In this document: positions 1 to 64,000 of the stretch, in pieces
How positions within the stretch are numbered: position 1 is the stretch's first letter
Layout: the number at the start of each line of letters is the position of its first letter
NCBI GenBank assembly: GCA_965217865.1
Contig: CBDCJO010000002.1
Location: 3,168,001 to 3,232,000 of the forward strand
Direction: 5' to 3'
Length of the DNA stretch: 64,000 nt
Source: Candidatus Latescibacterota bacterium
Lineage (GTDB): Bacteria; Latescibacterota; UBA2968; SICM01
The notes under the pieces: generated by a model
Told to the model about the DNA's origin: nothing
Databases searched by the model: none
The model's input: only the letters and a program-made list of their open reading frames with translations
Made by a program: the position numbers and the translations under genes

Positions 1-6
1 GTGCGC

Positions 7-486
7 TCATTGTTCTGGTGCTTGCGACGTTATTTTTCGACCTGAGTTTCGGAGGGGCGGACTTGGTACTGGCGGGGTTAGTTCTGGTTGTGGGAGGATT
101 CTCTTTTCTTGGGCTGGGCTTGATCGCGGCCACTGTATCTTCACAACCGGAAACATCGCGCCCTTGGGGTTTGGGACCAGATGCACCGCACAGTGAAATG
201 ATGGGTCACAATAGTTCCGGACGATCCCGTTGACTAGGTCCTGGTTGTATCGATCCAGCGTGGCGGGGCGGTTTGCGACCTCCGCCATACCCTCGCCGGT
301 TTCTTCGAATCCCAGCACAATGAAACCACCACCGTGATTCGCAAGGGCCAGGGCCGCTTTCGCGAAAGTTGCTTTATCGTTGTTATCACCTTTCAGGTCG
401 AGCCAGTTCTTTACCTCCAAATCGAGGTCCTCACGAAGGTCGACAAGCAGATCTGCAAGGCGTTCAGAGGTGATTTCTAGAGGCAT
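7..486 (-). pseudogene. AlbA_2/Schlafen-type ATP/DNA-binding domain protein, N-terminal part only; ORF runs into unrelated sequence near 135
   Basis: EDLDLEVKNWL...KAALALANHGGGFIVLGF AlbA_2 motifs; the tail after VVKI is non-homologous and proline-rich. GTTAGC lies just before the ATG on the minus strand (possible attC 3' end). Confidence 0.8.
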
Positions 487-523
487 TTCGTAAGCTAACC
501 ATTAAGCACAGCACCCCAAAGTA

Positions 524-680
524 GCGTGCGTGTCTGCGACGTGGATTTGAATCGCTTACCACCAGGAGGACCCTGATATGCCGATGAAGAATCCACCCCC
601 ATCGGGGCCTGTCCGTCCGTCACGACTGCCTGGAGCCGCTGGGACTCAGCGTGACGGACGCCGCAAAGAAGCTCGGGAGG
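524..680 (+). pseudogene. higA: higB 3' end plus frameshifted, truncated higA antitoxin 5' end
   Basis: MPMKNPP(+1)HRGLSVRHDCLEPLGLSVTDAAKKLG matches the HigA N-terminus; the second copy at 38.7 kb retains more of HigB (NWRVVFRFEG). Confidence 0.75.
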
Positions 681-681
681 A

Positions 682-1180
682 ATGAGAATGAGAAAGTCTG
701 TCTACGTGATACTGTCGGTTCTGATCGCCGGGATAGCATCGGCGAGGCCCAAGCCGATCGAGATACCGGAAGGTTACGAGCACGACAAGTGGAACACCGC
801 ACCTGACGATGCTATTCGTAAATTCGGGGCATTCACGAGTTCGTTCGACACCGACGACGACGACACGGGCGATGGCGTAAAGGATCTCTGGGGTATTCCC
901 CAGTGGGTCGCCTACCACATGAAAGCGTTTCGAGGCTTGCCGAATACTGGGAACCGGCCGGCTTGGTTCACCGACAACGGACTAAAGAACCAGGGTTTCG
1001 CCCCAACGGACGATACCTATAAATACTCGAAGGCTTTTCGAAAAGCCCATCCCAACTGGTACGTCCGCGGCCACCTCTGTATGAAGCTGCACGCTGCAAG
1101 GATCAGCCCCGAGGCCGAATGGAACACCCATACGATGCTGAACGCTGTGCCCCAGCGCCAGGAGTTCAATGCCGGTATCT
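682..1180 (+). pseudogene. Secreted DNA/RNA non-specific endonuclease (NucA/EndoG-like), 3'-truncated; called ORF extends to 1341 through foreign sequence
   Basis: Signal-peptide-like N-terminus, YVRGHL (DRGH-like) and NAVPQRQEFNAG motifs; homology ends where the opposite-strand HTH fragment begins. Confidence 0.8.
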
Positions 1181-1182
1181 GC

Positions 1183-1296
1183 CACCCGGTGGGCTGGAAA
1201 GCCTTTCGAGTCGACCCATCGGTAAATGGAATCCTTGGCTACCCGCAGATGGGCGGCGACCTCTGCGATCGCGACCCAGCCTTCTTCAACAGCCAT
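1183..1296 (-). pseudogene. Excisionase-like helix-turn-helix protein, N-terminal part
   Basis: MAVEEGWVAIAEVAAHLRVAKDSIYRWVDSKGFPAHRV, HTH_17-like. Confidence 0.8.
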
Positions 1297-1377
1297 CTTC
1301 GACTGACATCCTCTCTACAGGGAAACGAAGAAACACGATGAAATATATGGCAATCGGCATCCGTAGTCAACCGCACT

Positions 1378-1701
1378 TCAGACGTAGCGGCAGAGAGCGA
1401 GCGCGTACATCTCCCTGAGGTCGATGGACGGAGGCGCATCGAAATCGGAGAGCAGCCGGGCGAGGGCGTCGCGGTCCGCCTCGGCCATGGCCGCGAGGGG
1501 GTCGAGGGTGGCCATCACCGCTCCCGCCTCCGAGTGGTCCAGGTCGACGACAAGGACGGGTATCCGGGCGTCGGGGGACAGCACCGCGCGCTGCCCGGGA
1601 GGATGTCGCCTCCAGTTGCGCGGGTCGGGTCGCAGGTCTCCGGCTCGGACCCGCCGGAGCTTTACTACGCGATCACCGCCATGGGCATCGAAGCCGGACA
1701 C
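1378..1701 (-). pseudogene. Phage ParB-like N-terminal domain protein, internally deleted
   Basis: RVRAGDLRPDPRNWRRHP...IPVLVVDL...EA...MATLDPLAAMAEAD; the usual central DGHxR segment is absent. Confidence 0.65.
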
Positions 1702-1789
1702 TGAAGTTCACGAGTCAGGGCTTTGAAAAAGAATAAGTTGAGGATCTCTCCCATCCACAATTCGCGGGCCACGTGTTCGGTCAGCGCGA

Positions 1790-2030
1790 GTTCAGTCATT
1801 TCCGACAATCCCGAGGCCTCGCACCGAAGCTGGGCATCGGCTTTGAGGCCGGAACCAATCTTTGCAAATACTCCGAATTCCCCGTCCGAAAGGACGGCGG
1901 ATGGATGGGAAGCCATTTCAGCCAGATCTTGAATCTCCTTAACGTACCACTTCCGCCCGAGATGGTCGCTCACACTCCGCTCGATTTGACTTCTGTGACC
2001 AAGCAACTCGCCAACATGTGGATTCTTCAT
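1790..2030 (-). pseudogene. Fructosamine-kinase/APH-like protein, N-terminal fragment (cassette gene after attC)
   Basis: ASHPSAVLSDGEFGVFAK...QLRCEASGL. Confidence 0.55.
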
Positions 2031-2119
2031 GGCTATTTTGGGACTATTACAGAGGGATGGCACTTCAGCGTTACTATGGACACTGCGGTCGCGTCGATGA
2101 TTGCTCGTTATCCAATTTC

Positions 2120-2204
2120 GTATATCGTTCCCGCGGTGCACGAACCTGCGAAGCAGGTTGGAGCGAAGCCCGTCAGGGCTGAGCCGTGCACCGACGTGTT
2201 AAAT
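2120..2204 (-). other. Integron attC-like site with degenerate crossover (GAT instead of GTT)
   Basis: Minus strand ATTTAAC-acgt-CGGTGCAC...GTGCACCG-cgggaac-GATATAC, between co-oriented genes. Confidence 0.65.
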
Positions 2205-2324
2205 ACTGTTGTGGCCGGGGTGAAGTGTGGTATTGCAAGCCGGGCAAGATCGTACCACCGAGAAGTTATCCCTCTCAAGGTCATGAATCAGCCTGCGGCT
2301 TGTTTGGATTCTCTTGTGAGCGTT

Positions 2325-3404
2325 TCAGCCCTTCGGCAACGTCTCCAGAAGCTGAGTCAGATCTACTAGAAGTCGATCCTGGCACGTACTCCGCCCGCTG
2401 TCTTCTTCCTTGGAAGACTCGATGCCCGCAAGAGCGCAATCGGACCAACGGTTCAACCCAGCAATGATGCTCGCTTGCCATAGCATGCGTGTCTCACCCA
2501 TTAGCGTATCCAAGGGGACAGACTCTCCCCCCGCGCCAAGGTACTGTTGTAGATAATGATCGGCGAGTTCCCTCGTTTTGTGTCCTCTCTTCAGCACTCG
2601 GTTGGGAACCCCCAACCAAGGGGCTACATCAACGAAGCGGGGTCCTAATCCTGTCGTCCTGAGGTCGAAAACCACCATTTCTCCTGTTTCCGGCCTTCGG
2701 CCAATCTGCTCTGGCGTATACTCGTTGTGAGTGTATCCACGTTCCATTGTGGGCACATTCCTGCCCAATGACTCCGCCAAAGACAGAAGCGCATCCCTCC
2801 GGGTCGGCGAACACAGCGTTGCTATGTTCGTACCCAATTGACCGCTGGCGGCGGTGGACCATATCACGTCGATCGCATGCCTCCCCCTAGCTATCATACG
2901 ATCCCACGCAAAGTAGTAGAGCCCATTACCATATTCGCCTTCGGGCCGGAGGGCGTTCATACGGGCGGCAAGTTCTAAGAATGCGCTGAGGCTGTCTGGG
3001 GTGTCCAGCAGTCGGCTACCCTGGATATTCGGCTGCACATCCTCCAGAAAGAGCACCTCCATTTGCTGGTCGTCCAGCAGCGATCCGTACATAGTGGGCA
3101 CTGGTAGCTGATTTCTGTTTAAGTATTCGTAGTGTGGTGTTTCCTTAAACCCCCCGTGGCCTGACTGGCGTTTAACGAATAAGGTGACATCTCCATTGAG
3201 CTGGTCAACTGACTTGAATGACAGGGAGATAGTACACTTCTCACCACAACATCCATACTCTGGCCAGTCCCGAGACAAGACGTCTGGTCTGACAGAAGAG
3301 ACGGGGCCACCCGAAGCATTCTCAGCTACGTCCTGTAGTACAGAGTCTCGCAGACCCAAGACATAGTGACCAAGTTCAACGGAACCTGGGTTGTCATCAG
3401 CCAT
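2325..3404 (-). CDS. Aminoglycoside-phosphotransferase-like (APH/choline kinase fold) protein with atypical catalytic loop
   Basis: LFVK, LPVPTMYG, LFLED, THNEYTPEQI and VVFDL...GPRFVDVA motifs; 359 aa, intact. Confidence 0.75.
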   Translation of the reverse strand: MADDNPGSVELGHYVLGLRDSVLQDVAENASGGPVSSVRPDVLSRDWPEYGCCGEKCTISLSFKSVDQLNGDVTLFVKRQSGHGGFKETPHYEYLNRNQLPVPTMYGSLLDDQQMEVLFLEDVQPNIQGSRLLDTPDSLSAFLELAARMNALRPEGEYGNGLYYFAWDRMIARGRHAIDVIWSTAASGQLGTNIATLCSPTRRDALLSLAESLGRNVPTMERGYTHNEYTPEQIGRRPETGEMVVFDLRTTGLGPRFVDVAPWLGVPNRVLKRGHKTRELADHYLQQYLGAGGESVPLDTLMGETRMLWQASIIAGLNRWSDCALAGIESSKEEDSGRSTCQDRLLVDLTQLLETLPKG

Positions 3405-3551
3405 ATGAGGCCACCGTGGCTAACCTACTTGGGGGGTTCTCTCAAGGGTAATCTAAGGGGTTGGGGGCCACAGTTTCATTTAACTATGGCATCTGCGATA
3501 CCCAGGCACGAGTGTTAATGATCACCCATATGGAGCCGTTCCGGGACCCGG

Positions 3552-4436
3552 TCAACGCTCCCCTGAAACCAATATCACGCTCTGCTTGAACCTTATCTGC
3601 TCACCACCACAATATCTGCGCATTTCCATCAAAATCTCATTGCGGATCTGTTCTTGCTTTTCGGGAGAATAGCCCTCTACGTGACTTTCAACCGAAAGTA
3701 GGCCTCCAATCTCCAGATATTCTCCGAACGTCCCAGTCCAGACTTCAGGAATCACACGAGATTCCGCCTTCACACGCTCGAATCCAATACCTTTCAGAAT
3801 ATACAACAGCGGTTCCGGATCTGCGAACCGGTACAGACCAGGCTTACTGAAATTTCCTCGCGCCACTTCTCCATGCTCTCTTTCATATTTCCCAAGGACT
3901 CGACGGATGCACACCACTCTCTCCTGCTGCTCTTCCGCTCCCCAAGCAAGGAGAAGGACTTTTCCCCCAGGCTTCAACACTCGAAAAGTCTCTTCCATTG
4001 CCTTCTCCACATCAGGGAAGTAAATAGCTCCAAATCGACACGTGATGACATCAAACGCGTGATCAGAGAAGGGCAGGATTTGAGCGTCGGCCTGCAGGAA
4101 ATTCAGACGGTTTAAACCCTTTATACGAGCGTTTTGTTTGGCTTCGCATACCCTCTTTAAGACCAGATCAATCGCTATGACACGGCCCTCCGGACCTATA
4201 TTTTCAGCAAGGGTGATAGCTGGATCACCGGCACCACTTGCGATGTCAAGCACTCGCATTCTCTTTCTGAGCTGGGCAGCTTGCGCAAGGAGTTTGGTAG
4301 CATTATCCCCTCCATCACTTCCCTTTCGAAGATGATGCGTCTTGATCCAATATGAAGTGCTGCTGCGCCACCAGTCCGGACCAGTCATAGCCATTCTTTC
4401 TGAATCTGAAACAGATATACGGTTAAACGATTCCAA
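3552..4436 (-). CDS. Class I SAM-dependent methyltransferase (UbiE/Methyltransf_11-like)
   Basis: VLDIASGAGD, ADAQILPFSDHAFDVITCRFG, RVLKPGG. Confidence 0.9.
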   Translation of the reverse strand: MESFNRISVSDSERMAMTGPDWWRSSTSYWIKTHHLRKGSDGGDNATKLLAQAAQLRKRMRVLDIASGAGDPAITLAENIGPEGRVIAIDLVLKRVCEAKQNARIKGLNRLNFLQADAQILPFSDHAFDVITCRFGAIYFPDVEKAMEETFRVLKPGGKVLLLAWGAEEQQERVVCIRRVLGKYEREHGEVARGNFSKPGLYRFADPEPLLYILKGIGFERVKAESRVIPEVWTGTFGEYLEIGGLLSVESHVEGYSPEKQEQIRNEILMEMRRYCGGEQIRFKQSVILVSGER

Positions 4437-4919
4437 CCTCGACCAATATCAATACCCTACTGGTTCCTCCTCCCCGGTGGAATTCCCACCGTAGAATCTC
4501 GCCGTTTCAAAGATTACGGCTGAGATCACGACCAACCCCCCAATGACTTCTCGGAGTGACGGCACTTCTGAGAGGAAAACAAAAGCAAATACGATCCCGT
4601 ACACGACGGAACATGTCAACAATTTTGAGACACTGAAAGTTGGAATTCAGTGAAGTTTCCGGCCGTCTCCATAAGAGGTGTCATCGGCAACCGTGGATCC
4701 CCGTGCAGGTATCGGGACCGGGTTCGATTTGGTATCACCTGGCGTAATAACGATTGGATCCTGCTGGGACTTATCCGAGATCCGGGGTGCCCTCGACCAC
4801 GTCACCGGGGGCGAGATTGTTGTCGTCCTGTGCCATTGTCGATTCCTGCTCACTCATCGAAAGCCTCCCGGAGCTTGAGTTCCTTGGCGAGCAGGGCAAC
4901 CGCGGCTGCGGCAGCATCT

Positions 4920-5077
4920 TCTTCAAGTGCGCCGTCGGGCAATCGAACCGGGCACTCGTAGCCGGCAGACCTGTCTGTACCGAGGGGCCTTACATCCTCC
5001 AGGATGACAGGTACGTCGAAGTGCCCCAGTAGGGATATTCGGTTTCCGACCTGCGCTGAAAGGGGATTCTCACCCAC
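4920..5077 (-). pseudogene. N-terminal fragment of a defence-island SNF2-type helicase
   Basis: GHFDVPVILEDVRPLG...YECPVRLPDGALEE resembles leaders of R-M-associated helicases; follows an excisionase-like gene. Confidence 0.45.
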
Positions 5078-5080
5078 TCT

Positions 5081-5251
5081 CTAATCGTCTCTCTCGTCCT
5101 GAGTCGTCTTGCCCGATGGGCTTTTTTCAGGCTCATCTCCGCTGCTGTTTTGCACCCACTCGTCCACCTCCGAGAGCCTGAATCGCAGCAACCGTCCCAC
5201 GCGGTGTGCGGGAAGACCCTTCGAGTCGACCCAGCCTTCTCCAACTGCCAT
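5081..5251 (-). pseudogene. Excisionase-like HTH gene with in-frame 60-bp deletion
   Basis: MAVGEGWV^DSKGLPAHRVGRLLRFRLSEVDEWV, compared with the paralogue at 1183-1296. Confidence 0.8.
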
Positions 5252-5483
5252 CTTTGACAGACCTCGCTTCAGGAAGAAACCAAAGAAACTCGACTACAAT
5301 AATATGAAACTCGGGCATTCCTCGTCAATGTATTTCCGGATTTTGGGGTAGAGCGGAAAAGTCGAAGCGGCGAGAAGGACTGAAGTCCTGAGTGGCACCG
5401 ACCCGGCGGTGGCGCTTCAGTTGAGGTCTGGAGAACTCGGTCAGTCCATGGCGCTGCGGAGGGCGGTAGCGACTGGGCGGGCC

Positions 5484-5835
5484 GTTACTCCGGCCAGCAG
5501 CCGGAGACGATCCGGCGCCGTTTGATGCGCGTGGTCTCGACCGTGTAGACCCAGGCGAGCTCGCGGGCACCGTTCACCGCGGGTCCAGCGCAGCCCGGAC
5601 CGGGTCGAAGACCGCCAGGGTCCGGGCCAGGTCGCTTTCATCCACGGCTTCCCGCTCAAGAGCGGGAGCCTCTTCCCGGAGAGCGGTCAGCCGCTGTTCC
5701 CGCGCTTTGGCCACCGTGGCCGCCACGACCTGTTGGTTCATTCCGATGCCGCGGACGTGCTCCACCACTACGGTTTCGATCCGGTGGGCGTTGGGGGACC
5801 TGCCCGGACACGACGACCGGCCTCGTTGCTGGGGG
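5484..5835 (-). pseudogene. Large serine recombinase C-terminal fragment fused to a gamma-glutamylcyclotransferase C-terminal fragment
   Basis: IETVVVEHVRGIG...DLARTLAVFDPV joined to VNGARELAWVYTVETTRIKRRRIVSGCWPE*; paralogues at 37.4-38.5 kb. Confidence 0.7.
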
Positions 5836-5922
5836 GACCTCACCCATCCGCCTTTTTATACTCGCTCCGAAATTATGGAATCCAACCCCCCCTTGGCCCG
5901 GAATCGCTCGCTGAGGCACGGA

Positions 5923-5982
5923 ATCCGGCCCGTGTGCGACTTTAATTCGGAATCCGGGCAACGGGATGCGACCTCCACAAAA
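5923..5982 (+). repeat. Non-coding motif, copy 1 of 2 (other at 24158-24220)
   Basis: ATCCGGCCCGTGTGCGACTTT...GAATCCGGG...GCGACCTCCACAAAA shared by both copies. Confidence 0.75.
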
Positions 5983-6395
5983 AAAGCAACCGTGGCCCGG
6001 CACAGCACCGGGTTTCGTTGATACCCTGGGGGCCACGGAGTCGAACGCGAGGATCGTGGTCGAATTCTGGGCCGACGACCTTCTGTTCTCCCACAAGAAT
6101 GCAGCGGATACCAGCGATGCAGGGATCGCGACCGCCTTCGTTGCGCAAAATTATGCGAATCGTTGGCGAAACCATAGTCGTGAGGGCGACGACGAGAGAC
6201 GTTTCAGGAAACACGGCGGGGAAGGCGGCAAACTCTAACGAAACAGCCACCATCATCGGGATCGTCTCCGGTACCGATACCCTGAAATACAAGGCTGATC
6301 AGCAAAACCCTGCGTTCACCGGCAGTGGGTGGCGTGGTGGTACGGAGCCCGGACGGGAAACCTCCGACGCGGAACTGCTCAAATTCGGGGGAACT

Positions 6396-6659
6396 GGTCC
6401 GGCTCCAGTGAATACATACCGGGGGACGTTCCCAAACGTCGAACCAGGCTGTTAAATAAAGCCGACGGGAAAAACAGAGAATCAGAGAATCCGGAGGAGA
6501 TATCTCTGCTCAGCGGACGCAACCCCACGGTTGTGCTCGAACACCGGGGGAAACGCTTCGAACCAGAGAATCGGCAGAGAGGGGAAGGAGGTGGCACAAG
6601 TGTTTGTGAATACGACAGAAACGACAAGACCCCGAAGGGTTGCCCCACGGAGTCTTGCG
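6396..6659 (+). repeat. Non-coding element-end repeat, copy A of 5
   Basis: Aligns by eye with 23533-23788, 27020-27386, 37592-37825 and (inverted) 50780-50959. Confidence 0.9.
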
Positions 6660-6789
6660 GCGACGGTATCGATCTTTGCATTCTTCTGAAGGATCTCGGA
6701 CTGGGTGTGGGCACTGGGGCCGTCGAAGTTGTCAAGCCGAGGCCGGAATTCTTAGGGCCTTTGAGACGCATAGCCGCACCTCACCGATC

Positions 6790-7040
6790 CCGGCGTAGGT
6801 CATGGAGCGGCGTTCTATAGCCGGAAAGAATGACGGTTTCGCCCGTATCGTATCGACCAATAACATCAAGAGCAGAGAATTCGCAATCTGGACGCGCTGG
6901 AACCGTTGGGTTATTTCTGGAAGCCCCTCTACGGATCCGAGCCACCGGGACACAGCACCAGCGCCGAGGGGCAGCAGTTCCTATCGCCAAGCGATTGACC
7001 CACTACAGTCCCTTTTTTATTAAGAGAAAGCTGCGAACCG
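6790..7040 (-). pseudogene. DNA adenine methyltransferase (D12/Dam-like) fragment, frameshifted
   Basis: AVSRWLGSVEGLPEITQRFQRVQI...ALDVIGRYDT. Confidence 0.6.
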
Positions 7041-7065
7041 CATAAAGAAAGCCAAAAATCGAGCA

Positions 7066-7337
7066 TTAAAGAAGTATGTTAATAGCCCGGTCTTGTTTTT
7101 CTTGGGTTTGAACGTCTGTTAGGATTTCGTCGGGTTTGGGGGGTTCGCCTTCTCGAAGGGCGTCCTCGACATCACTCCACTCGCTGAAAAGAATCTTCGG
7201 GTTACACATCATATAGGGAGCCTGATCCTCTTTCCGGGTGAAGGGGTAGACCAACCAGGTGATCTCGCTGTTAACAAAGGATTCAACTGGCCGGATCGAG
7301 GGAAGGGCATAAAAAAGCTCAGTATCCACAGCCACAA
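7066..7337 (-). pseudogene. NotI-like restriction endonuclease, C-terminal fragment
   Basis: FVAVDTELFYALP...NSEITWLVYPF; lies upstream of the MTase fragment on the same strand. Confidence 0.5.
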
Positions 7338-7339
7338 AC

Positions 7340-7558
7340 CCTCCGACCGCACCGATGCGTCGAGAAGCGGCCTCAGCGGGCTTCTACAAGTCTCCCTGGG
7401 GGAATCACCCTTGTATTCAGCTGCTCACGATTGAGGAACTCTTGGGTGGGAAAGGCGTGGACTACCCCCAGGCTGCCGACGTGACTTTCAAGAGAGCGCA
7501 GCGGGTAAGATCTGCGTCGTCGAAGAAGCAGAATCACCTGCCGGTGAAGCCCGATTGA
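7340..7558 (+). pseudogene. C-terminal fragment of a DNA methyltransferase-Mrr nuclease fusion
   Basis: MRREAASAGFYKSPWG...IQLLTIEELLGGK..DYP...VTFKRA. Confidence 0.6.
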
Positions 7559-7628
7559 AGTCCCCAAAGAACAAAGCGAAAAGTGACACGCTCTGTGGGT
7601 GCCTGCCCAGCATGGGAGACTAAAGAGT

Positions 7629-8534
7629 ATGCGTAAGGAGTTCGGGTTCTACCCGCAGCCGCTAGAGATCAAAGCGGGACCAGTCACAGTCAGTTCGCTC
7701 CCGAATATCGAGCGGACCGCTAGCGATATGCTCACCGACGATGGCATTGAAAACAACTGGGTCTACGCGCTACCTCAACAGCATCGTGAGTTTGTGAGCG
7801 GAAAAATCCGGGAACTCCCGTACGCCTCCCGCGTGTTCAGGTTGCCAAAGACGCATTTGATCGAACACGCGGAGGCCACGAGCGGGGATCACCTCGATTT
7901 CCATCTCTGGGCGCTGTCGTTCTTCGTCGGCATGCGGCTGACCGCGACTGAGGCGGGTTTTCTTGACGCTACTCCGCTCAAATCCGGCATGCTTGTCGAC
8001 TTCATCTTGCATGGGTCAAGCCTCACCCATGCAGTTAAGTTGGCCGAGGTCTTCTGGACCACGAACTGCGCTAAGCGCCGGCAGGCGCAACGTTTCGAGG
8101 CAGCAGTACACGCACTGTTCCTCGGCCAGAACCCGCAGAATCTAGGTTTCGAGAGGTTCGTGTACTTCTATATGGCGATTGACGCCTGCTACAAGTTGGC
8201 CCAAGAGTTACGCCAACCATCGAATTATCCCAGCCATGCTCGTCGGATCAAGTGGATGTGCTGTCAGTTCAGCATTAAAACGCCCCCTTGGGTTGATTCC
8301 GTTGCTGCGATTCGGAACGACACATTGCACGAGGCTCTGTTCGTGAGCGAACCGCTTGGTTTTGCAGGGCTCGGAGGCACCCCCACCAATCGGTATCTTA
8401 CGCTTGAGATGCAGGCGCTTGTCTGCCGATTGTTAGTGGCGCTGATTGGCGGAGCCGACACGACCTATATTCGATCTCCTGTGAATACTCGGCAGAGACA
8501 CCGCCTTAATCTGATGAGAGGATCAGATCAGTGA
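7629..8534 (+). CDS. Hypothetical protein with HEPN-like RxxxxH motif (possible defence nuclease)
   Basis: Intact ORF of about 300 aa containing IRNDTLHEALF; follows an R-M fragment. Confidence 0.55.
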   Translation: MRKEFGFYPQPLEIKAGPVTVSSLPNIERTASDMLTDDGIENNWVYALPQQHREFVSGKIRELPYASRVFRLPKTHLIEHAEATSGDHLDFHLWALSFFVGMRLTATEAGFLDATPLKSGMLVDFILHGSSLTHAVKLAEVFWTTNCAKRRQAQRFEAAVHALFLGQNPQNLGFERFVYFYMAIDACYKLAQELRQPSNYPSHARRIKWMCCQFSIKTPPWVDSVAAIRNDTLHEALFVSEPLGFAGLGGTPTNRYLTLEMQALVCRLLVALIGGADTTYIRSPVNTRQRHRLNLMRGSDQ

Positions 8535-8571
8535 GGCGGATCTGCCGCCGCCACAGTGGGAAACTGAAGCC

Positions 8572-8903
8572 ATGAGCGAGAAGGAGCGACGGCGGCGAGA
8601 GTACGAGAAGATGCGGAGCGCCTTCGAGTAGAACGACTGGCCCGTGCCCAGTCCACAGAAGTTCCACCACTGGACCCTCGCCCGCCAAGTCGACCAGTTG
8701 GTGACGGCCCGCGAAGCGGACCCGGACCTCGGTTTCATGGCGCGGATGATGGCGTTGTGCTCACTGCCCCGCACCAACCCCGGCCGCCGGAACCAGTACG
8801 TCCGGCGCAATGGCCCGTACACGTTGGGGGTGACCGCCGGGGTCAATAATAAGCTCCCCTACGGCAACCTGCCCCGTCTCTTGCTGGCCTGGGTCTGCAC
8901 AGA
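8572..8903 (+). pseudogene. repA: Plasmid replication protein RepA (IncW-like), in-frame TAG at 8629 and 3'-truncated
   Basis: GFMARMMALCSLPRTNPG...LPYGNLPRLLLAWVCTE. Confidence 0.8.
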
Positions 8904-9100
8904 AACCGACACCACGGCTTTGCTTCCGTCACTTAAGGCGGCCAGCACCACCAGCAGGACTGCCTTTTCCTTCTCCAGCCCCGCCTTTGACGTAGACTCC
9001 ATCTACCCATAAATACACCCCTTCCAGATCATTCAACGCTCGACTCTGCCAGACCTCCCATTCGGCCTGCCACTTCTCTTTCAACCGCGCCGTCGCGGAT
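8904..9100 (-). mobile_element. IS256-family transposase internal fragment
   Basis: VYLWVDGVYVK(fs)AGLEKEKAVLLVVLAALSDGSK. Confidence 0.7.
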
Positions 9101-9548
9101 TGTATCTATTCTGAGATAACAAGAGAAAAGCAGATAAAGGTCCAAGCAAGATTCAGGCAGCCTTTTTGATGGTCTGGGATGTTCTTTGCCGATTGATTTC
9201 TATGCGGCGCTGCCGAGCCTCCTCCTTTCGATCTTGTCGGTGGTGAAGCATCTTTTGATGCTGGCCTTTATGCCTCTGATGAGGCGTGACATACTGTATT
9301 GCCCCGTGATAGCTGTTCATGGTTGTAACTGTGGACGAAGGAAGCGATCAGGCCTTCCAGTTGATGGAATGTGAAGATGTCCTGGAAGCGCAGCCAGTCG
9401 TATTTGAATGTCCGGAAAAAGGCTTCGATCCAGGCGTTGTCCGTGGGTGTTTGATATCGGGCAAACAACTGCGAGATGCCCAGGTCCTTGAAGAACTGGG
9501 CCATCGATTTGGCCTTCATCCGTGGTCCGTGATCTGAGAGGGCTGTCA
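9101..9548 (-). mobile_element. IS3-family element type A, diverged 3' fragment
   Basis: Begins TGTATCTATTCTGAGAT like the full copies; carries several substitutions and an indel. Confidence 0.9.
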
Positions 9549-9690
9549 TGCGTGCGGTTGAAGGTGCTTTCTCAACACCTTAACAGTAAGCACATGGCGC
9601 CACAAGAGTTTGAAGAACGGATCGAGGTTCTCTAAAGGAGTCGGCGGCCTTGACTGGCACGTTGTTCGTATGAAATTTTGAGGGTTCAAA

Positions 9691-9948
9691 ATGCCAAGCA
9701 CATGGGATGAAGCGGTCTATAACATAATTGCAGCTCATAGTGGTGTTATTTCCTTACAGGAAATCTACCAAGACATGAAAAATCATCCGCTCGTAACGCC
9801 GTATCATCGGGAGCCATGGCAACCTGGCAAACAACCGCGCTGTGAGTGCTGGATAAGGCGGTCTTTAACAAATCTCACCCAAAGCGGTCAGGTGCGGCGC
9901 GCCGAAAAAGGTCTCTATATAGTGGCGAGGCCCGGCGTCCCTCTTTAG
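9691..9948 (+). CDS. Small hypothetical protein, possibly winged-helix
   Basis: RBS-like GAGG; intact 85-aa ORF. Confidence 0.55.
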   Translation: MPSTWDEAVYNIIAAHSGVISLQEIYQDMKNHPLVTPYHREPWQPGKQPRCECWIRRSLTNLTQSGQVRRAEKGLYIVARPGVPL

Positions 9949-10248
9949 GGAAAGCCGGTGACGCTGAGGCCATAGGTTTCGGCGAGTAAGCGGGAGACGT
10001 TTGGCGCATCCATGCCATACAACCGCATCACGGTGTTGGCAAAAGGGGCGGCGAGCAGACAAGTCGATGCCCACATTCGGACCTGCTCATCGGTCAAGCC
10101 TGGGGGGATCAGGAGAGCTTGGATGTCGCGTTGCGCCGCTTGCTGCTCGTCGAATGAAGCTATCTCGTCTTCTCTGCCGAGGGACCGCATATAACCCCCC
10201 CCTAATGGCGACTTGCTAGTTCCCCTGGGTCCGTTCGCTTAACCCAGT

Positions 10249-10740
10249 TCATCGGTGAAACTCCACTTGATCATCCCCTGAAAAACCAGCAGTTTGGGCG
10301 GTGATGATTTCAATATCATCCAATTTTATGATGATTGTTACCACATCGTGACCCGAAATATTCTTCCATCCATCCATCCATTTTCTAAGTATTCTCTCAG
10401 CTAGGAGGCGGTCGTTCAAAAAACCATAGGCTAGTTCATCGGTAATTTTGAGCACAAGTATGCTTTGGTATGAAAAAGCACTAATTATCCCTTTGCCTCC
10501 AGGAAGAAACTTGTCCTGGAATCTACGGGTATTATCAAAATAAATTTTATGGCGCTCCGATTCACTAGGTTTTTGACTCTGTGACTTGTGAATATAAATT
10601 CCTGCCGCTGTGGCCAACACACCAATGACTAGAAATGACGCCACAAATCGCTGCGTGCGAAACTTTCTGTCGCCATATTCTGCGACTATTGCCAGAACTA
10701 TGGCGATTACGGCCGTAATCGCAAAAAGAAAGGTGCCCAC
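10249..10740 (-). CDS. Hypothetical membrane protein with two N-terminal TM segments
   Basis: Two hydrophobic stretches followed by a soluble domain; 163 aa. Confidence 0.65.
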   Translation of the reverse strand: MGTFLFAITAVIAIVLAIVAEYGDRKFRTQRFVASFLVIGVLATAAGIYIHKSQSQKPSESERHKIYFDNTRRFQDKFLPGGKGIISAFSYQSILVLKITDELAYGFLNDRLLAERILRKWMDGWKNISGHDVVTIIIKLDDIEIITAQTAGFSGDDQVEFHR

Positions 10741-11194
10741 GGTTGCCCTCTTAAAGGTAAGGAGGAGTTATGACATTTATTGAATTGCTTGATTCGGAAA
10801 GTGATTTATTGTGGACGTTTGCCTTCCCTTGTTTCATGGGCCTGATTGTTTTCTGCATCTGGATTTTTTTCGGTGCTCCGTGTCGCGAACCAATAGGACA
10901 CGACTGCGGAACTAATGGGCAAAATCGAAAGGAACAAGTCAATAGCCAATCTGGGTTTATTGCACCACAAAAAAGCAGAAGAATTAGACAGGGCCCCATA
11001 ACGAATAGAAAAAACGCAGCGGCATAGGTTACTCAGACTCGGACAATGCTTCGTCTTTCTTTGATGTCCATGCGCGTTCCCTCAGGGCTTGTAAGGTGAA
11101 AATTCCCATCCAGCAACGCTCAGGCGGGAAAGATACTCGTCTTTCATGAAGGACATTATACCAGCCTTGGCGTTGGTTGGGTTGATGTGGCCGC

Positions 11195-11548
11195 TCAGAA
11201 ACGACGCCAAGGCGAATTTATACAGGACCATTCTCTCTGGTGGCGGGTTTTCCCTCGGAGATCGATTCCGGCCACCATGGCACCCTTCATCGCGGCATGC
11301 CTTTTTTTCCAAGTCATTCCCGTATAAGTGCCCAGGAAAGCGAACCGCACGCCTGCTCGCTGATCTAGACTCAAGGAGGCATCATCTACAGGGGTCTTTT
11401 TCATGGTTAACAAGACACCCAACACCACGCTTGGAAAAGTCATATTCTCGAAAATTTCAGCCTCTATCTCTTTCTGTGTTGGTCGGCTTTCGGACATTGC
11501 GCTTGGTGGAACCAATAGCAGCAAAACAAGAACGAGCCTCGGTGTCAT
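11195..11548 (-). CDS. Hypothetical secreted protein
   Basis: GAGGAG RBS and MTPRLVLVLLLLVPPSA signal peptide. Confidence 0.55.
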   Translation of the reverse strand: MTPRLVLVLLLLVPPSAMSESRPTQKEIEAEIFENMTFPSVVLGVLLTMKKTPVDDASLSLDQRAGVRFAFLGTYTGMTWKKRHAAMKGAMVAGIDLRGKTRHQREWSCINSPWRRF

Positions 11549-11577
11549 GGTGTATCTCTCCTCGTGAAGGTTAAGCC

Positions 11578-11853
11578 ATGTTGGGTAAAGATGCGAAATG
11601 CTCTTATTGTGACTCACCCGGAGGGGAAAAGACACTAAAAAACCAGGTGTGCATGCCACTTGGTGGACGTGTGCAATGTATTGACTTCTGTTTTCACCAC
11701 ATCGTTGCCGCCTTAAATGCTGGTGGAATCCGGACCGTAGCCAGTTGTTGTGGCCATGAAAAAATGCACGGCCGTATTGACCTGGAAGATGGAAGGGTAT
11801 TTGTGGTTGTGGATAAGACCGGTCAAGTTGTGTGGCAGAAAGGTGAGCAATAA
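11578..11853 (+). CDS. Phage-type small Cys-rich protein
   Basis: CIDFCFHHIVAALNAGGIRTVASCCGH motif. Confidence 0.6.
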   Translation: MLGKDAKCSYCDSPGGEKTLKNQVCMPLGGRVQCIDFCFHHIVAALNAGGIRTVASCCGHEKMHGRIDLEDGRVFVVVDKTGQVVWQKGEQ

Positions 11854-12089
11854 GCACACCCGTCCTTGCAGGAACCAGAGAGGGACCCATGATACCTCAT
11901 GGCTTTATCCATCCCTGGCACCGCATCGCGGGGCACCGAACCGTCGGCGCCTGTGGCAGGATCTCCAGTCGCCCTACGGGCTCCTTCCGCTCCTGCCACC
12001 CCATCGGACAAACTCAGTGACTTCATCATCCAATCCTCCTCACCCTCTACACTAAACTCAGCCGGGAAACTGTCGAGCTACATTCGAAA

Positions 12090-12352
12090 GGTGTGAAAAA
12101 AGAGAGGAGGCGACCCTGGACTTCCCGTGAGATAGGAATATCCACAAGATCCGGTGGGAAGGAGGATCGCCGTGAAGAAACATACGTCAGATACACCGCC
12201 TTTGTCCATACCTACCTGGGAGACCCTCCTTGCTCGGCGACAGCGCTTCATGGAGCAGAGCGTCAAGCAGGCGGCTGCGGGTGTCATCTCCGTTGTTGAG
12301 GCGTGCCTCCAGCCGGTCGCAGAGGGCCATGAGTTCATCGACCTTGGCGACG
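12090..12352. pseudogene. hsdS: IS256 5' end (+ strand, to ~12228) joined to a type I R-M hsdS 3' end (- strand)
   Basis: MKKHTSDTPPLSIPTWETL on plus; RIVAKVDELMALCDRLEARL...RSRLLDALLHEAL on minus. Confidence 0.7.
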
Positions 12353-12353
12353 A

Positions 12354-14399
12354 TGCGGTTGTGGACGCCTGGAGCCGCCGCGTCGTTGGCTGGGCGATGG
12401 CGACCCATCTGCGCGCCGAGCTGGTGCTCGAGGCGTTGAATATGGCGCTCTGGCAACGACAGCCGGAAGCCGTCATCCATCACTCCGACCAGGGATGTCA
12501 GTACACCTCCATTGCCTTCGGTCTACGGTGCTGTATCTATTCTGAGATAACAAGAGAAAAGCAGATAAAGGTCCAAGCAAGATTCAGGCAGCCTTGTGGA
12601 TGGTCTGGGATGTTCTTTGCCGATTGATTTCTATGCGGCGCTGCCGAGCCTCCTCCTTTCGACCTTGTCGGTGGTGAAGAATCTTTTGATGCTGGCCTTT
12701 ATGCCTCTGAAGAGGCGTGACATACTGTATTGCCCCGTGATAGCGTTCGGCGTTGTAGCTGTGAATGAAGGAATCAATCAGGCCTTCCAGTTGATGGAAT
12801 GTGAAGATGTCCTGGAAGCGCAGCCAGTCGTATTTGAATGTCCGGAAAAAGGCTTCGATCCAGGCGTTGTCCGTGGGTGTTTGATATCGGGCAAACAGCT
12901 GCGAGATGCCCAGGTCCTTGAAGAATTGGGCCATCGATTTGGCCTTCATCTGAGATCCGTGATCTGAGAGGGCTGTCAAGCTTATGGGCCCAGTGTCCAG
13001 GTCCAGCAGTCCTTCGTTGGCAAGGGCTTGATCCCAGGCCTGTTTGACCTGCTCCACGGTCGCGTTGAAGGAGAGCTTCCATCCTACGATCTTCCTGGAA
13101 TACACGTCGAGAATGGCGGTAAAATACAGGAACAAACCGAAAAATGGGATGTAGGTCAGGTCCCAGCTCCAGACCTGATTAGGACCTTCAGGTTTGACCT
13201 GGGGCTTGCTCTGCTTGACCGGCGTCCTCACCTGTTTCCTGCGTGCCAGACGTTCTTTCCTGGCCTGTCGGTAGAAGCTGGAGGCCGAGGCCTGCACTAC
13301 CCCCTTCTCTGAGGCTACCACCGCCAGCTGATGGGGAGGCAGATCGGCATAGGTCTCATCCCTTAAGAGGGCCGGGATTTGCTCTTTCTCCTCCCTCAGC
13401 AATCCGTGTGGGGCCTCATCAGGGGCGGGCCCGGGCTTCCCATCCAAAAGCGGGTCCGACACCCCATCCAGCTTCTCTTCTCGATCTCGCCGGCTCCAGG
13501 CACAATACCGCTGGAGGGGAAGCTGTAGGATCTCGCAAGAACGGGTGAGTTTCACCCCTTTCTCCTTGGCCCGATGGACCATTAAGAGGATCTCGCGTTT
13601 GACCTCAGCTTGCACCCGGTGGCCCTTGATCGGGCCTGTCAGATCCCATTCACACTTTTTTTTAGCAGGGAAAGTTCCACAGATTGCTCAATGATCGTTT
13701 GCTCCAGGCGTGCCCGCTCTTTGCGCAGCTGCTCCACCTCCTCAGCCGATACCATCGGCTTGCGGCTCCGGCGACCCTTGAACTCCTTGAGGGCCCCGGA
13801 CTTGACCGACTCACGAATACGCTTTAGATCCGAGGAATGAATGCCCCATTTCCGCAGCACCTGTGCAATGGGAACATCTCCCCGGCTGGCTTCAAGGAAA
13901 ATCTCATACTTCTGTTCCGGGGACAAGCTCCTGCGCTTCTTGACCGGGTCACTGTTTGAGGACAGTTGCTCCATCTTTACTCCTCCTGTGAGGTCAGGGA
14001 TATCCCAAAATATGTATCCCTTCTCAACCCTACAGGCAACCAGGATCTTGCTTCGACCTTGCCCCCGTTTTTTCGGGCGATCTCAGACAAAAGATAGTGC
14101 CGCAAGGCCGGTGTCCGGCCTTCTATGGGTTCCACCGGTGATTGCTACGACAACGCGTTATGCGAGAGCTTCTTCGCCACGCTTGAATGCGAACGCCTGG
14201 ATCGCCGAAACTACCGCACACAGGCCGAAGCCCGGATGTCCGTATTTCAATACATCGAGGGCTGGTACAACCTCCATCGGCGACACTCAGCACCCGGATA
14301 TCTCTCTCCAATGAACTTCGAGAAGACCTCCAGCGATGTCGCCCTTGCAGCCGACTGAATCGAAACTGATAAACCGTCCGCTAAACCGGGGTAACTCCA
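12354..14399 (+). mobile_element. IS3-family element type B, 3' part, interrupted by a type A copy
   Basis: Near-identical to 40075-40547; ends AAACCGGGGTAACTCCA. Confidence 0.9.
12532..14096 (-). mobile_element. IS3-family element type A, complete (1565 bp); orfA 13639-13974, orfB 12584-13615; 4-bp TSD GTGC
   Basis: rve motifs WSWDLTY, SDHGSQM, DNAWIEAFF; A8G slippery site; GTGC at 12528-31 and 14097-100. Confidence 0.95.
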
Positions 14400-14432
14400 A
14401 CTCAACTGCGAGAAGATTAGGGAGCGTATTGC

Positions 14433-15070
14433 GTGAGCATTGTGCACTCTTACGCCGTCGGGAGCGGCGACATGTTTTCAATCCGACATGACTCGGATAA
14501 CTGCACGATCATTGATTGCAGCATTTCGAAGGACGATCAAGACTGTCTATTGGGGGAGATTGACAAGCAACGTAAAGGCAAGGCAATCACGCGATTCATA
14601 TCCACACATCCAGACCAAGACCACCTAATGGGCCTGTCGGCACTGGACGACCATATTAAGATCTTGAACTTTTATGTAGTGAAGAACAATGCCACAAAGG
14701 ACGACGAAACCGACGACTTCAAGCGCTACAAGAACCTACGGGACGGAGACAAGGCCTTTTACATCCATAAAGGATGTACCAGAAGGTGGATAAATCAGAG
14801 TAATGAGGAGCGCGGCCATTCAGGCATCAACGTCTGGTGGCCTGTGACTTCTAACGAGGACTTCAAGCAGGCGCTGCAGGATGCGGCCGATGGCATGAGT
14901 CCGAACAACATCTCTCCCGTGATTACCTGTTCTCTCGAAAACGGTGTCAAGATGGCTTGGTTTGGAGATCTTGAGACGGAGTTCATGGAAAAGATCGCAG
15001 ACGAGATTTCGTGGCCCGAGGTTGACATTGTGTTTGCACCACACCATGGACGGGATAGCGGCAAGATCCC
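14433..15070 (+). pseudogene. ComEC/Rec2-like metallo-beta-lactamase-fold hydrolase, probably 3'-truncated
   Basis: VGSGDMF, STHPDQDHLMG, FGDLE, APHHGRDSG. Confidence 0.8.
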
Positions 15071-15089
15071 TGCTCTATTAGATGAAATC

Positions 15090-15118
15090 TTGACGAATAT
15101 CTCGAAAAAGTGTATTCT
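15090..15118 (+). promoter_or_regulatory. Sigma70-like promoter
   Basis: TTGACG-N17-TATTCT. Confidence 0.45.
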
Positions 15119-15715
15119 ATACAACGTCTCGAAGGGGGATGGGTAGGATGAACACCTAAGAAAGAAAATGGGATACTTGGAGGGTAACGCCGAAAAAAAG
15201 ACTCATATCCTGGGTGGGATTGTACATAATTCTCTATATGTTTTCTACAGGCTGGTCCTGCTACTTGTAATCTTCTACTTGTTCTTTAACTACTTTGTAT
15301 GGTGACCCGTTTGGTTGTGTAAACTCTTGGGCCTCTCTGTCTCCTGTGGACGAATCGGGCCGTCAGGGGCGGTTCTGGTCCGGGAAAGAGGCTATTCCAC
15401 GAGCCGAAGCTGTTCTCTTGGGTGGCATAGCAAGCTTCGAGGGGCAGGGGACCAGCACCACCACCGGCCACTTCGAGTCAGTCTGTCATTATCACTAATC
15501 ATTGCAGCGGAATAATGGCGACACAGCAAGCGATTGCCCAACTTAAAACTGCGCTCGAGCGCTTAGAATCCATCGGTACGCAGAAGCTCTTTCGTCCTAA
15601 CCTGGGAGACGAGTCACTGCAATCAGAGCTCGAGCCGAAACTGAATAGGGTTTTGGACTTTGCTCGGTTCGCCCTTGAGTACGCGACAGAAGTGGCAGAT
15701 AGACAAGTTGACGCT

Positions 15716-15920
15716 GTGGCCGGGAGGCGGGGTCTACCTGAGCAATGAGGGGAGGACGAGCCTGATCAAGGCATGGGAGGCCCACAAGGAAGCGGAGATA
15801 TATCATGCTATTTCCGATCGACAGATAGGCAGGTGGGCATTGCCATCGGTCCAGGCGACGCTGCTCGCACGACATCTGCGCGGTGATCTACCGGCCTATC
15901 CACCCTTCGTCATGCCGTGA
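15716..15920 (+). pseudogene. cas1: cas1 3' fragment (type I-G/I-C-like)
   Basis: GGGVYLSNEGR...QATLLARHLRGDLPAYPPF. Confidence 0.9.
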
Positions 15921-15923
15921 GCT

Positions 15924-16214
15924 ATGGACCTTCTGGTCACCTACGACATCGCCGACACGGAAGGCCTGGGAGCGTCTCGACTCAGGCGTATCGCCGAAGT
16001 CTGCGAGAAGTACGGTCAACGGGTGCAGCTATCGGTATTCGAGTGTCGCCTGTCCCATGAGCGGTTGGCTCGCATGATCAACGAGATGCAGGATGTCATC
16101 GACAGTCATCGTGATTCGGTGATCGTGTATCGCTTCCCCGGGCACTTGGAGGAGGCCAGACTGCGCTTCGGTCGGAGCCAACCTCACGAGTTGGGCCAAC
16201 CTTGGGTGCTTTGA
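15924..16214 (+). CDS. cas2: CRISPR-associated endoribonuclease Cas2
   Basis: LVTYDIAD...RLRRIAEVCEKYGQRVQLSVFEC. Confidence 0.95.
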   Translation: MDLLVTYDIADTEGLGASRLRRIAEVCEKYGQRVQLSVFECRLSHERLARMINEMQDVIDSHRDSVIVYRFPGHLEEARLRFGRSQPHELGQPWVL

Positions 16215-16418
16215 CTCATCTGCGAACCCTCGGTGATCCTGGGGAGCCGCGTCACAAGCGGCGTCTTTAGGGCCGGTTTTTCCCGATTGTGCCGATTTCT
16301 CTTAACTGGTATCGTTCGTAAGGCTGTGAATCTACCGCAAACACGTCACCTCCGACGGCTCCCCGCCTTGCGAAAAGGCCATGTTTCGCCTTGAATCCCC
16401 CTTTTCCCAGGATTAGCA

Positions 16419-16512
16419 GTGTCGCCGGGGTATGCGCCCCAGCCTTCGTTGAGCGCGGGAGCAGGAGATCGCACCCCGTGTGACAGAAGCGGTGTCGCCG
16501 GGGTATGCGCCC
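16419..16512 (+). CRISPR. CRISPR stub: 37-bp repeat GTGTCGCCGGGGTATGCGCCCCAGCCTTCGTTGAGCG (16419-16455), 36-bp spacer, first 21 bp of a second repeat; leader 16215-16418
   Basis: Direct repeat with GGGG/CCCC hairpin about 200 bp after cas2. Confidence 0.9.
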
Positions 16513-16549
16513 TTGGCCCGCCAAATTGCCGGCGACAAGGGCGTCGCCA

Positions 16550-16872
16550 CGCCTGAATACGCATCAGAAAGCTGCGTTGTACAAAGTCTTTCTGCCAGAG
16601 GAAGCCAAACGGATTGCAGACAAGATTGACATGCATTTCACACCCAAGCGCGGCAGTTGGCTCAACATCGCCGAAATCGGCCTGAACGTCCTCTACCGTC
16701 AGTGTCTGGATCGACGCATCTCTACCATCCAACAACTCGGCAAGGAAGTGAAAGCTTGGCTCACAGAGCGGGATCAGAATCCACCCATCGTCAACTGGCG
16801 CTTCAACACCAAAGATGCACGCATCAAGCTGAAGCGCCTCTATCCCGCACTCCTACCTGGGTGAACCACTAG
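16550..16872 (+). mobile_element. IS630-family transposase 3' fragment
   Basis: HFTPKRGSWLNIAEI...WRFNTKDARIKLKRLYP. Confidence 0.85.
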
Positions 16873-16888
16873 CCTTCAGGGATGCCTG

Positions 16889-19800
16889 ATGAGATCACGA
16901 ACACCCGCAAGTGTGGTCGTCCTCTGCATCGCGTGCATCGTAGTTGGCGTGTCCGCTGCGGAGCAATCAGGACAGATCACGGGCGTCGTCGTCGACGTGA
17001 CGGACGGCGTGCTGCCCGGCGTGTCGGTCAGGCTGGGCGGCGCTCCGAGCGGCCCGCAGCAGGTGCAGACGGATGCGCGGGGCCGGTTTGCGTTCACCGG
17101 CCTCTCGCCCGGCGTCTACAGGGTGTCCGTCTACCTGAACGGGTTCGGCGAGGCGGCCGTGAACGACGTCGCGGTTGCGGGCGATCCGGTGGCGCTTCTT
17201 TCCATCACGTTGCGGCGGGCCGCGTTCGACGACGTCGCGGTCGTCACTGCGACCCGGGTCGAGGAGCCGCTGCAGCAGGTGCCGATGAGCATCTCCGCGG
17301 TGACCGGCGCGGACATCGAGCGTCGGGCGATCGGGAACCTGACGGAGCTGTCGCACTGGACGCCCGGCTTGACCGTGGTCGATCAGGGCGCACGCGGCAG
17401 CAACGTCATCATCGCGCGCGGCCTGCACACGGATGCGCTGAACGGATCGGAGGCGGCCGGCAACAACTACAATAACGGCGTTGCCACCTACCTCGGCGAC
17501 ATTCCGCTCGCCGTCGACCTCCGGCTGCACGACATCGAACGCGTCGAGGTGCTGCTCGGACCGCAGGGGACGCTGTACGGCGCCGGCACGCTGGCCGGAG
17601 CGGTGCGCTACCTGCCTCGTCGCCCGGACACCGAACGCCGCACGCTGGACGTCCGCGGCGACCTGTTCGGCTTGGCGCACGGCGGCGCCCCCGGAACCGA
17701 CGCCGGCCTGACCTTCAACCTGCTGTATCTATTCTGAGATAACAAGAGAAAAGCAGATAAAGGTCCAAGCAAGATTCAGGCAGCCTTGTGGATGGTCTGG
17801 GATGTTCTTTGCCGATTGATTTCTATGCGGCGCTGCCGAGCCTCCTCCTTTCGACCTTGTCGGTGGTGAAGAATCTTTTGATGCTGGCCTTTATGCCTCT
17901 GAAGAGGCGTGACATACTGTATTGCCCCGTGATAGCGTTCGGCGTTGTAGCTGTGAATGAAGGAATCAATCAGGCCTTCCAGTTGATGGAATGTGAAGAT
18001 GTCCTGGAAGCGCAGCCAGTCGTATTTGAATGTCCGGAAAAAGGCTTCGATCCAGGCGTTGTCCGTGGGTGTTTGATATCGGGCAAACAGCTGCGAGATG
18101 CCCAGGTCCTTGAAGAATTGGGCCATCGATTTGGCCTTCATCTGAGATCCGTGATCTGAGAGGGCTGTCAAGCTTATGGGCCCAGTGTCCAGGTCCAGCA
18201 GTCCTTCGTTGGCAAGGGCTTGATCCCAGGCCTGTTTGACCTGCTCCACGGTCGCGTTGAAGGAGAGCTTCCATCCTACGATCTTCCTGGAATACACGTC
18301 GAGAATGGCGGTAAAATACAGGAACAAACCGAAAAATGGGATGTAGGTCAGGTCCCAGCTCCAGACCTGATTAGGACCTTCAGGTTTGACCTGGGGCTTG
18401 CTCTGCTTGACCGGCGTCCTCACCTGTTTCCTGCGTGCCAGACGTTCTTTCCTGGCCTGTCGGTAGAAGCTGGAGGCCGAGGCCTGCACTACCCCCTTCT
18501 CTGAGGCTACCACCGCCAGCTGATGGGGAGGCAGATCGGCATAGGTCTCATCCCTTAAGAGGGCCGAGATTTGCTCTTTCTCCTCCCTCAGCAATCCGTG
18601 TGGGGCCTTATCAGGGGCGGGCCCGGGCTTCCCATCCAAAAGCGGGTCCGACACCCCATCCAGCTTCTCTTCTCGATCTCGCCGGCTCCAGGCACAATAC
18701 CGCTGGAGGGGAAGCTGTAGGATCTCGCAAGAACGGGTGAGTTTCACCCCTTTCTCCTTGGCCCGATGGACCATTAAGAGGATCTCGCGTTTGACCTCAG
18801 CTTGCACCCGGTGGCCCTTGATCGGGCCTGTCAGATCCCATTCACACTTTTTTTAGCAGGGAAAGTTCCACAGATTGCTCAATGATCGTTTGCTCCAGGC
18901 GTGCCCGCTCTTTGCGCAGCTGCTCCACCTCCTCAGCCGATACCATCGGCTTGCGGCTCCGGCGACCCTTGAACTCCTTGAGGGCCCCGGACTTGACCGA
19001 CTCACGAATACGCTTTAGATCCGAGGAATGAATGCCCCATTTCCGCAGCACCTGTGCAATGGGAACATCTCCCCGGCTGGCTTCAAGGAAAATCTCATAC
19101 TTCTGTTCCGGGGACAAGCTCCTGCGCTTCTTGACCGGGTCACTGTTTGAGGACAGTTGCTCCATCTTTACTCCTCCTGTGAGGTCAGGGATATCCCAAA
19201 ATATGTATCCCTTCTCAACCCTACAGGCAACCAGGATCTTGCTTCGACCTTGCCCCCGTTTTTTCGGGCGATCTCAGACAAAAGATACTGCCGCTCGTCA
19301 CGCGGAAGCTGGCGCTGCGCGGCTCCGTCGATCGCTACGGCGCCCCTGGGTTCATCGACTACAACTACCTGTTGCGCACGCCGGGCGTCTCCGAGCCGGA
19401 CCTGACCGATCCCGAGGCGGTGGAGGCGAACCTCCGCCGGGAGCCCGACGCGAACACCGAGGAGACGCTCTCCGCGCGGCTCTCCCTGCTCTGGGAGCCG
19501 GCGTCGGACCTCTCGGCCCTCGTCGCGTACCACTTGCAGGATCAGTGGGTCGGGGCGCGGCAGATCAACCACGTGCGGTCTTTCGGCACGGATCGCTACG
19601 TCTCCGCGCACCGCTTCGTCGAGCCCAACGACCGGAAGAACGAGCTGTTGAGCCTGGAGGTGACCTGGGCGCTGGGTAGCACGGAACTGACGTCCGAGAC
19701 CGGCTACTCCCGCTTCGTGGAGCGCGGCCAGCGCGACCAGACCGACCTCCTCATCCAGGAGTTCGGCATCGCGGGACTGCTGCCCGGCACGTTCCCGGCG

Positions 19801-20830
19801 CTCGCGCGGGCGCAGGCGATCGATTCGGGCGTCACCGCCACCGACCTGACGTCCGGGTTCCGCTCGTTTGCCGCCTATACGCGGGAAGACGCGCGGGAGG
19901 AGCGCTTCAACTGGGAGGTGCGGCTGGTCTCGACCGGCGACGGGCCGTGGCACTGGGTCGGCGGCGCGTTCTTCAACAACTACGACAGCCGCGCGACGAG
20001 CTTCGAGTACGCGCCCGGGCTGTCGGAGTTCTCCGGTGTTACGCCGATCCTGGGTGGGAGCCCGGTGTCCGAGCCGGTCGAGTACTACAACCTCGGGGTG
20101 CAGGACGTTGAAGAGCGTGCCCTGTTCGGCAAGGTCACGCGCGACCTCGGCGACCGGTGGCGCGTGACGGGCGGCGGCCGCTGGTTCGGCTACGGCATCG
20201 CGACCGGCAGCCTCAGCGAGTTCGAGTCCGACGACCGCGGCTTCCTGTTCAAGGGGAGCGTCAGCTACCGGCTCGACGACCAGACGAACGCGTACTTCAC
20301 CCGGTCGGAGGGGTACCGCATCGGCGGCGGCAACAACTTCCGGGTCTGCACCGACGCGGAGATCGCGCTGCTCACGGACGCTGATGACAGCAACGACCCG
20401 CCGCAGTCGGGTTGCATCTACGCCGATCAGGCGCTCATCCGGCCGGACAAGACGACCAACTACGAGGTGGGGCTGCGCCACTCATGGCGCGACGAACGGT
20501 TCACCCTCAGCGCGACCGTGTTCCACGTCGACTGGACCGACATCCAGGTGGCGGGGCTTACCCCGTTCAGTGCGGAGCCGATCACGCTGAACGGCGGCGG
20601 GGCGGTGAGCCGCGGTGTCGAGGTGGCGTCGGCGGCCAGCGTGACGAACGCGTTGCGCCTTCGCGGGTCGTGGTCGTATACGCGGGCGGATCTCAGTCAG
20701 GACTCGCCCGGCCTGCTCGACGACGGCGCCGACGCCTTCGAGGGCGACCGGCTTCCGGGCGCGCCGCTACTTCGCCAACGTGCTCGCCCCGCGGCGGGCC
20801 GGCGTCCGCATCCGATACTCCCTCTGGTGA
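16889..20830 (+). pseudogene. TonB-dependent receptor, IS-interrupted and with two internal deletions
   Basis: Signal peptide, VVTATRVEEPLQQVP and GPQGTLYGAGTLAGAV plug motifs; frame rejoins across the IS (FNLPLVTRK); likely true C-terminus RYFANVLAPRRAGVRIRYSLW* is in a shifted frame ending 20830. Confidence 0.9.
17724..19287 (-). mobile_element. IS3-family element type A, complete (1564 bp); 4-bp TSD CTGC; slippery run one A shorter
   Basis: CTGC at 17720-23 and 19288-91; near-identical to 12532-14096. Confidence 0.95.
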
Positions 20831-21039
20831 GGTCCGCAAAAGACGTGGTCACGGGCGCCAACAGCCATTTTATCCGAGGCGTCGAAGATATGAAGAAATA
20901 AATATCTGTCCCGGATATAGAGAGATACCTGAGTCGCATCTTATTAGAGTTTTATCCACCTCTGAGGGTTGGTACGTGGATCTTTTTAGTGTCTCAGCCA
21001 GACGGTTCTGTTTTGAGGAAGGAGGCCGTAGTCCGATGA

Positions 21040-21225
21040 TGAATGCCGGGAATCTCCCAGCTGGATACGCGATTCCTGCCCACCATTTTCGTTCCTACAC
21101 CCACACTACCGGAATCAGCGAGACGATCGAACTAGCGCGCGCCTTGGATCAACTGCCTCGACGGCTGATCGTATTCGGCATCGAAGGGAAGACTTTGGGG
21201 ACGGTACGGGACTCTCAGAACCCGT
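21040..21225 (+). pseudogene. Hydrogenase maturation protease fragment
   Basis: THTTGISETIELARALDQLPRRLIVFGIEG. Confidence 0.65.
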
Positions 21226-21319
21226 TCAGGCGGCCGTGAGTGAGACGATAGAACGCGTTAAGAAAGAGGCTTCCATTCCTGGGGATTCCGACCAGGCTGA
21301 CTCTCAAATTGCAACCATA

Positions 21320-21778
21320 ACCCGTACGCGGCGTCCTCCCAGGGATCGGATAAACTGTCTGCTTTCCTTCATCTATGCCTTGGTCCGCCACGATTGTTTG
21401 GCTGCGTTGACGACCGCTGGACTGGACCCATACGTCGGGTGGCTCCATGCGACGCGCGCGGGGAGGCCCGCCTGCGCCTTGGATCTGATGGAGGAATTCC
21501 GGCCCTGTTTGGCGGAGAGACTGGCGTTAACCCTGATCAACCGCCGTCAAATAGAGACCAGGCATTTTCGTGAACGAGAAGGCGGCGCCGTGGAATTCAC
21601 CGACCGGGGCAGGAAAGAGGTTATCCAGGCTTGGCAACAACGCAAGCAAACGGAAGTCAAACACGCCCTGTTCAAGCAAAACATCCGTTTAGGGCAAGTC
21701 TTCAGTATTCAAGCCAAGTTATTGGCCCGGAATCTCCGCGGCGATGTCCCTGACTATATCCCCTTCATTTCAAAATAA
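21320..21778 (+). pseudogene. cas1: Type I-C cas1 3' half
   Basis: RTRRPPRDRINCLLSFIY...GLDPYVGWLH...ALDLMEEFRP. Confidence 0.95.
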
Positions 21779-22068
21779 TGTTTATCCTGATCGCGTACGA
21801 CGTTTCGACCACGGACAAACCTGGGCAAAAACGACTGCGCCGGGTGGCAAGAGCCTGTGAGGATTACGGTGTCCGGGTTCAAAAATCGCTTTTTGAGTGT
21901 CAGGTCGGAAAAACCGAATGGGCAGTGCTCAGGAGTCGTCTGCTAAAAGAAATCGACCCTAGTCAGGATTCCCTCAGGTTCTATTACATGGACGAAGACT
22001 CCAGAAAGGAGACGGAGCATCACGGGATCAAAGAACCCGTGGACTTTAACGCGCCACTGATTTTATAG
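21778..22068 (+). CDS. cas2: CRISPR-associated endoribonuclease Cas2 (type I-C)
   Basis: MFILIAYDVST...RLRRVARACEDYGVRVQKSLFEC...DSLRFY. Confidence 0.95.
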   Translation: MFILIAYDVSTTDKPGQKRLRRVARACEDYGVRVQKSLFECQVGKTEWAVLRSRLLKEIDPSQDSLRFYYMDEDSRKETEHHGIKEPVDFNAPLIL

Positions 22069-22248
22069 CATGCGCGAATGCAAAGTAACGGAGTTTTTGC
22101 CGTGTATTCGCGCAGCTGGAAAGTGACTGTATAGCAACAGGTTCTCGCGTTTCTTGACAGTCGAGTCAGGAGTTCTTGACAATTATTCGATCGAATCGCG
22201 CATACACCTGTATAACCTTTTGGTATTCTGCTGGTTACAGCAGCCAGC

Positions 22249-22343
22249 ATCTCCCCTTGCTTCGGTGAGGGGAGCGGATTGAAACGATGGTACTGATGAT
22301 GCTACGCTTGGTCAGCGATCGATCTCCCCTTGCTTCGGTGAGG
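22249..22343 (+). CRISPR. CRISPR stub: 37-bp repeat ATCTCCCCTTGCTTCGGTGAGGGGAGCGGATTGAAAC (22249-22285), 36-bp spacer, first 22 bp of a second repeat; leader 22069-22248
   Basis: ATTGAAAC 3' handle, internal hairpin, position after cas2. Confidence 0.9.
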
Positions 22344-22614
22344 ACCCGACACTGAGCTGCGTGACACCGAGCAAATCCCGCTGTTGGAGGAGGGCGGAAT
22401 CGAGGCGTTCCTGCGCCGAGAAGTGCTGCCCTATGCGCCTGACGCATGGTTTGTGCCGGACAGCATCAAGACCGGCTACGAGGTCAGCTTCACCCGATAC
22501 TTCTACAAGCCCCAGCCACTGCGCAAGCTGGAAGAGATCCGGGCGGAAATTCTGGCGCTGGAGCAGGAGACGGAGGGGTTGCTCGAAAAGATTATTGGGA
22601 CAATGGAAAGATGA
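22344..22614 (+). pseudogene. hsdM: Type I R-M methyltransferase HsdM 3' fragment
   Basis: PDTELRDTEQIPL...REVLPYAPDAW...GYEVSFTRYFYKPQPLR. Confidence 0.9.
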
Positions 22615-23420
22615 GCATGGTTCCTTCGTTCCCCGCAGGTCAGATCGAGTCGTTGGCAAAACTGCTCGGTGATTGCGGTACTGGACCGGATATCACTCGT
22701 ATGCTGGCTCATTGCGGGCTGATTGATGGCTCGGGAGAATCCACCAAATGGCGGAGGCTCTATTGGGTATTCCTCGATGTCCAGAACAGGGACAGGTGCG
22801 CCAACCAAACACTCAACTTCATTAAGGCTTTCTTTACGCCTGCCCGTTTCGTTGGCAGGAATGAGGAATTCGAAACGCACCGTCAAGCACTGAACACAAT
22901 CTTGGCATTCTCAGGGCTTGAGTACGGATCTGACGGGAAATTCCGGAAGCGCCGGGCTGCACAGACGCTGAGTGAGGCAGAGCGGCGAGCAGACACGATC
23001 CAGGCAAAGTTTCAGGGGCGGCGCATCCATCCGGAAGTAATGAAGTACTGTCGCGCTGAACTTATGCAGGACGACTACTTCCATGCTGTCTTCGAGGCGA
23101 CCAAAGGGCTGGCGCAACGGATTCGCGAGATGTCGGGAGTTGATGGGGACGGAGCGACCCTTGTGGATCGGGTCTTCTCTACCAGCCGACCAGTGCTGGC
23201 GTTCAACCCGTTGCAAACCGAGACGGAAAAGAGTGAACACCGGGGATTTGCTGAGCTGCTGAAGGGTTGCCTTGCGGCCGTCAGGAACCCTCGCGCGCAC
23301 GAACCGAAGATACTCTGGAAGGGTGAAGATGATGCAGCGGACTACTTCACTCTGATTTCACTCCTCCATCGGAAGCTGGATGATTACGTGACGACCGGGT
23401 TGAGAGCATTCCGTGATTAG
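22611..23420 (+). CDS. TIGR02391-family protein (AbiJ-like N-terminal domain plus HEPN-like C-terminal domain)
   Basis: STKWRRL, YFHAVFEATK, DGATLVDRVF, VRNPRAHEPK; ATGA overlap with hsdM. Confidence 0.85.
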   Translation: MSMVPSFPAGQIESLAKLLGDCGTGPDITRMLAHCGLIDGSGESTKWRRLYWVFLDVQNRDRCANQTLNFIKAFFTPARFVGRNEEFETHRQALNTILAFSGLEYGSDGKFRKRRAAQTLSEAERRADTIQAKFQGRRIHPEVMKYCRAELMQDDYFHAVFEATKGLAQRIREMSGVDGDGATLVDRVFSTSRPVLAFNPLQTETEKSEHRGFAELLKGCLAAVRNPRAHEPKILWKGEDDAADYFTLISLLHRKLDDYVTTGLRAFRD

Positions 23421-23532
23421 AGACCTCCACTCCTACCCCTCCTACAAGCCCTCCGGCGTCGAGTGGCTCGGCGACGTGCCAGAGCATTGGGAGGTACGGC
23501 GATTGAAACACGTTTGCTCAAGGTTCGCGCTT
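23413..23532 (+). pseudogene. hsdS: Type I R-M HsdS 5' fragment
   Basis: YPSYKPSGVEWLGDVPEHWEVRRLK. Confidence 0.9.
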
Positions 23533-23788
23533 ATCCGGAGAAGATATCTCTGCTCAACGGACGCAGCCCCCACGGTTGCGCTTGCAATCCCGGGGGGAGC
23601 GCTTCGAAACAGAGAATTTGCAGAGAGGGGGGAAGATGGCATAAGCGTTTGTGAATACGGCAGAAACGACAAGACCCCGAAGGGGTTGCCCCACGGGGTC
23701 TGGCGTTAACGGACGACCGCCTAAGTTGGCGGATGGGAATATGGCTCCCCATATGATCCTCTCCCCGGAACCATTCTCTGTTCGTCAG
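23533..23788 (+). repeat. Non-coding element-end repeat, copy B (includes ATATGGCTCCCC core)
   Basis: Aligns with the 3' two-thirds of copy C. Confidence 0.9.
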
Positions 23789-24157
23789 TCATAACTTCCG
23801 CGCCGATGTCCTGGCCCTGGAGCGGGAGAGGGAGGGTTGCTTGATGAAATCATCGGTGGCGGCGCGGGGTTGTGAACGCGCAGCAGTTCAAGATATGCGC
23901 CTGGGCATGGAACCCCGAACTCCAGTGGGGGCTCGGCTGTCGCCCCCAATTTGCCGTCTGTCCGTGTGGGACTATGGCGTGAGACAGTGGCGACCGCCTC
24001 CGACCTTTCAAGTCCTTCTCCGGGAAACAGATCGCCAGGTTTTGAGGGCGCAGGGTGGCTCATGGCGATTGAGGGATGACAACTTGTGGAATTTGATTCC
24101 GTTGGGAGATTTCTGGCGTGGGTCAGTGGCGAGCTCGAGACAGCGTTGAGGGCACAG

Positions 24158-24220
24158 ATCCGGCCCGTGTGCGACTTTCTTTCTGAATCCGGGAAAAAGG
24201 GGGACGCGACCTCCACAAAA
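24158..24220 (+). repeat. Non-coding motif, copy 2 of 2
   Basis: Matches 5923-5982. Confidence 0.75.
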
Positions 24221-24375
24221 CGGGCGGCACGTGGGCGAAGTGAGAAGGTCCCGGTCCCGTGGATTTGCGGCCCGGGACCTCACTCGTGATCGGGGTCGAG
24301 CATCTCGAGAGCCCGAGCTTCGGCTTCCTCGCGAGTCATTCCACCCTCATGCTCCATGATCCCCGCGCGTTCATC

Positions 24376-25149
24376 TATCTTTTGTCTGAGATCGCCCGAA
24401 AAAACGGGGGCAAGGTCGAAGCAAGATCCTGGTTGCCTGTAGGGTTGAGAAGGGATACATATTTTGGGATATCCCTGACCTCACAGGAGGAGTAAAGATG
24501 GAGCAACTGTCCTCAAACAGTGACCCGGTCAAGAAGCGCAGGAGCTTGTCCCCGGAACAGAAGTATGAGATTTTCCTTGAAGCCAGCCGGGGAGATGTTC
24601 CCATTGCACAGGTGCTGCGGAAATGGGGCATTCATTCCTCGGATCTAAAGCGTATTCGTGAGTCGGTCAAGTCCGGGGCCCTCAAGGAGTTCAAGGGTCG
24701 CCGGAGCCGCAAGCCGATGGTATCGGCTGAGGAGGTGGAGCAGCTGCGCAAAGAGCGGGCACGCCTGGAGCAAACGATCATTGAGCAATCTGTGGAACTT
24801 TCCCTGCTAAAAAAAAGTGTGAATGGGATCTGACAGGCCCGATCAAGGGCCACCGGGTGCAAGCTGAGGTCAAACGCGAGATCCTCTTAATGGTCCATCG
24901 GGCCAAGGAGAAAGGGGTGAAACTCACCCGTTCTTGCGAGATCCTACAGCTTCCCCTCCAGCGGTATTGTGCCTGGAGCCGGCGAGATCGAGAAGAGAAG
25001 CTGGATGGGGTGTCGGACCCGCTTTTGGATGGGAAGCCCGGGCCCGCCCCTGATGAGGCCCCACACGGATGAGACCTATGCCGATCTGCCTCCCCATCAG
25101 CTGGCGGTGGTAGCCTCAGAGAAGGGGGTAGTGCAGGCCTCGGCCTCCA
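24376..25149 (+). mobile_element. IS3-family type A, 5' half; intact orfA, 44-bp deletion in orfB, 3'-truncated
   Basis: Starts TATCTTTTGTCTGAGAT; deletion between two GGAT copies at ~25067-70. Confidence 0.95.
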
Positions 25150-25423
25150 TGTGGTGTAAAACGAGTTAACAGAGTTGCTGAAAACACAATACAACCCGAT
25201 GACATTGAGGAATTGGTTTCCCTATTTCGTATGTAAATGCAAGACCATAGTCGTGTAACCACTGGTTGCAGTTCCCCCCCTACCACCCACCGCAAAATTG
25301 CCGTGGGTTTTTCTTTTTCCCCTCCCAATTATTCCATATCTTTTAATCTTGCACGAGAACTCGCGTTCCGTTCAATCGAATGGAAACCTCTAAGCCAAGA
25401 ACTCGTTCTTCGTCAGCATAAGT

Positions 25424-26347
25424 ATGTCCATACCCATCCATATCCCAGAAACCCTATCCAGAAATAAAAAATGGGCTGAATGGATCGAGAAGTTGCCGGA
25501 AATTGTCCTGGCGTGTGCGAAACGCTGGGACCTTCGGATCGAAGATCCCCTGACAGAAGATTATGCTGAAATGTCCTACAGCTACATCGCACCGGCGATA
25601 CGATCAGACGGAAAAGAGGTAATTCTCAAGATTGGATCGCCCACGCAACTATTGGATAGCGGGATAGAGGAACGCCAGGCGCTGCAACTTTGCGATGGAA
25701 AAGGCACTGTCCAGTTGCTTGATTTTGACGAGGAATCGGGCACGCTCATGCTCGAACGTGCCCGCCCCGGTGTTCCCCTTGGGGTTTGCTCAGATGACGA
25801 AGAGAATACAAGGATCGCTGCCGGCCTGATGAGAAAGTTCTGGCAACCCTTACCACCAAAACACAACTTTCGACCAACCGCTTACGAAATAGAAGGCTTC
25901 GCCAGATTGCGAAAGCAATTCAATGGCACCACGGGGCCACTCCATGAAAAGTGGGTCGTGCGCGCAGAGACACTCTACAGTGAGTTGATGGCGACAAGCA
26001 CAGAAACTGTTGTTCTCCACGGCGACCTGCACCACTGGAACATCCTGAGCGCTGAACGTGAACCCTGGCTCGTCATCGATCCCAAAGGTTATTTTGGCGA
26101 TCCCGGTTACGAGGTCGGTGCATTCCTGGCCAACTACCCCGAAGCATCCTGCAAAGGAAGAGACAGAAGCGAACTCGATGTGCGCCGTGTGGAGATCCTA
26201 GCCGAAGAATTGGACATTCCCCGTGATCGCATCATCAAATGGGGTCTGGTTCTTGCAGTCATCTGGGCAAGGTGGAATGTGACTTCGCCCGAAGAAATCC
26301 CGAGCGGAGATATCAGACGCGCCGAAGTATTGGATAGCTTGCTTTAG
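25424..26347 (+). CDS. Aminoglycoside/hydroxyurea resistance kinase family protein (APH(6)/StrB-like)
   Basis: LMLERARPG, LHGDLHHWNIL, WLVIDPKGYFGDPGYE. Confidence 0.9.
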   Translation: MSIPIHIPETLSRNKKWAEWIEKLPEIVLACAKRWDLRIEDPLTEDYAEMSYSYIAPAIRSDGKEVILKIGSPTQLLDSGIEERQALQLCDGKGTVQLLDFDEESGTLMLERARPGVPLGVCSDDEENTRIAAGLMRKFWQPLPPKHNFRPTAYEIEGFARLRKQFNGTTGPLHEKWVVRAETLYSELMATSTETVVLHGDLHHWNILSAEREPWLVIDPKGYFGDPGYEVGAFLANYPEASCKGRDRSELDVRRVEILAEELDIPRDRIIKWGLVLAVIWARWNVTSPEEIPSGDIRRAEVLDSLL

Positions 26348-26413
26348 AATCGATCCGCAACATCTCGCCGAATACCCCTTCCAACCAATCGTGCACAACA
26401 GGAACAAAATCAG

Positions 26414-26865
26414 TTGGGTCAATCTCCAAGTCTAAAGAATGCGAAGAATGTCGCTTCAGCGATTGTGGCAGATATCCATGCGCTGCCTGTTCAAAACACA
26501 CCGAATATGCGGGCAATTCGCCGGAAGTATTCTCGGAAACTCAATCAGGAGGTGCCCGAGTTCATCCTCGATTTGGCAAGGGAACTGCTCAAGACCCACT
26601 GCCATCGATAGGTTGCTTACGAATTGGTTCAGAGTCATAAAGCTGCATTTCAAAGGGTAGCAAAGGCTGAACTTGAAGAACTGGGCCTTGGTATGAACAC
26701 CTGGAAGTCCGTAGATAGCTTCGGGCGCATCCTGGCAGGTCCGGCCTGGCTTAAGAAGCAAGTGTCCGACGAGTTGATTCAAAAATGGGCACACTCAGAA
26801 GACCGTTGGTGGCGACGGGCAGCATTGGTAAGCACAGTAGCGCTCAATATGCGGTTTTATGGAGG
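26414..26865 (+). pseudogene. DNA alkylation repair (AlkD-like HEAT) protein with in-frame TAG at 26609 and 3' truncation
   Basis: TPNMRAIRR...R*VAYELV...WKSVDSFG...WAHSEDRWWRRAALVSTVALN. Confidence 0.8.
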
Positions 26866-26869
26866 CTGC

Positions 26870-27019
26870 GGGGATGACCCCTCAGCCTCGTTGCCCGTCA
26901 CGCTCGTCGAACCGGACATGCGGTTTGCCCACATCCGGCGCTCGGACCAGGCCTCTATGTTGCACCCACGGAAGGTTGCGAGTCGCTTCCGGCAGCCGGG
27001 CAAGACCCAGCTTACCCTA
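26870..27019 (-). ncRNA. Group II intron 3' remnant (end of IEP, domain V and part of VI)
   Basis: Minus strand GAGCGCCGGATGTGGGCAAACCGCATGTCCGGTTCGACGAGCG matches the domain V consensus; preceded by an IEP-like tail LGLARLPEATRNLPW. Confidence 0.75.
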
Positions 27020-27386
27020 CTGGTGACCGGACCACCGGGTCCGGCTTCCAGTGAATACGTACCGGAAGACCTTCCCAAACGTCGAACCAGGCTGTTAAAT
27101 AAGGCCGACGGGAAAAACAGAGAATCAGAGAATCCGGAGGAGATATCTCTGCTCAGCGGACGCAACCTCACGGTTGTGCTCGAACATAGGGGGAAACGCT
27201 TCGAAACAGAGAATCGGCAGAAAGGGAAGGAGGTGACACAAGTGTTTGTGAATACGGCAGAAACGACAAGACCCCGAAGGGGTTGCCCCACGGGGTCTGG
27301 CGTTAACGGACGACCGCCGAAGTTGGCGGATGGGAATATGGCTCCCCATATGATCCTTTCCTTCGGAACCATTCTCTGTTCGTCAG
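27020..27386 (+). repeat. Non-coding element-end repeat, copy C (longest)
   Basis: Spans all the other copies. Confidence 0.9.
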
Positions 27387-27796
27387 ACGTAACATGCCGT
27401 ATTAAAAGGATCTATCGCAATCTCCTCGCGCCGCAGACGCGGAGCGCAGTCAAGAAGATTTCCGCCCTTCAGGTCAAAACAGCCGCTTCCCAGACATGGG
27501 GACCAGGATATCCGGGTCGTCGTTACCCACGCTGTTTACCCTCCTGCTGACGGTGCGCCTTTCGTAGGGGCCGGTATGGGGTTCACGCACCAGGTCGAGG
27601 AGCCGTGGCACCGGCGACGTCCGTGCCACCCCGGTCCGCCACTGCTCGTCATGGCACCGGCGTCGGTGCGCCTGCCTGAACGAGTCCGGAGCCGCATGCC
27701 CTGATGGAACGTCCTCAATGGTAGTCCAGACGCGGGTTGGCGTAAGGGAAGAGCCGCCCTTTCCCAACGACTTCGTGCTCTGTTCCCTCACTCCGG

Positions 27797-28195
27797 CTAA
27801 CCGCCATAGCATGCTGCAAATAGAAAAAAGTCTTCAAGATCGATGGTTCCATTCCCATCAAGATCCATCCGGGCATCAAAACCCGGATCCCCCGAGTCAA
27901 GTCCAAAAACCGCGCTGAACAAGCCAAAATCAGATAGATCGACCGCACCATCATTATTAAAATCGCAACGAGACACCGGCGTCGCCTGCGCACTGGAGGC
28001 CACGCCATTACCACCGGCGTTCACCGCACGCACCTGGAAGGCGTATAGGGTTCCCATTGGTCAGACCCGTTACCGTGTGACCCGTCGTGCCAGCCCCGCT
28101 GCCCGGAATATCCGTCCAGTCCAGTGCGTAGATGTGACGATACTGATACTTCGTGATGGTCGCATTGTCCGGGTTGCTCCAGCTCAGCGCCACCT
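27797..28195 (-). pseudogene. Fibronectin type III plus dockerin/EF-hand-like C-terminal domain fragment, frameshifted
   Basis: LSWSNPDNATITKYQY, YAFQVRAVNAGG, DFNNDGAVDLSDF...DLDGNGTIDLEDF. Confidence 0.8.
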
Positions 28196-28552
28196 ATCAT
28201 CCGAAGTCAGCGTAATCCGTCGGAACTGCTCCGACTGCTGGCCGACGAGGCCCGCAACCCAGACGTCGGACCCGTTTGAGCGGACGGTCTCCACCCGCAT
28301 CCCGGATGGCGGTTTCAGCACTCAACGGGGGACTACCGTGTCGGAAAGTTACTGTTTCTCAGAAACTATATCGCATCGTTGCACCAACTAAGCGCGGCGA
28401 TGGTGAAACGGTGAATTTCGCGTTATTAGACTTCTCGCTTGCCCAAGATGCGATGAAATATATCAAGAATCCAGTTTGAGCGACACCTGAAGCAATTAGC
28501 AATTCCTTACCACCAGGTCGATAGAAAGCATTGGGATCTTTTTCGACCCTAA

Positions 28553-30078
28553 CAGCCCGTTGAAGAACTACCTTTCAACGCACATAAACGGAAAAGACGC
28601 CTGGAGTGCGGGTCAGATAAATCAAGGTAAGGAGATTGAGCAGGAGACGCTGATAAGAGGTTAAAAAGGTGACCGAGGGCAGCAAACGTGATTGTAGGAC
28701 GAGCAGTAGACGCTGCAAGGCCTTGGCCAGGTCCTGGAGGGCCTTCGGAGTACCTACGCCCATCACTTTGCGCATGAGCAGAGCCAGGTTGCAGCCCCCG
28801 ATGTGGATCAGCAAACGCTTGAGGATATTGCCGCGGTCTCTCAAGTGCAACCTGCGCATGCCACCGGTATCATATGTGTGAGCGATGGTTCTTTCCACCC
28901 GTTCTGCACGACTTCGGCGCAAGGCCTTGCCGCGATCTCCCTTGATCCGGCGTCGATTCGCATATACCGCGGCCTGCTCATCTCGTCGGCCGTTCCACTT
29001 GCGGCGTCCCCGATCCGGTTCTGAAATGTAACTCCGGATGCCGCCTTGCTTCAGACTGGTCAATACATCGTTGCTATGATATCCTTTGTCCGCAACCACC
29101 TCCCGTATACGCTGTCTGTGCAAACGTTTGGCAGCTTTTTCGTCCTTCGCGACCTGCTTGAGATTGAGCTGCGCCTCGAGCAGCGTCCAGGGCAACGACT
29201 CGGTATCTCCTTCATCTGCTCCCGACAACGCCACTGCCACAATGGCATTGGTGTCCAGATCCACCGCGTGCTCCACCTTGTGCGCCATGTGCGTGCGACC
29301 GTCCTTCATCTTAGCGATCTTGGCATCCGGGTCGTGCGGGTGCTCCCAGTCCTGGTTCGATCCCTTCTTCGGTCGCTTCTTATCGATCTTGGACAAGTCC
29401 TCGCGGGTAGGCGTTTCAATGCCCGAGGCCTTGGCCAGATTCTCAAGGAATGCCTGGTAGCCTTCACCCGTGTCACGGCGTACAATGCTGCGCATCGCGG
29501 CGTTGGCCTCCAGTGTCGTAGCATCCACGCCCAACGTCTTCCCCTTCACCAGACCCGCTTTGCACAAGACCCTCAGGATCCACTTGAAAACCGCTTCGTG
29601 AACTTCCAAGGGAAGCCGATGCCGGATGCGAGACAGGCTGGAATGATCCGGGGTCTGTTCGTCAAGGGCATACCCCAAAAACCGGCGCAACGTCAGCGAG
29701 TCAGATACACGCCATTCGATCCCACGTTCCGAATCAAGTCCCTCGAAATACCCAATCAAAAGCATCCGAAAATAAACCCCGGGCGGAATGCCCTTGCGAC
29801 CCATATGAGGAGCGTAATACCGCTGGCAAAGCCCTTCGACGAACTCGTCGAACCCGTTCGCCTCCAATACCTGATTCAGCTTCTCGTAGAACGGATGACC
29901 CGGAGATTTCACCAAAGTGTTCGATGCGATGAACAGGTTTTCCTGTCTCTGTCGTCCTCGTTTTCCCATTGCCATTTGCTCGTCCTCCCTTCTCAGTTTG
30001 AACCTGATATATCATAGGACCAAACCACAAGGAAAGACAACAGTCATCTTGGCATAAACGCACTTTTTCAACAGGCTG
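28553..30078 (-). mobile_element. IS5/IS1182-like element copy 1 (transposase 28575-29975); flanks CTAA and CTAG do not match
   Basis: DUF772-like N-terminus (TPDHSSLSR), VDATTL, VADKGYH; IRs CAGCCTGTTGAA / CAGCCCGTTGAA. Confidence 0.95.
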
Positions 30079-30082
30079 CTAG

Positions 30083-30560
30083 GCCCAAATATATATTCAA
30101 GACACTTTGAGAGGTTGTCGTTCTCAAAATCATCTATTGCTACTCCAAATACGGACTCCTCATTGAGCATCCTTGTGGCGCACAGGACTCCCTGCTGGAG
30201 CAGCGTTATCCATGAAGAGTGGCGATACTCGTTCTTATAGGGCAAAGACGCCTCTGAAGTATTGAATGGCGGGTCGATATACACACACTTGATCTGCTGT
30301 CGATACCGTTCCTGCCCGAGAGACAGCGCCTGGAAGTTCTCGCTGTGGAACAGCACCCCGTCCATCTGCTTGTTCACGTCGCCAATTGCTTCAAGTAGAC
30401 GTTCTATGAAACCCGAATCAAAGTACCGTGTGTCCACCACCAGCGTCGGATGCCCCTTCAGAAACTCGGGCTTGAGTTTCTCGCTGTAGCTAGACGTGGT
30501 CGGGTCTCCCTTGATCTCGTCAATCGCAAAAAGCTTCACCCACTCCTGGCGCTGTGCCTC
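30083..30560 (-). pseudogene. Type III/N6-adenine DNA methyltransferase internal fragment
   Basis: HSENFQAL, IKCVYIDPPFNT. Confidence 0.85.
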
Positions 30561-31724
30561 GGATGGAGGAGGATCGGCATGCCCAACAGGAAGTACATCG
30601 TCCGTCTAAGTTGCGATGAGCGGAAGCGCTTGCAGGATCTGGTAAGCAAAGGCCGGACACAGGCCTACCGGATCCGACACGCACACATTCTGATGAAGGC
30701 CGACGCGGATGGCCCTTGCTGGGGCGACGAAGCCATCGCCCAAGCGTTTTCGTGCCACAGACGCACCGCGGAAGGCATTCGCAAGCGCTTTGTGGTCCAA
30801 GGGCTCGACGCAGCCCTTGAGCGGAAGAAGCGGGAACGACCGCCCATCGAACCGATTCTGGACGGCGAAAAGGAAGCTCGCTTGATCGCCCTGGCCTGCA
30901 GCCAGCCGCCGAAAGGTCGTAGCCGCTGGACGCTGGAGTTGCTCGCTGACAAGCTGGTTGAACTCAACATCGTCGAGAGCATCTCCTATCGGACCGTGCA
31001 ACGGGCGCTCAAAAAAACGAACTCAAGCCCCATCTGAAAACGTGCTGGGTGATTCCGCCCAGGGAAAACGCCGCATTCGTAGCTTGCATGGAGAATCTTC
31101 TGGATCTGTATCACCGGCCCTATGATCCGGAAAGGCCGCTTTTGGCCATGGACGAACACCCCGTGCAGTTGATCGGAGAGACACGCATCCCGGTCCCGGA
31201 AAAACCGGGGCATCCCCGACGTTACGACTATGAGTATGAGCGTAACGGCACAGCCGCGAACTTCTTGTTCCTCGAGCCCCTGACCGGACGTCGGAAGGTC
31301 CACGTCCGGGAACGCAGGACCGCCGTAGACTGGGCTTACGAGATCCAGGAGCTGCTTGAGGTGGACTACCCGGATGCGCAAGTCGTGGTGCTGGTCTGCG
31401 ACAACCTCAGCACTCACACCATCGCATCTCTTTACAAGGCCTTCCCACCCGAAAAGGCCCGTTCTCTAGCCAAACGCCTCGAATTGCACTACACGCCCAA
31501 GCACGGTAGGTGGCTCAATATCGCCGAGATCGAACTGAGCGTCCTTGCCAGACAATGCCTGCACAGCCGCATTCCTGACCTGCAGACCCTCACCAACGAA
31601 GTGGAGGCCTGGAAATGTGATCGAAACGAGAAACACAGAACCGTTGATTGGCAGTTCACGACCACCGACGCCCGCATCAAACTGAAGAAGCTATATCCCA
31701 AGTTTTAGGTGTCATGGTGTAGTA
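30561..31724 (+). mobile_element. IS630-family element, frameshift type (orfA 30579-31037, orfB to 31708); left end probably lost
   Basis: RWTLELLA HTH, A7C slippery run at 31011, MDE, CDNLSTH, YTPKHGRWLNIAEIE. Confidence 0.9.
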
Positions 31725-31848
31725 GTGGAGAATCCCATACTCCATTAGGACTGTATCGAAATGATCGGCAAGGGATTCTGTTTTCTACTCGAGTATATCC
31801 GATACGATGCCGGCTCGACGAGCAGTATTCGTTTTCCCGGCATAAGCC

Positions 31849-32293
31849 CTAAGTATTCTTCTTTCCCGGTTTCAGCGCCGCGTGGACCTTCGCCTGAACT
31901 GCGCTGAACTGCTTTTCGTTGAGTTCGTTCTTGAGCACCTCGAAGACGGTGCGCACGGCTTTGCGGGCCTGCTTGTTCAAATGGGCCAGGGCATCGTCCG
32001 TACCCGTTCTGCGAACGTCCCTGACCTCTTCCAGGACCTGATCCAGTCGCTCACGCAGTTGTTCCAGAGACGCCTTTTCGCTCTCCGGCCGTTTTTCCCG
32101 CTTCGTCTGGGTTTCAAGATTTTTTGACGCCGCCTGCAGTTTCTGGATGGTGGTCTGCTTTTCTAGAGACTCTGATGCTCGAAGCGCACAAATATGGTCC
32201 CTCTCGTCAGCCGTAAGGTGTTTATAATTGTTTCCCATACACTTAGGATAGAACAAAAACTATCCCAAGTGTTGCACTTCCTTATTGAACTCG
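31849..32293 (-). pseudogene. IS30 5' end (about 32176-32293) joined to an unrelated coiled-coil C-terminal fragment
   Basis: CGAGTTCAATAAGGAAGTGCAAC end and YKHLTADERDHI. Confidence 0.65.
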
Positions 32294-32319
32294 TGAGCAT
32301 AAAAAAGGCCGCCATCCGA

Positions 32320-32710
32320 TCAAATCAGCCGCGTCTTCGACGGCGGACCCCGATGTTCGGGTTGTCGCGACGGCGAAATCGGGTCAATTTTTGGAATTTT
32401 TGGACTCCCTAAAAAAGGGCCGAGGCGGCCGGAGCTCGAGGCCGAGATCGTTGCGAGCGTCCAGAAGGGCCTCTCGAACAAGGGTGGCTGCCAGGTGGCG
32501 GGAATCAGCCAGTCGACTTTTCTGTCACTGGCTTCAGATCGGCGAGACGGCGAAGTCGGGGCGATTTCTGGAGTTTTGGAGACCCTAAAAAGGCCGGGGC
32601 GGTCTCAAACCTCGCCGTCATCCAACGGGTCGCGACCGGAACGTGTGTCAACAAGAATGAGACGCCATGCAGATGCTGGCGCCGTTTCTGATCGCTCGGA
32701 TCTGAAGTCG
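32320..32710 (+). pseudogene. Phage terminase-small-subunit-like HTH fragments; related inverted copy at 52180-52380
   Basis: AGISQSTF..WLQIGETAKSGRFLEF. Confidence 0.55.
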
Positions 32711-32763
32711 AGGTTTTTGAGACCTCTGGAAGATAGCTCACGCCGCTTCTCTTTGCAGGAAAT

Positions 32764-34020
32764 CTAAGACATTACCTTAATTTCGTTAGAATAGTTCATA
32801 ACTTTTTCAAAAGCTTGAGCGTATTGATCTAAAATGCCATTATCCGGTCCAGGAAATGATGGTAGCTTTAAAAGTGATTTATTGACAGCTTCAGTAATGG
32901 GAAGAGAACAGTTTTCATATGACGGGACTTGATTTCCTGGGGACAACCTCAAAATTTCCTTGAAAGCCCCCTCTGTAAAAAATGGCTGTTGATGAACCAA
33001 AGGATATCTTGGAGCAGTCACTTGGCATCCTTCCTTGGTCAATGCCTCTGCAAGTATTTCAATGGGTAGAGGATGTTTAGTTTCCTCGTATCTGATTATA
33101 TACTCAAAGTATACTCTTTGAATATGATCTGGCGGCAGGAAGGTGTGGAAATCAAGGTTTTCAAGTTTTCTGGATAGGTATGTAAGATTTTTATTACGTA
33201 TTTTATTATGCTCATTTAGCCGCCTGAGTTGATTACAGCCTATGGCAGCAGAAAGAGGCGCTATCCGCGTTTTTATCCCGAAGCTTGTCGCGGCAAATTT
33301 CCGGGATGATGTTTGAAGTTCAATGATTCTTGTAATGTCTCCAAGACACACAGCTTTCTCGTAATATTCATAATTATTGCAAAGAAAAATCCCGCCTTCC
33401 CCTGCGGGGGCAAGCTTGTCTCCCTGTAGGCTAAATACGGAAATATCTCCAAGCGAACCACATGGCCTACCTCTCCAGAAAGCTCCATGGACATGAGATG
33501 CATCTTCAATGATTTTCAAGTCAAATCTTTTAGCAATGTCAAATATCTCTGTCATCTTGCTTGGAAGACCCCAAAGATGGACGACAACTATAGCACGGGA
33601 TTTTGGTGTTATCTTTTTTTCCAAATCTATCGGATCAATACCCAACCGTTCTTTCTCGCTTTCACAAAACACGGGTACAGCTCCAATCCACAACATTGGA
33701 AGAACTGAAGCCCAAAAAGTAGCGGAAGGCACCAAAACTTCGTCACCTGGTTGAAGACCGATGCTGTGGAAGGCTGCTAATAAAGCAGAGGTGCCATTGT
33801 TGTGAGCAAGTGCATATGATCGTCCGGTAAATTCAGAGTAGGCATTCTCTAATTTCCGGATAATTTTATGCGTAGAAATATTTCCATCCTGCATAACTTG
33901 TAATACGGTTTTTTCATCATCATGAGTAAGGTTGGGCCATCTGTTTGACAATTCATGGCTTATGGATACTGCAGGTATACCACCCAAGATGGCGGGAAGA
34001 TTTGTTTCACCATTGTTCAT
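32764..34020 (-). CDS. DegT/DnrJ/EryC1/StrS-family PLP aminotransferase
   Basis: NNGTSALLAA, VVHLWGLP, IIEDASHVHGA, FSLQGDKLAPAGEGG. Confidence 0.95.
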   Translation of the reverse strand: MNNGETNLPAILGGIPAVSISHELSNRWPNLTHDDEKTVLQVMQDGNISTHKIIRKLENAYSEFTGRSYALAHNNGTSALLAAFHSIGLQPGDEVLVPSATFWASVLPMLWIGAVPVFCESEKERLGIDPIDLEKKITPKSRAIVVVHLWGLPSKMTEIFDIAKRFDLKIIEDASHVHGAFWRGRPCGSLGDISVFSLQGDKLAPAGEGGIFLCNNYEYYEKAVCLGDITRIIELQTSSRKFAATSFGIKTRIAPLSAAIGCNQLRRLNEHNKIRNKNLTYLSRKLENLDFHTFLPPDHIQRVYFEYIIRYEETKHPLPIEILAEALTKEGCQVTAPRYPLVHQQPFFTEGAFKEILRLSPGNQVPSYENCSLPITEAVNKSLLKLPSFPGPDNGILDQYAQAFEKVMNYSNEIKVMS

Positions 34021-34035
34021 ATTGTTTCCCTTTTG

Positions 34036-35455
34036 TTAATGGATTTGCTCAATTATATCATCAAACCGTCCTCGAACTTTGTTTATATATTCATCTAGGT
34101 GACTATCGTGATTCTGCCCCTTGTATTCAGGTAAATGAGAGGATAACGTTTTGAGGTATTCTAAATTATCATTCTGAAAACCAAGGCCCTCTCTGGGTAA
34201 CCATTGGGAAATGTTGGTTCTCCTTCTCAAATAGTCTTCAAGAGTACAACAAAACTCATTACTAACACACCAGTCAATTGCAGGTACTTTGTCATGCAAA
34301 CCAGGGAAAGATGCCCAAGATATTTTCCCGGTTTGGTTATCAGGGCAGGGGATTTCCTTCAAACTGGGAGGGATCTTTTTAATTATTTTCTTTGTAACTT
34401 TTTCTGCCATTGAAATACATCCGCTAATTTTTCCCCCATAAATTGAAATCCATGGCAAATCAGAGTCATCAGCAATTTTATGATTGCGAGAAATATTTAG
34501 AGGATAACAGTCGGCATTAAATGTTTTCTTCACGGCGAGAGGCCGAAGGCCACAGCGGAGCGAAACAATCTTTGATTTAGCCATGAAATATTTCAAATGT
34601 CTAGACGCATGTTTTAATAAAAAATGGAGATCTTCAGGGGTAATTTTGTTTGTCCGGCCTCTCATAGCCAATAAAAACACCTTTACTGTATACATGCTTA
34701 TAGGAACTTTGGATACCAAATCGTTTATTGACATTATCAGTCCACACTCCAGCACAATTTAGGAGCATTTTTGCCTTTATTGTGCATTGATGACTTGAAA
34801 AATAATCTTTTAGGTCTAAAGACCAGAATTTGTCTTTATTGTTATAGTTCGCATCCTGAATGGAGCAGTAATTAAGGGCCAAACAGTCTTCTGTTTGATT
34901 GTAAATAATCCAATCCAGAACAAATCTGCTGTCTGACTGATTAAGGAATCCTTCTTGGTAGAGGATCGATTCTTTATCATTTTTATGGTTTATAATGTCC
35001 AGTTCCTCAAACTTTCTCTGAATGGTTGGCCTTTCTCGCCTACATTTCCCCAACAGCCAATAGAGTTGTAAGGCAAGATAGACAAAATACTTATTCCGTC
35101 CCCATTCGCTATTTGAGATATATCTGAAGTATTTTTGACTGACATGATTATTAAATGAATTTATCATTATGTCTCTGTCTTTTGAAAAATTATAGACCGA
35201 TAAAAAATCAAGATTTTTTAAATAAAGCAATCCTCCCCAAATCATCATTGCTGACGCCTGACTTGTTCCGCAACTGAAATCACCTTTGTCTATTAGAAAT
35301 ACTTTATAGCCTTGTTGACTTAGCTCTCTATAAATTGAAGCACCATTTATTCCGCCGCCAATAATAGCAATATCAAAGGATTTATTTTCAAGAACATTCC
35401 AATTTACTTGACGAATGTTCATGTGTCCTTGAATTGTATCGTTTTGAAAACTCAT
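34036..35455 (-). pseudogene. GlpD-like FAD-dependent oxidoreductase, frameshifted by an internal deletion near 34650
   Basis: IIGGGINGA, DFSCGTSQAS, NCAGVWTD; C-terminal frame CGLRPL, GGKI, LEDYLRRRT. Confidence 0.85.
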
Positions 35456-35460
35456 TGTTA

Positions 35461-35517
35461 GCCGAACGCTTTGACGATTAGCTGTGGCGCGAAGCTGTCA
35501 ACTGCATACCGTTGTGA
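35461..35517 (-). other. Integron attC-like site directly upstream of the oxidoreductase gene
   Basis: Minus strand TCACAAC-ggtatGCAGTTGAcagc-ttcg-cgccaCAGCTAAtcgtcaaagc-GTTCGGC, 5 bp before the ATG. Confidence 0.6.
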
Positions 35518-35689
35518 ACGCCTAGTATGGAGGTCCCGTCAAGAGGTGTGTAAATGAGGTCAGGCGGCCCGTCTGATCCTTCCCTTAGAGGACGCTTCTT
35601 CCATCTGTCGTGTCCCAAAGATTCCTTCAATAATTCCTCGGATAAAGCGGTCTGTAAACCCTGAAACGGAGCGAAGGAGTTCTAGGATT

Positions 35690-35835
35690 TAGAGACGGCT
35701 TGGCGCTCTTGACTATCATTTCCCTTGTTCGCCCGATCACGCCCTTGTCATACAAGAAAGTTGCTGGCACGACAACTGCGGCTCTTCCGTCAGGCCTTAG
35801 TGATTCCCATATATGTTGCATACAAACAGCGTCAG
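35690..35835 (-). pseudogene. HsdM-like methyltransferase fragment
   Basis: MQHIWESLRPDGRAAVVVPATFLY. Confidence 0.7.
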
Positions 35836-36690
35836 TGATATGACCCGGGAAAAGTGGACAGTGGTTTAAGCCGCTTTCTTCAGCGATAGGCGTTCAAAAA
35901 GGGCCGGGGACACATAGTTTCAGGTAAGCGTGCAGCCGCTGATTGTTGTAAAACATTTCGATGTACTCGAAGAGTTCGCGCTCTGCATGATCGAGGTCGA
36001 TCAAGTCGACGTGATACAGCCATTCGGTCTTCAAGGTTTTGAAGAATGACTCGGAGACGGCGTTGTCCCAGCAATCGGCCTTCTTGCTCATGCTTTGAAC
36101 AAACTGATGCGCGCCGACGGCCTTTCGGAAGCCATCGCAGCAATACTGAATACCTCGATCGGAATGAATCATCAGATTCGGCTGCGGTCTGCGTTGCCAT
36201 ACTGCGCGTGACAGGGCCGTGAGTACCGTTTCGTGCGCCAGCGAGGTGGTGACGCACCAGCCAACCACGCGACGTGAAAACAGGTCAATGAATACAACCA
36301 GATACAGCCATCCCGATCGACTGGACAAATACGTGATATCGCTGACCCACACTTCGTTGGGACGACCCGCGTCAAAGGCCCGGTTCAGCAAGTTCGGGGA
36401 TGCCTTCAGGTCGTGCTTCGTATCCGTGGTCACCACGAACTTCCGACGTACCTTCGACCGGAGGCCCTGACGACGCATCGAAAAGGCCACGCGGTTGCGC
36501 CTATACGGCTTTCCTTGTGCCGCCAGCGCACGGCTGATCTTCAGGCTCCCATACCGGCCACGGCTGGCCTCGCAGGCCGCTTTTACCAGGACATCCAGAA
36601 GAAGTCGTTCCTGCTCGCGCTCGCTCTCAGGGCGGGAAAACCAGCCATAGTAACCGCTTGCTCTTCGACAGAGACGTGCCTCCCTTGAAG
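35836..36690 (-). mobile_element. IS3-family element type C, orfB part with right end
   Basis: WVSDITY, HSDRGIQY, CWDNAVSESFF; end TGATATGACCCGGGAAAAGTGGACA. Confidence 0.9.
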
Positions 36691-36744
36691 ACCAGGTCCT
36701 TGCCGAACGGTGCCGAAAACAAAACGTCCAGCGTCTGCACGACC

Positions 36745-37131
36745 CAGATGCACCGTCTGGGCACAAAGTCGCAGCCGGCGGTTAGGACCGGAGGTCAGGT
36801 AGACCGGCCGCAGCGGCACCTGCGTGGTGAGGCCGAGAGCGTTCGCCGCCGCGCCACCGCAAGGGACCATGACCTCTCCCCACAACCTGGAAAGCGACGC
36901 GATCACTTTCTCGATAGCCGGTGGGCGCGCGCCAAAGCGCGTCTCAATGGGCCGCATGTAGACACCCTGGCAGGCCCGAATGAGCCGCCCCCGACGGGCC
37001 AGGCGCGACAAGGCTTGGTCGACCGCCGCCGCCCGGTTGCCGAGGTGCAATAGAGCGCTCGGGCAAAGCGGGGCGCCCTCGGGCAGTGACGCTGCATGTT
37101 GTTCTATCTGCTGAGACAAGCTGGGTATCAT
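36745..37131 (-). pseudogene. DUF6088/AbiEi-like antitoxin, 3'-truncated
   Basis: AVDQALSRLARRG...GAAAANALGLTTQVP...YLTSG. Confidence 0.8.
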
Positions 37132-37361
37132 CGTTCTCTCCTGTAACCGTCAGAAATATAGCATATAAACTGACATTGCGTAAGGGAATTTAGAAGAAAC
37201 CCGTGAGTCGTGTGAGAAGAGGACGGCATCTCGGCGGAGAGGGTTGGACAAGATTCGTGTCGAAGGGTTCCGTAAGCCAGTGGTCGCTCCTCCGGTGAAG
37301 TCTGGAGGCGAACCGGCCCCGGGACTGTTGGGATGGCAGCTGTTGCGGCCGGAGCGGTTCT

Positions 37362-37590
37362 GCTACTCCGGCCAGTAGCCGGACACGATCCGGTGCCGCT
37401 TGATGCCGGTCGCCTCGGCCGTATAGACCCAGGCGAGTTCGCGGGCGCCATTCACCGTGGCGGGTATCAACACGCGCCGGAAGAAGCTGGAACCGCCCAG
37501 GGCGGAAGCCCTCGAGGCGGTCTATGGGGGCAGGCGCAATTCGGGATCGTCGAAGGCGAGCAGTTCTCCGAACACGTCGCCAACCCGACC
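37362..37590 (-). pseudogene. Gamma-glutamylcyclotransferase (AIG2-like) 3' fragment, frameshifted
   Basis: VFGELLAFDDPELRLP..DRLEGFRPG...ELAWVYTAEATGIKRHRIVSGYWPE*. Confidence 0.7.
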
Positions 37591-37591
37591 G

Positions 37592-37825
37592 GGCTGTTAA
37601 ACAAGGCCGACGGGAAAAACAGAGAATCGGAGAATCCGGAGGAGATATCTCTGCTCAACGGACGCAGTCCCCACGGTTGCGCTCGAACACCGGGGGGAAC
37701 GCTTCGAAACAGAGAATCTGCAGAGAGGGGGAGGAGACAGCACAAGCGTTTGTGAACACGACAGAAACGACAAGACCCCGAAGAGGTTGCCCCACGGGGT
37801 CTTGCGTTAACGGACGACCGCCTAA
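37592..37825 (+). repeat. Non-coding element-end repeat, copy D
   Basis: Aligns with copy C. Confidence 0.9.
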
Positions 37826-38527
37826 CCTGAATGTCGGGCGCCAGGTGGAGCAGGTTCATGATCTGCGTGATCCTCGCCCGGGTCACGCAGCCGAGGCGCG
37901 CCAGGTCCGCATAGTCCCGCAGGTCGCCCCTCCGGACCAGTCCCTCGAACCGGATCGCCAGGGCCGTCAGTCTCGATATGCGAGGCATATTCCCCGGCTC
38001 GACATTCCGGTCCTGATCCACGGGGCGGCAGCCGTTGTTCCGGCCGTTCCCGGGCTGGAACGTGAAGGATACTTCCAGGGGGCCGGCCCGGGTTGCATCG
38101 GATGGGCGACCGCTCATCGCATGACCTCCTGTCCGTTGAGACCCGCCTTCCGGCACAGCGCCTCGATGCCGGGTGGGCGAAAGGTGACGGTCACCGTGCC
38201 GTCCCGTCCGTCGTAGCCGACCCGCTCGATGAGCAGCCGGAGTCTCCGGGCCTGCTCCCGCGGGGCCAGCGCCGCCCAGACCGGGTCGAAGATCTCCAGG
38301 GCCCGGGCCAGGTCGCTTTCATTCACGGCTTCCCGCTCAAGAGCGGGAGCCTCTTCCCGGAGAGCGGTCAGCCGCTGTTCCCGCGCTTTGGCCGCCGCGA
38401 CCTGTTCGTTCATGCCGATGCCGCGGATGTGCTCCACCACTGCGGTTTCGATCTCGTGGGCGTTGAGGGACCTGCCCGGACACGACGACCGGCCCCGCTG
38501 CCGGGCATTCCTGCAGACGTAATATGC
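37826..38527 (-). pseudogene. Large serine recombinase C-terminal part (38114-38527) and its usual small downstream partner gene (37826-38117, truncated)
   Basis: YYVC, FDPVWAALAPREQARRLRLLIERVGYD; RISRLTALAIRFEGL...DYADLARLGCVTRARITQIMNLLHLAPDIQ. Confidence 0.8.
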
Positions 38528-38732
38528 CGATCACCGCTTCCGCTTGCTTTTCTTTCGCCACTGGCGTTCTCGCTGCTTCCACATCCGCTTGGGCATGACC
38601 TTGCTTTCGGGAAATGGGACCTTTGCTGCCCGCAAGAGTTTAATCAGTGATGGTCCGCTTTCTTCACAAGGGTCTCCAGCTTCTCTATGAGAAGGGGGAG
38701 CCGCAACTGGCGCGTCGTATTCCGCTTCGAGG

Positions 38733-39113
38733 GCGTGCGTGTCTGCAACGTGGATTTGAATCGATTACCACCAGGAGGACCCTGATATACCGATGAAGAA
38801 TCCACCCCCATCGGGGCCTGTCCGTCCGTCACGACTGCCTGGAGCCGCTGGGACTCAGCGTGACGGACGCCGCAAAGAAGCTCGGGAGGAATGAGAATGA
38901 GAAAGTCTGTCTACGTGATACTGTCGGTTCTGATCGCCGGGATAGCATCGGCGAGGCCCAAGCCGATCGAGATACCGGAAGGTTACGAGCACGACAAGTG
39001 GAACACCGCACCTGACGATGCTATTCGTAAATTCGGGGCATTCACGAGTTCGTTCGACACCGACGACGACGACACGGGCGATGGCGTAAAGGATCTCTGG
39101 GGTATTCCCCAGT
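38733..39113 (+). repeat. 381-bp duplicate of 524-904 (higBA stub plus nuclease 5' end)
   Basis: Same junction; three substitutions seen in the first 60 bp. Confidence 0.95.
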
Positions 39114-39258
39114 CCAGGAAGAGCACAAAACGCCGATTCGAAGCGTCGAGTGCGCCAAGTTTGTCGAACAAATTTTCCACTGACCAGTCTTCGGGATTAC
39201 TGTAAACGTGTTTTTCGATGGCCGAACGAAGCGTCGGAAGACCCAAGATTTCCTTCAC
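39114..39258 (-). pseudogene. AbiJ N-terminal-domain-like fragment
   Basis: IEKHVYSNPEDWSVENLFDKLGALDASNRRFVLFL. Confidence 0.6.
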
Positions 39259-39277
39259 CGTGGTGCACTCACGACCG

Positions 39278-40547
39278 TGGACTTGACCCGGTTTCGTGGA
39301 TACCTTATTACTTGGCAGAAAGGAGGATGCTACGATGCCGAGGTCACATTCGCCGTATCCACCGGAGTTCAAGCGGCAGATTGTAGAACTGGTGCGAGCG
39401 GGTCGCACGCCCCATGAGTTGTCCCGTGAGTTCGAGCCGTCGGCCCAGGCGATCCGGATCTGGATGCGGCAGGCCGATCTGGATGAGGGCCTCCGCAGTG
39501 ACGGTCTGATCACCGAGGAGCGGGAGGAGATCAGACGACTGCGCCGCGAGAATAGGCAGTTGCGACAGGAGCGGGAGATCCTTGCAAAAGCCGCGGCCTG
39601 GTTCGCTCGGGAGACCAACTCGGTGCCAGGGGAGTCTACGAGTTCGTGAAAGCCAATCAGGCCTTCTATAAAGTAGCCACGATGTGCCGGGTCCTGGAAG
39701 TCTCCACCAGTGGGTACTACGCGTGGCTCAAGCGGCCGCTGTCGGCACGAGCGCAGGCCGATGTGGCTCTGACGGAACGGATCGTGAAGATTCACAAGTG
39801 TTCTGATGGCACCTACGGTGTCCCGCGCATATACGAGGAGCTTGTAGCCGAGGGGGAGCGGATCGGTCGCAAGCGCGTTGCGCGGTTGATGCGTGCTGCA
39901 GGCCTGGAGGGCGTAAGTCGTCGCAAACGGCATCGAACCACCTACCGTGATCGCGATGGGCGCGTCGCTGCTGACCTGGTCAATCGAGATTTCACGGCTA
40001 ACGGGCCAGACCAGCTCTGGGTAGCCGACATCACTTACATCAGTACGTGGGCCGGCTTCCTGTATCTCGCGGTCGTTGTGGACGCCTGGAGCCGCCGCGT
40101 CGTTGGCTGGGCGATGGCGACCCATCTGCGCGGCGAGCTGGTGACCGAGGCGTTGAATATGGCGCTCTGGCAACGACAGCCGGAAGCCGTCATCCATCAC
40201 TCCGACCAGGGATGTCAGTACACCTCCATTGCCTTCGGTCTACGGTGCCGCAAGGCCGGTGTCCGGCCCTCTATGGGCTCCACCGGTGACTGCTACGACA
40301 ACGCGTTATGCGAGAGCTTCTTCGCCACGCTCGAATGCGAACGCCTGGATCGCCGAAACTACCGCACACAGGCCGAAGCTCGGATGTCCGTATTTCAATA
40401 CATCGAGGGCTGGTACAACTCCCATCGGCGACACTCAGCACTCGGATATCTCTCTCCCATGAACTTTGAGCAGACCTCCAGCGCTGTTGCCCATGAAGCC
40501 GAATGAATCGCAACTGATAAACCGTCCGCTAAACCGGGGTAACTCCA
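39278..40547 (+). mobile_element. IS3-family element type B, complete; 4-bp TSD ACCG; inserted into another IS3 transposase fragment (HSRP^HVSNDNPYSE)
   Basis: TG...CA ends with IRs, orfA 39335-39649, orfB 39646-40506, ACCG at 39274-77 and 40548-51. Confidence 0.95.
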
Positions 40548-40645
40548 ACCGCACGTGTCGAACGACAACCCTTACTCCGAGGCGCAGTTCAAGACCTTGA
40601 AGTATCGCCCGGACTTCCCGGAACACTTCGGTGGGCTCGAACACG

Positions 40646-41371
40646 CCCGTTTGGGCGGACGGGATCTATTTCAACGTGCGCCTGGATAAGGATCGGCCCT
40701 TTGTGCTCGTGCTGGTCGGTGCAACGGCTGATGGCTGCAAGGAAGTCATCGCTATCGAGGACGGTCAGCGTGAGAAGCAAGCTATCCTGGCAAACCCTGT
40801 TGCGGGATCTCAAAGCACGGGGTTTGACGATCGACCCATCCCTGGCCGTGGGAGACGGTTCTCTGGGCTTCTGGGCGGCATTGGAAGAGGAGTATCCCAG
40901 ACAAAGCACCAGCGATGTTGGGTCCATAAAACTGCCAACGTGCTGGACAAGCTTCCGAAATCCGTTCAGCCCGACGCTAAGCAACTGATCCACGAAATGT
41001 ATCGATCACCGAGCCGTAAACACGCCCCGACGACCTATGATCGATTCTACGAACTCTACCAGGCCAGATATCCGAAGGCCTGCGAGTGCCTGACCAAGGA
41101 CAGGGATGTGCTTTTCACCTGTTACGATTTCCCGGCGATACACTGGCTCCACCTGCGCAGCACAAATCCGATTGAATCAACCTTCGCTACGGTCAGACAC
41201 AGGACACGTCAAACCAAAGGATGCGGATCGGTTAATGCCACGATGGCAATGGTCTATAAGCTGGCTCTCGGAGATGAGAAATCGTGGCTCAGATTACGAG
41301 GCTCAAACCTGATACAGCTGGTCGTTGATGGCACCCTGTTCGAAGATGGTGACCTGAAAAGGGCTGCCTGA
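40646..41371 (+). mobile_element. IS256-family transposase 3' part, frameshifted
   Basis: WADGIYFNVRL, QRCWVHK, LRSTNPIES. Confidence 0.9.
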
Positions 41372-41384
41372 TCCATTCGGATAC

Positions 41385-42003
41385 GCTCACCTCGCTGGCG
41401 CACGAAACGGTACTCACGGCCCTGTCACGCGCAGTATGGCAACGCAGACCGCAGCCGAATCTGATGATTCATTCCGACCGAGGTATTCAGTATTGCTGCG
41501 ATGGATTCCGAAAGGCCGTCGACACGCATCAGTTTGTCCAAAGCATGAGCAAGAAGGCTGATTGCTGGGACAACGCCGTCTCCGAGTCATTTTTCAAAAC
41601 CTTGAAGACCGAATGGCTGTATCACGTCGACTTGACCGACCTCGATCATGCAGAGCGCGAACTCTTCGAGTACATCGAAATGTTTTACAACAACCAGCGG
41701 CTGCACGCTTACCTGGACTATGTGTCCCCGGCCCTTTTTGAACGCCTATCACTGCAGAAAGCGGCTTAAACCACTGTCCACTTTTCCCGGGTCATACTTC
41801 AAAACCTTGAAGACCGAATGACTGTATTACGTCGACTTGACAGACGTCGGTCATGCAGAGCGAACTCTTCGAGTATATCGAAATGTTTTACAACAACCAG
41901 CGGCTGCACGCTTACCTGGACTATGTGTCCCCGGCCCTTTTTGAACGGATATCCCTGCAGAAAGCGGCTTAAACCACTGTCCACTTTTCCCGGGCCATAT
42001 CAC
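41385..42003 (+). mobile_element. Two tandem 3' fragments of IS3 type C
   Basis: 41385-41797 and 41798-42003 both match the 35836 element end. Confidence 0.85.
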
Positions 42004-42073
42004 GGTTGCCACTTGAGAACATCCTCAAGAGTGCGTCCCAGAGGCCCTCGGACTCACTATGGGCGTGCGGTTG

Positions 42074-43117
42074 ATCGGGCCAAGGAGAAAGGGGTGAAAC
42101 TCACCCGTTCTTGCGAGATCCTACAGCTTCCCCTCCAGCGGTATTGTGCCTGGAGCCGGCGAGATCGAGAAGAGAAGCTGGATGGGGTGTCGGACCCGCT
42201 TTTGGATGGGAAGCCCGGGCCCGCCCCTGATGAGGCCCCACACGGATTGCTGAGGGAGGAGAAAGAGCAAATCCCGGCCCTCTTAAGGGATGAGACCTAT
42301 GCCGATCTGCCTCCCCATCAGCTGGCGGTGGTAGCCTCAGAGAAGGGGGTAGTGCAGGCCTCGGCCTCCAGCTTCTACCGACAGGCCAGGAAAGAACGTC
42401 TGGCACGCAGGAAACAGGTGAGGACGCCGGTCAAGCAGAGCAAGCCCCAGGTCAAACCTGAAGGTCCTAATCAGGTCTGGAGCTGGGACCTGACCTACAT
42501 CCCATTTTTCGGTTTGTTCCTGTATTTTACCGCCATTCTCGACGTGTATTCCAGGAAGATCGTAGGATGGAAGCTCTCCTTCAACGCGACCGTGGAGCAG
42601 GTCAAACAGGCCTGGGATCAAGCCCTTGCCAACGAAGGACTGCTGGACCTGGACACTGGGCCCATAAGCTTGACAGCCCTCTCAGATCACGGATCTCAGA
42701 TGAAGGCCAAATCGATGGCCCAATTCTTCAAGGACCTGGGCATCTCGCAGCTGTTTGCCCGATATCAAACACCCACGGACAACGCCTGGATCGAAGCCTT
42801 TTTCCGGACATTCAAATACGACTGGCTGCGCTTCCAGGACATCTTCACATTCCATCAACTGGAAGGCCTGATTGATTCCTTCATTCACAGCTACAACGCC
42901 GAACGCTATCACGGGGCAATACAGTATGTCACGCCTCTTCAGAGGCATAAAGGCCAGCATCAAAAGATTCTTCACCACCGACAAGGTCGAAAGGAGGAGG
43001 CTCGGCAGCGCCGCATAGAAATCAATCGGCAAAGAACATCCCAGACCATCCACAAGGCTGCCTGAATCTTGCTTGGACCTTTATCTGCTTTTCTCTTGTT
43101 ATCTCAGAATAGATACA
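42074..43117 (+). mobile_element. IS3-family type A, 5'-truncated
   Basis: orfB matches copy 1; ends ATCTCAGAATAGATACA. Confidence 0.95.
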
Positions 43118-43678
43118 GGCTCCTTTGGTCTGGCGGAAATCCGCCCAGTCGAAGAGTGTAACACACAGGTCGATCACGGTGGCGTCCAGAGATAAGAGCT
43201 TGTTACGAAACCGGAACTTGGTCTTAGGAGTCTGCAGCTGACATTTCTCCAGAAGCTGGTAGAAGACGTTCTCGTAGAGTTCCCACGGACGATGCTTGTT
43301 CGCATACGATAGCGTAGACCTCTTGGGTGCATCCCGGACTCCCAGATGAATCAGCTTGCCCAAACAGCAGGACAGCCCACCGCAGATCTCGCGCAGGGAA
43401 TGGGCCTGCGCCAGCTGGCAGAACAGCATGGCGACGAACTGCTCCCAGCACGTGAATCCCTTCCCGTAACGTTCGGCCTTGTGTTCCCTGACAGCCTTCT
43501 CGAACTCGATTCGAGGAAAACTATTCAACAGTTGACTAAACATACTTGCTGTGCGTACCACGGTGGTCTTGTCTTCCGATGTGCGAGTCGCGGTTGTTTT
43601 GCTTTACACTATCACCATTGATCGCATGCTCGGAGGACTTTTGCTACCAGTTTCTTAAACCGATTTTGGACAGGTGTG
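43118..43678 (-). mobile_element. IS4-family (DUF4372) element 5' part, cut by IS3 type A
   Basis: SMFSQLL...WEQFVAMLFCQL...RSTLSYAN...LDATVIDLC. Confidence 0.9.
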
Positions 43679-43692
43679 TATTTTAATAACTA

Positions 43693-44769
43693 ATGAAGTT
43701 CACTGTGAAAAGGATTCACGAGCGTCAGCAGAATTATGAAAGGAGCTTTGCGCCAGATATGCTGCATGAATCTTTGCCAAATGCATTAGAGCAGCTCGAT
43801 CCTAAGAAGGTGGAACGATTGTTAAGTCTACGAACATGCTCTAGGCTTATCAGGATTTCGGTTCTTCCCACTGATGCAAGCAAGTGGGGAGTATCGGGAG
43901 CAAGATTTCGGCGATTTGGTCTGGTGTGGAGCAAAAAGTCGTCGAATCTCCCAAGGGATGTTCTTCTCAAGGAGAATGCGGCTGCAAGGGATGTAAATGT
44001 TTCCTCAGTCATCGCATCCTGTGATAGTAACCTAGCACCAACGGTGTGGGCATGGTGGGCTGGTGATAAGAAGAGATGGATCCTGATGGATCGATTACGT
44101 GCTGCTCCCCTGGGACCATTGTGGGATGGGAGGGAGTTCGGGCTGCTACTGGATGCAATGATAAGACTTCATTGTCCTAAACTCGCTTGGGTACGTTCAA
44201 ATTTCCCGTACGACCTCCCCGAGGTTACCTATGAATGGGCTTCAGATCAGGTGGAGAAGTCAATTCGAATAGCAAACAGGGAATGTGGCCCAGAAATAGT
44301 TTCTGTGCTACGCAGGATTTATCAGTCTCTTAATTCGCTTATGATGATTCTCAAGAACTCGATTCCCTGGACTTTGCTTCACGGTGATTGCCATTTGGGA
44401 AACGCCGGTTGCCGGTGGAAACGTACCGATAATAAGGCACAGCTGTTCGATTGGTCCTTGGCCTTATGGGGGCCTTGTCTATGGGATCTAAGCTACTTCA
44501 TGGCATGCGTCCAAGGAGAAAAGGGAAGAGCGGGATTGTCACGACTTGCATATAGGTATTTTCAACGTTTCAGGAAGCGGATGAATGTCAATATGGACTA
44601 CAAGGAATTCACGATGTTACTTGATGCATCCACACTTCTTATGTTCGGTGCTGGACTACATTTGGTCGGATGGGCTTTGAACAAGTCGAAGGAATCATCT
44701 TTCCTGGACGCGCAGGTGAGTTTGGCAAATCTTGCTCTGGGACGCCTACAACTAAGTCAAGTTGATTGA
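43693..44769 (+). CDS. APH/phosphotransferase family protein
   Basis: VLLKE, WILMD, LLHGDCHLGN, LFDWSLALWGPCLWDL. Confidence 0.85.
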   Translation: MKFTVKRIHERQQNYERSFAPDMLHESLPNALEQLDPKKVERLLSLRTCSRLIRISVLPTDASKWGVSGARFRRFGLVWSKKSSNLPRDVLLKENAAARDVNVSSVIASCDSNLAPTVWAWWAGDKKRWILMDRLRAAPLGPLWDGREFGLLLDAMIRLHCPKLAWVRSNFPYDLPEVTYEWASDQVEKSIRIANRECGPEIVSVLRRIYQSLNSLMMILKNSIPWTLLHGDCHLGNAGCRWKRTDNKAQLFDWSLALWGPCLWDLSYFMACVQGEKGRAGLSRLAYRYFQRFRKRMNVNMDYKEFTMLLDASTLLMFGAGLHLVGWALNKSKESSFLDAQVSLANLALGRLQLSQVD

Positions 44770-44889
44770 ACGACCCGGCTTGCAACAGAAAGCGGGCATC
44801 ATGGGCCGTTCTCACCTGCTTGAGGAGAGCATCAAGGAAGCTCGGAAGGTTCTGACCGAGCATTACGAGTACCTCCACGGGAAGCCATC

Positions 44890-46297
44890 GACGAGGAGTG
44901 GGTACGCACCCCGGACCAGCCATGGGTGCTTGTTGGCACACAGGATCAGCTTCTCTCTCGCGCTCTGAATCGCGGTTACGCGATGAACAGGTTCGAATGG
45001 CCAGTTCATTTCGGAGTTTTGAACCAGGATTGCCGCTGGATCGTCGACGAGATTCAGCTGATGGGCCCTGGACTATGGACCACGGCACAGCTGGATTGGA
45101 TGCGGCGGAAGAGGTTCTTCGCGATCAAGCGGTGTTCCACTACATGGATGAGTGCCACCGTTGGCACCAGATTTCTGGCAACCACCGACCGCAAGAAGGA
45201 CGGGCTCGACTCATTCCACTCCCTTCGATCCGCGCCTCGAGGAGGATAGCAACGAGGAGATCCAGCAACGTCGTGCTGCCCGACGCCGAATAGCATGGTT
45301 TGAGCCGAAATCGGGCAAGAAGGCAGATCCAATCCACCAACAGCTGGCCTCCGAGGTTGTGGCCCGTCACGCGGATGGCGCGCTGTCACTTGTCGTCTGC
45401 AACACAGTCGACTTCGCACAAAAAGTCTTCCAGATATTGCCAGATTTTTTGCCGAAGATCCTTCTCACATCGCGCTTCCGCCGCTGCGACCGTAGTGCTG
45501 CGGAGAAGCAGCTGATCGACTTCGAGACGCGGCGGAGCCGGGCAACTCGTGACGATCGTGTCTCAAACGGAAGGATGCAGGACGACCCCGGCCTGATCTG
45601 TGTCAGCACGCAGGTCGTCGAGGCTGGCGTCGATATCTCGGCGCACCGGCTGTGGTCGGAACTCGCGCCCTGGCCGTCCATCGTTCAGCGCCTCGGTCGC
45701 TTAAATCGCGACGGACGTGACAACCCAAGCGAGAAGAGTGATGGTGCGCGCGCCTTCTTTTGGAAGACGCCAAAGAGCAGTGTGAGAAAGAGTGAAGGAG
45801 ACGAGTATCTCGGTCCCTACCGCAAGAACGAGGTCGATGGCGCAGCCAAACTCTTGTCTGCACTCATCGTGCCGTCCTTAAAGAAGACGTTTACCGACGC
45901 ACTGAGTGCGCTGGAAAAGACCCAGGGCAAGTCACTGCGAGAGGCCCTTGAACCGTGTCCGTGCCCGTTGCCCCGTGCCCTTGATGTGCACGGTCTGTTC
46001 TCCACGGAACGCGATGTTCACGGTGGCTTCACCGATGTGAGTACGTTCGTTCGCGATGCTGATCCCGATGCTGATCTGACCGTCTTCTGGCGAACGTGGA
46101 CCGGGCGCCGTCCTCCCTCTGCCGACGCGCTGGATGGGCCCGTCCTGGATCCGAATGCCGAAGGGTGCGCTGTCGCGTTCCACCGAGTTGCTGAGCACCT
46201 CAAGGCGCGACGCGCACACGCGTGGCTCTGGAACGACGAACAAGCGCGATGGGACTTCTGTACCGCTGCCGACCTTCGGCCGGGAATGTCCATCATG
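44890..46297 (+). pseudogene. cas3: Type I-G (I-U) Cas3 helicase internal fragment, frameshifted near 45225
   Basis: VGTQDQLLSRALNRGY, DEIQLMG, MSAT, STQVVEAGVDIS, QRLGRLNRDG. Confidence 0.85.
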
Positions 46298-47005
46298 CAT
46301 GGCTCGTGCGTTTGCTACAAGGAGGAAGAATTTGGGAAACTGTTTTTCGCACTCAAGAGTTCCTCGAATGCTATGGAATCCCCTGCGGGAAAACCGGTAT
46401 CCTGTCTAAGATAGTAAGTGATTGAGAACCAATGGAGTTATAACTCTGGGCTTAGACAACTTCATGCGAGCGAAAAATCGAGATTGCTTCATCCGCATAT
46501 TCAGCCAGAAACCGAGGAGCTATTTCAAGGATATCTTTCCCAAATCACTCACTTGGAAAGGAATTGCCCAATCTTGTTTGATGATTTCGGCGGAATACCT
46601 GTATTCTCCTTGAATAACGTCGATTCCATACGTGCGTTTTTTCGTGGCCTCTGTGAAATCGTCACGTGAGGCGGACGAGAGGTGTAGGAGATACGTTTTC
46701 AACAAACCAGTCCCGTGCATCAAGGAAGAGGCTAACACCCAGGACTTCGACAGATAGGTCGGGCTTGATTAGACTATGTCACTTCATAGTGTTATCACTG
46801 AGATCGCTTTCTAGACGAAGAATTGTCCAGTCACTGTGGCAAACAGCGTGTGACCTGCGATGGAAAGTATACGAATGTGACCTGTCGAACTACGATTTCA
46901 TTTGTTCTATATCCTTAGCGAAACACGATTGAGAAACTGGGGAAGATGCCAAGTGGAAAACACCATTTGCAGCATGCAACGCAAGATTGACGATGATCGC
47001 TTGGA

Positions 47006-48343
47006 ATGCAAGAGAAACGGACCAAGGGGGAAACGGTGATTCTGATAATTCGAGGTGGTTCAGGAGTTGGGAAGACGAGGACCGCACAGGAATTGGCCAG
47101 TCGTCATAGACCGTCTATACATCTTGTGGTTGATGAACTCCATCACTGGATAACTGATCGGACCCTCAACGACGACCAAGTTGCCCTTTCCGTAATGTCC
47201 GCAGGGAGTGTAGCGCGTGTATTTGCGAACAGGGGTTATACTGTATGCATTGATTTCGTTTTCGTCAGAGCATGGGAAGTCGACGAATTTCTTCAGGGGC
47301 TCGGTGCCGTAAACACGGACATATATCTTTTTACCCTGACGGCGCAACTTGATATTCTCAGGGCTCGTGATAGAAAGCGTTGTGAAGAAGATATTATGGG
47401 TGATCGCGTTGAAGAATTATACCGGGAATTTCAAAATTCAGATGAATCTAGAGGATATCCGATAGACAGTTCGAAGTTGGAAGTCGGTGGAGTTGTTAGA
47501 GAGATCGAAGATGCGATTTCTAATGGCAAGGGGCGAATCAAACAATCGACCGTAAGGGTAGACAACGGAAAGGACTGGGCAGAGGCGGCTGTTCATAACC
47601 GGCGAGCGTGGGATTCGTACCGTCGTCAAAGGGAGGAGGGTTTGGTCAACAATTGGCGTTCCCCAGTGGAGGAGATTAGGAAGGGGGCAAGTTATGTGGA
47701 GGAAAAGTGGATCGATCTGGTGGGTAGCGTAAGCGGGAAGAAGCTCCTAGATCTAGGCTGCGGCGACGGAGGAGAAACTTGCTGCTGGGCCCGTTTAGGA
47801 GCAAGTGTAGTAGGGGTCGACAACTCACCGATGCAACTGAAAGCTGCGAAGAGAGCTGCTATGGAACTCGGTGTTAAGTGCGATTTCGTTTTGGCTGATA
47901 TCTTGAATTTGCCTGAAGAGTTATTAAATCATGAGTTTGATGTTGTGTTTACGGCATGGGTGGCCGCCTGGATTGGGGATTTGCGAGCTTGGTTTCACAA
48001 CGTGTACAAGGCGCTCAATTGGGAGGGACGGTTTCTGTTTGTTTGGACCCACCCGGTTACAAGGATTGCTGCCGAGCTACTTATGGACGACTCTACTCGA
48101 GCCAGCTATTTCGACGAGGGGGTGTTCATTCGAAAACAGGAGGAGGAGCGCAGTACGGGGAACCCTGCAGGTGATGATTTTACGACGTATCAGTGGTGTC
48201 ATACGCTGGAAAGCGTTCTAAAAGCAATGAAAGACGTAGGATTTCGTTCCGTTGAGATGGTTGAATCTGATGCAAGCTCGCCAGAATGTAAAGAACTAAA
48301 AGGCATGCCTACGGATGTGGTAATTCTCGCCAGGAAACACTGA
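47006..48343 (+). CDS. P-loop small-molecule kinase (AAA_33-like) fused to a class I SAM methyltransferase
   Basis: IIRGGSGVGKT; LLDLGCGDG, GVDNS, FDVVF, HTLESVL. Confidence 0.85.
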   Translation: MQEKRTKGETVILIIRGGSGVGKTRTAQELASRHRPSIHLVVDELHHWITDRTLNDDQVALSVMSAGSVARVFANRGYTVCIDFVFVRAWEVDEFLQGLGAVNTDIYLFTLTAQLDILRARDRKRCEEDIMGDRVEELYREFQNSDESRGYPIDSSKLEVGGVVREIEDAISNGKGRIKQSTVRVDNGKDWAEAAVHNRRAWDSYRRQREEGLVNNWRSPVEEIRKGASYVEEKWIDLVGSVSGKKLLDLGCGDGGETCCWARLGASVVGVDNSPMQLKAAKRAAMELGVKCDFVLADILNLPEELLNHEFDVVFTAWVAAWIGDLRAWFHNVYKALNWEGRFLFVWTHPVTRIAAELLMDDSTRASYFDEGVFIRKQEEERSTGNPAGDDFTTYQWCHTLESVLKAMKDVGFRSVEMVESDASSPECKELKGMPTDVVILARKH

Positions 48344-48415
48344 TTCAATTGTGAATCCTAACGATCTGTGGAGCAATGCGGTTTGGTGTGAATTGGTGAG
48401 ACGTCGTCGGCCTAG

Positions 48416-49942
48416 CAGCCTGTTGAAAAAGTGCGTTTATGCCAAGATGACTGTTGTCTTTCCTTGTGGTTTGGTCCTATGATATATCAGGTTCAAACTG
48501 AGAAGGGAGGACGAGCAAATGGCAATGGGAAAACGAGGACGACAGAGACAGGAAAACCTGTTCATCGCATCGAACACTTTGGTGAAATCTCCGGGTCATC
48601 CGTTCTACGAGAAGCTGAATCAGGTATTGGGGGCGAACGGCTTCGACGAGTTCGTCGAAGGGCTTTGCCAGCGGTATTACGCTCCTCATATGGGTCGCAA
48701 GGGCATTCCGCCCGGGGTTTATTTTCGGATGCTTTTGATTGGGTATTTCGAGGGACTTGATTCGGAACGTGGGATCGAATGGCGTGTATCTGACTCGCTG
48801 ACGTTGCGCCGGTTTTTGGGGTATGCCCTTGACGAACAGACCCCGGATCATTCCAGCCTGTCTCGCATCCGGCATCGGCTTCCCTTGGAAGTTCACGAAG
48901 CGGTTTTCAAGTGGATCCTGAGGGTCTTGTGCAAAGCGGGTCTGGTGAAGGGGAAGACGTTGGGCGTGGATGCTACGACACTGGAGGCCAACGCCGCGAT
49001 GCGCAGCATTGTACGCCGTGACACGGGTGAAGGCTACCAGGCATTCCTTGAGAATCTGGCCAAGGCCTCGGGCATTGAAACGCCTACCCGCGAGGACTTG
49101 TCCAAGATCGATAAGAAGCGACCGAAGAAGGGATCGAACCAGGACTGGGAGCACCCGCACGACCCGGATGCCAAGATCGCTAAGATGAAGGACGGTCGCA
49201 CGCACATGGCGCACAAGGTGGAGCACGCGGTGGATCTGGACACCAATGCCATTGTGGCAGTGGCGTTGTCGGGAGCAGATGAAGGAGATACCGAGTCGTT
49301 GTCCTGGACGCTGCTCGAGGCGCCGCTCAATCTCAAGCAGGTCGCGAAGGACGAAAAAGCTGCCAAACGTTTGCACAGACAGCGTATACGGGAGGTGGTT
49401 GCGGACAAAGGATATCATAGCAACGATGTATTGACCAGTCTGAAGCAAGGCGGCATCCGGAGTTACATTTCAGAACCGGATCGGGGACGCCGCAAGTGGA
49501 ACGGCCGACGAGATGAGCAGGCCGCGGTATATGCGAATCGACGCCGGATCAAGGGAGATCGCGGCAAGGCCTTGCGCCGAAGTCGTGCAGAACGGGTGGA
49601 AAGAACCATCGCTCACACATATGATACCGGTGGCATGCGCAGGTTGCACTTGAGAGACCGCGGCAATATCCTCAAGCGTTTGCTGATCCACATCGGGGGC
49701 TGCAACCTGGCTCTGCTCATGCGCAAAGTGATGGGCGTAGGTACTCCGAAGGCCCTCCAGGACCTGGCCAAGGCCTTGCAGCGTCTACTGCTCGTCCTAC
49801 AATCACGCTTTGCTGCCCTCGGTCACCTTTTTAACCTCTTATCAGCGTCTCCTGCTCAATCTCCTTACCTTGATTTATCCGACCCGCACTCCAGGCGTCT
49901 TTTCCGTTTATGTGTGTTGAAAGGTAGTTCTTCAACGGGCTG
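48416..49942 (+). mobile_element. IS5/IS1182-like element copy 2; TSD CTAG; transposase 48519-49946
   Basis: CTAG at 48412-15 and 49943-46. Confidence 0.95.
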
Positions 49943-49978
49943 CTAGCTCTGATTGGCCGGAATGTCGGACCTTATAGA

Positions 49979-50662
49979 GTGGGTGAGCTAATGGAGGCTT
50001 CCAATAGACGAGACGGTCTCTTGAAAATTGCACCTGGATTGTTTGGTTATGATCGGGAGATTGTAAAGATCTTGCGCTGGCTAGATGCGTTCTTCGATTC
50101 AGTAGGCGATGCCATAAATGCTCGCGAGATTCTCTTTCCAAGTTTGATCTCTCTATCCACGCTCAACAAGATCGGGTACGTTGACAGTTTTTCGGATACA
50201 CTAATTTACCCTTCCTGTTATTTGCCCATATGTAAGGACATTGTGAAAAAAAAGGAAGGATTGAAGGATGTCGCGTTGACCCCAGCCGCATGCTTTCACA
50301 TATACCCGATGTATGCCAATAATTCGTTTGATGATTTGGAAAACGCGATAGTAACGACACAGGGAAAAGTATTTCGCTATGAGACTAGGCCACGATCGAA
50401 ATGGAGACTTTATGAATTTACCGTTAGGGAGTTTGTGTTTATCGGAAACTTGACATTTGTCACTAGAATGGTCGAGGCATTTAAGTCGGTCAGTCAAGAG
50501 TTCGCTATGCAAGTTGGATTACCTGTTGTTATAGAGTCTGCAACAGATCCGTTTTTCCTTCTACTTGATAATAAACAGGCTGTTCGAAAAGCTCAAATTC
50601 CATCACCTTCAAAATGGGAAATGAGCTATAGGAGCCACGATCAGCATAATATAGCTCTTGGA
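49979..50662 (+). pseudogene. SerRS-like class II aaRS paralogue (amino acid:carrier protein ligase type), 3'-truncated
   Basis: GYVDSF, LTPAACFHIYP, FRYE (motif 2), FTVREFVFIG, ATDPFF, KWE. Confidence 0.75.
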
Positions 50663-50760
50663 TCTTCTTCGGCGGCAAAATACTGCCCAACTGGGATATT
50701 GACCCTCTCCCGAACATGCATTTGTTAACCAATCTGCAGTTCTTCATAGGTAGATTCATG
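50660..50760 (-). pseudogene. Iron-containing alcohol dehydrogenase 5' fragment
   Basis: MFGRGSISQLGSIL. Confidence 0.5.
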
Positions 50761-50779
50761 ATCGTCCTCCAAAACCCGG

Positions 50780-50959
50780 GCTCCCCCCGGTGTTCGAGCG
50801 CAACCGTGGGGTTGCGTCCGCTTGAGCAGAGATATCTCCTCCGGATTCTCTGATTCTCTGTTTTTCGCGTCGGCCTTGTTTAACAGCATGGTTCGACGTT
50901 TCGGAAGGTCCTCCAGCAAGTATTCACAGGAAGCCGGACCCGGTGGGTCCGGTCACCAG
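50780..50959 (-). repeat. Non-coding element-end repeat, copy E (inverted)
   Basis: Reverse complement aligns with the 5' half of copy C. Confidence 0.9.
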
Positions 50960-51147
50960 CTTAGGGCAGTTCACCGGACAGCGGAAGCGGCCATGCGCCC
51001 GGAGCCCGAAATTGGCTACACGGGATTTAAGAGTTGACCGGATACGCCAATTCTCATATATTTTCCGCAGTGTTCGTTTTGTTTCCCTTGAAGAGAGATT
51101 GGTCGAAGACGGCGCACTGTGTCAAATTGTGACATAAGGACTGCAGC

Positions 51148-51846
51148 ATGGACACGCGCGGCACCAGCGAATTTTCCGAGTTGATGACCCGTGCCGGGTT
51201 GGGCATTGAAGAGGCCGCCGGGTTGCTGGGCGTCAATGCCAGGACTGTGCGACGCTACATCAATGGCGAGAGGAAACGTATTGACAGGCTTAAGATCGAC
51301 AAGCTACGAGAGGTTGCCAACGCGCGCTGCCCTGCAGACCGGTCGGAGGGTTTTCGATTTATCGATTTGTTTGCCGGGATCGGCGGACTGCGCCGACCGT
51401 TCGAGGAAATTGGCGGGAGCTGCGTGTTTACGTCAGAGTGGGATCGATTCTGCAAGGATACCTACACCGCAAACTTTCCAGAACCAACTGACAGCGAGCA
51501 CGAGTTTGTCGGCGACATACGACCGTATGCGGCCAAGCCCGAGACCGTACCCTCACACGATGTTTTACTGGCAGGATTTCCGTGCCAACCGTTTTCGATA
51601 GCGGGAGTATCGAAAAAGAACGCACTTGGCCATCCTCATGGATTTCTGTGCGATACACAGGGAACGCTGTTTTACGACCTGGTGAAGATTATCGACTATC
51701 ACCAGACGCCGGCCTTTCTTCTTGAAAATGTCAAGAATCTTGAACGGCACGATAGCGGTCGAACCTTTGCGACAATTATGCACGTCCTTGAAGACGAACT
51801 GGGCTACAGTGTCAGCACACGTGTCGTGAATTCTTCCCAGACGTAG
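51148..51846 (+). pseudogene. dcm: HTH-fused DNA cytosine-5 methyltransferase, 3'-truncated
   Basis: IDLFAGIGG, AGFPCQPFS, LENVKNL; motifs VIII-X missing. Confidence 0.9.
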
Positions 51847-51849
51847 AAG

Positions 51850-52080
51850 CTCGATCTTGCAAGTAAAGTTCGAGTGACAATTGTTGGGGCGAATTGATCT
51901 TGTTCTGGCAGGAAACGACACTGCTTCCGAGTGGTTCGGGCTTGAGATTCAAGCCGTGTACTTTTCGGGGATCGGTATGCATGCCGACTTCGAACGTCTA
52001 CAGAACGATGATGGCTGTCTTCCCCCCGAACCCACAGCGGTCCGGCGCCCCGACTGGCGTTCCTCAAGTGCAAAGCGGTG
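51850..52080 (+). pseudogene. NotI-family restriction endonuclease fragment
   Basis: GRIDLVL...LEIQAVYFSG...RPDWRSSSAKR. Confidence 0.75.
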
Positions 52081-52644
52081 CATGGGCAATCTGCTTTGCG
52101 CAGGGTTGTTCCTCCGATTTCGATCGATTCCCTCCCCGTGCGGGAATATAGCCGTTTGGCCGGAAGCCGTCAACCAGGGAGACTTCAGACCCGAGCGATC
52201 AGAAGCGTGGTGTCTCATGCCTGTTGACACACGTTCCGGTCGCGGCCCGTTGGATGACATCGAGCTCCGCCCCGGCCTTTTCAGGGTCTCCAAAAACTCC
52301 AGAAATCGCCCCGACTTCGCCGTCTCGCCGACCTGAAGCCAGTGACAAAAAGCCGTCTTGCTGATTCCCGCTACCCTTGCAGGCGTCCCTGACTGCAAAT
52401 TCCCCCCAGCTGGGGAAATTCGAATCCCAAAAACGGCTCCTAAGGCCCGATCGCCCGAAGGCGCATCCAACAAAACCCCCCGGAGTCGGAGATGATTACA
52501 CCGTGCCCATTCCTGTCGGTGTGTGCGCCTTCCAGAGCGAAGGCCGAGGGGATCCCGGCGCCGTTGACCAGGCGGTCAGGCTTAACGGCTCCAAGTTCAC
52601 AGGAGAACACTCCGAAGTCCAACTGACTTATCCATCCGAAATGT

Positions 52645-54560
52645 GACCGGAAGTGGGAGAGTTCCTCCGACGGAATGTTGGAGAGAATGCCCGTTTTGTA
52701 GCCTTCATAGTGAAGGTTCTGAATCCATTTTATTACACGTTCATCAACCTCTGACCAGCTTAGAATGTCTTCTTGGATAAGCCGGTTTAGGAGAGCAACA
52801 TCAGGCTCTGCTTCACCATTGGCTAGAATCCTTCCCCAATATTCTTGACCATCAATGCTGCCACGGTCGTAGTCCTCCCTGTATAGGAAGTATAACTCCT
52901 CAAACTTACTATCAGATATTCCACAGGCCTGCCTAACAGCCCGTTGAAGAACTACCTTTCAACGCACATAAACGGAAAAGACGCCTGGAGTGCGGGTCAG
53001 ATAAATCAAGGTAAGGAGATTGAGCAGGAGACGCTGATAAGAGGTTAAAAAGGTGACCGAGGGCAGCAAACGTGATTGTAGGACGAGCAGTAGACGCTGC
53101 AAGGCCTTGGCCAGGTCCTGGAGGGCCTTCGGAGTACCTACGCCCATCACTTTGCGCATGAGCAGAGCCAGGTTGCAGCCCCCGATGTGGATCAGCAAAC
53201 GCTTGAGGATATTGCCGCGGTCTCTCAAGTGCAACCTGCGCATGCCACCGGTATCATATGTGTGAGCGATGGTTCTTTCCACCCGTTCTGCACGACTTCG
53301 GCGCAAGGCCTTGCCGCGATCTCCCTTGATCCGGCGTCGATTCGCATATACCGCGGCCTGCTCATCTCGTCGGCCGTTCCACTTGCGGCGTCCCCGATCC
53401 GGTTCTGAAATGTAACTCCGGATGCCGCCTTGCTTCAGACTGGTCAATACATCGTTGCTATGATATCCTTTGTCCGCAACCACCTCCCGTATACGCTGTC
53501 TGTGCAAACGTTTGGCAGCTTTTTCGTCCTTCGCGACCTGCTTGAGATTGAGCTGCGCCTCGAGCAGCGTCCAGGGCAACGACTCGGTATCTCCTTCATC
53601 TGCTCCCGACAACGCCACTGCCACAATGGCATTGGTGTCCAGATCCACCGCGTGCTCCACCTTGTGCGCCATGTGCGTGCGACCGTCCTTCATCTTAGCG
53701 ATCTTGGCATCCGGGTCGTGCGGGTGCTCCCAGTCCTGGTTCGATCCCTTCTTCGGTCGCTTCTTATCGATCTTGGACAAGTCCTCGCGGGTAGGCGTTT
53801 CAATGCCCGAGGCCTTGGCCAGATTCTCAAGGAATGCCTGGTAGCCTTCACCCGTGTCACGGCGTACAATGCTGCGCATCGCGGCGTTGGCCTCCAGTGT
53901 CGTAGCATCCACGCCCAACGTCTTCCCCTTCACCAGACCCGCTTTGCACAAGACCCTCAGGATCCACTTGAAAACCGCTTCGTGAACTTCCAAGGGAAGC
54001 CGATGCCGGATGCGAGACAGGCTGGAATGATCCGGGGTCTGTTCGTCAAGGGCATACCCCAAAAACCGGCGCAACGTCAGCGAGTCAGATACACGCCATT
54101 CGATCCCACGTTCCGAATCAAGTCCCTCGAAATACCCAATCAAAAGCATCCGAAAATAAACCCCGGGCGGAATGCCCTTGCGACCCATATGAGGAGCGTA
54201 ATACCGCTGGCAAAGCCCCTCGACGAACTCGTCGAAGCCGTTCGCCCCCAATACCTGATTCAGCTTCTCGTAGAACGGATGACCCGGAGATTTCACCAAA
54301 GTGTTCGATGCGATGAACAGGTTTTCCTGTCTCTGTCGGCCTCGTTTTCCCATTGCCATTTGCTCGTCCTCCCTTCTCAGTTTGAACCTGATATATCATA
54401 GGACCAAACCACAAGGAAAGACAACAGTCATCTTGGCATAAACGCACTTTTTCAACAGGCTGCTAAGCCACTGAGCGCGGTCCTGGTTCTGCGGCTTCGA
54501 TATGACACCACCAAAGTCGAAGACTACTGCCCTGATAGACTGATCCGGTCGTTGCGCTTC
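52645..54560 (-). pseudogene. HAD-family phosphatase cassette gene split by IS5-like copy 3 and 3'-truncated
   Basis: AVVFDFGGVISKPQ...QWL^RQACGIS...YDRGSIDGQEYW...KTGILSNI reads in frame once the IS is removed. Confidence 0.8.
52937..54462 (-). mobile_element. IS5/IS1182-like element copy 3; TSD CTAA; transposase 52959-54359
   Basis: CTAA at 52933-36 and 54463-66. Confidence 0.95.
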
Positions 54561-54588
54561 GATAAGCCTCTCCTATGAATTGCGTTGC

Positions 54589-54608
54589 AGCTAACGGTCG
54601 TGTTATGC
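54589..54608 (-). other. Collapsed attC remnant (core sites only)
   Basis: Minus strand GCATAAC-acgacc-GTTAGCT, 21 bp after the hydrolase stop. Confidence 0.65.
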
Positions 54609-54629
54609 GGGTTTCCGAGTTATTTCTCT

Positions 54630-55400
54630 CTAGCCAGCTTGGATCCAACGAGACAGAAATCGACGAACATCGAGTTCCCACAGTTCTACGCCTATTCCGA
54701 AGATACCATGACCTCCGCCAGCAGCGGCGTCTATTGGTGGGTATATTCGTGTCTCTTGAATCTTGCCAAGCCTCGCTAGCTCCGCCCCAAGCACATAAGT
54801 GGGAGTAAGGTGATTGTCATTTTGCGCTTGGATTAGAAAGATGGGAACTTCTGTCTTCCCGATTTCCTTTATCATGCACTCCTGAAGTGCTGGAGCGTCT
54901 GGCCATGTTTGGGATAGACCTGCGAAGCTGATCCCAGCTTTGAACTTCGTTGACCGCCCAGCGGCAAGAACTGTCAAGACTCCACCGAAAGACGAGCCAA
55001 CAATCCCTATGCGTTCATCATCGAGATCTGGATGTGTCCTAAGCCAGTCGAGAGCGGCCAGCGTATCGCCACACTCATCATTCAAAGCTTCGACAAGTTG
55101 GTGTCCCATCTCAGGACTTCCCCAAGGTGCGGAGACACGGTCAAGCCAGTACGGTCCGGGACCATTGTTATAACCCCGTCGAATGGCGGCGAAGACTGCA
55201 AACCCCATCTTATTGAGCGCCTTAATTCCTGGTAGCGAAGCAGGAAGTAAGCCGCCACTGCCGTGGTTGAAAAGTACAACAGGAAATGGCCCCTGGCCTG
55301 CTGGCGGCATCAAGAAACCCGTAAGCTCCAAATCGCCGCTCACGTAAGTCACGGCGTAGGGTTCATACACACTCAAGTCTTGTGAGTCCTTCTTGGCCAT
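54630..55400 (-). CDS. Dienelactone hydrolase / alpha-beta hydrolase cassette gene
   Basis: FNHGSGG, GSSFGG nucleophile elbow, QAQND, GGGHGIF; GAGGA RBS. Confidence 0.9.
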   Translation of the reverse strand: MAKKDSQDLSVYEPYAVTYVSGDLELTGFLMPPAGQGPFPVVLFNHGSGGLLPASLPGIKALNKMGFAVFAAIRRGYNNGPGPYWLDRVSAPWGSPEMGHQLVEALNDECGDTLAALDWLRTHPDLDDERIGIVGSSFGGVLTVLAAGRSTKFKAGISFAGLSQTWPDAPALQECMIKEIGKTEVPIFLIQAQNDNHLTPTYVLGAELARLGKIQETRIYPPIDAAAGGGHGIFGIGVELWELDVRRFLSRWIQAG

Positions 55401-55427
55401 CTTCTGTTTTTCCTCGAAGGAAATGCC

Positions 55428-55509
55428 GCATAACGTTTCCAGCACTCCCGACCCCGCAGGGGTTTTGCGAAGGCCCATCGTGCCGAAGCTCGGGAGTGCT
55501 GTGTTAGAA
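55428..55509 (-). other. Integron attC site (82 bp)
   Basis: Minus strand TTCTAAC-a-CAGCACTCCCGA...TCGGGAGTGCTG-gaaac-GTTATGC. Confidence 0.85.
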
Positions 55510-55532
55510 GAAGGGCTGCCTCAGTCGTTCCA

Positions 55533-56055
55533 CTATTCCTTGCAGGCAATGGCAGAAACCCAGGTTTGAGCGAACATGCTTCCTTCTTCGAGACTCCACT
55601 CCCGCAATACTCTGGCGGATCGCTTGTCGCCCTCTCGGTCGAGCTGCTCGGCCAGGTATTCGCCTATGGATTGCAACGAAGAGTAGCACTCGTACCGAGC
55701 GTTCATTCGAATGGAACCGAAACCTGCAGTAGCGAGGTGTATTCCAAGCTTTCTTCCTGCCTTGACATCTCCGCCGTTCTTGGTCTGCAATCTCACGTAG
55801 GATTCTATAGAACGATCTAATTCACGGGATGGTGGAGTTAGGACGAATCCTCCCCAATCTGGACTACAGATTCCCGCGAATCCGCCGGGCTTCAAGACTC
55901 TATGAAACTCACGTATGGCACGAATGGGATCCGAAAGGTGCTCCATTAGCGCATGGCAGAACAGTCGATCAAACTCAGAATCATTGAACGGAAGAGAGTA
56001 GCAATCTGCAGTTCTGAAACGAACGTTTTCGATTTTGCAGCCATTAGCCGCGAAT
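55533..56055 (-). pseudogene. Class I SAM methyltransferase cassette gene, 5'-truncated
   Basis: ADCYSLPFNDSEFD..HALMEHL...RVLKPGG; motif I region largely missing. Confidence 0.8.
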
Positions 56056-56348
56056 GCGCCGGAGCCGCAGCCCGGCGTGTTATGGGAAGTGCCTGGCACT
56101 TAGAATCTATCCGACCACCATATGTATCCGATTGTCTTCGGAAAAAGAGTTGTCAGGACTGGAATCGCGCCTGGCGAGATTTCGACTTCTGGACACTTTG
56201 CCACTTCCTTTACAGAGCGATAACCCAGAACCAGCTGTGCCAGAATCATTTGAGGAATCCTGACCCTTAACACAACTCGCGATGATGGTGGATCAATCGT
56301 CTTAACCCTGCCAGCGGCGGGAGCTTCGGGTGGTATAGAAGGAGAAAG

Positions 56349-56855
56349 ATGCCTAACACTGAAATAGCTATTTTCATCAGTGCGCTTTCCCTTGCCATGG
56401 CAGGACTGTCGCTTGGTTGGAATATTTACAGAGACATAGTCCTCAAGCCTCGCGTAAGAGTCACTGCCATCATAGGCCCTATAATCGCAGCAGGAGTTAA
56501 AGGCGCAGGCCCTACGTATATCTGCATTAATGCCGTAAATTGTGGTCCTGGCAACACCACTCTCTCCCTTATTATTCTAAAGAAAACCTCTCTTTTTAAG
56601 TGGCTGGCACGGAAGTAGGAATCCGGATTTGTTATTCCCGACTATAAGAATCCAGCGAGTGGAAAACTTCCCTGTGAGCTTGGAGTTGGCGAACGGACTT
56701 CTTTACTTTTTCCCTATGATTCGGAATGTTTTCTAAAAGATAACATGTCTCACATTGGCATATCAGACACGTTTGGACGCACTCATTGGATGAAGACCAG
56801 TCAAGTAAAAAAGATGAATGCTCGTTGGCGCAACGAGTTTAAGGTCAGCACATAA
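56349..56855 (+). pseudogene. Hypothetical membrane-anchored protein with in-frame TAG at 56616
   Basis: AAGGAG RBS, N-terminal TM; the frame stays open 78 codons past the TAG. Confidence 0.7.
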
Positions 56856-57111
56856 AAACGCATCAAACCGCCAAGTTGGCGAAGCCCTTTTCCCTTTGTG
56901 GCCGGTTTGTTGTCTTGGAAGACGTGGGAGAATGGGCAGACGGAATTGGAGGAAGCATGATGAGTGTGGAGCACCGGGATCCCTGGCGTGCACATCGGGC
57001 CTCTGCGGGAGGATACCGTGCAAATGATCGAGGTGCTGAGGACTGGTGGGGATGCTGATGCTCCTCTCGGCGTCTCGAGTTATATGGAACAAAAAACGGT
57101 CGGAATAACAA

Positions 57112-59094
57112 ATGATACTTCCAGACAACGAAACTAGAGTCGACCTGCTCAACAACGAAGCCATTGCTACAACGATTGTGAGATTGCTCAGAGACCGGCC
57201 CGATCAGCCGGTATCCGTAGGTGTGCATGGCGACTGGGGGGCCGGAAAATCCAGCGTGCTGGAGATGATCGAAGCCGGGCTTGAAGGCGAAGAGAAAGTT
57301 TTGTGCCTCAAGTTCAATGGCTGGCGGTTCCAGGGATTCGAGGACGCCAAAATCGCCCTTATAGAGGACATCGTTACGGGGCTTATCGAAAAGCGTCCTG
57401 CTCTCAAAAAGGCAGAGGACGCTGTCAAGGACATTCTACGTCGGATCGACTGGCTCAAAGCTGCGAAGAAGGTAGGCGGTCTCGCCTTCACGGCCTTCTC
57501 CGGTATCCCCTCTCCCGATCAGGTCCAGTCCATTGTCGGAACATTGGAAGGATTCCTTGGTGATCCGACAAAACTCGCGACCAAAGACAATATCCAAACA
57601 GCCATCGACGGTGTGCGGAGCTTGCTGAAGCCGAAGGAGGAAGGTGATCTGACAAATGTGCCCGAAGAAATCAATGGCTTCCGGAATGCGTTTGACGATC
57701 TACTTGAGAAGGCTGGTGTCGAGCAGTTGGTAGTCCTCATAGACGATTTAGACCGTTGCCTTCCAGATACTGCCATAGAGACGCTCGAAGCAGTGCGCCT
57801 CTTCGTGTTCACGTCTCGCACTGCCTTTGTTGTCGCTGCCGATGAAGCGATGATTGAATACGCGGTACGCAAACACTTTCCCGATCTACCAGACACGACC
57901 GGACCGCAGACCTACGCGCGGAACTATCTTGAGAAGCTCATTCAAGTTCCGTTCCGCATACCGGCACTCGGCGATACCGAGACGCGCATCTATATCACGC
58001 TACTTCTAATCGGGGCGGAGTTGGGCGAGGACGATCCCGCATTCAGTACATTGATCGCCGCCGCGCGAGAGCGGCTGAAGCGGCCATGGATAGCTAGCGC
58101 TCTCGATGCTACGGCGGTGAATACCGCGCTCGGCGAAAATGCCTCCAGTGCCACCAGGGCACTGGCTCTCAGTGATCAAATCGGTCCGATCCTGAGCAGT
58201 GGGACTAAGGGTAACCCGCGCCAGATTAAGCGGTTCCTCAACACTCTGGTGCTGAGGCAACAAACGGCCGAGGCGCGAGGGTTCGGTGACGATGTGAAGC
58301 TTCCGGTTCTCGCCAAACTCATGCTGGCCGAACGGTTCCTACCACACTTGTTCGATCAGATCGCAGTCGCCGCAGCTGCGGCACCCGATGGTAAGTGTTC
58401 CGACTTGGCCGCACTGGAGGAGATCGCGAGCGAGGACGAAACAGCAAAGCGGAAGGGCAAACCGAAGAAATGTGCGACCTCAAGAGCCGACGATGGATTC
58501 AAGACATCGGCGAAATTGAAGGTCGCCGGTGCCGCGGAAAGCACGTTACTGGATGAGTGGCGATCTTCCCTGGCGATTATGGCTTGGGCGTCCGTCCGAA
58601 CGCTGCTTGGCGACGAAGATCTCCGCCCCTACCTCTTCGTTGCCAAGGACCGAAAAGATTATTTCGGGGCAGCATCGGCACTTGGTCACTTAGCGGAGGT
58701 TGTGGAACAACTCTTGGGCGGCAAATTCGCGGTTCAGGGCCTGGAAGCCGACCTTGGACGGCTCGCCCCGCCGGAAGCGGCTCAGGTGTTCGATGCTGTG
58801 CGCGGACGGATAGTTGGCAGCGATAGCTTCGATACCGAACCGCCTGGTGCTGCCGGCCTCAGCGTGCTTGTCAAAGCGCATCCGCTACTCCAACGCAATC
58901 TGGTCGAGTTCCTCGAAGCTCTTCCACGTGATCGGCTGGGTCCTTGGGCTTGCAAGGGCTGGGAAGGCGTGCTCAAGGAACCCGAAGAGTTTGAGCGCTT
59001 CGATAGCATCCTCGAAGTCTGGACCAAGGGGGGTAGCGAAATGCTTAAAACCACTGCCAGGAGTGTCCTACGCACCCGGAAACGGAGCCGGTGA
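57112..59094 (+). CDS. qatA: KAP-family P-loop NTPase, Qat system QatA
   Basis: GDWGAGKS, LIDDLDRCLP, YLEKLIQVPF, NPRQIKRFLN; followed by a qatB-like gene. Confidence 0.9.
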   Translation: MILPDNETRVDLLNNEAIATTIVRLLRDRPDQPVSVGVHGDWGAGKSSVLEMIEAGLEGEEKVLCLKFNGWRFQGFEDAKIALIEDIVTGLIEKRPALKKAEDAVKDILRRIDWLKAAKKVGGLAFTAFSGIPSPDQVQSIVGTLEGFLGDPTKLATKDNIQTAIDGVRSLLKPKEEGDLTNVPEEINGFRNAFDDLLEKAGVEQLVVLIDDLDRCLPDTAIETLEAVRLFVFTSRTAFVVAADEAMIEYAVRKHFPDLPDTTGPQTYARNYLEKLIQVPFRIPALGDTETRIYITLLLIGAELGEDDPAFSTLIAAARERLKRPWIASALDATAVNTALGENASSATRALALSDQIGPILSSGTKGNPRQIKRFLNTLVLRQQTAEARGFGDDVKLPVLAKLMLAERFLPHLFDQIAVAAAAAPDGKCSDLAALEEIASEDETAKRKGKPKKCATSRADDGFKTSAKLKVAGAAESTLLDEWRSSLAIMAWASVRTLLGDEDLRPYLFVAKDRKDYFGAASALGHLAEVVEQLLGGKFAVQGLEADLGRLAPPEAAQVFDAVRGRIVGSDSFDTEPPGAAGLSVLVKAHPLLQRNLVEFLEALPRDRLGPWACKGWEGVLKEPEEFERFDSILEVWTKGGSEMLKTTARSVLRTRKRSR

Positions 59095-59455
59095 TGGGAA
59101 CTTCCAGCACATTCTACGGCCAACCCGGTAGTACACCCCTCGTGCCGAGCTGGTTGGGCGACGAAAATTCTACGGCCGAAGTACCTGATGGGACGGAATC
59201 GGATCAACAGCCTCCAGCAAGCACACCAGTTCCGCCAATAGCCGATCCGACCCGCTTCTCGGCGGCACGTAATAACTTTCCCCGGTTTGCGAGCTCCGGC
59301 GGAACCGACCGCCGGAGTCTCGGCCGGGTTGTGTCCCACTATGTCGGCTCCTCCACCGGAGGAACTCGGACCGCTGCCGTCAGGATGGGATCGTCCCGTC
59401 GCACCGGAGCTCGCTTGCTGGGCATACTGTCTGACGTGGCCGCACGGGGTGCCGG
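59091..59455 (+). pseudogene. qatB: QatB 5' part; qatC and qatD absent
   Basis: MGTS...PLVPSWL...RFSAARNNF.RFASSGG...AAVRMGSSR. Confidence 0.75.
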
Positions 59456-59688
59456 TGCGCGACACGTTATCATCGGCCGCTACGGCGCAAACGACCGCGG
59501 TCGTTTGCTGCCGGGCATTCTGGCAGACGTAGCAGCCGAACGCCTTGGAAGACCGTTGTTCTGCGTTGAACCTCTGCCAGGGTTTACATCTCAGTTCAGC
59601 GGCAACGCAGAGCTCCTTCGCTCGGGCCGAGCGCGTCCAGTCTCGCCCTGAAACGCTGTCACTTCGGTTCTATCAGCGGCCAACGAGC

Positions 59689-60060
59689 ATGCCGATAAGA
59701 CATCTCGCATTTGATCTTGACGAGACGCTCATCGACACGCGCGATCAGATAGTCGAAAGCATCATGGCTTGCTTGGCGCGGGAGCAACGAACCAAGAACA
59801 CTCGTTCGAGGCTCCACCGGGATGCGCATAGATCTCCAAAGGCCATTCTGGGCGAGTTCGGCATCGCCAGTCTGAAGGCGTACTGGCGCCACCAAAGACC
59901 CAGAGTGTCCAGAGTCCTAGAAGCGCTAGAAGGGAAGTCATCGGACGCGCGCGGCAAGGCGCATGTGCACGTCATTATTCTCGGACTCGATCGGCGGGAG
60001 GATGTGCGAACGGAAAAGGGCCTGTTCGGCTATCCCGACATCAACGGCGAACGCTTTTCG
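59689..60060 (+). pseudogene. HAD hydrolase 5' fragment joined to an MmeI-like type IIG fragment
   Basis: AFDLDETLIDT; SDARGKAHVHVIILGL. Confidence 0.65.
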
Positions 60061-60135
60061 TGCATGGGGGCCGTGTAGCGAGCCAACAAGAGTAGCAGTC
60101 CAAGCCGATGACGGTGGTACATCGGGGCGGATGGG

Positions 60136-60939
60136 ATGGATACGGGATGGAACAAGACGATGCTCCTGGTAAATCAAGTTGAGTTACTGCGCCGGTACAT
60201 TGAGCAATTTCGGAATCAACGACTTGCATTGCCGTTGATGGGCGGGGTATCCGATACCAGTCAGACCTATCGATTCAAATCCCTTCTGCTTCCAGCGCGA
60301 GACATTGCGACAACGATTGCGCAAGCGGACCCCGCTGGAGACAAACTTCCCGACCGCCTACGGGGTTGGAATGTGGATGTTGAGGATGGTTGGGGGAAGG
60401 CCAAGACGGTACATCTGAAAAAACTGCTCGGGATGATCATCCATGTGTACTATCTAAACGTCGGGCAAAACCGCCTCGATATCTCTAATGATTTAGGAGA
60501 ACGGGTGATCGTACCGTACGATTCGTTCCTCGCGCTTGTCCAACGTCTTGTACTGACACCTGAAGACATTTGCCTCGTAATCTGTAGTTTGGCGGAAGAA
60601 AGATTCAAGAGCAGGCAAGCGATACGAGCGTTGAGGTTTGATGTGCCGGGATCGGGCGACCTCTTGCACTGCCTCTGGACGATTGGTAAGTGGCCGGCCC
60701 TAAAGGAGATAATCTGGAGCAGATTCTTCGCCGACCAGAGTTCTACTGTCGATCCCAATTGCAAAACCATCAACGATGTTCCCTTTGGCATGGGTGGCCG
60801 GCATACAGAGTCGGCCATAACGTGGCACATGGGGTGGCGAAGGGATGATGTTTACGCGACCTCGTGGATTGACGTCTCCTGCTTGATCCATGAGATCCGA
60901 GGCTACTTTTGTAATTCAATTCCCCGACGCCGGCCATAA
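60136..60939 (+). CDS. Hypothetical protein
   Basis: 267-aa ORF with globular composition; no motif recognised. Confidence 0.6.
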   Translation: MDTGWNKTMLLVNQVELLRRYIEQFRNQRLALPLMGGVSDTSQTYRFKSLLLPARDIATTIAQADPAGDKLPDRLRGWNVDVEDGWGKAKTVHLKKLLGMIIHVYYLNVGQNRLDISNDLGERVIVPYDSFLALVQRLVLTPEDICLVICSLAEERFKSRQAIRALRFDVPGSGDLLHCLWTIGKWPALKEIIWSRFFADQSSTVDPNCKTINDVPFGMGGRHTESAITWHMGWRRDDVYATSWIDVSCLIHEIRGYFCNSIPRRRP

Positions 60940-61164
60940 CCTTCCTGCAGAAAGTTACGCACTCCCGAGTCAACTGGTTTGGAGTTCTCGACGAGTCCTG
61001 GCGAAGGGCAACGGCGGAACAGGTTCTGAGTGGGCGGTGCTCAACAGCGGTCAGATGCGGTGGATGTTGCGCGGCACCATCACGCAGATATTCAACAACG
61101 TCACGCGGATGCGGTTGGGTTGGCATTAGCTGAGGCCGCGATCTAGTCTTAGTCGCACCGGATT

Positions 61165-62163
61165 GGCGACACGAGAGATATATTTGAAAGTTGTGGATAA
61201 GAAAAACTAAAGAGCGTATCCTTTGATATCCCAAAATATCAAAACGCCCTCATTTGAGGGAGAAAGGACACGCTCTATGGAAGAATATACCTCATTAGAA
61301 GTCGGAAGCATAGTCGAAGATGCAGCGATCGACTCTCTGGAAAACCTGTTGGGGCGAGGTGCCCGGAGAATGCTGCAGGCTGCATTAGAGCATGAAGTGT
61401 CTGAATACGTTAATTGTTACAAAAGCATTTCAGATGAACAGGGCCACCGCCAAGTCGTTCGTAATGGATCTCACAAGCAGCGGGAAGTGACCACCGGCAT
61501 CGGCAAGATTCCGATAAAGCAACCTCGTGTGAATGACCGCAAGGAAGGACAACGGTTCACAAGTGCGATTCTGCCCAAATATGCCCGCCGTTCTCCCAGT
61601 ATCGACACGCTGATCCCAACGCTGTATCTGAAAGGCGCCTCGACATCCTCCTTCTCTGAGGCCCTGGAGGCGATTCTCGGTAAAGGTGCACCGGGTTTAT
61701 CACCGACCAATGTCACCAGGCTGAAGCAAATCTGGGAAGATGAGCATAAGAACTGGAAGCAGCGCGACCTGACCGGAAAACACCACGTGTATGTGTGGGC
61801 GAACGGGATCTATTTCAACGTGCGCCTGGATAAGGATCGTCCCTGTGTGCTCGTGCTGGTCGGTGCAACGGCTGATGGCTGCAAGGAAGTCATCGCTATC
61901 GAGGACGGTCAGCGTGAGAGCAAGCTATCCTGGCAAACCCTGTTGCGGGATCTCAAAGCACGGGGTTTGACGATCGACCCATCCCTGGCCGTAGGAGACG
62001 GTTCTCTGGGCTTCTGGCGGCATTGGAAGAGGAGTACCCCCGGACAAAGCACCAGCGATGTTGGGTCCATAAGACTGCCAACGTGCTGGACAAACTCCCG
62101 AAATCCGTTCAGCCCGACGCTAAGAGGCTGATCCACGAAATGTATCGATCACCGAGCCGTAAA
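61165..62163 (+). mobile_element. IS256-family element, frameshifted and 3'-truncated; its 5' end is repeated at ~62326-62458
   Basis: VRNGS...QPRVNDR...LYLKGAST...WANGIYFNVRL. Confidence 0.9.
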
Positions 62164-62700
62164 CCGTTTCTCAAGTACATCGACGATTGCGTTAATCTGA
62201 GGCACGAATTCTGTCAGAAATAATCTTGTCCAGAAGTCATCCCAAACTTTAGCCATGATTCCATACTCCTTGGTTTGTCAGGTGATGTGGAAAAGGGGGA
62301 TATAGGCTTAAAAGGGAGAGCATCATGACACGAGATATATTTGAAAGTTGTGGATAAGAAAAGCTAAAGAGCTTATCCTTTGATATCCCAAAATATCAAA
62401 CGCCCTCATTTGAGGGAGAAAAGGACACGCTCTATGGAAGAATATACCTCATTAGAAGAGGCCCTGCCGCTTCGGGCATAGTCTTTGATCGCCTGTTGTG
62501 AACCCCGTTGTCAATCGCTTGTGTCCAAACTTACTCTGTCGTTAATGTCGTAGGGCTCACGACTGGCATGGCGTGCTGTATCCTTATTCTGCTCTACGTT
62601 AAGAGACCTGAATGGAATTCCGCATTGCCGATACCTTCACCTATACCGCTCGGTGCATTGCAACGATAATGGTCATGTCCAGAACAAAGGAGGAGAAAGC

Positions 62701-63676
62701 ATGAACGAAAAACCAGTCTGTCCAATCTGGGGCACAAGAGCTTCCGTAAAGTCCATGCCCAATGGTCGCGACGGCGATTCTGTGGATTCGTCGCGCGCTG
62801 GTGGCAAGTATTTCATTGATAGGACTGCATCAGCGATCCTGAAATCATACGATGAACCCCTAAAAGTTACGTCTGACGTCATGGTTGATCGAACAACGAC
62901 GGCTGGGTGTGCAATACCCGGAAGTAAGTACTGATACGATTAAAGTCGTAGAAGGTCGACAAAAATTACCGGTCCATGAGCGTGCGGACATGCTTCTCAG
63001 ATACATTGGACAAACAGTTCTATTCATTGGATGTCCATTTAACTTTTCCAGGAATGAAAGCAGTCATGATTCTATGAAAATGCTGGCGTGGTCAGAATCC
63101 ACTAGAGGAGATGAGATCGAATATTTGCTACGTTACTTGGAGAACCAAGGTTGGCTGGAAGGAACTATCTCTACTAATCAGGACAAACAATTCACCCTTA
63201 CGGTAGAGGGTTACGCCCATCTTGAGGAGCTTGATCACACGGTCACCGTTTCATCGAAAGCCTTCGTGGCGATGTGGTTTGACGACTCTATGGTCGATGC
63301 GTGGGAACAAGGCATCGATCCCGCGGTCAAGGACGCTGGATACGAAGCAATGCGAATCGATTGGAAAGAGCACGTAAATAGGATAGACGATGAGATCATA
63401 GCCGAAATTCGGAGAGCTCGCTTTCTAGTCGCGGACTTCACACAGGGAGAGGTCGGGCCTCGCGGGGGCGTCTATTATGAAGCGGGCTTCGCGTATGGAC
63501 TCGATATTCCAGTGATATTTACTTGTCGGAAGGATGCATTGGAGAAGATCCACTTCGACACACGGCAGTACAATCACATTGTTTGGGAGACACCGGAGGA
63601 ATTGCGGGACAAGCTCGCAAAGCGTATTGGTGCTGTAATCGGAGATGGACCACTCAAGGACAGCGATGAACGGTAA
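62701..63676 (+). pseudogene. Protein with C-terminal nucleoside 2-deoxyribosyltransferase/TIR-like domain; 1-bp frameshift near 62870
   Basis: CPIWG N-terminus; AFVAMWF, VADFT, RGGVYYEAGFAYGL, HFDTRQYNHI. Confidence 0.8.
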
Positions 63677-63774
63677 TGATTGCTGGTGGGATTGGCGGCT
63701 TTACCAACACGATTGCTCGCTTAAGGATTGGTGCGGGTGGTGATGTATTACTTTAGTGGCGAAAGTTGGCGTAC

Positions 63775-64000
63775 GATAAGCGGTGCGAGTATTGCGCTCG
63801 ACGAAACGCAGGGCGTCCTCGATGTCGGCCACGATCCCGCCGTCGAAATCCTTACGGTCCAGGATGTGTACCTTGTCAGTGCCCCTTGCCAGCAGGCAGG
63901 TGATGTAGGCCTGCGGAAAGAAGCGGCGCACGTTCCTGGCGAAGAAGAGCGCTCCCGCGTTTCGGAAGAGCAATGTGCCATCCGCTCTTTCGGCCGCCTC
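63775..64000 (-). pseudogene. Internal fragment of an AlbA/RecG-C-type ATP-binding protein
   Basis: NAGALFF...FFPQAYI.C...GTDK..ILDRKDFDG. Confidence 0.7.

Follow-up and report, generated by a model that had tools for sequence, protein, structure and literature searches.

The window analysed here, 64,000 nucleotides from the chromosome of a Candidatus Latescibacterota bacterium, is a mosaic of broken foreign genes and is probably a displaced and degraded section of a stack of defence cassettes that a DUF2924-linked large serine recombinase would have inserted in tandem at the 3′ end of tRNA-Asn. Five left-end remnants of this cassette are present within the window, two of which retain an intact attachment core. 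The first-pass annotation read the region as a hotspot and missed the serine-recombinase element whose attachment sites organise it.

A mosaic of broken genes

The mosaic is real DNA, as evidenced by short-read contigs of two studies and by five insertion sequences (IS) with perfect target duplications. Many junctions are bridged with 0 differences by contigs from independent short-read runs of those studies, joints with fewer than 30 letters on either side being ignored. The direct abutment of unrelated gene fragments is borne out by partial profile matches and by low cover of long ORFs. Matches are partial for Cas1c (183–339 of 340), Cas3g (121–563 of 854, frameshifted), dcm (50–256 of 472) and a NotI-like nuclease (108–188 of 238), as well as for GlpD, type I and type III methyltransferases and many IS pieces. 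In three 20-kb parts the fraction covered by ORFs of at least 250 aa is 0.33, 0.45 and 0.53, while the core genome has a median of 0.71. No tRNA genes and no Rfam matches were found in the window. The fragmented state extends beyond the window to other parts of the genome, and for 55 % of the window the genome contains a paralogue at another place; the region is thus no isolated hotspot of unique donor DNA. General features are as follows (C1 and C2 below denote host contigs).

524..1181, + strand: fusion of a HigA-like fragment with a non-specific endonuclease, present again at 38733–39113
5227..5233, no strand: 7-bp repeat at a 60-bp deletion, resolved against a paralogue
16889..20830, + strand: TonB-dependent receptor, 84 % (amino acid) to Vicinamibacterales MAGs; interrupted by an IS3-like copy and by two deletions
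55428..55509, no strand: attC-like hairpin between cassette-like genes (z −3.6 and −4.5)

The diverged duplicate of a chimeric junction reported earlier is present (524–904 and 38733–39113, 99.2 % identity), and the TonB receptor indeed retains both termini, around an IS, a 39-bp deletion and a deletion of ~290 bp. A looser attC scan of the window returned 2 sites on the + strand versus 1–2 in shuffles, which is at chance except for the one clear hairpin. No integron integrase scored above its family cut-off; the best TIGR02249 match, below cut-off and split by a frameshift, is located at C2:1.657 Mb.

The defence systems identified in the window are mostly broken.

15818..16530, + strand: Cas2 with leader and repeat remnants
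21280..22343, + strand: C-terminal half of type I-C Cas1, with Cas2, a leader and 1.5 repeats
22344..23511, + strand: slice of a type I restriction-modification (R-M) operon (hsdM end, TIGR02391, hsdS start), by profile matches
44884..46300, + strand: type I-G Cas3 fragment, frameshifted, by profile match
51148..52075, + strand: HTH-dcm N-terminal half fused to a central part of a NotI-like nuclease, the two coming from different R-M systems; junction bridged by contigs
57112..59530, + strand: Qat anti-phage system, intact QatA followed by truncated QatB; a relative's intact element has QatA–D

Donor gene order had been thought to survive across gaps at two of these loci. The hsdM–TIGR02391–hsdS piece is actually one contiguous 1168-bp slice, and an intact copy of this operon stands behind a recombinase remnant at C2:3.296–3.307 Mb. 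As for dcm and NotI, both inspected dcm relatives (2/2) have vsr next, and a dcm relative was found at 0 of 5 NotI-like loci within the roughly 3 kb fetched; a shared donor order is not upheld.

Seven IS copies were delineated.

12532..14096, − strand: IS-A, IS3-like, perfect 4-bp duplication; sits within an older IS3 fragment
17724..19287, − strand: IS-A, perfect 4-bp duplication; within the TonB gene
24376..25149, + strand: IS-A, truncated; 44-bp deletion at GGAT (25067–25070)
28553..30078 (about), − strand: IS-B, IS5/IS1182-like (DUF772), without a perfect duplication, the fourth base of the flanks differing
39278..40547, + strand: IS-C, IS3-like, perfect 4-bp duplication
48414..49943, + strand: IS-B, perfect 4-bp duplication
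52937..54462, − strand: IS-B, perfect 4-bp duplication; empty site in 4/4 short-read runs compared

The five copies with perfect target duplications and the two short-repeat deletions, at the 7-bp repeat and at GGAT, are all as the first-pass annotation described them.

Element remnants, attachment sites and the tRNA-Asn array

Remnants of the element in the window were delimited by sequence comparison.

5577..5843, − strand: large serine recombinase fragment, residues 362–450 of 497 (tblastn, 86 % to an intact copy)
6443..6659, − strand: left end, cut before the attachment core
23533..23795, − strand: left end with intact attachment core and arm (23718–23748), joined to an R1 arm; attP-like junction
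27086..27390, − strand: left end with intact attachment core and arm (27315–27345), joined to an R1 arm; attP-like junction
32356..32707, no strand: further R2-side remnants
37588..37825, − strand: left end, cut before the core
37826..38524, − strand: recombinase C-terminus (residues 359–497, PF13408) and small ORF, joined to the preceding left end
50784..50892, + strand: short left-end remnant, opposite orientation
52076..52391, no strand: R2-side remnant beyond the core, likely the element's right end (by eye, the R2 arm looks like the right end in relative G075)

The small ORF beside the recombinase C-terminus is the same follower as in intact elements. With five element ends in 64 kb and ~29–32 kb per unit, the window probably condenses more donor DNA than its own length, as had been proposed.

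The host genome holds 37 core-plus-arm sites versus 0–2 in each of 104 other genomes of the class, by a search pattern that was written from the host genome and undercounts divergent variants in relatives. The attachment core is ~7–9 bp long and the recombinase begins ~1 kb inside the element. Among the left ends that reach the core (n = 37), 35 run into either of two conserved far arms, one abuts tRNA-Asn and one meets other DNA. Far arm R1 is the common one (30 of the 35 arm-to-arm junctions) and is a putative element end; of the two arms, R2 alone resembles the right end of the G075 element, by eye. The arms are diverse (median identity 92 %; 3 of 666 pairs identical), their truncations gather at the core (6 of 13, hand-counted, P ~5e-9), and three full-length recombinase ORFs are left in the host genome, with an intact recombinase at C2:134490.

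An element end abuts tRNA-Asn at C1:620047, outside the window, and this is the genome's one copy of tRNA-Asn. From there to C2:457645, 13 of 16 sites share one orientation and the other three lie between two IS-A copies whose target duplications are reciprocally swapped. Once this single IS-bounded inversion is undone, all 16 sites of the array face one way over ~0.49 Mb, with a mean spacing of ~32 kb. Sites facing the other way are a divergent partial one at C2:361124 and one at C1:600807, upstream of the tRNA. In the window's own block, 6 of 6 sites share an orientation, and the block and the end of C1 have a 6754-bp repeat in common (99.87 %). The block has no tRNA-Asn and the genome only one copy, which counts against the block being part of the array unless, as we infer, it was displaced.

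Relatives link the recombinase to the same target. Of 47 homologous loci whose upstream sequence extends for 1.5 kb or more, 15 have tRNA-Asn upstream, ending in the same core, and 18 have a tRNA or tmRNA of any kind. In relative G075 a complete unit of 29.2 kb lies between two cores and carries QatA–D. Terminase- and capsid-like genes of this unit are unmatched in the host genome and adjoin a tyrosine integrase; identification of the element as a prophage was rejected, and these genes probably belong to a nested element. The element itself yielded no conjugation or mobilisation module. A separate DUF2924-recombinase subfamily is found behind tmRNA at C2:1.831 Mb of the host genome.

Judging from sequence, the recombinase would have made the insertions of the stack at tRNA-Asn, each new cassette integrating at the tRNA end and pushing older ones outward, with right-end/core/left-end junctions left by successive integrations. 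The stack, being presumably dispensable, may then have taken up IS copies, integron cassettes and plasmid pieces, while its units would be shortened by short-repeat deletions (slippage or end-joining) and by blunt joins. Recombination between IS copies could invert and move blocks, and likely carried the window's block ~3 Mb away. Several observations run against a stack: only two of the window's junctions are intact attachment sites, most being deletion or IS scars; host-type genes are present inside the hand-drawn zones, which make up ~24 % of the genome; long-ORF cover shows no gradient of decay away from the tRNA; and 29 of the 47 recombinase loci have no tRNA within 2.5 kb.

The occurrence of sites in at least seven separate chromosome parts raises another possibility, namely that the element also uses degenerate secondary sites, as a multi-targeting recombinase would, and that each zone, the window included, grew in place. 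Six flanks unrelated to one another join the far arm at most 5 bp from the core, and could be secondary targets or deletions. However, 35 of the 37 left ends are arm-to-arm junctions rather than new targets, and relatives of the recombinase target tRNA-Asn. DUF4368, common in multi-targeting large serine recombinases (63 % of that clade, according to excerpts of PMC10083194), had no match in two intact recombinases (E 0.01). This explanation is considered improbable.

Deletion, repair and other origins

Short repeats at indel junctions are far above chance. Among indels resolved against paralogues genome-wide, repeats of at least 4 bp occur at 24 of 69 (null 2.3 %) and of at least 7 bp at 16 of 69 (null 0.12 %), so the predicted enrichment of junction microhomology is present; in a noisier set of chimeric joints the excess is 77 of 257 (null 2.1 %). 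Sixty of the 69 indels fall within zones, yet this is circular, as the zones were drawn from repeats, and it was not used as evidence.

A generic hotspot shaped mainly by slippage or microhomology end-joining, with recombinase elements as one kind of debris, would account for this excess and for the many unrelated donors, and hotspot decay of such a type is described in parts of PMC8791490. Islands, cassettes and IS do accumulate here, as first proposed, but repeats of at least 4 bp account for about a third of resolvable events, and another 24 of the 69 indels have homology of 0–1 bp. Moreover, 21 of 41 paired IS-A copies of the genome lack a target duplication, and the 37 attachment junctions with their common orientation and spacing are left unexplained. 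As the principal process this appears quite improbable. A suspected loss of repair genes was not found: mutS, mutL, recA and recJ are all in open frames.

Ku, LigD (774 aa) and ComEC are all present, Ku and LigD intact. Ku occurs in 18 of 105 genomes of the class and in neither same-family genome. Of 119 blunt chimeric joins, 11 carry untemplated bases (1.7 expected), as do 2 of 24 deletions (0.5 expected); for Streptomyces, excerpts of PMC5869714 give NHEJ scars with 1–6 nt of microhomology and inserts of 30–83 bp. End-joining by Ku/LigD could have captured short environmental or own DNA, taken up through ComEC, at breaks, so that fragments arrived as fragments. For most pieces, though, this genome also holds a longer paralogue, low ORF cover occurs in 0 of 40 sampled bins of two Ku-positive relatives, and the chimeric set contains ordinary small indels between paralogues; such capture is considered very improbable. 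A chimeric or strain-mixed assembly, to which a contamination estimate of 9.3 %, the assembly break at the 6.7-kb repeat and a two- to threefold difference in contig depth among unique segments in one sample would point, is scarcely credible given the bridging contigs, the paralogues' own substitutions and deletions, and the IS pair with swapped target duplications that accounts for the orientation break.

Comparison with known systems

It is possible, though doubtful, that one serine-recombinase cassette system built about a quarter of the chromosome by ~37 insertions at tRNA-Asn, and that the zones are a live shuffling ground. In that case internal junctions would stay substrates for the three intact recombinases, alongside IS recombination and Ku/LigD repair, and the zones would excise, duplicate and recombine defence-gene pieces, giving strain-to-strain variation among co-occurring bacteria. 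Literature found for DUF2924 with a recombinase consists of Wolbachia prophage papers, and the large serine recombinase tables of PMC10083194 may already list the clade and its target. The tRNA-Asn-targeting serine recombinase, with predicted attachment sites, is an addition in this setting.

The mechanism class is already known; the surprise is scale, not chemistry. The staphylococcal oriC environ, with tandem SCC at rlmH (orfX), likewise combines a large serine recombinase with cassettes stacked in tandem where a conserved gene ends (3′), anti-phage-rich cargo, and later deletion with IS-driven shuffling and inversion (excerpts of PMC3780952 and PMC11470126). There CcrAB or CcrC act at rlmH, whereas here the target is tRNA-Asn and a single recombinase is preceded by DUF2924, scoring 154 bits to CcrB (cut-off 900) and 117 and 110 to the other SCC profiles (cut-offs 900 and 700). 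In those same excerpts the accessory region reaches up to 3.4–6.1 % of the genome, compared with a ~0.49-Mb run and about a quarter of the genome in hand-drawn zones here.

The ssrA islands of Dehalococcoides, with the CcrB-family integrase DsiB, are similarly tandem behind a tRNA-like gene with direct repeats, and many units lack their own integration module (excerpts of PMC3146451). This module comprises dsiB-dsiA-recF-parB-mom. Their repeat is 20 bp long, all repeats lie within 100 kb of ssrA, and dsiB overlaps attL. In contrast, the present core is shorter and its 37 copies match the tRNA-Asn end, the recombinase lies well inside the element, the cargo consists of defence genes and the majority of units are broken up. 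Accretion of ICE, IME and CIME also proceeds by integration, decay to an att-bounded remnant and arrival of the next element at the same site, described in excerpts of PMC5704250 for tandems of few elements.

Another parallel is the littered chromosome hotspot, in which repeated integrations and partial deletions leave defence remnants clustered; PMC8791490, as excerpted, treats it as an open question whether defence islands stack functional mobile elements or represent what repeated integration and decay have left behind. Unlike those islands, integrations here are countable from kept attachment junctions, and decay is readable from paralogues in the same genome, so that a single chromosome allows deletion spectra, cargo turnover and the contribution of NHEJ to be measured.

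Gene pieces in the window and support for their joins

In profile searches, three CRISPR-Cas loci, a number of R-M systems, Qat and AbiEi are represented in the window by pieces, alongside sugar and kinase genes, a TonB receptor and numerous IS. The Pfam scan covered 514 of the 561 stop-to-stop frames of at least 60 aa, with repeated IS copies excluded; NCBIfam and PADLOC were run on chosen frames. The first-pass annotation had described foreign gene pieces repeatedly trimmed at short repeats; its observations largely hold, its interpretation in part. Both deletions that it named are present (a 7 bp repeat at 5227–5233 and GGAT at 25067–25070), perfect 4-bp duplications flank five IS copies but not a sixth, and the TonB receptor gene retains both termini, its closest relatives being in Vicinamibacterales MAGs (84 % aa), followed by Gemmatimonadota and Poribacteria. 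The proposed survival of donor gene order fares less well: dcm and the NotI-like gene are pieces from different systems, as judged from two dcm and five NotI-like loci, and hsdM-TIGR02391-hsdS, first read as order kept over a gap, is a single uninterrupted slice. An open frame at 25424–26347 encodes a putative kinase distantly related to APH(6) (118 bits, where the cut-off is 325), a low-GC block (37–43 %) at 32764–35455 encodes a DegT-type aminotransferase and contains a disrupted GlpD-like gene, and 49979–50728 weakly matches amino acid-[acyl-carrier-protein] ligases (68 bits).

Junction support comes from short-read contigs rather than raw reads; the contigs compared were those listed (32 of more than 1000 per query), and the comparison addressed local joins over 26.5 of the 64 kb. 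Among these listed contigs, the dcm/NotI join (51084–52105) is bridged with 0 differing letters, as are 9438–10027, 10816–11961, 54556–56022, 56925–59969 and 60021–61204. Six runs, representing two studies and five samples, contain the segment 54480–61150 (word shares 0.69–0.99); one of them may be the source. The empty site for the IS at 52937–54462 was seen in four of four runs. Three contigs match partly and then diverge, near 4456, 51130 and 52391, hinting at structural variants or at other organisms sharing the same DNA. In both runs of one sample (S2), contig depth was approximately 11 at 10816–11961 versus approximately 20 at 57077–61202; the less covered region is possibly carried by only part of the population.

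The recombinase element at tRNA-Asn

A 300-bp stretch is present in five copies in the window and approximately 40 in the host genome (G000; 6.43 Mb in two contigs, C1 and C2; completeness 96.08 %, contamination 9.3 %), with DUF2924 and a large serine recombinase downstream. The genome has a single tRNA-Asn; one copy of the stretch adjoins its 3′ end, the site of a short attachment sequence, the core. Among 47 homologous recombinase loci with enough upstream DNA, 15 have a tRNA-Asn ending in the same core 1.1–2.3 kb before the recombinase, and 29 have no tRNA upstream. In a relative, G075, a whole 29.2-kb unit lies between two cores with QatA–D as cargo, versus QatA and a cut QatB in the window. 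Core-plus-arm sites number 37 in G000 versus 0–2 in other class members, as counted with a search pattern biased to G000; DUF2924 matches number 9 versus 0–3. Left ends that reach a core number 37; a conserved far arm is attached to 35 of them, as would be expected where neighbouring units of a tandem array meet. The arms form a family of variants, not a single clone. Three full-length recombinase ORFs in G000 each have a YxRxS motif, whose serine we take to be the catalytic residue, and many remnants are without the N-terminal part.

Double-core junctions also occur, for example at C2:457.4–457.6 kb, with cores 175 bp apart; in other junctions the intervening piece is gone, as if excised. A second DUF2924-recombinase subfamily (C2:1831061–1853000 and 1882600–1895000; one copy directly behind tmRNA) carries a 1115-aa primase-like protein and R-M genes. 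A frameshifted, integron-like tyrosine integrase adjoins cassette-like genes at C2:1657178–1658351.

Indels at short repeats and spread of the texture

Collinear paralogue pairs from a masked G000 self-comparison (indels of 15–5000 bp) were reduced from 347 pairs to 172 junctions, 109 unique, 93 after removal of high-copy IS, and 69 after dropping 24 likely MITE, IS or tandem cases. These 69 events are unpolarised, so some may be insertions. Microhomology of at least 4 bp was present at 24 of them and of at least 7 bp at 16, well above deletions simulated in the same parent sequences (2.3 % and 0.12 %) and in keeping with the trimming first proposed; another 24 have 0–1 bp. The seven events inside the window have repeats of 7, 2, 3, 3, 7, 2 and 2 bp, and a noisier set of chimeric joins had short repeats at 77 of 257 (null 2.1 %). 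RecA-independent deletion at short repeats is ordinary in bacteria, according to PMC5426353. Loss of mutSL/recA, one suggested cause, is contradicted by open frames for MutS, MutL and RecA; those of RecJ, ComEC and the suggested Ku and LigD are also open. Untemplated bases at joins slightly exceed expectation, a weak hint of end-joining. Ku is patchy across the class, being present in 18 of 105 genomes and missing from the two same-family genomes that were searched.

A paralogue elsewhere in G000 exists for 55 % of the window (49 % at at least 95 % identity), and 57 non-IS tiles map into 40 different 20-kb bins. Several zones have a similar repeat-rich texture, totalling 1.54 Mb as hand-drawn (approximately 24 % of the genome). 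In equal samples of 20 × 20 kb from G000 and four relatives, whose G+C differs, long-ORF cover was below 0.55 in 18 of 100 bins versus 1 of 80, and the repeat fraction was 7 % versus 0.7–4.3 %. G011, of another family of the class, has a junkyard of its own, smaller than that of G000, which contains the same element end. The 1084 bp in common (L090:8502–9582 and G000:C2:2634271–2635354) carry a HigBA-like pair, and their 97.3 % identity between two families points to recent transfer.

A probably displaced block of the array and its counterparts

The end of C1 overlaps the start of C2 by 6.3 kb, and along the path from tRNA-Asn through this overlap 16 core sites span approximately 487 kb: ten oriented as the tRNA, three reversed, three as the tRNA. 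The reversed sites sit between copies of one IS3-like element (IS-A) at C2:231133 and C2:326236; of the 21 IS-A copies that lack their own target duplications, only these two form a pair whose duplications are reciprocally swapped. In the window's block (approximately C2:3.10–3.36 Mb), all six core sites face one way, two inside the window; the block and the end of C1 have a 6754-bp repeat in common (99.87 % identity), and several of the block's cargo slices match the anchored array at 97–99 %. On these grounds the block would be a displaced part of that array. The assembly break falls on the repeat (C1:649257–656010, C2:3289754–3296505, C2:1–6322), whose inverted copies lie 3.3 Mb apart; an inversion isoform would join the block to the array. 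Additionally, dnaA (C2:2239766) and parAB (C2:3066536–3068159) are 0.83 Mb apart, and the GC-skew minimum falls between the two, near 2.85 Mb, which suggests that the origin region has been rearranged.

With 29–32 kb per unit, the five element ends in 64 kb would correspond to two- to threefold condensation of donor DNA. Counting against displacement are the absence of the tRNA-Asn anchor from the block, two core sites of discordant orientation and the lack of a decay gradient in the repeat-texture/ORF survey of G000; a further weak point is far arm R1, a putative element end. The best explanation, a fairly probable one, is tandem accretion at tRNA-Asn by the serine recombinase followed by erosion, with the window in a displaced block.

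Within the mostly open-access main texts covered, DUF2924 with recombinases appeared in Wolbachia prophage papers alone. The elements are neither SCC, given another target and a recombinase far below Ccr cut-offs, nor ssrA-GI, given a different target. In the staphylococcal oriC environ, as described in PMC3780952 and PMC11470126, tandem SCC cassettes accumulate behind orfX and are later deleted and shuffled by IS; the Dehalococcoides ssrA islands (PMC3146451) and CIME accretion (PMC5704250) work alike. The mechanism class is already known, and the G000 array stands out by its scale.

Follow-up and report, generated by a model that had tools for sequence, protein, structure and literature searches.

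Within the window, a stretch of 64,000 nt of a Candidatus Latescibacterota genome, two CRISPR remnants were identified as the tail of a type I-G locus (stub A) and the tail of a type I-C locus (stub B). Both tails were probably imported and end-joined into a patchwork, after which their arrays would have collapsed to the last spacer. The stubs are thus probably debris rather than a novel RNA device, the outcome of ordinary decay in an unusual host genome, and they are most likely inert. A preliminary description of this DNA had reported in both stubs a cas1 3′ end, a whole cas2, a leader, one repeat, a 36-nt spacer and 21–22 nt of a second repeat. This layout was confirmed (Table 1), with the starts corrected from 15716 to 15719 in stub A and from 21320 to 21317–21318 in stub B, and both second repeats are indeed cut inside the 3′ arm of the predicted stem (nt 18–25 of the I-G repeat and nt 17–26 of the I-C repeat). 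The partial stem-loop said to be left by the cut does not hold for stub B, where folding of the cut copy together with its flank does not give the repeat stem. The two loci had also been called unrelated. Their repeats do differ, but the term is overstated, since the two Cas2 proteins share 33% identity from end to end, the Cas1c model is the best match of both cas1 pieces, and at another place in the genome a piece of array B directly adjoins the cas1 of system A.

Table 1. Coordinates of stubs A and B and of the neighbouring scraps, in positions of the window.
Feature	Position	Strand	Remarks
Upstream gene piece, 77-codon frame running out in the cas1 scrap	15515..15718	+	Left neighbour of stub A, unrelated
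Type I-G cas1 3′ end, about the last 66 of 336 codons	15719..15920	+	TIGR03640 positions 284–340
Type I-G cas2, whole, 96 aa	15924..16214	+	TIGR01573 and PF09827 above cut-offs
I-G array leader, full length, 204 nt	16215..16418	+	End-to-end alignment with G041 and L035 leaders
Full I-G repeat, 37 nt	16419..16455	+	Repeat match
Stub A spacer, 36 nt	16456..16491	+	Target searches negative
Second I-G repeat, first 21 nt only	16492..16512	+	Repeat match
39 nt right of stub A	16513..16551	+	No second copy in genome or fetched loci
Copied scrap: IS630 piece and 70% GC TonB-dependent receptor gene	16552..20767	+	Matches C2:72373–75059
Copied scrap, hydrogenase-maturation-protease region	21137..21316	+	Stub B left neighbour; 97% to C2:709373–709195
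Type I-C cas1 3′ half, N-terminal half missing	21317..21778	+	TIGR03640 positions 183–339
Type I-C cas2, whole, 96 aa	21778..22068	+	TIGR01573 and PF09827 above cut-offs; PADLOC Cas2c
I-C array leader, 180 nt	22069..22248	+	Homologous to relatives' leaders
Full I-C repeat, 37 nt, 10-bp stem	22249..22285	+	Fold z = −3.3
Stub B spacer, 36 nt	22286..22321	+	Target searches negative
Second I-C repeat, first 22 nt only	22322..22343	+	Zero overlap with next scrap
Copied scrap beginning mid-gene	22344..23511	+	Three other copies, 98.6–99.4%, with natural upstream sequence

The parent systems were recognized from intact loci in related genomes. From 15719 onwards, the DNA of stub A is 84% identical to the type I-G locus of G041 (cas7g-csb2-cas3g-cas4-cas1-cas2-leader-24 repeats), with 85% identity between the Cas2 proteins, and the cas1 DNA of stub B is 84% identical to the type I-C locus of G007 (cas3-cas5-cas8c-cas7-cas4-cas1-cas2-leader-109 repeats), with 83% identity between the Cas2 proteins. 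In gene order, DNA identity and repeat family, the stubs match the type I-G loci of sponge symbionts (G041, L030–L073) and the type I-C loci of G007 and G029; unlike these, they have no effector genes, no cas4, a cut cas1 and a single spacer. Specifically, stub A retains the cas1-cas2-leader-array tail and the I-G repeat family, and cas7g, csb2 and cas3g, present in the G041 locus, are absent beside it, whereas stub B retains the cas1c-cas2-leader-array tail and the I-C repeat family. A tblastn search of the genome with the G007 proteins gave no match for cas5c, cas7c or cas8c, nor did a TIGR02589 profile search give a match. A resident I-G effector set is encoded at C2:615–624 kb, 2.6 Mb from the stub; its repeat is different and its Cas7g showed no match with the G041 Cas7g. 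As in collapsed or orphan arrays, no working adaptation and effector module accompanies the leader and repeats of either stub.

The gene piece upstream of stub A showed no Pfam match and has no second copy in the genome. A sibling of the stub at C2:3763599 starts at the same base as the cas1 piece; the stub A cas2 itself recurs as a second whole copy at C2:2442915 and a cut copy at C2:3763394. Base 16441 of the stub A repeat differs from the four other full copies and disrupts one stem pair, lowering the stability of the predicted stem (−11.1 against −17.3 kcal/mol in the common form). The 39 nt to the right of the stub come either from another scrap or from the trailer flank of the donor itself. 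They are followed by a scrap sharing 98.6% and 96.8% identity with its other copy, in which the TonB-dependent receptor gene is interrupted by an IS of 1565 nt (17724–19287) gained after copying. In stub B, the cas1 piece is joined in frame to the upstream scrap, whose copy at C2:709373–709195 continues differently, and an identical copy of the full repeat lies at C1:586962. The scrap to its right includes, besides a TIGR02391/PD-Lambda-3-like gene, the beginning of a specificity-subunit-like gene, and its 5′ part would read as the 3′ end of a type I restriction methylase-like gene.

The order of the elements, cas1-cas2-leader-array, dictates the left half of the shared layout: cas1 abuts cas2, so that a scrap keeping the whole 291-nt cas2 would nearly always start within cas1. 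At its other side, a scrap would end somewhere in the array, about half of the time within a repeat. In simulated whole-cas2 scraps, the shared layout arose in 1.3% with random cutting and in 8–14% with cutting and array collapse. That random cutting alone, with no collapse, ended both scraps in the second repeat by accident is quite improbable: the scraps are short and the pattern was picked out post hoc in a very large scan, but two such stubs among three whole-cas2 scraps give a P of about 0.0005, and six leader-bearing scraps in this genome have only one full repeat. By this simulation the right half of the layout is not plain chance, which agrees with the earlier suggestion that random cutting does not suffice to explain the convergence; even with collapse, P is 0.02–0.05.

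According to the collapse mechanism proposed here, scraps of imported CRISPR loci would be end-joined into a patchwork chromosome zone where, without selection, misalignment would delete the units between full repeats much faster than point mutation would act. The final spacer would survive because a last repeat of 21–22 nt is a poor misalignment partner, and a scrap ending in a spacer would collapse to a leader and one repeat. Leaders with one repeat are found at C2:2442420, 1033309, 3312271 and 1062147, the three I-G copies among them being followed by different sequence in each case. Garrett 2021 (PMC8047081) describes array collapse to one repeat, blocked by altered or 3′-truncated terminal repeats, and PMC11472070 gives a per-spacer deletion rate of 374 times the per-site mutation rate, derived from arrays of other bacteria. 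Between stub A and its sibling, 10 of 638 sites differ, corresponding to about three expected deletions per spacer. The intermediates predicted by the collapse model occur elsewhere: L117 combines a 5′-cut cas1 and a whole cas2 with 13 repeats and a part repeat of 10 nt; G023 has a cut cas2, a leader and two repeats, with a third repeat retained up to about nt 23; and G042 has a repeat, a spacer and a 22-nt part repeat, with no cas match in 20 kb. Against collapse, uncollapsed scraps remain in the same zones: repeats of 29 and 28 nt are present in 14 and 10 copies, and C2:206572 has two full I-G repeats. Also against it, neither spacer was found in any longer array fetched, so that for stubs A and B themselves collapse is a likely rather than an observed step; the short repeat of stub A may alternatively be the donor's own worn trailer repeat. 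With the collapsed or orphan arrays of PMC8047081 and PMC11472070, the stubs share the leader, the full repeat, the last spacer, a 3′-shortened terminal repeat and the lack of a working cas1; they differ in that joining to foreign DNA created the shortened repeat of stub B and that they are probably imported scraps, with at least six such end states in one genome.

The preliminary description, partly supported overall, had offered three causes for the convergence, namely hairpin-triggered deletion, an assembler break and selection for a minimal module, none of which is supported as the main one. In the first, the palindromic stem of the repeat, on single-stranded or extruded DNA, would be cut or slipped past in its 3′ arm, leaving scraps that end preferentially at nt 21–23. 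As the main cause this appears improbable. In this genome, 6–7 of 12 breaks inside repeats do fall in the 3′ arm, and 3′-cut last I-G repeats outside it keep about 22, 22 and 23 nt (L052, G042 and G023). The excess is, however, not significant when the two window stubs are set aside (4–5 of 10, P 0.15–0.35), outside this genome (3 of 9, P 0.35) or pooled (7–8 of 19, P 0.11–0.23). The breaks are scattered over the repeat, with further cuts after nt 5, 8, 12, 13 and 25 in repeat B and after nt 10, 11, 15, 31, 32 and 34 in I-G repeats. A hand count for 36–37-nt repeats gave about 11 ends in repeats to 11 in spacers, and of the 3′-arm breaks one is an IS end and another a microhomology joint with cas4. 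Hairpin-biased breakage could also act jointly with collapse.

A selected minimal module, in which a VapD-like Cas2 nuclease would be paired with a leader-driven one-spacer RNA serving as regulator, antitoxin or Cascade decoy, is hardly probable at all. Its attraction lies in the whole cas2 frames and leaders of both stubs and in a predicted promoter-like site at 22154–22183 of the stub B leader (10 of 12 consensus matches; 3 such sites in the stub B region against 0.9 in shuffles), whereas no sigma-70-type site was found in the leader of stub A. The resident I-G effectors might also bind an RNA of stub A, but their different repeat, their unmatched Cas7g and the stem-breaking change in the stub A repeat argue against this, and for stub B the genome has no cas5c, cas7c or cas8c. 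Neither spacer matched the genome or the resident cas locus above shuffles, the best seed run in that locus being 9 nt for both (shuffles 7–13 and 7–9). At 80% coverage, no match to the stub A spacer was found in phages, plasmids, viral contigs or metagenomes, and none to the stub B spacer in phages. A 28/36 match of the stub A spacer in a coding region of G019 was rejected as chance: its E is 4.6e-4 in a single genome out of 132, two of the first five bases are mismatched, and the flank is not TTN, the type I-G PAM. Conservation speaks against a module as well: the layout occurs in 0 of 59 related cas2 loci (0/50 in genomes and 0/9 in metagenomes) and in 0/29 of the relatives' cas2 loci, no relative of either Cas2 was found in viral contigs, and the repeat-spacer-part-repeat unit is also found elsewhere without cas2. 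Sibling cas2 copies are cut, and the window cas2 differs from its sibling by two silent and two changing codons; the differences from the donors (16 silent and 14 changing, 15 and 16) reflect donor history and were set aside.

In CreTA, a small RNA toxin adjoins the guide and is repressed by it. Both stubs have the general shape of CreR and of regulatory mini-arrays (10.1101/2023.03.03.530964), that is, two repeats, the distal one degraded, and one spacer. Those elements, however, lie in or by a working cas locus and are conserved, whereas the stubs are neither in or by a cognate working locus nor conserved in relatives. The leaders of those elements, moreover, are missing the part needed for acquisition, and their target is a cas promoter beside a PAM; neither applies to the stubs. 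For neither spacer was a seed found beside a PAM at a cas or cargo promoter. The RNA anti-CRISPRs known as Racrs (PMC10651486) share with the stubs a near-solitary repeat downstream of a possible promoter, but their setting is a phage or plasmid, away from cas genes and frequently next to acr genes, whereas the stubs are chromosomal and sit behind cas2, with no matching system present for stub B to inhibit. An Rfam search of the window gave no match, and no paper on a cas2 and one-spacer module was found in the literature searched, which was mostly non-subscription. Since a cut array is expected to decay to a repeat, a spacer and a part repeat, this shape, also the mark of mini-arrays and RNA anti-CRISPRs, is by itself no evidence of function. 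Some regulatory mini-arrays may in turn derive from truncated arrays (10.1101/2023.03.03.530964).

The stubs lie in an extensive patchwork. Another copy in the genome exists for 54% of the window; 575 low-copy duplicated segments have a median length of 184 nt, and 20 of 23 CRISPR sites fall within 50-kb windows with a duplicated share of 30% or more, a level reached by 24% of all windows. Most scraps in the stub zone are joined bluntly. Of 76 de-duplicated candidate joints, 23 overlap by 0–2 nt (background 0.22 per position) and nine carry 1–3 extra bases; four of seven 4-nt overlaps resemble IS target sites. An assembly artefact, with chimeric joins or arrays collapsed in assembly, was considered and is very improbable. 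In its favour, contamination of the genome is rated at 9.3%, its cas1 pieces outnumber those of every one of 60 relatives, the right-hand joints of both stubs are known from the assembly alone, and window-only alleles at 16144 and 21227–21248 are absent from four public runs, which hold only the sibling allele of the stub B left flank. Against an assembler break as the main cause, both stubs lie mid-contig with no N, the right joint of stub B offers an assembler no overlap, and a 451-nt contig of public run X4 spans the left joint of stub A with zero differences. In addition, only 19 of 235 duplicated segments of at least 300 nt are identical (median identity 98.8%), and the IS in the TonB scrap was inserted after copying, its IS-free allele being present in three public runs.

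The enzyme that joined the scraps is likely to be Ku-LigD, at about even odds. Adjacent ku and whole ligD (774 aa) genes were found, with TIGR02772 and TIGR02776 over cut-off, and comEC is also encoded. Ku is present in 15 of 60 relatives, and those have few cas1 scraps, so that Ku-LigD is insufficient for a patchwork. In Sinorhizobium, NHEJ captures foreign DNA at breaks (PMC6379672); the host shares with it Ku and LigD, joints that are blunt or overlap by 1–2 nt and some extra bases, but the Sinorhizobium work concerns single cassettes in the laboratory, whereas in the host capture would extend over zones of about a quarter of the chromosome. With its dense zones of bluntly joined scraps, both foreign and re-copied, and its intact Ku-LigD pair, the host genome is a more unusual object than the stubs, and its zones would represent natural end-joining-driven gene capture, so far mainly shown in the laboratory (PMC6379672). 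No paper on such zones in this group was found in the mostly non-subscription literature searched.

A bolder reading, which we regard as rather unlikely, is that this sponge symbiont routinely ligates short DNA pieces of its neighbours into about a quarter of its chromosome through Ku-LigD, with imported arrays acting as collapse timers that stop at a fixed end state, a last repeat of at most about 23 nt. If so, about 23 nt would be the length below which misalignment stops, and the stubs would date each import, reveal a natural homology threshold for spacer loss and supply leader-driven one-spacer RNAs, thought to be raw material of regulatory mini-arrays.

Integration of long DNA by Cas1-Cas2 exactly at repeat ends was rejected as the source of the joints, since the next scrap starts at no fixed point: those that could be placed begin 0, 2, 8, 13, 34, 38, 39 or 73 nt after the repeat match. 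Base-exact cas1-to-repeat joints were not seen in this genome. Involvement of a group II intron or RT was also considered, and three RT genes are present in the genome.

The two CRISPR remnants in the window, the tail of a type I-G system (stub A) and that of a type I-C system (stub B), shared one layout consisting of a cut cas1, a whole cas2 of 96 codons, a whole leader, a 37-nt repeat, a 36-nt spacer and part of a second repeat. This layout stood as first described, with left edges shifted by 3 nt, and the second repeat, as claimed, was kept for 21 nt in stub A and 22 nt in stub B, both ending in the 3' arm (second half) of the predicted repeat stem. Cas2 A and Cas2 B showed 33% identity. 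Longer arrays of related systems were sought elsewhere and found: among 61 genomes searched, stub A matched (84% identity) the terminal part of a type I-G operon in genome G041 that carries 24 repeats, and stub B had matches in 13, the best (84% identity) being the terminal part of a type I-C operon in genome G007 that carries 109. In both operons cas1 adjoins cas2 and cas2 adjoins the leader, so that short fragments in which cas2 is whole will tend to start inside cas1, as did 59% of simulated whole-cas2 scraps (short joined-in DNA pieces). A locus titled Candidatus Latescibacterota (L032) carries the same Cas1 and Cas4 as G041, a genome of the host's class, and most of the remaining relatives of Cas2 belong to lineages that we take to be sponge symbionts. 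This suggests that the host is likely a sponge-associated Latescibacterota, a group reported to carry CRISPR and restriction systems (PMC12993501). The direct fusion of an array B scrap to a system A piece indicates that both systems may derive from one common donor region.

Positions of the features in the window or on contig C2 of the host genome (G000)
Feature	Position	Description
Stub A	15719-16512	type I-G tail
Stub B	21317-22343	type I-C tail; left edge 21317-21318
~300-nt non-coding repeat	6396-6659, 23533-23797, 27032-27361, 37588-37865, 50784-50946	
1565-nt IS	12532-14096, 17724-19287, 24375-25149	rve integrase; last copy partial
PDC-M48B-like MBL protein	14433-15146	3' end cut
Low-GC island	32764-35455	36-43% GC
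cas3g scrap	45152-46414	
QatA-like ATPase	57112-59094	whole
Resident I-G and III-A locus (L080)	C2:606000-624000	I-G effector genes, III-A block, short Cas10 (489 aa), CARF gene, cas2
ligD-ku pair (L081)	C2:1098729-1101949	polymerase, phosphoesterase, ligase domains, then ku; ordinary region
Array B scrap on system A cas1-cas2 piece	C2:3763700-3763200	12 nt, spacer, 12 nt; direct fusion
I-G cas4, repeat tail, cas3g piece	C2:3340276-3340124, C2:2435787-2435945	first site: cas4 joined to repeat tail by 4-nt overlap; second site: repeat tail, then cas3g piece
Leader and one repeat	C2:2442420, 1033309, 3312271, 1062147	

The window lies mid-contig (5.77 Mb) and contains no N. Seven sequencing runs from two studies, one of which may be the assembly's source, contained at least half of the words of 15300-22800, whereas runs labelled as sponge contained only small shares. 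Exact pieces of the stub B cas1-cas2-leader occurred in three (X1, X2, X4) of four runs compared. An assembly artefact would fit the finding that none of the 32 matches listed from these four runs (2582 further matches lie beyond this list) covered 16512 or 22343, and that only the allele of the sibling (the other copy in G000) was seen there for the left flank of stub B; however, a 451-nt contig of X4 crosses the left joint of stub A with no difference, and the duplicates have diverged, with IS insertion afterwards, which favours a real history and makes an artefact very unlikely. Spacer B was not among the 12 listed of 47 spacers between B-type repeats in the runs.

Scrap-rich patchwork zones are interspersed with ordinary stretches of the chromosome, and 54% of the window is present at least once more in the genome. 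The 50-kb windows at least 30% duplicated (24% of the genome's windows) contain 20 of 23 CRISPR-related sites. Low-copy duplicated segments (n = 575) have a median length of 184 nt, and only 19 of 235 duplicated segments of at least 300 nt are identical. The scrap beside stub A comprises an IS630 piece and a 70% GC TonB gene, and that beside stub B a restriction-system piece starting mid-gene, with three other copies in the genome. Once joints beside high-copy sequence and repeated joints had been removed, the 76 de-duplicated low-copy joints showed overlaps of 0 nt (11), 1 nt (6), 2 nt (6) and 4 nt (7), against a background of 0.22 per position; four of the seven 4-nt cases resemble IS target sites. 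The cas4-repeat and repeat-cas3g arrangements are deletions within one I-G locus. Whole ligD and ku genes lie next to each other in G000, which also encodes comEC, and Ku-LigD is reported to be able to capture foreign DNA at breaks (PMC6379672). Counting against a simple link between Ku-LigD and the patchwork, Ku occurs in 15 of 60 relatives, and Cas1 matches in relatives comprise 42 full-length and few isolated pieces versus one long and six pieces in G000. Ku was not found in two same-family genomes, both fragmented.

The 1565-nt IS has roughly 40 near-identical copies and has therefore recently been very active. The ~300-nt repeat, with common sharp ends and variable GC-rich upstream parts, was hit 50-77 times in a BLAST search of the genome, almost always within patchwork zones, and had no Rfam match; it may be a MITE or else an RNA not yet catalogued, perhaps linked to zone formation. 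Genome G333, with three scattered I-G repeat scraps (L167, L173, L186), one adjoining an inverted csb2 piece, may be another genome of the patchwork kind.

Eight repeats served as queries against G000, and every copy was tabulated, giving 12 breaks inside repeats (those after nt 28 of a 29-nt repeat were excluded as ambiguous). Repeat A broke after nt 21 (window), 20, 22-24 (IS end) and 15-19 (cas4 microhomology), repeat B after nt 22 (window), 13, 5, 8, 25 and 12, and other repeats after nt 18 and 14. Six or seven of the 12 fall in a 3' arm, or 4-5 of 10 without the window's two (P 0.15-0.35, assuming 30%). Outside G000, 3'-cut last I-G repeats keep 10, 11, 15, ~22, 22, 23, 31, 32 and 34 nt, three of nine ending at nt 18-24 (P 0.35). 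The breaks lean toward the 3' arm, in the direction of the hairpin-triggered deletion initially proposed, but not significantly (pooled 7-8 of 19, P 0.11-0.23), and hairpin-biased breakage appears improbable. For 36-37-nt repeats in G000, a hand count gave ~11 scrap ends in repeats versus 11 in spacers.

Cutting was simulated with scrap lengths drawn from G000's own distribution and a 25-unit donor array. The exact stub layout arose in 1.3% of whole-cas2 scraps without collapse (loss of array units by deletion between full repeats), in 14% with it, and in 8% with the last repeat restricted to 7-23 nt. Outside the resident locus, cas2 is present whole three times in G000; two such stubs among three gave P values of 0.0005, 0.05 and 0.02, respectively, which argues against random cutting without collapse, a quite unlikely explanation. 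The stubs are real and convergent and are most likely products of decay, imported CRISPR loci having presumably been cut, the scraps end-joined and the arrays then collapsed. The convergence noted in the preliminary description is thus retained, its main cause being read as decay rather than a selected module, hairpin bias or artefact. Arrays are reported to shrink by collapse until one repeat is left, a process blocked where the terminal repeat is changed or truncated at its 3' end, and RecA-independent misalignment to increase with repeat length (PMC8047081); RecA-dependent initiation is put at no more than 30 bp (PMC8918686). Between stub A and its sibling, 10 of 638 sites are different, and if a reported spacer deletion rate of 374 times the per-site mutation rate (PMC11472070) holds, ~3 deletions per spacer would be expected per lineage.

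After a cut inside a spacer, collapse would leave the leader and one repeat, and this arrangement was found four times, fitting the collapse model's prediction. Intermediates elsewhere include L117 (cut cas1, whole cas2, 13 repeats, 10-nt part repeat), G023 (cut cas2, leader, two repeats, a third kept to ~nt 23), G042 (a repeat, spacer and 22-nt part repeat with no cas match within 20 kb) and the lone repeats of G041, G333, G652 and G736. Because 3 of 27 distinct visible array ends of I-G loci are already cut to 10-22 nt, the short repeat of stub A may be an old trailer repeat; that of stub B is a true joint. Counting against collapse, some scraps are still uncollapsed, their short repeats numbering 14, 10 and 5, two leader-like scraps retain 3 and 10 repeats, and neither spacer was found in any longer array among the fetched loci.

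A selected cas2 plus mini-array module, also suggested earlier, would accord with the promoter-like site retained in the stub B leader. However, cas5c, cas7c and cas8c are absent from G000, leaving nothing to process or carry stub B RNA, the stub A repeat has a stem-breaking change absent from four other full copies, and sibling cas2 copies are cut. No target was found for spacer A (phages, plasmids, viral contigs, metagenomes) or spacer B (phages), and neither had a match in the host genome or the resident cas locus that exceeded those of its 12 shuffled versions. The layout was absent from 50 genome loci encoding a relative of Cas2 A (45 with full or nearly full cas1, 43 with at least four repeats), nine metagenome cas2 loci (six with at least 13 repeats, three without visible repeats) and 29 cas2 loci of relatives (20 with at least four repeats within 1.5 kb, nine with none), and viral contigs held no relative of either Cas2. 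The stubs are like the regulatory mini-arrays (10.1101/2023.03.03.530964) and Racrs (PMC10651486) described in these sources in shape only, and a selected module seems highly improbable. The resident locus uses a different repeat; cross-loading of stub A RNA into its I-G effector is putative. Its cas4g/cas1g gene is split over two frames near C2:608340, followed by 12 repeats, so that adaptation may be broken or the split may be a sequencing slip.

The window also carries other defence genes or pieces (the cas3g scrap, MBL protein and QatA-like ATPase) and a low-GC island, whose translations we read as a DegT-like aminotransferase and a split glycerol-3-phosphate-dehydrogenase-like gene.
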